DNA of 57,683 nt. Source: Girardia tigrina. Taxonomy: Eukaryota. Numbering within the stretch: the first letter of the stretch is position 1; each line of letters begins with the position of its first letter. Below are positions 1 through 57,683 of the stretch, in pieces. The stretch lies in contig MQRK01202569.1 of the NCBI GenBank assembly GCA_001938485.1, positions 1-57,683 of the forward strand, written 5' to 3'. The translations under genes and the position numbers were made by a program. The notes under the pieces were generated by a model. It did not search any database and was not told the DNA's origin. It was given only the letters and a program-made list of their open reading frames with translations.

Positions 1-610
1 TCTACTAATAAATCTATACAAATTTATATGGTACGGACCGCGAGCCACTAAGTGGCAAATTTTTGACGGCCGTTCTGTGAAGAAAAAAAAAATAAAAAAA
101 ATAAAAAAAAATAAAAAAATAAAAAAACAGTAAAAAAAACGTCCCTTGGTTACCGCTACCCTGGTAACCATGACCTTGGTTACCGTCACCCAGTGAACCG
201 GAACGGTTGCTAAGGTGTTCGTAAGCGTTTCTATGTGAACTGGAACCGTTGCTGCCTAGGCTAAGGTGATCGCGACCGTTGCTANNNNNNNNNNNNNNNN
301 NNNNNNNNNNNNNNNNNNNNNNNNNNNNNNNNNNNNNNNNNNNNNNNNNNNNNNNNNNNNNNNNNNNNNNNNNNNNNNNNNNNNNNNNNNNNNNNNNNNN
401 NNNNNNNNNNNNNNNNNNNNNNNNNNNNNNNNNNNNNNNNNNNNNNNNNNNNNNNNNNNNNNNNNNNNNNNNNNNNNNNNNNNNNNNNNNNNNNNNNNNN
501 NNNNNNNNNNNNNNNNNNNNNNNNNNNNNNNNNNNCCGTTGCCATGGCAACCGTTACCCCCCCCCCGGGGGGGGTCATGTGGGGAGAATGCCCATTTTTC
601 CCCTACTGAT
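1..610 (+). mobile_element. GC-rich repeat element, possibly a non-autonomous Helitron-like element (gap inside)
   Basis: Starts TCTACTAATAAATCTATAC. Internal CCGTTGCTAAGG/GGTTACCG/CCGTTGCCATGGCAACCG repeats and a subterminal hairpin GGGGAGAATG..CATTTTTCCCC near 580-603. No clean CTRR end. Confidence 0.35.
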
Positions 611-830
611 ACGAATTAAAGAAGGAAATTGATTGACTCAATGACTAATCTTATTTCAGTCTTGCCCGATGTTTCAGGTAGCTATACAAAATATTATGGC
701 ACTCTTGTTAGTTCAATTTGTTTTTCTCCTCTTAGTTAATGCCTAGTTATAAATAAGTCACCTTTGAAAAACGAGACGAAAACATAAAAGAGTAACATAA
801 ATTATTGCTCTATTCGAATTCTGCTCGTTA

Positions 831-832
<2 letters not shown>

Positions 833-878
<46 letters not shown>

Positions 879-928
879 NNNNNNNNNNNNNNNNNNNNNN
901 NNNNNNNNNNNNNNNNNNNNNNNNNNNN

Positions 929-979
<51 letters not shown>
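833..979. repeat. (TA)n microsatellite spanning a gap
   Basis: Direct. Similar arrays at 4804-4926, 20138-20174 and 32464-32486; (TTA)n at 20306-20337. Confidence 0.95.
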
Positions 980-982
<3 letters not shown>

Positions 983-2146
983 GTTTGTTTTAAAGGGTTT
1001 AGTATTTTATGTTACATTACTTTTGTTTTTCTATTTCTATAATGCATAAACTTTCTGGCTACAAATTCGGCATCATTTTTAAAATCATAAAATGAAGAAC
1101 ATAATCTAATTCTTTTACAAATTGTTTTTTTTATTTTTTATATACTGTAGTTTATGTTAAGTTCCTCACAGCACTTTTCATTGATTTTATTTTACTGAGT
1201 GCAAAAGGCTTTACAACTGTTTTCCTATCGAAATCTTATCAAACATACAGCAACACTTTAAAAGCATATAAGTTAACTTTTGATGTATATTCAACCATTT
1301 CGATCCTTGCTTCTAGTTTTTGTTCGAATTTTGTTGTACGAAACCTATGTTTCGTTTTCCTTTTCATTTTATTCAAGAAAAGCTTTTTTCTTTTGACAGG
1401 GATTTAAAGACATTTTCCAACTTGGTTTGTTTTGCCAAAACCTGCGGTACACATATTTTTATTATGTATAAGTATAAATGCATTAAAAATTGTTTTATTT
1501 CCTCAGCAATTCAATCAATGCTCATCGCAAGATTATTTTTAATTAATTAATGAAAAATGTTACAATTTATTTATTGATTATTTTTGATTTACTTAACTCA
1601 TTTTAAACGTGTCAGAAGCCACAAAGTTTTCTTAGTAAATGTCACCAATGTTTTTGATGAAATCCAAAAGCTCAATTTTTTATTAAAGTAGTACATATTG
1701 AGCGAAAATATATTTTTTCTATGTAACATATATTTTTAAATTAATCTTTTAATATTGTATTTGGTCACTGAGTTTTAAAATAACTGTTAGTATACATTAT
1801 GATCATCAGTATGTTCGTGCTATAATCTTCAAACCATTAGCACCAAGAATTCTATAATCTTATATTTAATAATCTGATAATTTAATAATAATTTTATTTT
1901 CATAGAAAAGAATTTTATTTTCATAAAAGTAGTAAAACACATGATAAAAGATTACTTCGAAGAATATATTTAATTAATTTTTGTTTTTGGGTATTCTTCA
2001 AACCTAAAATCAGTTTTTTTGATCAAACTATTTTCGTTTCTTTTATACAAAATTTTATACAAAATTATTAGAATTTTTAATATTATTTAATTAATTGTAT
2101 CAAAGAATTACAAAATAAATTAAAATGACGATGAATAATTTTTCAG

Positions 2147-2289
2147 ATTAGAATTTCTGACCCGGGGAGACCAAATTGGATTTTTTTCGTATTTTCTTGT
2201 CTATTCCCCTATTGAAAATTTGATAGAGGTTGACAAACAGATAAAAGATGTAATTTTCAGACTACCCTCCATCATTGATCCATTCAATA
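2147..2289 (+). CDS. Gene A exon, C-terminal half of a divergent SEA-like domain
   Basis: tttcag|...|gtaaat; LEFLTRGDQIGFFSYFLVYSPIENLIEVDKQIKDVIFRLPSIIDPFN; homologous and equal in length to 46640-46782(-). Confidence 0.85.
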
Positions 2290-4800
2290 GTAAATTACTT
2301 TCTTTTTTAAATAAATCATGTATTTACAAATAAATAAATCATTTAGCCATCATTGATAAATACCACCGATATTCTGGAGGTATTGATTTTTTTAATTGTC
2401 GAAATATAATTAACTTATATATTGTATATTTTTATATAATTTAGATGTTTATCCCTTCAACAATTCAGCAAATACAAACGATACAACTATATTCCCAACA
2501 ACACCACCAGCTACCACAAAACATTCAGCATCAACAACTCAAAGTATATGGACTGACGATATTTATACATTAAACAGTCCAGCAACTACTATCAAACCAC
2601 CAACCACAATAAATACAGCAACTACAACACCAATAACTACAGAAACTACATCGACAACCACACCTACGACTACAACAACAACTACAATACAAATAACCAC
2701 AAATACTTTTTGGGATACTTATTCTGATATATTTGGCCCTCAAAAAAGTACTAAAAAACCATCAACTCCAACAACTACAACACCAATAACTACAGAAACT
2801 ACATCGACAACCACACCTACGACTACAACAACAACTATAATACCAACAACCACTACACCAACAACTACAATACCAAAAACCACCACACCAACAATTAAAA
2901 CAACCACTACACCAACTACTACTACAACAACTTCCACACCAAGAATTACGGCTACCACTACACCAACAACTACAGCGAAAATCCTTTCTACAACTACGGT
3001 TGCAAATGCAAAACCTGGAGAGACTGAGTCTGGAGTTAACGTCAAGTGTTCTTTCAACGAGACTTATAAACCAGAATATAATGATTCTAATTCCAAGGAA
3101 TTCCAAGAATACTCGAAATCAATCATTGACAAATTACTTGAAACGTTATTGAAGACTGCTTTGAAAATTTTAAAGATAGTGATCAAATCAATAAGGTAAG
3201 TTATCCTTTATAAAGTTTAATTTTTATTTCTCTTCTGAATTTTTGAAATACATTGATTTAATATATAATTTATCTCAGTGGGTTGTAATAGGTTGTGTCA
3301 CTAAGCGTATACTCAGGGTATCGCCCCTCCACACTTAAACTATAGATTTATTCTTATTTATTCACCATCAATAAAATCGAAAGTACAAGAAAAAACGATT
3401 TAACTAAGTGTCAGCGTGTTACAAGATAAATTTTGATCTTAAACATCGCTTATTTAGTATTTTAGCGATAAATTGATTAAAAATATTATTACAACATTTT
3501 TTGATCTGATTTTTCAAAGAAATATATGCATTTTATGAGACTGAGATTTTCAGAGAAAACTACGGTGGGTTCGTTTACAACAATGAACAGAAAGATTAGG
3601 TTTTAGGTGGACATTCACTATCTCGTTAGTATGAACTTTTTTACCATTCTCCAGTTTTTCAATGTTTGTTTTCATAATCGGACTTGATATAATTATTTTG
3701 AAAAAAGGATCTTAAGAGCAGGGTTTTTTTAGGTTTTTAGCTGGATGACCTAAGAAAGTGTGGTTGTACAGTATAACATATTTATTTTCACTCAAAATTG
3801 TTACATCACACATGCACACTTGATTTAAAGGTTTAAGAACATAAGAATGTGCTAAACCTATTAAATAAGTATACAATTATCAATGACCTTGTGTAGGAGC
3901 GTGTATGTGCGAGTGGGAGAGAGTGTAATTGGTATAGCAGTGTGTGTATTTTTAATAATATAAATAACTATATTTTTGGGTGTACATTGTACACCTAAAA
4001 TGGCCTTAAAAAACACTGTTAAGAGCGTTATTGATGTTTTATTTCATCTCCAGTTATAAAACTTTGCAAACTTATTTAAATAAAATATTTTAGCATATTA
4101 AAATTAAAAAATCTTTTAATTAATTAATTTTAGATTTTTTTAGTTTTTATTTATATTTAAATATATGTAGGTGATATATTTTTGTTACTATTTATAAGCA
4201 AAAGTATACGAATTTTATTAATAAATGGAATGGAGATTTTTATTAGTAATCAGGATAACTCTCAAATAGGTATCTAGCTCAAATAGTTTATTAAAATATT
4301 TTTATTAATAAAATAATGTTATAACCTACAATAGCTGTTGTATTTTTTGAGGATGTTGTTGAGCTACCTCCACGTTTACGACTGCATATGTGTCCACATA
4401 CACGCCATAAGATTTATTTGATTGTTTGGCGTTAGTTTTAATGTTAGTTTATAAAGTGTTAGTTGTAATGGACTTATTTATTTATTTTAATAAATCAAGG
4501 AATTATTGGATAATAAGAGCAAAATGTTTTAGATTTAATTAAAGATTTGAAAACTGTTTCACTGTTCTCCATTTTTAATGTCTATTAATGGCTTTAGTGT
4601 CTTATCTATAATAATTCCACAATTATTTGAATGACATCCAAAGTTCAAACCTGCCTCTCAGATAAATAGAAAGCGATTTGTGTATTACAAGGTAATCTGG
4701 TTTATAAATGTAATTGTCACGAGTGTTAAATATCACAATGAAGTCTATCGAGTAAGGTTCTTGATCATTGATTACATTGTAAAGGCAAAATCTTAAAAAG

Positions 4801-4852
<52 letters not shown>

Positions 4853-7800
4853 NNNNNNNNNNNNNNNNNNNNNNNNNNNNNNNNNNNNNNNNNNNNNNNN
4901 NNATATATATATATATATATATATATTTCATTATGATGTGTCATGTTTTTTTGTTTAAAGCCATTTAAAATTGACTTGACACTGATTTTCTTTAGTAATG
5001 AATAAATTCAAGAATCAGGCGGTAATTGAATATTAATTTATGAAAAGATTAAAAGGAGAGGAAATTCCTACTGATATGTTGAATGTTATATGTAAAATGA
5101 TCCTTCGTATGTCACAGAAAAAATTGAATTTTTGAATTCAAACGAGGTCGTAAAAGCATTGAAGATGAACCACATAGTGGGTGTCCCAAAACTGCGACAA
5201 CACTAGAAATCGTTCGCGAAGTACATGATATGATGTTAGATGATAGAAGTACGTGAAAAAGCTGATGTCATGGGTATCTCAAAAGATCGAGTTGGATATA
5301 TTTTGGTTGAAGAATTACACATGAAAAAGCTTTGTGAAAGATGAGTGTCGTATTTGTTAAGGATTAATCAAAAACTCTTTCGAATGAGAAATTCTCAAGC
5401 TTGTTTGCATAGTTTTAGACAAAATAAAGTGGATTTTAAAAGTCTTTTCCTAACTGCTGATGAAACATGGATCCACCAGTATAAACCAGAAACTAAACAA
5501 CAGTCAAAACAATAGATTGAAACTGGTGGAAGTGCACTAAAGAAGGATAAACTAGTTCAATCAACCGGGAAAGTTATGGAAACAATTTTTTGAGATTACA
5601 AAGATGTTTTAATAATCGATTATACAAAGAAAGGTAAAACAATCAACTCAGAATATAACTCAAGACTTTTGGATCATCTGGATGCAATAATTCGAGAGAT
5701 AACGCATGTTTTGACGATGGCTGATTTGAATGAATTGAAGTACGAATGGCTTAATAACTCAATAAAGTTGTCGATAATCAATGCTTGCTTATATAAGCAA
5801 ATTGAAAATTAATATTTGATTTATGAAATTTATTGTCTATAAAAAAGTAAAAAAAATCTTTAATGACATCTTTATTTTTTTACAACTAAAGTGCCACTAT
5901 TTTTACTATTTGAATTATCAAAATTTATTTATGATGATACAAATTTTTGATACTTCATTATTATTGTTAAGAACACTGATAATAAAATGATTTAAAATTT
6001 TTATTTTTATCACATTTTGTGTCAAAAAACTATCGGAAGATCGTTCACTGTTGGACATCGTTAAAATTGGTTTTGTTATTTCTATTTTTAATTATGATTA
6101 TTAGAACATTTTTTCTTAATCTTTTTAAAATATTTAATTTCTATAAATATTAATTAAAAATAATAATTTTAAACATTTATTTATAAAAACTCAAAATAAT
6201 AAAAATTTTATAAAATGGTTAAAAATGAATTTAATTTAAATCTAATTAAATGCTTTTCTTTTTGTTTAAAAAAATATTAAACTTAATTTTAATTGTTAAT
6301 TTTAAAAATATAAAGTTATCAAATTATTATTTTAATTATGTTCGAATAGCCAATCACTGTAAATATAAAAAAATACCAATTTCCATCTGGGTGGGAGAAT
6401 CACCATTCTAATTTCAACATACTCAAATCAACATACAACATCAGTGCATTCACCCATTCATACAATTTAAAATATTCCTCACAATTATATTAAACTTAAT
6501 TACAAATGATGTTGTAAGAAAGGAAAAAAAATAGAATATGTTGTTATCCGTAACAGGCTAATTTGGTACAAACACTTTTTTTCATATTCAAATTGGCATA
6601 TTCAAACTAAAAAAATTGTCAGACTTGGCACAATTGAACTTGGCACACCGTGATATAGATTATATAATACTTCTCTTAATGGACACATACGAAATTGGCA
6701 TTATCAAACTTGGCACATTGTAATATAAGTAAAACATAACAAATTAAAATCACATATTTTTTAACTCTATCAAAATTTTCTCTAATTAATCTCATTACAA
6801 TAAAATATTTTGCCGAATTCGTGAATTCGGCAACAGTTTGCTGAAATAGTGTAATTGCCGGATTCATAAACTCATCATTTTTTTCCGAATTCACTAAATA
6901 CATGTTTTTTTTAACATGGTTGGCCAAAAGTAACGCCGGGTAATTTTTATATAGATTTTAATTATTTAATGTCCTCTCATTACTTCTATGCTAATTATTT
7001 TTTTGTTTCCACGTGCGGTTCTTAAAATTTGGCATTTGTGGCATTTTTACCTAGATGGATACGTAAATAAATAAAATTATCGCTTTTGGGAAACCTAAAA
7101 TTCACATTTATTGATTACCAAACCTGCATTTCCCAAATACGTGACTGCGTGATGACCATTGTCATCAACTGGAGTCATTTGTTCGATTTTTTTCACGGGG
7201 ACAATCAAGACTCTTGCGTACAAAGACGTTTTGGACAACTTTTTCATCCCAAACACTCATAGTTTGGACTAAATTGATGGATATTGGTTCATGCAAGGTG
7301 TACGACCCCACAAGACAGCTGATGTATTCGATTTAATCTGCGAACACTTTGATTGAAGAATTTGTCTAGATATCGAAAAATTCACTGGAAAAGGATTGGT
7401 CACCATATTCACCAGATATAAATCCGCTAGATTTCTTTTTATGGGGCTATCTCAAGGACAGAATTTTCCGTACTATTCCAACTACAGTTGACGGATTAAA
7501 GGCAGCAATCCAAAAGCAAATCGAGGTCATTCCAGCCGAAACATTGGAAAAGTAATTAAAGAATTTGAAAATCACATCTCACATGTAATCACCAACAAAG
7601 GAGATCACTTTAAAAATTTCTTTTCATTAAATAATAACCATTTAAAATTTTTTAATAAACTTTTTCTCATGATTAAAAATAGAAGTAAGAAAACCAATTA
7701 CTTAAGATGACAAACGGTAAAAGACTTTCTGAGAGTTGTAATGACTCTAATTGTGATAGTAATAAAAATTCATATGAGAGTTGTCTCGATGTTCTAGAAA

Positions 7801-10800
7801 GCTTTATGGATTATTTGGAAAATATTTTTTTGGAAAAAGATTAGATGAACAAAGAAGCATTCCAAGACATCTCATTTTTCAATGGAACCAATATGACAAT
7901 ACTATGAATAATTTTAATAAAACTAAAAACAATGTTGAAGGTTAATATAAGTCATGCCTTATCTCGAATTTTAAACTGTGGTCACTAAAATTTTGGAAGG
8001 TTTTTGGAAGCAATTAAAAGGATATATAAAATTCAAGAGTAAAAATTATCCAGGAAAATACTGATATCGCACCAAATACACGAAGAAAAAATTACCTTCA
8101 ATTGAATGAAAGGATAACAAATATTGTCTCCACATATAATTCAGCTCAAAAATTTCGATATTTATCAAATCTTAGTTTAATATTTCATTTCTAAAAATAA
8201 AGTTTAGTTATTTATTAAGTTATTTATTTTATTTTTAATTTATGTTATATCTTACATTACTTTCAATTATGAAAGCTTTTATAATATATTCAACTACGTA
8301 AAGTTTTGTTGTGCCAAGTTGTCTCATTGCCAATTTGATTTTTGTTCATTAAGGCGATTATCGCTGTAATCATGTATTGAAAAATTATTTATTTAACTTA
8401 ATTAAGTTAATTAATATAATTTCTATTTAAATTCTTTTCCATGTCAATATTATATATTATATTATATATTGAAATATGTAGCTGATGAATCTGCGCCTTC
8501 CCCATACGACGTCAGATCACGGAGGTCTGATACTACTAATCATGGATGAATGTCTCCTTTTATCAATCTTTTATAATAAAATATTTATTCTATAAATTCA
8601 TACGTTATAATTAATTTCTTTCATGTTTTTTTTCATTGATTTTCACCACTTCGAAATATCGTTTGAAATCTATCAAAAATTAATCAAATATTTTTGCCAT
8701 TACATACGAATATATTGATGCAGTACTATGTATCCTCGAATTTTTTTATATTCATTCACTTATTTAAAATAAAAGTATGTATTTATAAATTTTGATTTTT
8801 CACGAAAAAATTAATTTAATGAAAATAAATTTTAAATTTTACAAAACTAATTTCAACAATGTTTTCGTTACTTTTTTTAATAATACGACAAAATGTCTTT
8901 AAACTTGGTGATTTTATTTTTGTTTAAAGATATTTTGAGTCTTTTAACCCTTCGAAGCAAGGAACAAGTATTTTGTAGAAAACTTAAGGTTTTAATTAGT
9001 GGTAAGAGTTACGGCCTTCAATTCATTGTTACATTTAACTTTTTATGAATTTATTTATCTGCTTTAGTTTTACAGTATTTCATTAAAATAAAATGAAAAC
9101 TAATTTTATATTATGACAATATTTTCAAATCAGACAGGGTAGTGTCATCGTAGACATGGACGTTATTACGGCATCGTCCAACCCAATGAATCAAAGTATT
9201 CTAGCAAATATTGTGTCCAACGCAACCTCTGAAGCATTCAACAATACGGCCAAAATATTGAGCGGTAAGTATCATTGAACCAAGTGTAAATATTGATCAA
9301 CAAATTATGTATAATTGCAGCATCTGTTACTTACGCTTTTGTTGTTACTGAAGCTTCAAGTAAGTATCAAAATATTTATGATTAAATTATTTAATTTTCT
9401 ATTTAAATATCAACGTCTTATTAGGGTCTATAATTATTAGGGTTTATAATTATACGAATAATAAGAAAAAAATTTATTCATTTAATAAATTAAAATTTAA
9501 AATCTTTTATATGCTTTTTTATTAAAGTTATGAAAGAATTTCGATAAAATATTAAATTAAAAATCCAAATATTAATTTTAAATGACAAATATTATAAATT
9601 ATATTACCTTAAACAGTTTTGAGGCAAAGAGGTTTTTAATTTTAAAAAAAATATTTTTTTAATATTTTATTTTTTTATTTTTTCTATTTTTGAAAATTTT
9701 TTATTTATTTTTGTAAGTTTTCATTTTTTAATCTAGGCTGACTAATTATTTGAATAACTTTTTTAGTTTATAAAAATATGTTGTAGAATTAATACTAAAA
9801 ACAAAAGGCGTTAATTACAAAATTAATAATTGAAAATTATACATATAATTTATAATTAATTAATTACATGTATATAATTTAAGATAATGTAACAAAATAG
9901 TTGCAAATATTGTAATATATTTTGAATTAAAATACACTTGGAAAAATTAGTCCATATTAATCAATAAACATAAAAAGTTTTTACTTTTAATATTTATACT
10001 GATCTACTAATTTATCAAATTTTTACAGGTAGAAAAACCAATCTATATAAAATTTTGTTAAATTTATAAATAAAAAATACTTTATTTTTTATAAATTGTA
10101 ACTTTTAATTTTTTTATTAAAAACAAAACCCATCCATTTAAATATATATTTATAGACAATACATTTCGACAGATCAACCGTCATGTTCAGGTCCCTGATT
10201 AATAATTAATTCGCCTGTATATAAATACAAAAATAACGATTATGTAATCGATTGCATGAAATCATGCTAATCAAAAGTTCTTAATAAGCTGCTTGAGACT
10301 GCCGATTGAACATGTTATCCAGACAATTGCTCTCAAAACTTTTCTCCTCAAAAATTCCTCCCCATAAAATTGTCCCTCTCATAATTGCTCCTTATTAAAA
10401 TTGCTCCCTTAATTATTGCTCCCTAAAAACTGCTACCCGTATAAAAATTACTCCATGAAATACTTGGTTTCGGTTAGGGTTAAGGTTAACGTTTATGTTA
10501 AGGGTTAGCGTTAGGGTTACTGGGTTAGGGTTAGGGTTAAGGTTAGCGTTAGCGTTAGAGTTAGGGTTAGGGTTATGTCCAGGGTTAAGATAAGGGTTAC
10601 AGGTTTTAAGATTATGGTTAAACCTTACCTTAAGAGATTTTATCATAAAAACTGTACTATATGTTATGCATCGATATTATACTTGCAGTTATTTTTTCTA
10701 TTAAAATTCACCCTTAATAAATGACCTTGGTTTTGGTCAATCAGGTCAGATTTTTTTGTAACAGAAATTTTGTAAAAATAGATTTTTCTTAAAAAAAATC

Positions 10801-13800
10801 TGCGGATCATCAGCTGAGAAACCCTTGTCAATTTTTTTCCATTTTCCCCAAGAAATGAAAGTTCATGTATCCAAATTCATTTAGTTTTATTTAGTCGATC
10901 AAATTTGATGAATACCCTCGAGCAATTCGTCAAAGAGATATTTCGGTGAGCAGTTGTAACCGGAGCAATTTTTATGAGCGCATCAAGATAATGATTATTG
11001 ATAAAATGAAATCCGGATGATAATTTTCTATTAAAAACAAAACTCATACATTAATAAATATGTTTATAGACAATATATTTCGATTTTTAAATGGATGAGT
11101 TTTGTTTTTGATAGAAAATTATCATCTAGATTTCATTTTATCAATAATTATCCTGATGCACTCAAACCTTTCAGAAGATATATGAGAATATTCAATTCAT
11201 TGAGAAGAAGAGAAATGAATATCTGCTTCCTGGAAACATGAGTTGAGGAGAAGATAATTCCTAGTTTTATTTTCAAATCAAAGCTCCATGAATGTCTACA
11301 AAGTGAAGATGTAGAAATGATCCACAAAAGGATACTTGGAAGACTGATCGACAAAGAAAAAAGAGCGAGAAACGACATTGTGTAGGCGCTGACTATAATT
11401 CGATTCGCGTTATATGATGGAAGTGGTGATTTTCAATTTTGTTTATGTGTTATCATGTCAATCAATAATTCTAATAATTTAAATAAAGGTAAATTTGCTA
11501 CACAGAATAAGAAATTAAATAGTTAAGGAAAATTATTTGGAGTTTTTAAATTTAAAGTTTAAAACACTAGTATTAATTTGAGTAATGTAAATTTATCTAA
11601 GAAGTACATCGATATATTGAAATATGGACCTAAATTTCAATAAAATCAATATTTGATAAATTAAAAGTGCAATCAAAGATTAAAGCAATGTGTGACTATT
11701 ATTTGTCTAATATTTCTTATTTTCATAGTTTTAATTTCGCATATTTTAAGAATGTTTTGAATAAAAATACTTCAGATTATGTAAATAAAAATATTAAGCA
11801 AAATAACAAAGATTTTTTGATTTAAAAAAAATTATCTAAGAAAAATATTAATGTATGTAAATTTGATAAAGGGAATGGTTTAGTCGTTTTAAATAAGGAG
11901 GATTATTTCAATAAATGGATTAATGTTCTCAAAGGGCCTCAATTTATAAAAATTAATAAGTTTCGTGAAAACGGTAAACTTCCTCCGATAAAAGATGATG
12001 AATTTCTTACTTCTTTATTGTCAAATCTTAATTTATTTTAAGCATGTTTTGAATAAAAATATTTTATTTAATATTTTTGCAAATTTACCATAGATTAATA
12101 TTTTAAGATAGTGATGAACGAAATGCCTTTGAGAATATCATATAAATTTATTTTCAAAGATCAATTTAATACATTTACAAAAGAATCAGTACTATTAAGT
12201 TATAGTCACATGTATTCAAAGTTATATTAACCCTTAGTAGCCTGATTTACGAAAGTGATTTATTTTTAATATTACTGTGTTTGCTTGAAGGTCTAGATGA
12301 AGGGAAAAATAGCTAAAAAAATCACAATATTTATTTTACATTTTTATTTAGAAAAAAAACAGGTATCAATTTTGATACTTCAGACATTAACGCCATAAAG
12401 AACGCTTAAAAGATTGGTATCAAAATTGAAACTCTAGGTTATTAAGGGTTAACATAATACAAAAATTAATATAATTAAAAGAAACAAAATAATCAAAATA
12501 AAAAAATTAAAATGAAATCCGGATAATAATTTTCGATTAAAAAACTTCATCCATTAAAAAATATATTTATAAACAATATATTTCGACGGATCAACTGTTA
12601 TCTTCAGGTCACTAATTAATAATCAATTCACCTGTATAGAAATACAAAAATGGTGATTATGTAATCAATTGCATGAAATCATGCAAATAAAAAATTCTCA
12701 ATAATCTGGTTGAGACTGTCGAATAAACATGGTATCCCGACAATTGCTCTAAAAAACTGCTCCTCTTATTATTGCTCCTTATTAAAATTCAAAACTATCA
12801 CATCACAAAAATTCAAGGGATAATAAAGGTTTTAATTTTGAATCTAGATATTTCGCTATCATACATTGAGATTTTCTAATCATCGATAAAATGGGTCTCA
12901 AAAGTATTCCATTTTTATGTACCTTTGGAAGTCCATATACAATATAATTAAAAGAAACAAAATAAAAAAAATTAAAATGAAATCCGGATGATAATTTTCG
13001 ATTAAAAAAACTCATCCATTAAAAATATATTTATAAACAATATATTTCGACGGATCAACCGTTATCTTCAGGTCACTAATTAATAATCAATTCACCTGTA
13101 CATAAATCCAAAAATGGTGATTATAATGATGTACTGTTTTTATCATTTTGTGTTCATTATGTTACTCAAACATTCTCTATGAAAACTTAAACTATAATCT
13201 ATGATGTGAAAATTAGAGACATTTTCTAAACTCAGTGAACTAAGTCTTTTGTCATAACTTTTCTATATATCTCACCACAAAATTCTTAATTTATACAAGC
13301 TCAAGATAATGCAAGAAACATTGAAATATGTCCCATGATCATAGTTTTCAATATGTTAAATTTAATAAATAAATTATTATTATTAAATAATTTAATCTTT
13401 ATATTTTAAGCTTTATCGACTAACTCCAAAGCTACTTCTACAGTTCCAGGTGATCTTAACAATAATTTATTAATAAATCATTTGATTTTTTTCATATTTA
13501 TATATTTAAAAATCGACGGTTAGAAACAAGTTCTTCTGATCTATAATTTAATAAATGTTCTTAAAATTTATTTATCCTCATTTTTCAAACTTATTCTTAA
13601 ATATTTTCTTCTATTTTTGTATACCCATAATACATTTTTTACAGTAATTACAGACTAAACTAGTTTATCCCCTGATACAGACTTTGTTGTTTTAATATGG
13701 ATATGATTTTTGTGAAAAAACTCTTATAAATTACTGTTCTGTGTAGTAATTCTCAACATAACGGCCCCCAATTCATCAACAATTGATAACCAATGAATAA

Positions 13801-16800
13801 TTGTCGCCCTAACGAGGGTGGGTTTTCATTTAAATATGAATATTGGCCAATCACTCACCAATGGGATCGAATTGTTGATTGTAAATTTGAAATACTTTCT
13901 ATAGGAATGACTATCGTTTGATGTGATCATTAGAACATCAGGAGATCCACGATGTACGGTTAAAATCGACGAATATATACAGAGTCTGATAGATTTTTGA
14001 GCGGTCTTTAAAATTTTGATTAAGATGATCATTCAAATACCAAATCGATTGCGTCCGGCTTGGATTTTTATCAAAATAATAATATTGATTTCACAAATTC
14101 ATTTATAAATGACATTTATTTATTAAATAAAAAATCAAATTGTCTTTAACATTTTTAAACAGTTTCCGACAAACCATTAAACTCTATTTAGCATATTAAA
14201 ACAGCATAACTTACAAAAATTTTTTAAAAAACAAAAAATTTTTTTTCGGAATATTTTATAAAATAATTCAAAAGAGTTTTTTTCTTTGATTTTTAAATAA
14301 TTAATAATAATAGTAAATATTTTTTGACTATAGGATTCCATGTAAAAATAGCCAAAGTAAAAAGAGTCAACAATAAAAAGAGCCAAAGTAAAAAGAGCCT
14401 ACAATAAAAATAAAAAAAATTCAAATAATAATACAAATAAATTGTACTAAATATAGTTTAAACGGTTCGATATAAAAAAGTGCAAACAATAAAAATAGAA
14501 TAAATTTTAAGTAATAAGATTGGGAAACAAAAAATATTTTTTGAAAATGGTCCAGGGTTTTCCAGCTGAATTAGACTAATTTTGATGCTCGGAATCCAAA
14601 AATGACCTTGGTTTTGGTCAATCAGGTCAGATTTTTTTGTAACAGAAATTTTTTAAAAATAGATTTTTCTTAAAAAAAATCTGCGGATCATCAGCTGAGA
14701 AACCCTTGTCAATTTTTTCCGTTTTCCCCAAGAAATGAAAGTCCAAATCCATTTAGTTTTATTTAGTCCATCAAATTTGATGAGCATAATTATACATAAT
14801 ATTAGTATAAGAATGAGCGTTACGTGACACAAAAGTTCAGAATTAACGGCATAAATCGGCGTTTCTTCGATTACCTTGTGTAAGCAGCTGCATGGGTAGT
14901 CTCTCTTATGCGTCCCACCTCTCTGGTAGCTCTCCTCCATTTGGCGCATGCCATGATGGAACCTTTCTTCCTGCTCGTCGATCATCGCCCCAAAGTTTTC
15001 AGGATATCTTGCATCTTTAAACTCATCAAACAACTGAGTTTTTGGAGAGCCTCTATCCTGCTGTTCATGATTCTTTTATGAGCTACTGTATTTGTGGGCC
15101 ATCGAAAATGCTGGCCTTCAGCTTCTCAATGGTCAGTGGAGGAAAGGCTTGGCACTGGTATTTGAAGCACCTCCCATCTTTTTCCAGAGGGCACATAAAC
15201 TATTTCATTAACCTAAGCTTCGTTTATAGAGGTGGGATCAATATCTTCTCCTGGTCAACAAGAGGTTCGTTTATGATGTTTCTCACTCCAGGTACTAACT
15301 GCTCTCGCCACGGCCACTTTTTTTTTACATAGTTTTGGGCTCTGTCTCGACTGTACCACATACATATAAAGCAAGGGTACATCGTGAACCCTTTTCAACA
15401 AATTAATTTTTCTAAATGAAATTATTTCAACATAATCTAAATCAATGAAGAACAGAGAAACATCCTTATTCGAGCATTTATGGACGAAGACAGTAGGAAG
15501 CAGTTTGAAAAGAATGCGGAAGGTACTATTTTCGAAAATTATGAAGATAAATTTCGGAGAGTGTTCGTAAAGACCACTAATCTTGCGGAGGATCTGCAAA
15601 ACGCTCTTGCTTATAGGAAAGGAACAGCATCAATCGACGAGTATATTCGACAAATTGAGAAAAATGTCGAAAAAGTATTGAAGCACAAGTTAACATCAAC
15701 AAAGTTAACAACTTTTTTATTAAAATACTGTCTTGATGACGAGAAGATGAGAGAAGAAGTTTCAAGATTCGAATATACTGAAAATTTGATGAAACTGAAT
15801 TATCTTTCTTTATATCAAAAAAAGACAATTCCAAAATCGAAGATCAAAAAGGCCCTACACCGACAAAATATATCAAGGAGATATTGAAGACAGTCGAAGC
15901 CAGGACGAGACAAGACGAGATATTGGTTATAAATTGACCCAGTTATGCTGCAATGAAACAAAAAACGGGCCATATAATCATCAAAAATTTTCGAACAGAA
16001 GGGAGTATCACGAGCCAAACAGAAGACCACAAATTATATACAGAGAAGTCACGAAGCCCAACCCAAATCTGAGACAACTTCCAAGATATGAACCTCAATG
16101 TTACGCTTGTCGGAAATTTGGACATATTCGGAGGAACTGCCAAAATATGAAATGTTCAAAATGTCACAGAAACGGTCATTCAATCCAGCAATGCTATTTT
16201 GCTAATGAAATAATTCCCGAAGTAATAATTGGAGTCGATATTTTGGAAAAAATTGGAGTGAAACTCATAGCATTATATGGTACTGAAACACTGGGTAGGA
16301 TATGTAATTTAGGAGGGAAGTTTTCAGAAATAATAGATGATACTAGAAGAAAAATCTTAATATCGAATCAAATATTACCTGAAAAACATCCATTATATAA
16401 ACTTATTTTGAAATATGAGACTATATTTATGACTATTAAATGGGACATAGGAAAGACTGATATTTTGAAACACTATATCATCACTGAAGGGCCACCTATT
16501 GCAGTACCAGCTCGACATCAACCAATGCATTTTGAAGGGAAGATACGGGAAATAATAAAGAATTTGGAGAAACATGGGATTATATCAAAATGTGAATCTC
16601 CATGGAACTCTCCAATTGTATGTGTATCCAAGAAGAACTCAGAAGAGATACGCATGTGTTTAGATTTTAGATTATTGAACGCCAAATCAGTGAGATCAGC
16701 TTTTCCGCTTCCAAATGTTAACAAGATGATGGACTTTCTGCACGGATCAAAATTTTTTTCAACTATTGACCTAGGTAGGGCGTATTACCAAGTCGAATTA

Positions 16801-19800
16801 GAAGAAAAATCAAAAGAAAAGACTGCATTCTCTACGAAATATGGTCAATACTGCTTTAACAGAATGCAGTTTGGGATTGCAGCAGCCCCATCGACATTCC
16901 AAAACCTTTTGTGGAATTTGTGGAATTTGTGGACCTTTGAGAACAACATTGTCGAGAAAGAAATATATACTGGTGATCATTGATCAGTTTAGTAAGTATA
17001 TAAAACTGAGACTATTAACAAGCCAAGACGAGAAAACATTAGTGAAAATACTAACGGAATATTGGATACTAAAATTTGGAACTCAAAAAGTAATGCATGT
17101 TGGTAATGGCAGATGTTTCATATCAACAATATTCAAACAATTAGCAAAAAAGTACAATTTTGACATTCAATATTCAAGTCAATATCATCACCAAGCGAAT
17201 GGGCAGATAGAGAGACAATTCCGTACTATTCGAGACTGGCTCTATTGTTGTATCAAAGATAAATTATTTCGAGATTGGGAGGAATTCCTTCCACATATTG
17301 AGTTCACAATGAACTCAACTATTCAGAAAACTACTATGTGTAGCCCAGGAGAAGTAATATTTGGTAGCAAATTAAGCATTGATCGATTTGTATGAGTTAA
17401 TGAGGACACAAAAGGTAAATCGATAAGATACAAGAAAATAGCTCAGATTATGGAACATGCAGGATCAGAAAAAGAGAAAGTAACCAGTCGAAGTTTTGAA
17501 ATTGGTGATCTTGTATATGTGAAAGTCGAGAATCGACAGAAACAGGAGAAGAGGTATGATGGTCCATACACCGTAATAAGAAAGAATCACGAGAGAAGTT
17601 ACCGACTCCAGAAAGTGACGGAACGGAAATTGTTCGGAATGTAGAGTGGCTTACGCCTAGTCGGGCGAGGAGGGGGGACTAGGAATAGTTACGTAATAGA
17701 TATTGTTTGTTAATACCCGAAATAACCAAGATTACTTACGTAATAATTATTGTGTGATTGCTGATGACATTGATTGTGTAAAGTCAGTTGTAATGATACA
17801 ATAAAATGGGTTACTTGTCTTATGTTCAATGTATGCTGAATGTATGCTGAATGTGTGTTGATAGTATATGTGTGTTTGAGAGTGTAAACCAATGAAAAGG
17901 CTTTGAAAATGTGAGTCATTATAACATCACTATTTTCCCCATTAAATAGTCGAGATTATGGATATTGTGTTATAATTAATAAATCTTAGAATCGGAATTA
18001 GTCATTTTATTTGGTGATCTTGTAAATGTGAAAGTTGAGAATCGACTGAAACAGGAGAAGAGATATGATGATCCATACAACGTAAGAGGAAAGAATCACG
18101 AGAGAATCACAAAATGGATAACATTTACCATCTTTAAGTCGACGCAGATCAACCGTTGTTACTGCTTACATTAGATTTTGTCGAGCACGTACTTTGCTTT
18201 GAATGTTGTTGAATGCCAAGATGGATTGAGGCAAACTGGTTCCCGTTGTAAAGAATATATTTTATATATATAATTAGTTCGCCTATGGCTGTATCTCAAA
18301 ATGTTGACCTGATAGAGCAAAATAAATGTGATATTCGAACTCAGAACACCAAAATTAGTCTAAATCGTCTGAGAAACCTCTGTCGATTATTTGGCTGTTA
18401 CCCAGTGTAATTAAAATACAATTTTACTAAATACAGTTTAAATAAAAAGAAAATCACAAAATTAATTTTTTCCTATTTTATTAATTATATTAAACTTCGT
18501 ATTACTAAGGAAAATTGTAATCATAGATTACTAGCAATTACCAAGTAAAATATAATATTTCCTAATTTATCAAACTGCTCAAAACGAGTTTTGATTCTTT
18601 GAGCTACATCTTTGTAAATTTTCATATGTGTGCGTACAGTTCGTCCAGAATTCAAAAGAGTAATAACCAATTTGTGGATATTATACTCTTTTTTTAAACA
18701 TTCAATAAATCTCCATATTTTTTCATGACACAAACCAACGGAAGTGGCAAAAGCTCTGTGCCATCCTTCCAAATTATTATTTTTCATAGGCAAATTTCTC
18801 AAGGTAGGATTGTATGCATTCCACATCTCCACAGAGAATATAGATAAACGCCGGCTTTCCAATACACGTGTCTTCAAAATAATTTAGAAGAGGTTGTAAC
18901 AGGATCTCATTTTTAGGTAATATGCAGTTTCATTAATGTTGGCGTAAGCTGATGTGACTCTTCCGACTGGCACATAACTTAGTGCAGTTAACATTTTTAA
19001 ATGCAATTATGTTGATGTAAAAGAAATGTCGTTTTTAATGTATTTAATATTCATTGTTTGAAATATTTAGAAAATCATTAATAAATAGATTCATATTTAA
19101 ATTTACTTTAAAGCTTAAAATTTACACTACATTTTGATATCAAGTATGACTTTATTGTTGTTTATTTAAGGTGTATTTATTTTATTTTAGAAATGTTAGA
19201 AAAGAAGGAAATGAGAACAATTTTATTCTACGATTTCAAACTAGGTCGAAAAGGGACAGATACGGCTTCGAATATTACAATTACAGCGAATATACAATTA
19301 CAGCGGAAAATTATTGTCAGCAAATTAACAAAATGCACCAAGAACTAAAAAAACGGCCGGCATTACTCAATAGAAAGGGACCAATTCTTCTGCAAGACAA
19401 CGCTCGTCCACATGTTGCAAAATAGACTATGCTGAAATTAAACGAGATAGGATATGAAATTGGGATATCACCTTTTCAAACATTTCAGCCAGTTCCTTCA
19501 CGAAAAATGCTTCAGAAACCAAGGAGAGAGAAACCTAAAAGAGCCTTGGACAACTTCATCGCCTCCAGAACTCCAGAATTTTATGAAACTGGAGTAAAAA
19601 ACTTGTTACCCGTTGGCAAGAGATGTTCAATGTAATGGGTTTTTATTTTGATTAAAAAGTTAATTCTAAATAAAGTTATGTTCATTTAAAGTTGACGGTT
19701 AAAAAACGACATTTCTTTTGCATCAATCTTATATTTAAAGTCGAAATTATTGTCATATTCTTGATGAATATTATTAGGAGTTTAGATCCTTCTCAAAGCC

Positions 19801-20134
19801 GCCTGTCCAAAATGAAACATACATCCCCACTGAGTAACTAATGGGAAATGTAGAATTGCTCCATTAATGAGTACTGACTCGTAATCGGACAAAATTTTTT
19901 GTGTGCGAAATCTTTCATAAGTTTTTAAAATTTCAAACATACGATTGTACGTAAATTAATTCTTTTTCGATAAAAGAAAGTATACTAGTGGAGCAAATAC
20001 ATTATTATGTATTGTATGAATTGTATACAACCGTTTTAATAAAATATTTTGGGTCAAGTAAATAAAATAATCCTCAAATTTACACACGTAAATATATTAA
20101 TCCTTCAAATATATATGGCTCTTTTTACGTGCTA

Positions 20135-20177
<43 letters not shown>

Positions 20178-20301
20178 TTTGTAATGTATCAGTCCAGTAT
20201 TTTCAATAATGCCAATTAGAAAATTAAATTAATTTAATTAAAATTTAAATTAAAATTTACGCAAAATTAAAAATATGCAATTAATTATTTGAACAAAATT
20301 T

Positions 20302-20336
<35 letters not shown>

Positions 20337-22639
20337 GTTTTTAAATTGTATTATTCTGTACATATTTTAAACATTCATGTTTCAATTCACTTTTTGATTA
20401 TATCTTTTAATATTAGGTCAGAATCCACCGGGTAGTATTTTATTTTTAATTTTAACATAGTTTAATTTAATTAGTTTTTTATATATTTTTAGTTTTTTAT
20501 GATATTGCATAGTTTACAAATAATATTTCTCAATCAATATTTGATTTTGGGAGGAATATTTTAAATTTTATGAATGTGTGAATGTATTGATGATTTATGT
20601 TGATTTGAGTATGCTGAACTTAGAATGCTGATTCTCCCACCAGATGGAAATAAGCATTTTTTATATTTACAGTGATTAACTATTCAAACATAATTAAAAT
20701 AATAATTTGATAAGTTTATATTTTTAAAATTAACAATTAAAATTAAGTTTAATATTTTTTAAAACAAAAAGAAAACTCAACAAAAAAACAAAAAACTACA
20801 AAAACCAATCACACAAATATGGCTTGTCAACTCGCTATACCAGTCCTGTCCTTTTGACATCCGCGGATAATGACATACTCATACGGCATCAATGACCGAT
20901 TCGCATACCTTCGGATTGAGATATGCATGGTATATATCACTTCCCGGAAAATTATGCCGATCTCATGGTTTGAACTTCGTATTACTAAAAAAAATTGTAA
21001 TCATAGATTACTAGCAATTACCAAGTAAAATATAATATTTCCTAATTCATCAAACTGCTCAAAATGAGTTTTGATTCTTTGAGCTATATCTTTGTAAATT
21101 TTCATCTGTGTGCGTATAGTTCGTCCAGAATTCAAAAGAGTAATAACCAATTTAATTAGTGATAAATTATCTGAACAATATGATATGAGATTATATTACA
21201 ACCAGATTATATTTAAAACCATATTAGTGTGGTTCTTAATAAAATAATTTTTAAATTTATTAAAAATCTTCATTAATAATAATAATCATTTTGACTTATT
21301 GATATAAAAGTATTTTATACAAGTAACACTGTTTAATATAATTTTAATAATTAAATAACAAAAATTTCAGCTCCCAATGATCGACCATCCTGTTTCAATC
21401 TTCTGAAAATCAATTTTATCACTTTATTTTCTTTTATAGGAATATCAGGTAATATTAAACTTTATATATTTTGTTATAAACTGAAGTTTTCTTTGTATTA
21501 ATATTTGCTTCTTTTTAGTGTATTTTTCACTCTAAAGGATGAAGAGAAGAAAATATAGTGAAAAGTTATTTTTATTGTATAAATTTTTTATTGTATTTTT
21601 TATTGTATACAAAATTTTATCTAAAATTGATATGTTATATGAAAAATAAACAATTTTCATCCAATTTGAGATAGAAAGCCTAATGAAAGTACTTTTAAAG
21701 GAAAAATTTTTTGAATATAAAAGTTTATTAAATGTGTAAACATTAATCACTTTTCCCATTGTTGGTACGGGGTGCCCCCAATGAGTCGTGAGACTAATAT
21801 AGAAAGACTTAAGATATCAACACAGCACTTTGTATTTAGAACAAACATGGAAAATAGGCATCATTTCTAAAAATAATTTGTTTGTGGACACACACAATTT
21901 TCCGAGCGAATAACGAAGTTTTTGAAGGCTTTTGAAGAATTCTGGAGAACTCCTGCCCCACAGAGGCTTCGTAAAATTGTTAAACAAGAAAAAAATAAGA
22001 GCCGTACGTAAAATATCTCTAAACGAAGTGAAAATAATAGAGGTCAAAATTAATTGTTTTTGTGGACTGATAACACCTTAAAACAATAATTTAGTGCCTG
22101 ACCAATAAGCATTAATTTCTGGTTCCTAGAATCTCCAAACTATGGAAAATCTTAATCTATAATGATGATGATAAAGTAAACTATTTTCTCTAGTTTTATA
22201 ACATTAGGGAAACACAAATTAATCCCCATTTTTAAATTATTACTTTTTATATATTTTTATTTATTTAAACAAAACTTGTGAATTATTTATTTATTTTAAA
22301 ATACTTATAATATTGATGAATTCATATTTTAGATTCAGATATAACTTCTATTTTTTCGAAACATTGAGCTTTATTATGACAATTAGAATTTACATTTGAT
22401 AACAATTGACTATTTAACCATTTAATATTATATTTTTCATGTTATATAATAAATCTTTTTTTCTTTTAAAATTCAAAATTAATTTTTTGGAATCTGTGTT
22501 TCTCAATATTATTGTAGCAAAATAATTTAGAGTACCATTAAAATGTGGACTTTAAGCTTATATCTTGCTTGTTTTAGTTCAGATTCCGATGTTTCTCAAA
22601 AAATATGGTATCTATATGGTATCCTATAATTTCAAATAA
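2147..22639 (+). CDS. Gene A: spliced SEA-domain mucin-like protein (5' exons upstream of window, 3' end uncertain)
   Basis: Phase-compatible GT-AG exons 2147-2289, 2347-2379, 2445-3195, 9134-9264, 9321-9359, 13411-13449, 20417-20431, 21440(or 21371)-21448, possibly 22578-22639. Paralogous to gene B with equal exon sizes (143, 33, 131 bp). Confidence 0.8.
2347..2379 (+). CDS. Gene A 33-bp exon
   Basis: tttag|...|gtattg; TIIDKYHRYSG, homologous to TNIERYYRYLT at 46560-46592(-). Confidence 0.85.
2445..3195 (+). CDS. Gene A large exon: Thr/Pro-rich mucin tract plus N-half of SEA domain
   Basis: 751-bp open frame DVYPFNNSANTNDTT...TTTPTTT...VNVKCSFNETYKPEYNDSNSKEFQEYSKSIIDKLL...KSIR; ttag acceptor, gtaagt donor. 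Confidence 0.92.
4998..5750 (+). mobile_element. Degenerate mariner transposase (irritans/Himar1-like)
   Basis: FKRGRKSIEDEPHSGCPK, GISKDRVGYIL, LTADETWIHQYKPETKQQSKQ, GKVMETIF*D; stops and frameshifts. Confidence 0.85.
6255..6460 (-). repeat. Dispersed LTR-like repeat (inverted copy at 20570-20775; related sequence ~22785-22860)
   Basis: ~200-bp reverse-complement match by eye. Confidence 0.7.
6560..8345 (+). mobile_element. MULE/Mutator-like remnant with AACTTGGCACA / TGTGCCAAGTT subterminal repeats
   Basis: Inverted subterminal motifs at 6560-6720 and 8310-8340; transposase C-terminal remnant (WNQYD...KTKNNVEG) at ~7800-8190. Confidence 0.6.
7045..7630 (+). mobile_element. Tc1/mariner (rosa/DD41D-like) transposase remnant nested in the MULE
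   Basis: DGYVNK, WFMQ, WSPYSPDINPLDFFLWGYLKDRIF motifs. Confidence 0.8.
9134..9264 (+). CDS. Gene A exon, C-half of SEA domain with GSVIV cleavage motif
   Basis: cag|A CAG GGT AGT GTC ATC GTA...|gtaagt; (R)QGSVIVDMDVITASSNPMNQSILANIVSNATSEAFNNTAKILS; 131 bp, as in gene B. Confidence 0.92.
9321..9359 (+). CDS. Gene A 39-bp exon
   Basis: tgcag|...|gtaagt; ASVTYAFVVTEAS; phase 1-1. Confidence 0.85.
10470..10610 (+). repeat. Degenerate interstitial (TTAGGG)n next to AATTGCTCCC repeats
   Basis: Direct. Confidence 0.8.
12231..12448. mobile_element. piggyBac-type MITE
   Basis: TTAA|CCCTTAGTAGCCT ... AGGTTATTAAGGG|TTAA. Confidence 0.7.
13036..13074 (-). ncRNA. Minimal type-I hammerhead ribozyme motif in PLE repeat (other copies 10155-10193, 12572-12610, 52155-52190 minus; 38051-38086 plus)
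   Basis: Minus strand GAC CUGAAGA U AACGG uugau CCGUC GAAA UAUA UU GUU. Confidence 0.6.
13411..13449 (+). CDS. Gene A 39-bp stalk exon
   Basis: ttttaag|...CCA G|gtgatc; TLSTNSKATSTVP; Ser/Thr-rich, phase 1-1. Confidence 0.7.
14545..15355 (-). mobile_element. CMC/Chapaev3-like transposase remnant (3' segment duplicated at ~10718-10910)
   Basis: EKILIPPL*TKLRLMK*F, KLKASIFDGPQI, PENFGAMIDEQEERFHH motifs. Confidence 0.75.
15360..17926 (+). mobile_element. Internally deleted Ty3/gypsy LTR retrotransposon
   Basis: gag with two CCHC knuckles (CYACRKFGHIRRNC, CSKCHRNGHSIQQC); RT N-part (SPWNSPIVCV, MCLDFRLLN, STIDLGRAYYQV); integrase (QANGQIERQFRTI); RYDGPY motif; PPT 17663-17678; LTR-like 17680-17926. 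Partial duplicate at 18009-18110. Confidence 0.9.
18500..20137 (-). mobile_element. MULE transposase remnant interrupted by a mariner
   Basis: SDYESVLINGAI, GCMFHFGQAALRRI (19790-19890); MWNAY...KNNNLEGWHRAF (18521-18877). 18492-18672 is duplicated at 20973-21153. Confidence 0.8.
19007..19731 (+). mobile_element. Internally deleted mariner
   Basis: TIR GTTGATGTAAAAGAAATGTCGTTTT / AAAACGACATTTCTTTTGCATCAA; LLQDNARPHVAK. Confidence 0.85.
20417..20431 (+). CDS. Gene A candidate 15-bp micro-exon
   Basis: tattag|GTCAGAATCCACCGG|gtagta; GQNPP; GC-rich island in AT-rich intron; phase 1-1. Confidence 0.55.
21371..21448 (+). CDS. Gene A candidate exon: 9-bp micro-exon (21440-21448) or 78-bp form from the upstream acceptor
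   Basis: cttttatag|GAATATCAG|gtaata; upstream tttcag at 21365-21370 is in frame (APNDRPSCFNLLKINFITLFSFIGIS). Confidence 0.45.
22578..22639 (+). CDS. Gene A candidate terminal exon
   Basis: gttttag|TT CAG ATT CCG...TAA = VQIPMFLKKYGIYMVSYNFK*; AATAAA overlaps the stop. Alternative acceptor at 22582 gives DSDVSQKIWYLYGIL*. Confidence 0.3.
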
Positions 22640-22699
22640 ATCAAGGATAAGGTATGGGAAACAGTAAGTAATCTTAATTTTAAATTTTAACATAAAAAT

Positions 22700-24215
22700 A
22701 TTTTTAACTTAACTTATTTTTAATGCAAATTGAAAGTGTAAAAGTTGATGGATAAGGAAAAAAAGTGTGAGGAATATTTTAAATTTGGTATGTTGAGTTT
22801 TGTATTTGGAAATGTGTTTCTCTCACCCACATGGAAAATTGGTATTTTAAATTACAACATAAGATATTAAAAAACTTTCAAAATATAAAATCATTTGAAA
22901 TTTGATTATTAAAAATGTTGATAAAGTAAATAATTTTAAACTTATTTTTTAAATTCATTAAATAAATGTTTTTCTTTAAATAAAATCATTTTAAAATTAA
23001 TTTAATTTTTAGATAAAATTATTAACAAAATTATATTCGTGTTCTTAATATGGCGACACATGACCACGTGATTCCGAACATTAGGTGTTCGGCGATATTT
23101 GATAGATATGAAACAAAAGTAGAGGCATTCATAATGACTTTCAAATAGGTATGCGAAGATATTGGGATTTTAAAAAGAGGAAAATCTTATTAGTAACGGA
23201 ATATATGACTCCCGATGTTATAATAAAATAGGAAGCATGGGCAGGTGAAACTTGTGAAGAGAAACTAAGATCAGCGTTTTCAAATAAAAAATCTATCCTT
23301 GATTTAATGAAAAAAACTGATAGAAATGAAATCATTTAAAAGTTAGTGGAGAAAACGTTAAGTAAAAAAGAACTGTCAAATTTGGTCTACGTTAATCTGA
23401 TAGATGATTGAAACGTGCAGAAAGAAATAACCATCAGAGGTGTCACGAAATCTGAAGAGATTAAAAACATCCAAATGACAATGTAAGAAGATGATAAGAA
23501 GAAAAGAAATGCTCATGTTAGAGCATTTAACACAAAAAAGTAAATGATTGGAAAACAGTGGAAAATAAAGGAAGAACACCAAGATTATGGAACAAAAAAA
23601 TCATAGAACAAAAAGCAAGAAGAAATTTTTAAGTACAAAAAATTACATGTTAGGTATGCGATGAAGAATGACAAGTAAGAAAGGAGTGTCCAAATGTTAA
23701 GTGTAATCATTGTAATAAAATAGGACATTTAATAACAGTGTTATGAAAACCCAAATAGATTTAAGGAACATGATCAATGAAAAAGGATAATTGAAAAAAT
23801 CGATGGGATGACAGCAAAATTACTCGAATCAAATGTAGAGAGATCGACCAAAAAACATGAATAGGAAGTACCCATTAGCAGAACTGGATGAACTAAATGA
23901 TGATCGAAACGCATGGAGAACCAGTATTGGTGAAACCTTATCATCAACTGAAATATTTCGCAGAAAAACTAGACAATTATGAATAAAATGATATTATCAA
24001 AAAAGCAGTTTCCCTTCGAATTTTCCTCTAATTTATGAATAGAAAAAATCTATATTTGAATATGTGTAGATTTTTGACTATATAACAAAATCACAAAATT
24101 CCAAATGTTAAGATGCTAAAAACTTTTAAAGGAGCTGAATAGTTTAGCACAATTGATTTAGAAAACACATATCATCAAGAGGAACTTGAGGATGAATCGA
24201 AAATACAAACAGCAA
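22700..24215 (+). mobile_element. Highly degenerate gypsy-like remnant
   Basis: PBS-like TGGCGAC at 23051; knuckle remnant KCNHCNKIGH; RT remnant STIDLENTYHQEELEDESKIQTA. Confidence 0.7.
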
Positions 24216-25227
24216 CGTGCAGATCGTTGATAGCAACGTCTCCAACTTGACTTTTATTTAACAATATCAAATCGTGTTCGATTAACAGATGGCAGAACAA
24301 ATGTTTAGTTTGATGACACATATTTGGTATGTATAACTAAAAACTCAATCTGTTTTTACTTCTCAAGCATAGAATATACCATAATCATATAATGAAGCCA
24401 CCGTAGGCGCCTTCTCCAATATAATTCAAGTAAATATATTATAATAAATATAATATATCAATCTTTTTTAAACGAAAAAAATGATGCATTTATAAATCGT
24501 TTAAATCCTTTACCAAAGTTAAAACATGCTAAAATATAATCATAGATAAAATATAAATCATAAAATATAATCATAAAATATAATCTACTACTACATTTTT
24601 GCGCTAATACAAAAAGATATCTCAAACAATATTTTCAACATACAATTTGTATCATCGTTCACTCGTTCATAATTTTCGTTTTGAAATCTGAAGAAACTTT
24701 TACTTATTATTTTAAATGTTTGCAAATTAAATTACTTCAAATTATTTGAAATATTATTATCATAATATTAAAAACATTTTTGAAATCTAAATTGGAATAA
24801 ATAAGTTACAGATTATAAGAATTTAAATACTGAGTAGTAGAGACAATCCCAAATGAACAAAGTTTGTAAAACTTAACCCATACATAAGAATAAGAATTAA
24901 AATTAGTTGCCCCAAGAAATTAAAACTAATGAATAATAACCAACATTAATAAAATTTAGGTCATAAAATTTGAATTAGAATTATTTGAGTTTCGTAAACT
25001 AAAAATGAGAGAAGAAAAATATTTTTATTCGTAAAATTTAATTTATTGTTTTTAATAAATGTTAAATTTTATTATGGGAATATTATAAGCATTACTACCA
25101 CTACTTGTACCATGCTTACAATAACTCAAATTGTCTGTTTAATTGTCGACATTCACAACCATTGCAAAAAATGTAATTTTATTAACAAAAATGTGATGAT
25201 AAAAATATGTTTCAATTTTATAACGTA

Positions 25228-25789
25228 CTGTTGTTGTCAATTAACTATATCAAATCGGACAATTAAATATATAAATTAATGTATTTATTTATTTGCATCA
25301 ATAATCAACCAATCAAATCGCATATACTACATGCCTATTTAGCCGAATTCGGACAATTAAGCATACAATCTGATAATTAAGATGTATAATTTATTATAGA
25401 AGTTGTATGCAACAACGTTTTCTAACCCCAAACATACATAATTACACACAAACATACATGGATACATACAAACATACATGCAGAAAAGTGCTAAAACACA
25501 CATACCCATTTGGACATTTAAGATTATGTGTCTATTGTAAATAAATTTTTAATAAAATTTTCATATTATAAAATTTCTTGAGGCATTTAATCATAATATT
25601 GCCAAAACGACAGGAAAAATAAAATTTATCCTTTCCGAAAAAGACTTTTTCATATTGCCTAAATGTAATCTTAGATTTTGAATCGTTTGATTCGGCTGAT
25701 TTGATTGGTTGATTCTTGACGCAAATAAATAAATACATTAAGTTATATATTTAATTGTCTGATTTGATATAGTTAATTGACAACAACAG
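25228..25789. mobile_element. Foldback MITE with ~90-bp TIRs and TA TSD
   Basis: TA|CTGTTGTTGTCAATTAACTATATCAAATC ... GATTTGATATAGTTAATTGACAACAACAG|TA. Confidence 0.85.
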
Positions 25790-26145
25790 TATCAAATTCA
25801 CAGCAACGACATGTCAAACCTTTTTATTCATCGCACTCAAACATAAATTTACAGTTTTTGAAGCAAACACTTTGAACAAAGTAAAAACACAAGAATCATT
25901 TGATCAATTTGTGATTTAAAAAATCGAGATCTGTTTATGGCTATGTATATAATCTTTTGATTTAATGTTTACGAAATATAAAAATATTTAATACTTATAA
26001 CTCATAAAGCGAATAATATTTATCTAACAATCTTTTGAAATTCTAACTTGAATAAAAACATTTATTCGAATAATGCCATCAAATCATTGAATAAAACAAC
26101 TTCTTGATTTAACTGTGTCTGTATGTACTGTGGTTCTGTTCCTTC

Positions 26146-26328
26146 CAAGACTGCGGAGTCGGACTAAAATCGTCTGACACCGACTCCAACTCCTTTTTAT
26201 GTCAATTTATCATATTTGAAATTATTTTGGTCGGAGTCGCAGTCGGTGTTGAGTTTTACCACTCCGACTTAGAATCCGACTCCAAATCCGACTTATACTC
26301 AGCCTACGACTCTGACTCCGCAGCCCTG
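26146..26328. mobile_element. hAT-type MITE with GGAGTC/GACTCC repeats
   Basis: TIR CAAGACTGCGGAGTC / GACTCCGCAGCCCTG; 8-bp TSD GTTCCTTC / GTTCTTTC. Confidence 0.8.
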
Positions 26329-27989
26329 GTTCTTTCCACTACTATAAACTGTAAAGTTCTAACCATTTTTGACTTTTGTGTATTTATGTGTAAAGTCAAA
26401 TTATGTAAATCTGCGTGTATAATAAAACTTATCTAACCAGTGAAAATACATTTCTAATACACCATAAATAATGAAATGCAGTCGCTTGCAATTAAGACGT
26501 GAATTAGAAGCCTTCAATAATAAATTCCATAATAAAATTGACCAATAAAAAGTCTAAAATACATTTACACAGACATTAAAAATAAGCCACCACTTTTAAG
26601 AAAAATATCTAAGTAAAATAAATAAATAAACAGACCAAAACATATCTCATATACGCCTGATTTTCTACCATTCAGTTGTAAATATATACAAAACAAATTT
26701 AAATTTTAAAAAATATAGAAAATTCTAATTTATCGCCTACTAGTAGTGCTGATGAAAAATTTAAAGAGGTTGAAACAAGAAACAGTTTGATTTAATAGAG
26801 CATAGCATTGATGAATTTTGGAAGTTCCACAAACAATTTCCATACTTTGCATTTATAGTCCCACAAAAACGTTCAATAGATCGGGATAATTTGTTCTTTA
26901 GACATGAATAGGCCTCAGATAGCCTGATAAAAGTTTCATAAAAAGTATAACCCATGTTGTGAGTTTTGATTCCGAACTAATTTTTTATTTCAAAACTTTT
27001 GAAATACGCACTTATGAAATACACGCTCGTGTATAAATTGCTAAACGTTTAAACGTCCGAAAAAAGAAAACATTTTAACGATCGTTTAAAAGCTAATCGT
27101 GCCCATCTCGACCTTCACGATGACGACAAAAAAACCGATCATGGAGAGACAATTCAAAAAAATTAGAGATGCCATAATTATACAGATAAAAGACAAAACT
27201 TAAAAAGATTGAACCGAAATCATGCCAGAAATAGAGTTTATGCTAAAGAACACCGTGACAGGCTATTTTGGCTCAGTGAAATTTGGCATGATCTAACTGA
27301 AAAACTACTTAAATTGGTACAATGTAACTTGAAACATTTAAATAAGTAATTATTATAATGGCACATTTAATTTTTGCAAGTTTTCGTAGGCAAATATATC
27401 CATGATCCGTCGAAGTGGTAAATATACCCTTTATATATTTACCCATTCCACCACACAACAATTTATTTTGACACCGGTATTGCTTGTTCCGATGAAAATT
27501 AATGGCATATACCTTTAAGGTATATTTGAATGTTACCTCTTTGAGTTTTCCCAATAAACAGACTATCCTATTCAAAAATAAATTAAATAAGCAATTAAAT
27601 CAATTATAAGTACTGTTTGATTTGATTCTCGAAGCAGCTAATCATATCATTCACATTTTCATTCATCAAATTTTCAAAATTTTTGCAATAATAGTGCATC
27701 TTTAAATTAACTCTTTAATTATAGTGTACTAAGTTTTTTGTGCGCAATGTTGTCTAATTTATTATAGTGTGCCAAGTTTAATTGTGTCAAGTTGTCTTAT
27801 TTATTATTTTGTACCAAGTTTAAATGCGCTCAGTTATCTCTGTGACATTGATCGATTCAAACCCTTTATACAATTCAAGCAACCACAGGGAAATCCTTTT
27901 TGGTAGAAAATCACCTGGGAAAAAAGAAGAAAATGAATAAAAACACGACACAGACGAAGCAAATATTACGAATTGGACATAAAGTGCTA

Positions 27990-28184
27990 GTTCGCTCCAA
28001 ATCGATGAACCGAATTGTAAAAAAAATATTCAAAATAAAACATTTAATTTAATTGTTGTGAAAAGGACATTTAATATTGAAAAAAATTGAATATTGAAGA
28101 AAATTATCCTGTTGTTTAATTGAAAAAGTTTGAAGGTTATCGTAAACAAATTTTGAAAATAAATAAAGTATTGATTTGATTTAA
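27990..28184 (+). repeat. ~195-bp direct repeat (second copy 31237-31434)
   Basis: GTTCGCTCCAAATCGATGAAC...TTTGATTTAA in both copies. Confidence 0.9.
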
Positions 28185-29098
28185 ATATTGCCTCTAATTA
28201 GTTTTGAATTTGAAATCTCCGAATTCAAAACTGATTCTTCTCGAGTATTTCAATTTAGGAGTAAAAGAAGTGTTACTCCAGAATTTCACAGCTGCTAAAA
28301 CCGAAATGCGTAAAATAATGACTGCAATTAATTACACACTATTATTTGGTAGCAGAGCGCAGTTTAAATTTTTCGAATTAAAGAAGTGCGTTTGTCTAAT
28401 CATCGATTGAGATTCAGGATGTCGAGTTTTCTCTAAATAAAGTATTTGAAGAAATTCAAAAGGAAAGAAAAATGATGAAGGAAATTAAATGAAACAGAGG
28501 ATTTCAAACGTGTTGGGGTTACTTTTGGTGAACTTTAAATTTTTTGATATTTTTTAAAAATCATATTTGTATTTTAAGTAAATTAAAAATAATGTTCGAT
28601 TAATTAAAATGAAATAATTCTTTAAAATAAAAAACCTTTTAAATTCTTAAAAAAAAGAACAAGCTTATTCTTTAAATTTTTGGAAACAATTAATTGTTAT
28701 AAATAATCTCTAAAATAAAATCAAAAGTTTTAAACAGTTATTAGTAAAAAAAATCTTAATTAATTTTAAAAAAAGTTAATATCATAAATAATTGAATTTT
28801 AATTGTTTAGCATTTATTTTAAGAGTTATTCGGAAGAATTTTTTGTTAAAATTTTTGTTGTCAGAGATGTAATAAAAAAAAGATAATTTAAAGTTAAAAG
28901 GCAGTTGGAAATTCTGCAAATTAAAATTCGATAAATAATAGATAAAATATAGATATATTAAAAATTTTATAATTAATGAATCTCTATTAAATAATAATAA
29001 ATTTAAATATTGCTAAATATTTTTGTATTTTAAATTGGTAAGTTAGTTTTGCAATTTTATTAAAAAAATAAATTTTATAATTAATGAATCTCTGTTAA

Positions 29099-29377
29099 CC
29101 TTCACTCTGTGCATTGGGGTCAAATGGACCCCAGTCTATTTAAAAAGCGATTTATTATGTTTTGAATTATGTTTTGTTTCATTTATTAAAGCTTAATAAA
29201 TTTCATTTATTAAAGTTTAATAATCTTTTGTTATTAATAAGATATTATAATTAATAAAAATTTAAATAAAAACTAAAATTTTGTTAGTTTTCCTTACAAA
29301 ATATATCAAAATGTATATGGGGTACGATTGACCCCTATGCACAGACGCCGGAAAATTTTCAATGCACAGAGTGAAGG
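29099..29377. mobile_element. piggyBac-type MITE
   Basis: TTAA|CCTTCACTCTGTGCATTG ... CAATGCACAGAGTGAAGG|TTAA; perfect 18-bp TIR. Confidence 0.92.
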
Positions 29378-29621
29378 TTAAATAATAATAAATTTAAATA
29401 TTGCTAAATATTTTTGTATTTTAAATTGGTAAGTTATTTTTGCAATTTTATTAAAAAACAAATTAAAAAGAAATAATTTATAATCGAATGATTTAAAATA
29501 AAAAAATCAAAATTGAATAAAATAACATATTTATATATTTATCGATATTATTATTTATATTTAGAATTTTGAGATCTGGATTATGTAACTGAAATATTGT
29601 TCCTCATAAATTTATTTCAAT

Positions 29622-30760
29622 AATGAAAATTGTAGTAGAAATAAAGTTTACAAAATTATGACTTCCAATTTTAATTACAAACCTAATAAAACGTACAAAA
29701 GATGTATTGAAAAATGAATTAAATGAAACCGCTAAATTACTAGAATTAGGAAATGTCGAGAATCGAATCGAGAAAATGAATTTAGATTCATTACTTCCGA
29801 AACTGAAAGATGCTTCAAAAAGTAACTCGAAATCAATTGAAATAAGTAAATCCGACACAGAGAAAGCTAGAAAAGTTCAAGATTATGTAAGAGAGTTCAG
29901 AGAATTAAATATTAATTTGGAATTAAAAATAGAAAATTCACAATTTCTCTTAGAAACAAAATCATTTCGAGAGAAAGAGGTTATGAAAGAAAGTGAAATA
30001 TTAAATTCAAAGAATAAAGAGACTGAAATAAAAATCGGAAGTTTGAATGAGACAGTGAAAAAAATAATACATAAAAATAAATCTTTCGAGTGATTCAAAG
30101 AGAGAAAAGGATGAACTAAAATTGAAACAATCGACATTAGATTCGAAAAAAGATAAATTGAATGGAATAATTGATTAGAATAATTCTGAGGAATGAAATA
30201 TACGATCTGAGGAAACAAATTTATGAAGAATCTAACTTCTATTCTGGTTGAACTACAGAAAATGAAAAGATAATTAAAGGAAATCAATTATGGTCATCAA
30301 AAAGTCAAGAATTCCCAATTTTCATAAAAATCGATACAAAAATAATTTCACTTCATGTGAATCCTCAGATGACAATGGAATATATAAAAATAAAAATTCA
30401 TAAAAAAGAAGGAATTCCCACGAACTCACAAAAATTATTGTTAGATGGATTACTCTTGGAAGATCAAAAAAGGAGAGTGATACAGCTAAGAATGTTACAC
30501 TTTATCTTCTGCTTGGCCTGAAAGGAGGCATGGAAATGGATGAAGATGAATTAGATAGAAAAATGCTTTGCCAAAGGAGTTCAAAAGATAAATTATTACA
30601 ATTTAGAAGCAAGCTCGGACGTGCGGAGATATCCACTGAAGAACTCAATAGAACGATGGTTTCGTACAAAGAATGCTACATTGAAGTGCTGAAGGATTTC
30701 GAATCAATGGCAATTAATGCCAAACGGTTAAAGAAAAAGGAGAGAAAAAGAAATAAATAA
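29622..30760 (+). pseudogene. Decayed coiled-coil / ubiquitin-like domain / acidic-basic tail fusion
   Basis: UBL at 30312-30529: FPIFIKIDTKIISLHVNPQMTMEYIKIKIHKKEGIPTNSQKLLLDGLLLEDQK [frameshift] AKNVTLYLLLGLKGG, then MEMDEDELD...; upstream K/E-rich coiled coil with stops. Confidence 0.75.
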
Positions 30761-31435
30761 AAAAATTTTTATTTATTTAATTTACAAATGGGCTCAAATA
30801 AGAGTCAAAAAAATCACAACGCAAACAGAAGGCTCGCCATGGGAAAGATCAGTTAATGAATCAGAAAAGTAAAAAAAATCGAAAAGCTAATGATGGTCAA
30901 GATGTTTTCAGTGGAACAGAGGAATACAGAAAAGAAAGATCTACTAATGAACACACTGATGAACATGATGCTCATAAAAATCAATACGGTCGTCAAAATC
31001 AATCGCTTAGAATGTTAGTTCGTTTTAGACTAATTTTTTTGAGAGGAGAGTGCGACCAGTTGTGGCGAATTAAGTTCAAGTGATCATCGAGAGCAGAGTG
31101 AGTGTTCGTGGAGAGTTGAGTAGGCGGATACAGCGAGGAGAACACTGTCGGAACGAGCGAGGAGATGGCAAAATATAGTGAAACTACGAAACCGGACTTC
31201 ACTGGGAAATCACTTCGGTTCATGGGGAAAGAATATGTTCGCTCCAAATCGATGAACCACATAGTAAAAAAATTATTCAAAAAAACATTTAATTTAATTG
31301 TTGTGAAAAGGACATTTAATTTCATATTGTAAAAAAAATTGAATATTAAAAAAATATCCTGTTGTTTAATCGAATCAGTTTGAAGGTTATCGTAAACAAA
31401 TTTTGAAAATAAATGAAGTATTCATTTGATTTAAT

Positions 31436-31830
31436 TGGTGTCCGGTAAATTCACCGAAAACAATTCCCCGAATACAATTCACCGAATACAATTCACCGAA
31501 AAACTATTCACCGAAAATTTATTCACCGAAAAATATCCACGTCAAAAATAATACATAAGAATAATACATAAGAAGTCATAAATTTATTTTAAAATGACAA
31601 ACTTTATAATCAATAAAAAATGTTATGTCCCATACCTCTTAAATAAGGAATAATAGGTTGGCTGATTTCGTATTTTTCAACAAGTTTCTTCAGTCTTTCA
31701 GCATAATCTCGATATTTCTTTTTCCTTGGAGCAGGATCCTGTCCGGCAATCATTTGTTCAATTTTCGCAGAACTTAGACTTTGTTCGCGTTTTATACATT
31801 CAACTAACTTACATTTGTTGGGTATTTGAA
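31436..31830 (-). mobile_element. MULE end with AATTCACCGAA subterminal repeats and transposase C-terminus
   Basis: Tandem AATTCACCGAA 31449-31530; minus-strand PNKCKLVECIKREQSLSSAKIEQMIAG...YLRG. Confidence 0.7.
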
Positions 31831-33918
31831 TTAAAACTCGGTTTTATCCTTGTTTATATTAAATTTATAATCTGACTCCAAAACGACCAAAATGTTTCTT
31901 TCAAGAATAATATATGAAGGATGAACACAAATCCTTTTAATATACTTTATTTGCAAATGACAATTTGAGCACAAAATTAAATCTAAACTTTAACAATAAA
32001 TCAATATTTTGAAGCACACTCCACCGGCACAAACCAATATCAATTTAGAACGAGCAATATCTGAAAATTGAGATTAAATTTTTCTCCTTTACAAGATACT
32101 AAATTTGTTAAGTAAACAAAGATTAAAGGAAGAAAGATTACCGTAAATCATAATAAAGTTTAAAGATTTAATAGGGTCCACAAGTATAATTTTGTCTGTA
32201 ATTTTGTTGTGAATATGACTTGTGAAGGACTCATGTGAAAAGCTCAATCCTTTAAATTTTTGAATAAATAATTTTTATAAATAATATTTGAAATAAGTAA
32301 ATATTTAAAATCAAAAGTTGTCTAAACATTTATAATTTAAAAATATATCGTAATTAATTTTAATAAGTTATTTTCGAGAATAATCGAATTTTATTTGAAG
32401 AGTAAAAAAAACTTAAAATGAAATTAATTGGGAAATAATGAATTTTTAAATAATTGATTAAAAATATATATATATATATATATATAAATACAAGGATAAA
32501 ATAGGTTGTAATAATTTTAAAAATTATTCTAAATAGTTTTGTAAAAAAAATTTAATTAAGACTTATCATTAATGCATCGTAATAATAATAAAATTTGTAA
32601 ATTACTATAAAATACTCTAAATTATTTTTTGGTATTTAAATTGTATGGTATTTAAAATAATTGTAGGTAAAAATGCTTTTAAATATTAATAANNNNNNNN
32701 NNNNNNNNNNNNNNNNNNNNNNNNNNNNNNNNNNNNNNNNNNTATAAAATACTCTAAATTATTTTTTGGTATTTAAATTGTATGGTATTTAAAATAATTG
32801 TAGGTAAAAATGCTTTTAAATATTAATAATAAAATTCGTAAATATTGAAAAAAAATAAAACATTAAAATCTTTATTAATTAGAAATGTTTCCCCAAAAAA
32901 AAAAGAAATAACATTAAACTAATTCTAAAATAATAAAAAATCATTAAGGTTAATTTATTAAAAATATGACAACAACATTTTTATTAAATAGAATTAAAAA
33001 ATTTTCAAATAAATAGAATTAAAAATTTTCAATTTTAAAATCACTTACCAGTTATTTATATTTATAATTTCATATTTTTATATAAGAATCTGGTCATAAA
33101 GAAAACGTTAGAAAAGTTCCTCTAAAAAAATTTTTATTAAAAAACAACAATTTTTATTACAACAAAAATTGTTTGAATAATTGTTAATTGTGTTATTAAT
33201 AAATTTTTGGTGATTAATGAATTCTAATATTGATCAAGAACCCAACATGACTGAAATAATTATTGTTTATATACTACTTTTTAAATAACCTTGAAAATTA
33301 GTTTGCTAAAACAATTCTAAAAATATTTACAAATATTCTACAAATTTTATTACAATAACTATTATTATAAAAAAATTATTAATTTTAACCAGAGAATTAT
33401 TTTTAATTTTTCTATTAGATTTCAAAATTTTAATTTATATTTATCGGAACCCCAACACATTGCAACCCAAATGGTACTGGCTCAGCGCAACTGACTGATG
33501 ATTCGAAATTCGAATCCCATCTACAATAATCCATGTGTATCTATAACCAATTATAGTTCGGTACAAAATCAAATTGGTAGTTTGAGGCTTTTTATCAATG
33601 CTTCATTTTATAAATGCATCAGACTTAATAAATAAGATTTCATTGTTACAGATTTAATAAGAAACGAAAACATTATAAAAGCTATATGTAATATTAATCA
33701 AAATCCTTCGAAAATACGTAAAATTTCTTCAATAATTCAATTTGGTTTTATTTTTTGTTCCTTTAAAATTCAATGACATATGTTAAGTAACATAAAAAAT
33801 ATAAAATAAAGACAAAACGAACAAACCATTATTTTATTAAAAATTCATAGAATCAGATTTTCGTTTAAAGTAAAAAACTCAGTAATATGTTAAAAGAATT
33901 TTAATAAGTGTGAATATT

Positions 33919-33960
33919 TTATACTTCCTTTTGCGATAAGTGTGAATATCTTCTTCCTGT
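33919..33960 (-). CDS. Gene B candidate cytoplasmic-tail exon
   Basis: atacag|ACA GGA AGA AGA...TAA = TGRRYSHLSQKEV*; phase 0 fits the TM exon donor. Another exon could be hidden in gap 36805-36985. Confidence 0.4.
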   Translation of the reverse strand, partial: TGRRYSHLSQKEV

Positions 33961-36900
33961 CTGTATTGAAAAATAATTATTTTTAAAAAATAATAATCAT
34001 GAAAAGAAATTATTATTAAAAAATTGTTATAATAAATTAATCATTTTTTAATATTTTTAATAAATTTATATTTGGAAAATATTTTGGATGAAAATGTTAT
34101 TTGAAAAGAATAAAAAAATGTTTTATTGTAAAAGAAAATTTACTTTTTATTTTTGAAAACAGTATTAAGTAATATTTTATAAGTCTTAAGGTAATAAAAA
34201 TTATCTTTTAAAATATTATTATTTGACATGTTTTGTAAAAAATTACAAATTTGGTGGAAACAAAAGAAAGTAAACAGTAAATAGCTAAAAAATATGGCAA
34301 AAATTACTTAAAAAGATTACTTAAAAACGGAGACAGCTCTGAGAAGATTAACTGAAGATTGTCTGGTCGCGTTAGACGCAAATAAGGAACGCCAACCAAA
34401 GACCACACTGCTTAAAACATTTGAAAATCAAGTATTCCAAAGAAGCTCATAAAAGATAAATTGTTTTCTTTTAAAACTAAGTTCCCTACGTAGAAAGATG
34501 CTAAGAAATTTTTTATATGAACGTAAGCAAAAGGAGAAAAGCGTTGTTGGAAAAAGGATTGTGCTTCAAATAATTGTCTAAAGCAGAGTTTTTGCTAGAA
34601 AAGATAAAAAGAAAAAAAGTAAAAGTAAATAAACAGGAAAAAAACCCCAAAACCCAGCATAAATTTCACTTATTTTCAGTCTCGGTGATAATTTTTGAAA
34701 TAATAAACAATTTTCAATTCGATTTTTTTTATTAAATTAATTATTAGGTGTATAACTTAGTTTTTTGGATTTTCTAAGAGATGGTGTAATATTTGTAATA
34801 AGCATTATTTTACATTCGTACGTACAGATTTTTAAAGTGCTGAAATCGAGGCATTAAAATTAAGTAGGTCATTGACCTTAAATGCATCATAAACATATTT
34901 TTAATCACGTTTTAGCATGACAACTTTCATACCANNNNNNNNNNNNNNNNNNNNNNNNNNNNNNNNNNNNNNNNNNNNNNNNNNNNNNNNNNNNNNNNNN
35001 NNNNNNNNNNNNNNNNNNNNNNNNNNNNNNNNNNNNNNNNNNNNNNNNNNNNNNNNNNNNNNNNNNNNNNNNNNNNNNNNNNNNNNNNNNNNNNNNNNNN
35101 NNNNNNNNNNNNNNNTCAACCAAAAAGATTCGAAGATGAAGATTTGGAATCATTACTGAAGGAAGATTCTACTCAAACAGAGAAAGAGCTTGCAAAACAG
35201 TTAAATGTTACTCAAGCAGCCATAAGTAAACGTTGAAAGCCAACATTGAAAGTCGATTATTGATATTCAATTCGTTGCTTACAAGACAACGAAGATGGTT
35301 GTTTTTGCATAATATTGTGACTGGAGATGAAAAATGGATTTATTATGTTAACTCTAAACGCAAGAAATCGTGGGTTCATACCGGCGAACCGTCGACGTCA
35401 ACAGCAAAAAGAAACATTCATGGAAGCAAGGTTATGTTGTGCATTTGGTGGGATCAGAAAAGTGTACTGTACTATGAGCTGCTGAATTCGAATGAAACTG
35501 TTAATGCAGAACGTTACCAACAACAGTTAATGAAACTGAACGATGCATTGAAGGAAAAACGTCCTATTCCAGCCAACAAACAGCGCACAGGGATTTTGCT
35601 CCATGACAATACTCGGCCACATGTCGCAAAACAAGTAAAAAACACGTTGGAAGCACTTAAATGGGAAATTCTACCTGCATGTTGCCTATTCACCAGATTG
35701 TGCCGCATCAGATTATCATCTGTTCCGATCAATGCAAAGCGCTCTTCGGGACCAGCACTTCAGAAACAAGGAACATATAAAAAAATGGCTGGAACAATGG
35801 ATCGCATCAAAAGACCAAAACTTTTTTTNNNNNNNNNNNNNNNNNNNNNNNNAAAGATGGTCGAAAGTCATAATTAACGATGGAAAATATTTTGATTAGA
35901 ATAAAACTTATTATGTCATATAAATAAACTTGTCTGTTCTGCAAAAAAAATCCAAAAAACTAAGTTATACACCTAATAACACTGAAAATGGATTTCATAT
36001 CATAAAAGTTTGCTGTCCATATGAACGAATGAACGGATAAAAAACGAATCTTATTAACGATAAAGTGAAATATTTTTAAGAAAAATTGAAAATTATAACA
36101 AAATTTAAATTTCTTTCTAAGTATTATAAATATAAATTAAATTAAATAAATTAAACTTCAAAATTATTAACATAATAAATTAGTTTAAGACAAAAAAAAA
36201 CAAAATAAGTAAAAAAAATTATAGCAAAAATAAAAATAATGATATTAACATAAAATAATTGAAATTTAATACTTATCAGTAAATTATTATTACTATTATT
36301 AATAATATTAATTTTAATATAAAATTTCTCAAAACGAATTTTCAAAATATTTAAGAAATATGTCTATAAATTAAATCATTCAAAACCTTTAAGGTTGAAA
36401 ATATTTTTAAATTAAAGTCTAAACTGATAATTTTATCATTTAAAAATCATTGTAAAAAAATGAAAACTGAATAAAATGAAATTTTATAAAAGTATAAAAT
36501 ATAAGAAAACTTTGGTTTAAGACTTGTTTTAAAGTAAAAATGTCTTTAAAATGACTTTTTTATGATAAAAAAATGAAAAAGTTTAGTTTAAGATTTTTTA
36601 CAAAATTATAAAAACAATGTTGAAAAATTAATTTTGAAAATTCCTAAAATAAAAGAAATAATAAATAAAGTATTCGTATATATATATATTACATTATGTT
36701 TGCGTAAAAATGGTTTGTGAAATAGAAAATTGTTCCTCGAAAAGTTGTCCCAAAAATATGCTATTGTGCTATTTTAATAAAATTTTGGTGTTATGACTTC
36801 AACTNNNNNNNNNNNNNNNNNNNNNNNNNNNNNNNNNNNNNNNNNNNNNNNNNNNNNNNNNNNNNNNNNNNNNNNNNNNNNNNNNNNNNNNNNNNNNNNN

Positions 36901-39900
36901 NNNNNNNNNNNNNNNNNNNNNNNNNNNNNNNNNNNNNNNNNNNNNNNNNNNNNNNNNNNNNNNNNNNNNNNNNNNNNNNNNNNNNTAATGCCAAAAACTC
37001 ACATATATTAAAATAATTGCCACCACAATTATAACAGTTACACAAACAATTATCAACGCAATGCCCCAAGGTGGAAAGTTTGAATCCAAATAAGTACTTC
37101 CAGGAGTAGCTGAAATTTAATGAAAATAATTTAAAATTTTAATAATTAATGAAAAGAATATCAAGTTTTGTGAAATTGAATTGCTAATTTCGCAAAAAAA
37201 CAATATGAAATTCTAAATGTTTTATAAAAAACCGTACAAAACAGATATTTAAATCAATATTTAGTTAGATCCTCTTTGGCTTTTAATACAACAATAAATT
37301 GATTAGATATGCTTCTAGCTTCAGTCGCCAGAAGTTCATTCTGAAGTTTCCTGTTTCCTACTCTAATGATTCTTGCCAACAATTCTGTTTTAATTCGTGG
37401 CTGCTTGATTATTATCCACAAATTCTTGATCAGGTTGAGATCGGACCTATTACAAGGCCATGGAATAATAGATCTAGTACAGTTGGCTGGTGAGGAATCA
37501 TCTTGAAAGATCCTTTGAATGTATGTGAAATATCTCACTTTGTATGGATTATTCTCGTCTGTATTACTTTCATATATTCTTATGCATTTCATGTTTTCTC
37601 GCCAAGATGTAAACATCCAGTTGCACTATGGCAAATTGAATCCTCAAAATCATTAATAATGGCGTAAATTTTATTGTCAGAGTAATAAAATCATTATTCA
37701 CAAATCAAAGGACTCAGTGTGGTCTTCTTTGAGTCTAAATAAATTCTATCTTGCTCTTATCACAGTGATGTTTTTCCAGAATTCAAGTGGAAGATCCTCA
37801 TGGCGATGACCCTATTTGATAATTTTGTTAAAAGTGTTTTTCAGCTTTCTACTTTTTTCGAATTGTAAAGGTTTTAAATTGATGCTTGTTGATTTAGAAA
37901 ATTCGCTCCTTAACTCATTTGATGTTTCTTCCTATTTTTCAGTGAGAAGCAACAAAAAATATCGATTCTAAGTTCAAATATAAATGATTGTGTTTTTAAA
38001 TAATTATCAGAAATATAAAGGTCAATTTTTCAGTACTGATCTAGTTTCCACTGATGATGAAGGTTGATGATCCGTCGAAATTAATAGTAATAAATTTTGA
38101 TGATTGTTTTTTTATCTTTTAAATGAAATTATTTTGCAATTATCTATATGAATCCAAGTCATTATTTTTCCATTTAATGTAGGATTCTTAGGAGTCAATC
38201 GAAAATTTGTTTTTTTTAAAAATATGACGTATTAGGTGTACAAGTATGAAATGCGGATTTCAGAAAACGGATTGTGCACAATGCAAAAAGTAGGTCAACG
38301 GTTAGGCAATGATGTCATAATATTGAGTAATTATGTAGTGTCTCATACGTAACTCATAAATTGATAAAGCGTTTTAATAATTGTTGTATTTCTGTNNNNN
38401 NNNNNNNNNNNNNNNNNNNNNNNNNNNNNNNNNNNNNNNNNNNNNNNNNNNNNNNNNNNNNNNNNNNNNNNNNNNNNNNNNNNNNNNNNNNNNNNNNNNN
38501 NNNNNNNNNNNNNNNNNNNNNNNNNNNNNNNNNNNNNNNNNNNNNNNNNNNNNNNNNNNNNNNNNNNNNNNNNNNNNNNNNNNNNNNNNNNNNNNNNNNN
38601 NNNNNNNNNNNNNNNNNNNNNNNNNNNNNNNNNNNNNNNNNNNNNNNNNNNNNNNNNNNNNNNNNNNNNNNNNNNNNNNNNNNNNNNNNNNNNNNNNNNN
38701 NNNNNNNNNNNNNNNNNNNNNNNNNNNNNNNNNNNNNNNNNNNNNNNNNNNNNNNNNNNNNNNNNNNNNNNNNNNNNNNNNNNNNNNNNNNNNNNNNNNN
38801 NNNNNNNNNNNNNNNNNNNNNNNNNNNNNNNNNNNNNNNNNNNNNNNNNNNNNNNNNNNNNNNNNNNNNNNNNNNNNNNNNNNNNNNNNNNNNNNNNNNN
38901 NNNNNNNNNNNNNNNNNNNNNNNNNNNNNNNNNNNNNNNNNNNNNNNNNNNNNNNNNNNNNNNNNNNNNNNNNNNNNNNNNNNNNNNNNNNNNNNNNNNN
39001 NNNNNNNNNNNNNNNNNNNNNNNNNNNNNNNNNNNNNNNNNNNNNNNNNNNNNNNNNNNNNNNNNNNNNNNNNNNNNNNNNNNNNNNNNNNNNNNNNNNN
39101 NNNNNNNNNNNNNNNNNNNNNNNNNNNNNNNNNNNNNNNNNNNNNNNNNNNNNNNNNNNNNNNNNNNNNNNNNNNNNNNNNNNNNNNNNNNNNNNNNNNN
39201 NNNNNNNNNNNNNNNNNNNNNNNNNNNNNNNNNNNNNNNNNNNNNNNNNNNNNNNNNNNNNNNNNNNNNNNNNNNNNNNNNNNNNNNNNNNNNNNNNNNN
39301 NNNNNNNNNNNNNNNNNNNNNNNNNNNNNNNNNNNNNNNNNNNNNNNNNNNNNNNNNNNNNNNNNNNNNNNNNNNNNNNNNAAATGTATCATTAGTAATG
39401 GAGCATATTTTGAATAAAGCTTTTTTATCGTTCTTTTGTTTTTAACGTATTTCTTTTCAAAATTTAATCCGCATTTCATACTTGTACACCTAATATTAAT
39501 CTTCTAGATAGTAATTTTTTAAGTCATTAATTAATACTCATTTGGGCAAAATGTAAGCTCAATAGGAATACGGGATGTAGATAAAAAATCTATTGCGCAA
39601 GTACGAATAAAATTACAGACAAATGGACAAACAGACAGGGACAAAAACCAGTTAATAAAAACGTGTTAAAATGGCATTTATATGCTTTATTAAGATTTTT
39701 ATTTGAATAGAAAAAAAATCATTTTTATCGTAAGCAATTTTAGATTTTAAATGAAATAAAAAATCATTAAATACGTAATCCACGAGCAAGAGATAAACGT
39801 CACTCGAAATATTTATCCCAAAACAGTTACACGGATATCTACTGAAACTGAGGTATTTCATCATCGTCAACATTTGAACGAAATAATAATTTAGGAGTTC

Positions 39901-42900
39901 CGCTCTACCCGAATCAACCAGATTGAAAAGCTTTATTATAGCAGAGTATTCATTTGGCCTATCCATTATTTCTTGAATGAATTCTTATTATCAAAAGACT
40001 GACTGAACATATGTCGGAAAGAATCTCGTTGCCAAAGTCATCTAGGCAATACATCGTGACTCCCAAGTCATTGCACATTAAATAAGTTTTCGACTGTATC
40101 CGATCCACTACTGTTCAAAGAATATATAATAAAACTTTTATGTGGGTCAGAATGTTGTTCCTTTACAGTCTCATAAAATTGAGTGTGATCACCATTTTTT
40201 TCTCTTTCCTTTTATTGTTGATAATAGAATTACTTAAAATTATTTAAAATGACGTTATTTATTATTATTTACTCGATGAAAATTTATATCATTTTATTTA
40301 TTTATATCAGATTTTATTTTAATCAAATAATAAAAATAAACACATAATATAATAATGTAATAAATTTTAAATTACCATTTTCTGAAGGTGCATTTGACTT
40401 GAAACACAATTATTAAAATTGTTCCTTTGGATTTTTACTAGAAGGTGATTCTTTTAAATGTCAAATTCTTTCTCAAATAAATCAAGAACTTGATTAGGTT
40501 TTCTAGTAAATCTTGTATATCACTTTAACGATCAAATCCTTGTACATTGGGGAAGCTAATCAACGAAAGAGAAAAACGTCACCAATGTTCCGTAGAAAAA
40601 TGCTACAAGGAGTATTCCGAAAAGAAGGAACTGAACAGACACACCAAAAAGGATCATGCGGTGTCCGCTTCCGTTAATCCTGATCAACCCAACGAGACAC
40701 AACAAGAGCAATTGCCATTTCCATGTGCATTATGTAAAAAGTCATACAAAATGAAGGGGTGGCTGACAAGGCACCTCTACCGGGATTATAAATTGAAGGA
40801 TACAGAAGAAATTGGAGAACTGACAATGACACCATCGCAAACCACTTCAACAAATATCCTAGATGAAAGAGTCATAGAAAACGTCAACATTCCAGGCAAC
40901 CAGATGTTTGATTAAGAAATTGGGAAGCCTCACAGCGGTGAATTCTGAGCCCATTGAACCGGCGTCTGTTTTTTCGGAGAAGATCGATTATCAATCAGAT
41001 GATAATAAAGAAAATGTAAATCAATTTTCAAATATCAAGTCGCTAAATATCAAAAAGGAACCGTCAAGTTCTCTACCTCAATCGTTTAATTGCGCTAATA
41101 CCGTTATCGACGAATCGACGAACGACAATCAATCGTTAATCAATCCAAAACAAATGGATGATCCAATGAATAAATCTTTGAATGATGTCGTTGTTATGGC
41201 ATCTGCCGAACAGGTCGATCAATCTCTAAAATTACGAATCCGTCTACCGACCAATGATGACAAAGCCGCTAAAACGAATAGAAAGAGTGGCAGCAGAAAA
41301 AGAAACCAAAAAGAAAAAGAATCAAAAACAAATTAATATCATCGAGCATTCATTTATACAAAAGAAATCTGAATCTGTGACTTGTTTAGTCGAAGTGATC
41401 AAAGTCGCCAGAGAACAGCAGCAATTGTCGAAATAATTGAGTTCGATTTAGTTAATTACAATGTCGAGAGACACATTCCACCACCGTATGTCGTATTGTT
41501 CCATTTCTTGGTTTATGAGGCCAATGATGCCGTTTGTATGTTTGGGAATGAGCGGGGCATTGTTCGGGCGATTTTGTTCCCTACTAAAACAGAGTGTGAT
41601 CGACTGTGCACAATTATTAACGGGCTCGTTAATGAGTTGAAAAATGAATCGTTCAAAGCTTCCTATTTCTCTGATCCCAATAAACGATCTGAGGTGCTTC
41701 AAGAAATGAGAGCCGGTGAGCGTCGAAATCTGAGTTCCCCTCGTCCCGCTGCGCCCACTCTTGTATCATCACCAGATTCAATCTGTCTATCTCGACAGCG
41801 GTAAAGGAAGCGATAGATACTGAAAAAACACATCTTACTTTTAGGATTACAGATCTAACTGTCCCTTTCGCGGTTGTACGAAGTCCATGAATACAGCGAA
41901 AGGTATGCAAAACCATGGTTTTACAACCCATATGTGGTAATTTCTCACAGGGAAACCGAAAAAAATCTAGGAGACCGAAACTATCCGACCTAGTAGGAGG
42001 CCCATCGGGAGGCTGCTAGTAATTCTTTAGTTTTGGTGGACTTTCTAAAGAGCCTAGAGGCTCAATACCATTCGAAAGAAAATGAAGGCCCACATTAGGG
42101 AAACAAAATTTAATCTATATACTAAAACAGTGAATAATATTTAATTTAGTAGAAATAGCTCGATTCTTTATCACATTAAAAATTCAATGATAAAGAGAAG
42201 TTTAGTCTGATTTTTCAGTCTTGAAGAAAACTTTTGTCCTATATCATGAATGGATAATCACTGATGTATCATTAATAAAATCATTTAAAACAAATGCTTA
42301 AATGTTCAAACTGAGTTGTCAAATCATATTAAAGGTTTCTGAAAATTTATTAATTGCGTAGTTACTATAAATCATAATATAAGTCACAAATGACGATGTC
42401 GTAATATTGAAACATGTTTTATTAAATTAAAAATTATTAAAATGGTGTATTTTATTTTCTGTTTTTATTTATAAATTGTCATTAACCCCTTTACCGTGGA
42501 AAAAAAATTTTTTTTTGGAAACTGTGTAATTGTTTTCTTTCATTATTTGATTTGTTATGTTGTCCTGACAAAATAAAACATCATTGTGAATGAAAATGAG
42601 TTGACATTTAGAATTTATGAGGTAAATATAAAGAAGGCAATTTTTGGTATTTTTTCAAATTTTTCATATGACGAGTTAACTCGTGACACACAGTAAAGGG
42701 GTTAAATCTGAACAATAATGATTAAATACATTGAACTAAAATTAAATTTTTAATTCGTTACAAATATTTTTAATCTTACTTGAAGTTGGTATATAAAGGA
42801 CAGTCGAATTTACTGTAATTAATCAATATAAAATATTCTTTAATCTCTCAATAAACTTACTATTCAAAATAGTCATGGAACTGTCGAACGCCTTAGGTGC

Positions 42901-45900
42901 GTTTTCTTTCACAATCTGTGTCACACTATCCGAATTAACTGGTGTCGCAGAGGCGGTAGTAATCTCCATATCGACCACCACACTACCTTCTCTGAATAGA
43001 AATATTTTCTCAATTTTGTTATTCTCATAAATATTCTCAAATTAAGATAACTAACAAATGATACCAATTTATAAATATCTTTCATCGTAAAATGTCTAAA
43101 GATTTTTCAGCTCTCAGATATTTGATAAAGAAAGTAGAAGATCAAATGCGTTTTGTTTTGAAATTATATTGGGTTGGCCAAAAAGTCATTGCGTTTTTGA
43201 GTACGTCCTAATAAAAAGCTTGAAAATATATAAACGATGTGACAAAATTTAAATTCAATTATATATTCTGAAACCTTAATTTTCAGACTATGTTTATACA
43301 AAATATTAATTGATTTTTTTGATTTATTACTTTACCGTCAATTCGAAATGGAAAATCAAAATGAGCATATTCGTCATGTTTTGTTGCATTATTTTCGCAA
43401 AGGGAAAACCGCTGTGCAAGCTCATAAGAAGATATGTTTTGTATATGGTAGTGACTCCTTAAACCTTCGACAGTGTCAATACTGGTTTTTTAAATTTCGT
43501 TCTGAAAAATTTCATCTGAAAGATGCACCACGCTCCGGTCGACCAGTCGAAGTTGAATCGAGAATATCGAGAATCTTTATGTTTATTGCAAGAAAATAAG
43601 GAAAATTTTCAAAATTTTTAAAAGAACATGTTTAAAAATTCGGTAATTTTATTGTTATTAATTAAGTTTTTAAAATGTCTACTTCTAATTTTTCAAGTGA
43701 GAATTACCACAAACCATATTGAAATTATCAATTTTTTGGCATTTATTTAAAATAAATTTGATAAATGACTCTTATTTCCAGGTACACTGAGTACATATTG
43801 TTAGGAATTAAAAATGTTAGCAAAATTTTTGAAAGAAGGTTACATTAAATATGTACAAATTAAAATTTTTATATAATTAAACATGTAACGTTTGAAAAAA
43901 ATAAAATTACTAAAATTAAGAAGATCTAATTAAATTGCTAATAAAAATTTTTTGAGAGTTTTAATATAATATAAAAAGTAAAAAAAAGTGTATAATTTTT
44001 ATGTGAAACGATTAAATATTTTAAAGTGTTATCGTAATTAAAAATTGATTTATAGAAGTAATGAAAAAATCAAATATGAATATTTATAAGTAATTTTATC
44101 TATATCGGTTTAAGATTTATAAAACAAATAGTTTCTCAAAAAAACAATAAATTTGTTTAAATATTGGATTTAAACATTTTTTGTGGCATAATAAAAGTTT
44201 TAATGTATGCTACTAATAATTCCGACTATGTTCCAAGAACCACTAATACATATTATTAAACATTGTGTAATAATTAGCATTTACTTGTTCTGAAGTCTCC
44301 TTAACTTCTGTTAGAAATATAATGGGCCAAAAATACTTGAGAAATAAATTCACTGATTTTTGAGTCTATGTTAAAAAGATTAAAGCAAATACTTACATTA
44401 TTGAATTAAACTTAATTGCCAGAATCCTTAAAATTGTATTCACAAATGCTGCAACCAATTTGTTATAGATTGATTTTGTGTACGATTGATACTCAACAGA
44501 ATTGGTGTCACCGTATTCTTTTTTATATGTTTCATTAAATGAGCATTTCATGTCAACCTTAGTTATAGTATCAGTATTTTTCGTAATTGAAACAGTAGTT
44601 GTTATGGTAGTTGTTGATAATGTTGTTGGAGTTGTTGATGTAGTAGATGTAGAGGATGAAGATGAACGTGTCGGAGTGGTTAATGAAGTTGTTGATGAAG
44701 GAGTTGGAGATGATAAACCAGTTGTACTTGGTGATAAAGTAGTAGGCGATGTTGATGTTGTAGTTGTGGTTGTTAATGTAGAAGATGAAGATGAAGGTGT
44801 CGAAGTGGTTGATGAAGTAATTGTAGTTGTAGGTAAAATAGTTGGAGTTGTTGATGAAAGAGTTGCTGTTGTTGATTTAATATTTGAAGATAATGATGAG
44901 GAAGTTTGAATTGTGGAGGAAGTTATTATCGGTATTGATGTAGTAGTTATAGTTGATGAAGTAGTTGTGGTTGTTAAATAATTTGTATCTATAAAAATGT
45001 GAAAAATATATTTAAAAAAAGGTATTTAATAATATAATTTTATTGCTATTGATAATTATTTTTAAGATTCATAAATATCTACAAAACCATTTTAAATCCG
45101 CAGGTCATTTGAAAGAAAGTATATGAGCTAGGTTGGTTCTACATTTCCGATTTTTACATTTTCCATATCCCTCCCTTCTAATTATCAAACATCAAAGATT
45201 TTCCGGTTGAGTAATAAAAGTGTGTTCAAATGAAATTAAGTTAAGCAAAATGTAAATATTGGTTTCATTAGCCATTAATTTCCTATTTTGAAATAATTTT
45301 ACTTGGAGTACAAAATGTCTTATGACCATGAATGTAGTGTCAAATTACACAGAACGGAAAGCAGTGATTCATATACATTATAGGACTTTCGTAGCTAGTT
45401 TTCAAACACAGTTAAATTGAAGGTGCTTTAGAGCTTTTTGTTATTTGTTTCTATCCAACTTTTGCGCAACATAAAAAAATAGTAAACAAGAATATTTTTT
45501 CACAAATTAACTGAAATTCTCACTTTTACAGAAACTGTAGTGCAAAACCTTAGACAATTTCTTACTAAACAGAAGTTTTGATTAGGATCTATGATAACAT
45601 GGAGAATAAATTGTATTTACCTCTTCCTTTATTAAAAGGACATTGTATTCTTGCATAAATTCAACCACTCATTACACACTATCATTGACAACACAGACCT
45701 CTCTAACGACATAGAAAGCCATTTGGATTTGAAGCCCAAATGATAGGGTCAGTGGCGTTTTTGTTCGTGTAGTTTTGTCGTGCTACCATCTATTACTGAG
45801 ATGAACATTATAAAGGAAGAGTGGGTTTTTTGCCTTAGGACATTTTGCTATTCTTTACTCGTCCGATTTGGTTGTGTGTGTGATCACTAATACAAGTAAG

Positions 45901-48900
45901 AAGATGATGGTGTCTCTCTAATGTACCAATTTTGACATCAAAAATTAGATGCAACATTAGCTAGCACACCATAATTAGTTTTTGATTTAAACGAGAAAAG
46001 CTATGTTTTAAAAAAGTTTTGATAAAACACAAAATTAATCATTTACAAGAGATACATCATGATGTCTATAAAAAACAAATCCATGATCTTTTCACAATAA
46101 ATGAATCATAAAAATACTAAGGAGAATATACAACCATAAATCTTAATATTGTTTAATGATATTTAGGTACTGGAGTGAATTGTAAAACAACCGCGTTTTA
46201 GAATATAAGACCACCCTAAATATGAAAATGTGTCAATTTTTTGGTGATTTGTAAACTTGAATATGAGGCTATAATTTTATATTCAAGAAGAAATTAAGTA
46301 CAAAAATGGTCATATTTAGGGTGGTCTTATATTCGAGAACAACCGGTAGTAACGTTTTTTTACCACATGTAATGCTAATGTTTCAAAGATGTACCGATAA
46401 AAGTGATAGTTGGTCGTTTCTTTCACTTTCAAACATATATGAAATTAATAAGCCTAAATTAATCACTTCAATAAAGAATATATTTGTATGAGGTTCGTTA
46501 TTTGCTTTAGATTGCTTTAAATTTAATATTATCTTTTAAATAAATAATAATATTGATACCTGTTAAATATCGATAATATCTTTCAATGTTGGCTAAATGA
46601 TTTAATCTGTGAATTAGATCTAAAAATTAAGAAACATACTATTAAATGGATCAACAGTGGAGGGTAGAGACAGAAAAATGTTTTGAATTTGTCTTTGAAC
46701 TTCAAATAAGTTGTCATTTGTAGATGAAACGAGAAAATATGAAAGAATTCCATTCCGATTTTCACTAATTAGAGATTCCAATCTAAAAAATTAAAAAAAT
46801 ATATTTAAATAGTCATAAGATAACAAATTCAGTGCCACGGAGATTACTTTTACAATTAAGTGTTAGGGGTTTTTTTTGGTGACTTTTAAATTTTTGAATA
46901 ATTAATTTGTAATATCATATTTATAATTAAATAAGTTCAAATATAATTTTTTTAAAAAATAAATATTTCGGATTAATAAAAAAATTGTAATTAAATTTTA
47001 ATTTATTGGACTAGAGTTATTTTAGAAATAAATAATTCGGAGTAACAAACATTGTAAATAAAATTAAGTTGAAAAATAAAAAATCATAATGTTTTATTAC
47101 AATTAATTGTAACTCAAAATTTCTATTAAAAAATAATTATAATTGAATGTTTTAAACAATTAATGAAGAAAAAAATATTTGGAAATTTAATTTTGACAGT
47201 AGATGTACCATTCAAATATTTTAAAGATCTAAAATTACAGCTGTGGACAAAAGTCTGTTGACTTTCACATTTTCTACACATTAAGTGCACATTAAGTTCT
47301 TGCCTCCAAACACCACCATGAGAAGTGAAAATTATTTAAATGTGTTGAAAGAAAGGCTACAAACCATGATGAATATTCGAGGAACAAAAATATTCATGCA
47401 TGATGGTGCTCCTTGCCACCAAGCAGTCTTAGTCAAACGCTGGTTAGCAAGTCAAGGTATCGAAATCCTCTCACCANNNNNNNNNNNNNNNNNNNNNNNN
47501 NNNNNNNNNNNNNNNNNNNNNNNNNNNNNNNNNNNNNNNNNNNNNNNNNNNNNNNNNNNNNNNNNNNNNNNNNNNNNNNNNNNNNNNNNNNNNNNNNNNN
47601 NNNNNNNNNNNNNNNNNNNNNNNNNNNNNNNTACACCCGTTACATTATTTAAATGTTATAACTATTCTGCTGTAAATGTCATAAATTTATCAAATATATT
47701 GTGCTAAAATGTGAGAGTCAACAGACTTTTGTCCACAGCTGTATATTTAAGTTAAATGGTTTTAAATAGTATAGTGAAATAACAGCATCTAAATAACTTT
47801 AAATTAATAGAAATCGTCGTAATTTAACTAAAATAGTTTGAAAATGATTTAAAATAAAACAGTAATTATGTAGATTTTTTATAATGTACTTTAAAGATTT
47901 TTTATAAAATATTAAAATATTAATCTATAAATTAACGTAATCAAAAAATTCATAATTAAATTTTTAATTAATGTTTTTAATAAATAAATTATCAGTATTA
48001 TAATCTAGTATTTTTATGTATAATTAATCTGGTCAAAAGAAAACAAAAGAAAAGTTCCTCGAGAAAAATTGTTTAAATAATTGTTGTTGTTAGAGAAAGA
48101 AAATTTTGTGTTGATGAATTCTATTATTGATCAAGAACCCAACATTAAGTAAATTAACAAATTAGTAAATAATAATTTTGTAAAATTTGTTGTGTATTAG
48201 TCGTTTTTAAGTGGTATAAGTTAATATATATTGCACAAAAATGTAAGTTTTTGATGTTTTATATTTAGCAGAAAGTTTTACTGATTAATAATTCTTTTCA
48301 TATAAATTGTTGGGTATTCAAAAATATTCTTTTGTTAATCAATTTAAATAAGTATTCCAATATAATTATCTGACTCCTTTCAAATGGTTCTTCCAACTTT
48401 TGAATGAAAAATATTAATTTGGTCAATCCTCTCTTGAGGTTTTAATTTCTTTTAAATGAATCTCGACAGAGATTATTTCCCAAATAGTAACAATAGTAAT
48501 AAGTCAAATGAATTCTGTTTCAAAAACTTTATTCAATTGATTTACAAAATTCTTCCAATCCAAAGAAAAATACAACGTATGGTTAATAATGGAGGAATCC
48601 AAAATATTTAAAAAAAAATCTTTTAAAAGGATTTAACTTTCTGTAAAAATTTGTTTTTGAATAAACCTAAACTCAAACTCAAGCTGAGAGATTTTAATTT
48701 AAATTTTAGGGTATTTATACCCGTTTTTTATTATATAATAAAAAAATATTTAAAGTTAAAATTGACATTTTATAATTAAAAAAATTTTATTTTTATTATT
48801 ATTATTTTTTGGATTATTATTTATAAATTATTAAATAGTTGGGCTTAATTGCCCATTTCAAGATTAAACTCAATTTATTTTAATGGGCTTAGTGCCCAAT

Positions 48901-51900
48901 TATTTGAATTATTTTTGGAGCGGGCTTCATGCCCATAAATTATTTATTGAATTTATAACGGGCATAGTTGCCCAATTATTTTCCACGATCCAGCATAATT
49001 GCTGGAATTAGGGCATAGTTGCCCAATTATTTTTAATGAAATTTAAAATGANNNNNNNNNNNNNNNNNNNNNNNNNNNNNNNNNNNNNNNNNNNNNNNNN
49101 NNNNNNNNNNNNNNNNNNNNNNNNNNNNNNNNNNNNNNNNNNNNNNNNNNNNNNNNNNNNNNNNNNNNNNNNNNNNNNNNNNNNNNNNNNNNNNNNNNNN
49201 NNNNNNNNNNNNNNNNNNNNNNNNNNNNNNNNNNNNNNNNNNNNNNNNNNNNNNNNNNNNNNNNNNNNNNNNNNNNNNNNNNNNNNNNNNNNNNNNNNNN
49301 NNNNNNNNNNNNNNNNNNNNNNNNNNNNNNNNNNNNNNNNNNNNNNNNNNNNNNNNNNNNNNNNNNNNNNNNNNNNNNNNNNNNNNNNNNNNNNNNNNNN
49401 NNNNNNNNNNNNNNNNNNNNNNNNNNNNNNNNNNNNNNNNNNNNNNNNNNNNNNNNNNNNNNNNNNNNNNNNNNNNNNNNNNNNNNNNNNNNNNNNNNNN
49501 NNNNNNNNNNNNNNNNNNNNNNNNNNNNNNNNNNNNNNNNNNNNNNNNNNNNNNNNNNNNNNNNNNNNNNNNNNNNNNNNNNNNNNNNNNNNNNNNNNNN
49601 NNNNNNNNNNNNNNNNNNNNNNNNNNNNNNNNNNNNNNNNNNNNNNNNNNNNNNNNNNNNNNNNNNNNNNNNNNNNNNNNNNNNNNNNNNNNNNNNNNNN
49701 NNNNNNNNNNNNNNNNNNNNNNNNNNNNNNNNNNNNNNNNNNNNNNNNNNNNNNNNNNNNNNNNNNNNNNNNNNNNNNNNNNNNNNNNNNNNNNNNNNNN
49801 NNNNNNNNNNNNNNNNNNNNNNNNNNNNNNNNNNNNNNNNNNNNNNNNNNNNNNNNNNNNNNNNNNNNNNNNNNNNNNNNNNNNNNNNNNNNNNNNNNNN
49901 NNNNNNNNNNNNNNNNNNNNNNNNNNNNNNNNNNNNNNNNNNNNNNNNNNNNNNNNNNNNNNNNNNNNNNNNNNNNNNNNNNNNNNNNNNNNNNNNNNNN
50001 NNNNNNNNNNNNNNNNNNNNNNNNNNAATTAATAATAATAATATAAATTATTCAGTAATAATATTTATATTTTTTACCTAATATCTCTAATAACTACCCC
50101 TAGTCCCTGAGCACTGAGCTCAAACAAAAGGGTAGTTACAGAGAGTTTGATCGACACGTTTTATTTTATTTTTTTACATGTTTATTATATATATTTTTAT
50201 AATTTATTTTTTAGGAGGGTAAGGAATTTATTTATTTAAAATTCTATTTTTTTATATTTTCAGCTTCCGTACCTTAACAAAATTTTTCTACATCATTTCA
50301 AAGCTTATTTTATGCTGTATAAATATTTGATTTGAAATCAAGATGATTTTGCTGGAGTTTTGAAATATTTTTTTATACGAGTTGAAACAATCCAAATCAT
50401 TAATGAAGTATGGAGTGAAGGAAGCGTTAATAAATGCTTAGTACAGCGCGGTATTACAAGTTTTGCCCAGCAATACCAATTTCAAAGTAATGGTAACAGC
50501 CCATTGGCGATTGACAATGACCAATTAAAAGAACTGGTTGAGGCTGATCAGTGCACAACTGCTCCAATGCTCGCAGAAGAACTGTTGGTCCATCAACTGG
50601 CACTCATCATTTGGAGCGAATCAGTAAGTCAAACAAAGCTCAAAAAAGGGGGCCATACGAATTGAACTAAAATAATAAAAACTTCATTTTGAAATAGGAA
50701 CGCTTCTTTTTCAAGGGTACAAAAATGATCTATTTCTCAATCCAATCCTAATGTACAACAAAAATCATATCATCTACGACAACCGGTACAGTTCGGCTTA
50801 TTGGTCAGATTACGATCAATCTCTACATCTTGTCTCAAAGCCAAAGTTTCACCATAAGAAAGTTCTGATAACTGTTTTGTGATTTGCAGTTGGTCTCATC
50901 CATTACAGCTTCCTAAAGCAATCAGACAGGAAATAAGTGTCGATAAATCTATAAAATGAGCTAGATAAATTTTAAAAATTTTGAATTAAGACTCTATTTC
51001 TGCATAACTTTCTCCATGAGAAGTTCTTCAAAAACAAAGAAAATACTAAAAAGATCTTCAACACTTTCATATAAATCCAGATTTCTAGTCTACTGATGAT
51101 GCTAGAAATGCTTTAAAAGCCTCCATATGACCAGATTTATAAGCTATCGGTATAAATAAACTTGTTCTACGTTGAAAAAAATTTTTTGATTGTGATGATT
51201 TTTATTTAGATTTATAAAATTGTTAAGTTACATACCAATTTAAAATAAAAGTTCATAAACCTGCACTGTTTTACAGCAACCTAATATTTAATGGTTTTCA
51301 GCATCAATGTAATCAACACTTTACGTGTTCTGAAAGTTTATGTGTCCAGAATTATCGTATCTACTCAGAGTATAAGTAACCAGAAATGCATTTTTGATAA
51401 ATTACTTCAAATAATTGACAAAGAACTTAGTTCACTTACAAAATCAAAGTCTCGCATAAATATTATTCGAAAAAGTATTTTATCATTTGTAATATGTATT
51501 TAGTCTCCTTAGATTTTTTTTTCATTTTCAGTAATGAAACTCGTGCATCGGGATTCCATGAACAAGTAATGGAACAACCAAGTACTCTCTCTTCGCGTGA
51601 AATTTATTTTTGTGAATAACTTAATTATACATGTCACTTTATAATTTGGATTTTTTTGAATTCATTAAATAATTGGTAAAGTAGTTATGAGGAGGTAATT
51701 AATTTAGTTCGCTGATTAAAATTTAAATGGTTTTAAATTTTTTATTAATTGAAATCAAACTGAAAATTTAAAAATTAAATGATAATTAAATATTTTAACT
51801 TTGAATTTGAAAATATTCTATATGAAATATTATTTTGAAATATTATTTTAGCAAAAAAATTAATGGATTAAAATAGAAAACAGTTAGAACAGTTTTTTAA

Positions 51901-54900
51901 AAATATTCATTTTATTTGAATTTTATTAAAAATTTTAAAATCACTTAAGGATAAGATTAAAAATTAGATATTTTAAACATAAAAAATGAATATTAAATAT
52001 AAAGTATTTTCAAAAAATTTAAAAATACTAAAAATAAATTACATGTTATTTTTAAAAAAAATGCAAAATTTAAAAAAACAGAATATAATATTTCATTTAA
52101 AAAACAAAATTTTAAAAACATTTAAAAGGTTAAAATAAACAACAAATTAAAAAAAATATATTTCGACGGATCTACTGTCATCTTAAGGTCACTAACTAAT
52201 AATCAATTCACCTGTATATAAACATTTTAAGCAAAATAACAAAGAATTTTTGTTTTTATAAAGTCTATCTAAGAAAAATATTAATGTATGTAAATTTATA
52301 ATTTACTAATTTTAGTTTTAATCAATTTTTAATCAATCCATCGGTTAAAATACAGAAAATGCTGATATCGGAGTCATATAATGTTTTGCAAAATCACTTG
52401 CAGAATACATCATAAATTCCGCTGAAAAATAAAAATCGGACATATGATACGGTTTTTGTTCCAATAAACTTTATTTTTTCCACCAATAAAGCATGATTCT
52501 TGCATTTCTTTTTCTCCAATTTCCCTCTCGGAAAATGCTCTAAAACTCCGATTCCTCATCAATATCGGAAAAATCTTCATCGAGGATTTCTTCATCCAAT
52601 TCTAAGTCTTAGAAGATTTTCTAAATTAGCAAACACTTTTCAGGGATGAAATAAATTAATATTTATTTAAATAATATTTGGGGCCATTTTGATCCAAGCG
52701 ACTAAAAGAGGGTTAAAAATATTTTACATTAATTCTGTAATTATAAACATGAAAATTTTTCTTATTTGATTAGATATTAGACTTTATGTTTTTCTTTTCA
52801 TTTTGAAATCAAATGTTTTAAATAAATATATTAAAGAAGTTTTAATAAAATGAAAATTGGCAAATATTATATTACTTAACTAAGCTATTTTATTGAAACA
52901 AACAAGATCAGTAAAAACTATAATATTTATAATGGCCACAGCATGAAGCGAAGCAAATCCACAGCTACAACCTTGCTGCCACCAGTCAGTCTCTATGACA
53001 CATGTGGTTTGTACCAGTGCTCGAAGTGGGAAAGAATAAGTGCCGGTATGCGGAAACCGGCCATACAATGATTTTGCTCCTCCGCTACTCAACGCCAACA
53101 CCTTGACGTCAACTCCCACGCCCCCTCCCCGATTTTTTAATATATTTAAAAAAACAGTGGTTTCTTTTCATTTCCGCTCACCAAAATTGTATACAACCCC
53201 CACACATTAACGAACCCTGAGGGAAACCAAAAACCTTTCTCCGTTTAAATCTTATTAACTACCCAATAAAGATATTCACCAGTGTGTGTAATGGTAACTA
53301 TAGTAACTACAGATCTCACTAAGTGTCCAGTCAACAATAAAATGTCTAGAGCTGACATATTTTGTAAATGCAACCGACATCCACTACCCCGATGTATCTG
53401 CTACTCTATCTACAGCGCGCACACTCGTGTGTGAGGTTTGTGTATATATGAGAGAGATAGCAGTGGCAGGGGGCGATAGAAAGAGAGAGTAAGACATTAC
53501 GGTTAGTCGTTAGTGGTAGTGACACTCCTGCTTACATTATGCTGTGCTTGTGTGTGCGTTTGTTTGTGTGAGGCATAATATACAGCAGTTGAGGTGAGAC
53601 GGAAACGTAGTCATATAATTCATTCCTTAATAAATGCTTTCCAATTTTTAAGCCTTAGGAAAAACAAGTGCCGGTATGAGCCGGTATTCCCCTTAAAAAT
53701 CATACTGCCTTAAAATCAAATAAGTGCCGGTAGAGCGGAGAATTGCCGATTTGACCGAACATTTTTGCCAGTTTTAGAAATTCATAAATAAAACATATAA
53801 TTAAATTAATAAATTAAATAAATTAAAATAGTTAAATAAATAAAAAAGAAATTAAATTAAATTAAAGTCAAAAGAAAAAATTAAAATAACATAGATAAAT
53901 AATCGAGGAAATTAATCTGATTAAATGTTCAGATAATTCGAAATATTTTTATAGAGACCTGTAATTAGTGACATGATTAAGTCGACAAATGAATTTTATT
54001 ATTATTCGAATGAAGTTTCAATTCCACGCATAAATGACTATAATTAATATATTCGATCGAATGGTGAGCCTCATTTTTTTTATTGTTTGCATGTGAATGT
54101 ATGAGGAGAATGTGATTGATTGAAAGTTAGGTGTGTGTAAATAAATGAGAATGAATAAATAATTGAGATTGACTGAAGGTGTGTATGCGTGTTTGTGTGT
54201 ATGAATGTAATCTGTATGTGAATGTAAGTAAATGATTGGATGAATGTGTATTTTTTATGTGTGTGTTAATTTTGTGAATTGTTATCACAATTTTAAATCA
54301 ATTAAAAAAATTAGCTTAAAAAATAAATGCGCCAATCTATCTCAGTTTTTTTTAAATAAAAATTTGTGAACAATCGTCAATTTTCAATTTCAATTTAAAA
54401 GAGAATTTTGTCAATAAAATAAAAAAAAATAAATTGACAAAAATAATGAAAATGTGGGAAAAATTCGGACATGAAGTTAAAAGCCAATATAAAGATGAAC
54501 AACTGAAAGTCATTTGTTCAGCCAATTTAAAATTGGTGCCTGAATTCATCATAAAATCGATAAAGAGTGCGCCGGCAGATAAAGATGCGTGTCATCATTT
54601 TCTCGGTTGGGATATCGCTACATTTGAATTGCGTAAACGAGATGGGATTCCGCTGAATATTTTCAATGAAATGAAAAGCACTTTTCAACCGACATGCACA
54701 ATGAAAAACAATTCTTCTCTTTCTAAAATATCTCGGAGACATGGCTTCCTTTCCAGCCGGTATGTCATACTGCCTCGAAAACAAGTGGCGGTATGGCATA
54801 CCGCCACATCCCGGCTCACTTCGAGCCCTGGTTTGTACTGAACAATATGTCAAATTATACATTTATATCATAATTTTAAAAATCACAAATTACATATAAA

Positions 54901-56488
54901 CACAATTTTTAATTACAAAAAAGCTATAACAGAATTATTAAAAAAATATTTTCTGTTTTCAATTGAAGATAATTCTTATGTTGAAACTGACGAATTTCGA
55001 CAATTTAATTTAGTAAACTTATGATTTAGAGAGGATGTCAAAGATTTTTTATCTAAATACGAAATAATTTTTTAAGTCATTCACATCAGTGAAGAAATTT
55101 AGTCAACAATTGTGAAGGTATTTTAAATCGAAACCTTCTGGGGACCTATGAAGATATGGACAGATTGCGAAAGATTCTCAAAATATTGATGTCTTTAATT
55201 AAGAACTTGTTATATTTAAACATTATTTTATTTCGGTATAAAAAATCTATTTTCCAAGTCTTTTATCAAAATTTTCGGCATAAAATACTACAATTTCTGA
55301 ACATTAAACAAAATTTTTGATATTTATGAGGAGTTAGTTAAAATTTTCACTCGCCAAAATAATTTAGTAATTTTTTTAAATTTGAAAATTTTATAAATTA
55401 AATAAATACAAAAATTTATCAAACTAAAAAAAGTTTAAATGATTTTTAAATGAAAACAAACAAAAATAAATAATTTTAAAAAATCAAAAAAATGTTTATA
55501 TTCATAACAATTCGTATATTTTAATAAAAGAATTAAAATAAGAATTTTAAAATAAATAATAAACTGATTAAAATTTATTATATATTTAAGAAATAATTTT
55601 TGATTTTATGATAAAATTTTATAAATGAATTTTATAATTTTACAAATTAAATTGAAAGAAAAAATTTAAATAATGGATTTTTGCAAAATGATTAAATAAA
55701 CGGAAAATTTGTTCATGTATGTGTATTATTTTAATTAATAAAGTTTTGCGATAAATATAAATTCTGAAATTTTGGATAACGCAAATGACAAATACAACTA
55801 ACAATATTATTTTACCCTTCAGTTTTGTATCTTAAACTTCTTAAAAGTTGTTTTTAATATAGAAAAACAATTTAAATATTTAAAATAATTATTGATTTGT
55901 TGTATTTTGTAGTCAATAAATAAAGCGAATATAAAATACCCAAAATTGAAGTAATTTTTGTCCATCAAAATGAGGTTGGATTGCATCAAACGAGACATGA
56001 TATAATATTGAATGTTCTCTATATAACTTCGATTAAGGGAAGAATATGTCGATGTAACATCTTCATTAATGGAAATAAAAATGTTTGCTTTGTAAATGTT
56101 GTAAATAACAACAACTAAAAGAAATTAAGTAATTCAATAAAACATTGAAAAAAATATACGATTAAACAAATTATAAAGTGATGTCCATGGGGATATCATT
56201 GATACAATGTTATTGAGATCAGAAAGTAATGGACTTCTTGTGAGCATTGAACCATGGAATTCGACAACGCCGGTTGCATAACTAAACATAACTTTATGTA
56301 ACATATTTTTCCAAAACTACTTAACTTGATATTTAAAACTTCTGCTTGAAAGAAAATTCCATATGGTAAAAGCAAATTAATGATGTTGAAATAAACTGAG
56401 TTAATGTAATTTGCGAGAGCTTCTTGTTGATACCCTTTGATCATGTAGCTTGGTACATTCATCGAGCCAGTTACATAAAATTCATAAA
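33919..56488 (-). CDS. Gene B: type-I transmembrane mucin with three SEA/SEA-like domains (MUC1-like architecture)
   Basis: Exons 56488-56326, 56281-56160, 56114-55940, 46782-46640, 46592-46560, 44988-44397, 42991-42861, 42812-42780, 37109-37003, candidate 33960-33919; all GT-AG and phase-compatible. Start/signal exon not securely found. Confidence 0.85.
34744..35976 (+). mobile_element. Mariner (Mos1/mauritiana-like), full-length size, frameshifted
   Basis: Perfect TIR TTAGGTGTATAACTTAGTTTTTTGGATTTT, TA TSD; IVTGDEKWIYY, LLHDNTRPH. Confidence 0.93.
37003..37109 (-). CDS. Gene B transmembrane exon
   Basis: tttcag|...TAT|gtgagt; TPGSTYLDSNFPPWGIALIIVCVTVIIVVAIILIY. Confidence 0.88.
37250..37930 (-). 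mobile_element. Tc1-like transposase remnant
   Basis: IFQDDSSPAN, WPCNRSDLNLIKNLW, KAKEDLTKY. Confidence 0.75.
38232..39493. mobile_element. Mariner-sized element, interior gapped
   Basis: Perfect TIR TTAGGTGTACAAGTATGAAATGCGGATT, TA TSD, 1262 bp. Confidence 0.9.
40547..42020 (+). mobile_element. Frameshifted C2H2 zinc-finger ORF, probably the 5' part of a non-LTR retrotransposon
   Basis: HQCSVEKCYKEYSEKKELNRHTKKDH and FPCALCKKSYKMKGWLTRHL; intronless; broken into several ORFs; lies inside a gene B intron; no RT seen. Confidence 0.55.
42486..42701. mobile_element. piggyBac-type MITE
   Basis: TTAA|CCCCTTTACCGTG ... CACAGTAAAGGGG|TTAA. Confidence 0.8.
42780..42812 (-). CDS. Gene B 33-bp exon
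   Basis: ttacag|...|gtaaga; INSTVLYIPTS; phase 1-1. Confidence 0.85.
42861..42991 (-). CDS. Gene B exon, C-half of SEA with GSVVV
   Basis: ttcag|...|gtaagt; (I)EGSVVVDMEITTASATPVNSDSVTQIVKENAPKAFDSSMTILN. Confidence 0.93.
43169..43560 (+). mobile_element. 5' fragment of a mellifera-type mariner
   Basis: TIR TTGGGTTGGCCAAAAAGTCATTGCG; MENQNEHIRHVLLHYFRKGK...DAPRSGRP. Confidence 0.88.
44397..44988 (-). CDS. Gene B large exon: Ser/Thr mucin tract plus N-half of SEA
   Basis: 592-bp open frame DTNYLTTTTTSSTITT...VDMKCSFNETYKKEYGDTNSVEYQSYTKSIYNKLVAAF...NSI; atag acceptor, gtaagt donor. Confidence 0.92.
46191..46346. mobile_element. pogo/Tigger-like MITE
   Basis: Inverted GAATATAAGACCACCCTAAATATGA / TCATATTTAGGGTGGTCTTATATTC. 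Confidence 0.75.
46560..46782 (-). CDS. Gene B exons 46782-46640 and 46592-46560
   Basis: LESLISENRNGILSYFLVSSTNDNLFEVQRQIQNIFLSLPSTVDPFN and TNIERYYRYLT; 47-bp intron; homologous to gene A 2147-2379. Confidence 0.88.
47238..47741 (+). mobile_element. Internally deleted Tc1-like element
   Basis: TA|CAGCTGTGGACAAAAGTCTGTTGACT ... AGTCAACAGACTTTTGTCCACAGCTG|TA; FMHDGAPCHQA. Confidence 0.9.
48838..49035. repeat. Tandem GGGCATAGTTGCCCAATTATTT palindromic units (probable TE subterminal repeats)
   Basis: About 5 copies next to a gap. Confidence 0.65.
50330..51286 (+). mobile_element. Degenerate mariner
   Basis: INEVWSEGSV, IDNDQLKELVEAD, PKFHHKKVLITV; right TIR ...CAGCAACCTAATA. Confidence 0.8.
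53015..54830. mobile_element. Non-autonomous hAT element
   Basis: TIR CAGTGCTCGAAGTG / CACTTCGAGCCCTG; perfect 8-bp TSD GTTTGTAC (53007-53014, 54831-54838); CCGGTATG subterminal repeats. Confidence 0.9.
55940..56488 (-). CDS. Gene B 5' exons (163, 122, 175 bp) encoding divergent SEA-like domains
   Basis: Three open exons separated by 44- and 45-bp GT-AG introns: YEFYVTGSMNV...EALANYINSVYFNIINLL...QAEVLNIN|YATGVVEFHGSML...LYNLFN|LVVIYNIYKANIFISINE...YIENIQYYIMSRL...YFNFG. The last donor is phase 2, matching the 46782 acceptor. Confidence 0.72.
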
Positions 56489-57683
56489 CTAACCAAGGAC
56501 AGAAATAATTATATGTTAATAAGTAATCACACCATCAATAAATATAATAAAAACTATTTAATTACAACATCAAGTATTCAAAAAAGTAATTAAATATTAA
56601 ATATGTATTCTTTTCAGATAAATGTTAATTAAATTAAACTTTGAAGACAATTGAAATTTAGAAAAGAAGCTTTTAAGAAGATCAATTTAAAATGAAAGAA
56701 GAACTCGAAAGATCATTTAGAATGAACTGTATAGAGTAAATAGTTACTGTTTAACATTGATTGGTATTGATTATTTTCGTTTTTGTGTTTCTTATGTTTT
56801 AAAATGCTTTAAGAGTGGTTATTTACAAATGTTACGCAGTAAAACCCGTAAAATAAATAATAATGATTATCGGGTTTTGATTGGTAAATTTAATCACAAT
56901 TATGAAAGGACAATTACTGAAGCATTGTTACTTTGAATGTACAAATTGATTTGTCCAATCATAATTGAATATTTTGACGTAGCACGTGGCGACGTAATCG
57001 TCATTCTACTATATAAACTATAACTTTTTACTTGAATACAGAACTGAAGGTGTCACAAAAGTGGCGAAACATGTTTTCAAATAAAAATTTTAAATTGAAA
57101 TGGTGTTATTTTAAGGTATTGGAAAATAGTTTGATTTGACAAAAATATCCAAATACTTTGGAATTAAAATAATTTTAAAAACGATTTTTGTGAATTTAAC
57201 TTTTGTTGACAAGTTTTAGGATTTTTTGATTAAAATGAGTTTTTTTCAATAAAATATTTCAAATTTCTGAAAATTAATAAATACGACTTAAACAAAATTA
57301 AAAATATTAAAACTTGCGGTAATACTCTGTTTCATGGCTATAGGTTAATAGTTTTACTACAACACAATTTTTACAATCTTACTAAAGTTTTTAAGAGAAA
57401 AGTTTTGTTTTTTTTAAGCACTTTTCATATACCTTCACTGTATTTCATCTTGTCAAGAATGGGCCATTTACTTTTGCCTATATCTCAGCATTTAGACCAC
57501 ATAGAAACTTCAAATTTTCACTGAATGATTTGTTAGGTCTTAAGGTACATGGGAAAAAAAATCTATACGAGGGAAATACAGCAAGATACGCCCTGCTAAG
57601 TACCTCAAGGAGAAAATTATTAAAAGTACAGAAAAGACAAAAATGAAGAAAATAAGAAAAATCTGTACGAGGGAAATACAGCA

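What the first reader, a model, noticed from the sequence alone, without database searches (positions are those of the whole stretch)
2147..56488. Hidden convergent pair of MUC1-like, putatively self-cleaving SEA mucins invisible to the ORF track
Seen: two tail-to-tail spliced paralogs with identical exon sizes (143, 33, 131 bp) and intron phases. Their mucin-proximal SEA domains align without gaps (about 47/97 identical by hand count) and carry GSVIV (A) and GSVVV (B). In both genes an intron lies a few bases before the motif, so it is separated from the N-half of its domain by 5.9 kb (A) or 1.4 kb (B). Established: G/SVVV is the SEA autoproteolysis site of MUC1-type membrane mucins. Inference: this is a lineage-specific family of sheddable surface-coat mucins in an AT-rich invertebrate, possibly a parasite host-interface system.
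Basis: partly seen in the sequence, partly recalled or inferred. Interest (0 to 1): 0.85.

Follow-up and report, generated by a model that had tools for sequence, protein, structure and literature searches.

The report
Planarian MUC1-type SEA membrane mucin pair
These are two real genes of a free-living freshwater flatworm (Girardia) for sugar-coated cell-surface proteins built like human MUC1; they belong to a family of tens of copies in this genome, and their odd-looking split cleavage motif is an old gene layout also seen in fish.

Summary
Two convergent spliced paralogues share exon sizes 143/33/131 nt and intron phases, with 47/97 identical SEA residues and GSVIV/GSVVV motifs. All four internal junctions of gene B, including 44397>42991, occur in spliced contigs of public runs. 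Gene A's junction 3195>9134 was not read-tested.

New here: B has a strong transmembrane-exon candidate (37109-37003). A third paralogue has a TM exon plus a basic, Tyr-bearing tail. A may end in a GPI-type signal (weak).

The interpretation shrinks in three ways. The host is a free-living Girardia planarian, not a parasite (two published 24-nt piwi primers match exactly). The intron 4 nt before the G/S motif is also present in catfish and wrasse SEA genes, so it is ancestral. PTS-SEA-TM mucins are already described in a sea anemone, and a SEA family in Schistosoma japonicum.

The genome holds tens of such loci, and this scan noted the family on other contigs before (s1-691890, s1-697915). Autoproteolysis is plausible (about 0.6) but untested. 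Verdict: new members of a known kind, low interest.

The parts
2147..2289 (+). Gene A exon (143 nt, phase 2>1), second half of an upstream globular domain; A's more 5' exons were not found in the window
   Evidence: 47% identical to the B exon
2347..2379 (+). Gene A 33-nt symmetric exon
   Evidence: homologous to the read-confirmed B exon
2445..3195 (+). Gene A PTS mucin (T 45%, P 11%, S 7% over 196 aa) plus SEA N-half (3035-3195)
   Evidence: Pfam SEA E=7e-5 on the half domain
9134..9264 (+). Gene A SEA C-half with IRQG/SVIV motif
   Evidence: junction from 3195 not read-tested
9321..9359 (+). Gene A 39-nt symmetric stalk exon
   Evidence: best-scoring splice sites on the + strand
13411..13449 (+). 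Candidate A stalk microexon (S/T-rich, weak donor)
   Evidence: inferred only
21371..21535 (+). Candidate A terminal exons (21371-21448 and 21519-21535) giving a hydrophobic C-terminus with no tail, GPI-signal-like
   Evidence: weak, not read-tested, no paralogue found
37003..37109 (-). Gene B transmembrane exon candidate (107 nt, phase 1>0)
   Evidence: highest hydropathy (3.75) with canonical splice sites; paralogue B' has a TM exon at a similar distance; join to 42780 not shown by reads
42780..42812 (-). Gene B 33-nt stalk exon
   Evidence: spliced contigs in X1 and X10
42861..42991 (-). Gene B SEA C-half with IIEG/SVVV motif
   Evidence: spliced contigs in X1 and X10; Pfam SEA weak
44397..44988 (-). 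Gene B PTS mucin (T 43%, S 27%, P 7% over 143 aa) plus SEA N-half (44557-44397)
46560..46592 (-). Gene B 33-nt symmetric exon
   Evidence: all four runs
46640..46782 (-). Gene B 143-nt exon
   Evidence: all four runs
55940..56488 (-). Three upstream exons, probably of B (56488-56326, 56281-56160, 56114-55940); with the 143-nt exon they would make two globular domains with SEA-like exon phases but no G/S motif
   Evidence: paralogue on C177780 is 64-73% identical; transcript ends fit a 55940>46782 join indirectly; SEA homology not detected

Best explanation
Genes A and B are diverged paralogous cell-surface mucins of a free-living Girardia planarian, with the layout [signal peptide, not located] - upstream globular domains - O-glycosylated PTS rod - SEA domain - short stalk - anchor. 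The anchor is a TM helix in B and in paralogue B', and possibly GPI in A. Shown: exon structure and expression of B, SEA homology, motif, purifying selection, family of tens of loci, host genus. Inferred from MUC1 biology: the protein enters the ER; strain in the beta2-beta3 hairpin drives an N-to-O acyl shift and cleavage at G/S; the halves stay bound; the PTS rod is glycosylated and adds to the epithelial glycocalyx; pulling force or microbial binding releases the outer part. I put actual cleavage at about 0.6. The intron before the motif is an ancestral SEA feature with no mechanistic role.
For: Spliced contigs for four B junctions. Pfam SEA on the N-halves, 8 of 12 family members. A profile of the N-halves retrieves three multi-SEA proteins among its four hits in 1.84 billion proteins; hhalign probability 95.8%; the ESM Atlas lists a SEA cluster at 0.90. 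pS 0.68-0.81 against pN 0.25-0.36 for A vs B, and dN/dS 0.24-0.43 for B vs B'. TM exons and a B' tail with basic stop-transfer and Tyr motifs. 51 N-half matches at E<0.01 in the genome. Same intron in fish. Girardia primers match. The motif fits the frpG/Svvv consensus given in PMC3886910.
Against: No half-domain reaches the Pfam cut-off on its own (best 23.3 bits in the window against 26.4). The C-half alone is weak (hhalign E=0.01, probability 4%). No solved SEA structure is hit significantly. The full domain could not be folded. A's long junction, A's anchor, B's SEA-to-TM join, B's tail and both signal peptides are not shown. B has Ile in place of the usual Arg at -3. An analogous site in MUC16 was not cleaved (PMC4456727).
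Confidence: 0.8

Rival explanations
1. The genes are SEA-PTS surface mucins, but the SEA domain is not cleaved. The G/S motif is kept for the hairpin structure, and any shedding is by sheddases or phospholipase.
For: The MUC16 site analogous to GSVVV showed no cleavage (PMC4456727). Cleavage depends on loop strain more than on the motif (PMC10556640). B lacks the -3 Arg.
Against: G and S are invariant in all 13 aligned family members, and the loop has MUC1-like length with no insertion.
Confidence: 0.35
2. Gene A is a secreted or decaying copy, or its two SEA halves belong to different genes joined by the scaffold gap at 4853-4902.
For: No TM exon found for A; no read test of A; an LTR element sits downstream at about 15.4-17.4 kb.
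Against: Open frame and strong splice sites; purifying selection; (TA)n on both sides of the gap; N-half and C-half trees both give the same three-member subfamily A, B, B'.
Confidence: 0.15
3. A parasite surface-coat system at the host interface.
For: Only the analogy with the S. japonicum tegumental SEA family (PMC3886910).
Against: Two 24-nt Girardia piwi primers from PMC5750089 match this genome exactly and the reversed controls give none. Girardia is free-living.
Confidence: 0.02

Closest known systems
Vertebrate SEA-type transmembrane mucins (MUC1; also MUC3/12/13/17)
   Same: PTS region, then a SEA domain with G/S-V-x-V, then TM helix and a Tyr-bearing tail (tail seen in B'). The phase-2 intron before the motif is shared with fish SEA genes.
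   Different: No sign of orthology. Extra globular domains lie N-terminal to the PTS. The PTS is short (143-196 aa), there is no EGF module, and there are tens of paralogues. Cleavage is untested.
Cnidarian mucin1-like proteins (Actinia tenebrosa, PMC9080433)
   Same: Invertebrate PTS-SEA-TM architecture found by sequence alone.
   Different: About one candidate per transcriptome there, against a large family here.
Schistosoma japonicum SEA-domain gene family (PMC3886910)
   Same: Flatworm multi-copy SEA family with the G/S consensus and bands read as cleavage products.
   Different: That family is from a parasite, is described as heme- and glycosaminoglycan-binding and dispersed by retrotransposon-mediated duplication; no sequence relation was tested here.
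Fish and Xenopus SEA-repeat mucin-like proteins (P0001, P0004/P0006; PMC4948705)
   Same: Best sequence matches to the N-half profile; identical intron position.
   Different: They carry many alternating SEA and PTS repeats rather than one motif-bearing SEA.

Membership tests
SEA domain (Pfam PF01390) | Sequence match to the SEA profile | tested here: met
   N-halves E=7e-5 (A) and 5e-4 (B), C-halves E=0.04-0.06 at the adjoining profile positions; hhalign 95.8%. Each half is below the curated cut-off; the joined search was left out.
SEA domain (Pfam PF01390) | Ferredoxin-like SEA fold | tested here: inconclusive
   Only the N-half could be folded; it gave helices and no sheet. Best PDB hit is a 57-residue ADGRF1 chain at E=0.61.
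SEA-type membrane mucin (MUC1-like) | PTS-rich domain next to the SEA | tested here: met
   P+T+S is 63% in A and 77% in B.
SEA-type membrane mucin (MUC1-like) | G/S-V-x-V motif in register | tested here: met
   IRQG/SVIV and IIEG/SVVV; the B junction is confirmed by contigs.
SEA-type membrane mucin (MUC1-like) | Single TM helix after the SEA (gene B) | tested here: met
   Exon 37109-37003, with a matching exon in B'. The splice join itself is inferred.
SEA-type membrane mucin (MUC1-like) | Single TM helix after the SEA (gene A) | tested here: inconclusive
   None found; weak GPI-like candidate.
SEA-type membrane mucin (MUC1-like) | Cytoplasmic tail | tested here: inconclusive
   Candidate in B'; none found for B, whose TM exon is followed by an N gap that was not filled.
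SEA-type membrane mucin (MUC1-like) | N-terminal signal peptide | not testable with these tools
   About 700 nt of B's transcript 5' of the mapped exons could not be placed in the window.
SEA-type membrane mucin (MUC1-like) | Autoproteolysis, O-glycosylation and shedding | not testable with these tools
   Needs protein work.
SEA domain (upstream domains at 55940-56488 plus the 143-nt exon) | Sequence match to SEA profiles | tested here: not met
   No Pfam hit, hhalign probability under 1%, no Atlas hit. Only the exon phases resemble SEA.
Parasite surface-coat family | Host organism is a parasite | tested here: not met
   Girardia primers match.

The most novel reading that the evidence does not exclude
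Planarians carry an undescribed, strongly expanded family (tens of loci) of truly self-cleaving SEA mucins in both TM/signalling and GPI forms, forming a sheddable glycocalyx whose role could be tested by RNAi in a whole animal.
Probability: 0.35. Interest if true: 0.45.

Novelty: new member of a known kind. Interest (0 to 1): 0.22.

Why it matters
It supplies correct gene models for unannotated planarian surface mucins and shows that the family is large. If cleavage is real, planarians offer an RNAi-tractable model for MUC1-type barrier and shedding biology outside vertebrates. It does not reveal a new mechanism or a parasite system.

Tried and rejected
Parasite origin: rejected by the primer matches (a third primer gave no match). 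A mariner transposase was no help for naming the host. Special meaning of the split motif: rejected by the fish genes. No close full-length homologue exists in the protein collections, so no natural full-length protein could be folded. PDB sequence searches were not significant. The half-domain model was uninformative, so no fold search was run. SEA identity of the upstream domains was not detectable. Searches for A's TM exon and B's tail exon failed. Rfam gave no hit in the window. N stretches were not filled. Two papers were not held. My three literature searches on planarian or invertebrate SEA mucins showed no planarian SEA-mucin paper, but the library is incomplete.
Full report
Observation. 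Gene A (+) has exons 2147-2289, 2347-2379, 2445-3195, 9134-9264 and 9321-9359. Gene B (-) has exons 46782-46640, 46592-46560, 44988-44397, 42991-42861 and 42812-42780. All have AG/GT ends, phases are 2,1,1,2,1 in both, and neither frame has a stop. The SEA regions align without gaps at 47/97 identity and carry IRQG/SVIV and IIEG/SVVV. Motif plus acceptor occurs twice in the window against 0.1 expected from shuffles. Synonymous divergence between A and B is near saturation (pS 0.68-0.81) while pN is 0.25-0.36, so these are old paralogues under purifying selection. A start-codon ORF list misses the sense frames, which is normal for internal exons.

Expression. Assembled contigs of four public runs from four studies skip B's introns with CT..AC ends. 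Joints 46640^46592 and 46560^44988 appear in all four runs; 44397^42991 and 42861^42812 appear in X1 and X10 with 0-1 mismatches. The runs are only guessed to be RNA, but precise intron removal supports it. The X10 contig has about 1,150 nt more on the 5' side and 191 nt on the 3' side. Only one read-laying run was allowed, so A's junction 3195>9134 is untested.

Gaps. No identified exon crosses a gap. Gap 4853-4902 is inside A's intron with (TA)n on both sides. Trees of the N-halves and of the C-halves each give one three-member subfamily, A, B and B', which supports pairing A's halves. Gap 32693-32742 has an exact 87-nt overlap. Gaps 34935-35115 and 35829-35852 sit within one mariner with perfect inverted ends, and gap 38396-39381 within a 1,266-nt element with inverted ends. 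Gap 36805-36985 is unbridged, so the tail-to-tail arrangement depends on the scaffold there.

SEA identity. Searched exon by exon, the N-halves match Pfam SEA (E=7e-5 and 5e-4; 8 of 12 family members) and the C-halves match the adjoining profile positions weakly. A profile of three N-halves searched against 1.84 billion proteins gave four hits, three of them multi-SEA proteins and one a chance archaeal repeat protein. Profile-profile comparison gave 95.8% for the N-half and a weak but correctly registered match for the C-half. The half-domain model is uninformative.

Anchors and further exons. Paralogue B' has its PTS and N-half at the end of contig C222418 and its C-half at the start of C225456; linking the two contigs is my inference. 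B' has a TM exon about 4.8 kb after the SEA and a candidate tail exon with a basic cluster and two Tyr motifs. Using it, I found B's TM exon at 37109-37003, the most hydrophobic exon candidate in the region, with canonical sites. Its join to 42780 is inferred. B's tail was not found. For A no TM exon was found; exons 21371-21448 and 21519-21535 would give a tail-less hydrophobic end like a GPI signal, which is weak inference. Three exons at 56488-55940 are conserved in contig C177780. Transcript pieces run 6 nt past 46782 with one mismatch, as a join from 55940 predicts. These exons have SEA-like phases but no detectable SEA similarity and no G/S motif.

Family. The genome gives 75 N-half matches (51 at E<0.01) and 56 C-half matches at E<=1. 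Several are identical and probably haplotype copies, so the honest count is tens of loci. All 25 sampled motif-bearing loci (19 distinct peptides) have an acceptor 4 nt before the Gly codon. Their motifs are GSIIV, GSVVV, GSVIV, GSVKV and one GSTVA.

The split motif is ancestral. In a catfish SEA-repeat gene, all six domains have a phase-2 intron 4 nt before the Gly of (R/K)NG/SIL. In a wrasse gene, all 15 repeats found have the phase-2 intron at the matching end of the N-half. The layout is therefore shared with vertebrate SEA genes. The 5.9-kb and 1.4-kb lengths are just expanded introns; most sampled paralogues have 45-48 nt there.

Host. The assembly is 1.43 Gb in 255,254 contigs and the window is 27% GC. 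Two 24-nt primers for Girardia piwi1 and piwi2 from PMC5750089 match exactly, with no control matches; a third did not match. That paper reports about 99% identity between sequences labelled G. dorotocephala and G. tigrina, so I name the genus only. Girardia is a free-living planarian (own knowledge), which removes the parasite reading.

Mechanism. By analogy with MUC1 (PMC6491460, PMC10556640), the SEA domain would cleave itself at G/S through strain in a short hairpin. The halves would stay bound, and force or microbial binding would release the glycosylated rod. Gly and Ser are invariant across the family alignment and the loop has no insertion, which favours this. But cleavage depends on strain more than on sequence (PMC10556640), an analogous MUC16 site was not cleaved (PMC4456727), and B lacks the -3 Arg. 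I put cleavage at about 0.6.

Comparison and verdict. PTS-SEA-TM mucins are reported in a sea anemone (PMC9080433), and a multi-copy SEA family with the same consensus in S. japonicum (PMC3886910). I found no paper on planarian SEA mucins in the held library. The scan had already noted this family on other contigs. The genes are real and unannotated, work most likely like MUC1, and are not shown to be MUC1 orthologues. They are new members of a known kind; interest 0.22.

Noticed in passing
L035:44-163 (G000:C225456:10044-10163): Candidate cytoplasmic tail exon of paralogue B' with a basic stop-transfer cluster and two Tyr motifs, one fitting the ITIM pattern (V-x-Y-x-x-V) and a Grb2-type YxN.
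   Followed up: partly
G000:C225456:36965-37081 (-) and C230456:48247-48357 (-): Weak matches to the B' tail (E=6.2 and 0.18). The first faces B' on the same contig, hinting at a second convergent mucin pair; could not be fetched.
   Followed up: no
G000:C219340: Three SEA N-halves on one contig, same strand (14764, 30628, 44557), so clustered paralogues also occur in tandem. Several family members have PTS-bearing open frames of 700-1,278 codons.
   Followed up: no
window 44567-44988: Run X6 (another organism code) has in-frame length changes of +3, -6 and +3 nt in B's PTS exon, as expected of mucin length polymorphism.
   Followed up: no
window 15441-17392 (+): Decayed LTR retroelement (gag, zinc knuckle, reverse transcriptase, integrase) downstream of A's SEA exon.
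   Followed up: no
window 34741-35979, 38230-39495, 43243-43596, 47230-47749: Mariner/Tc1-type elements or remnants with terminal inverted repeats, three of them spanning assembly gaps.
   Followed up: partly
window 10110-10338, 12468-13124, 52147-52222: Dispersed repeat copies noted earlier as possible hammerheads (s1-707559); Rfam gave no hit at gathering thresholds.
   Followed up: partly
window 29662-31080 (+): Broken ORFs with a coiled-coil-like stretch and an LKGG followed by Met (also noted as s1-707503); no Pfam hit.
   Followed up: no
window 40529-41801 (+): C2H2 zinc-finger-bearing, transposon-like ORF pieces inside B's SEA-to-TM intron.
   Followed up: no
window 10472-10600: Degenerate TTAGGG-type repeat inside a repeat element.
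   Followed up: no
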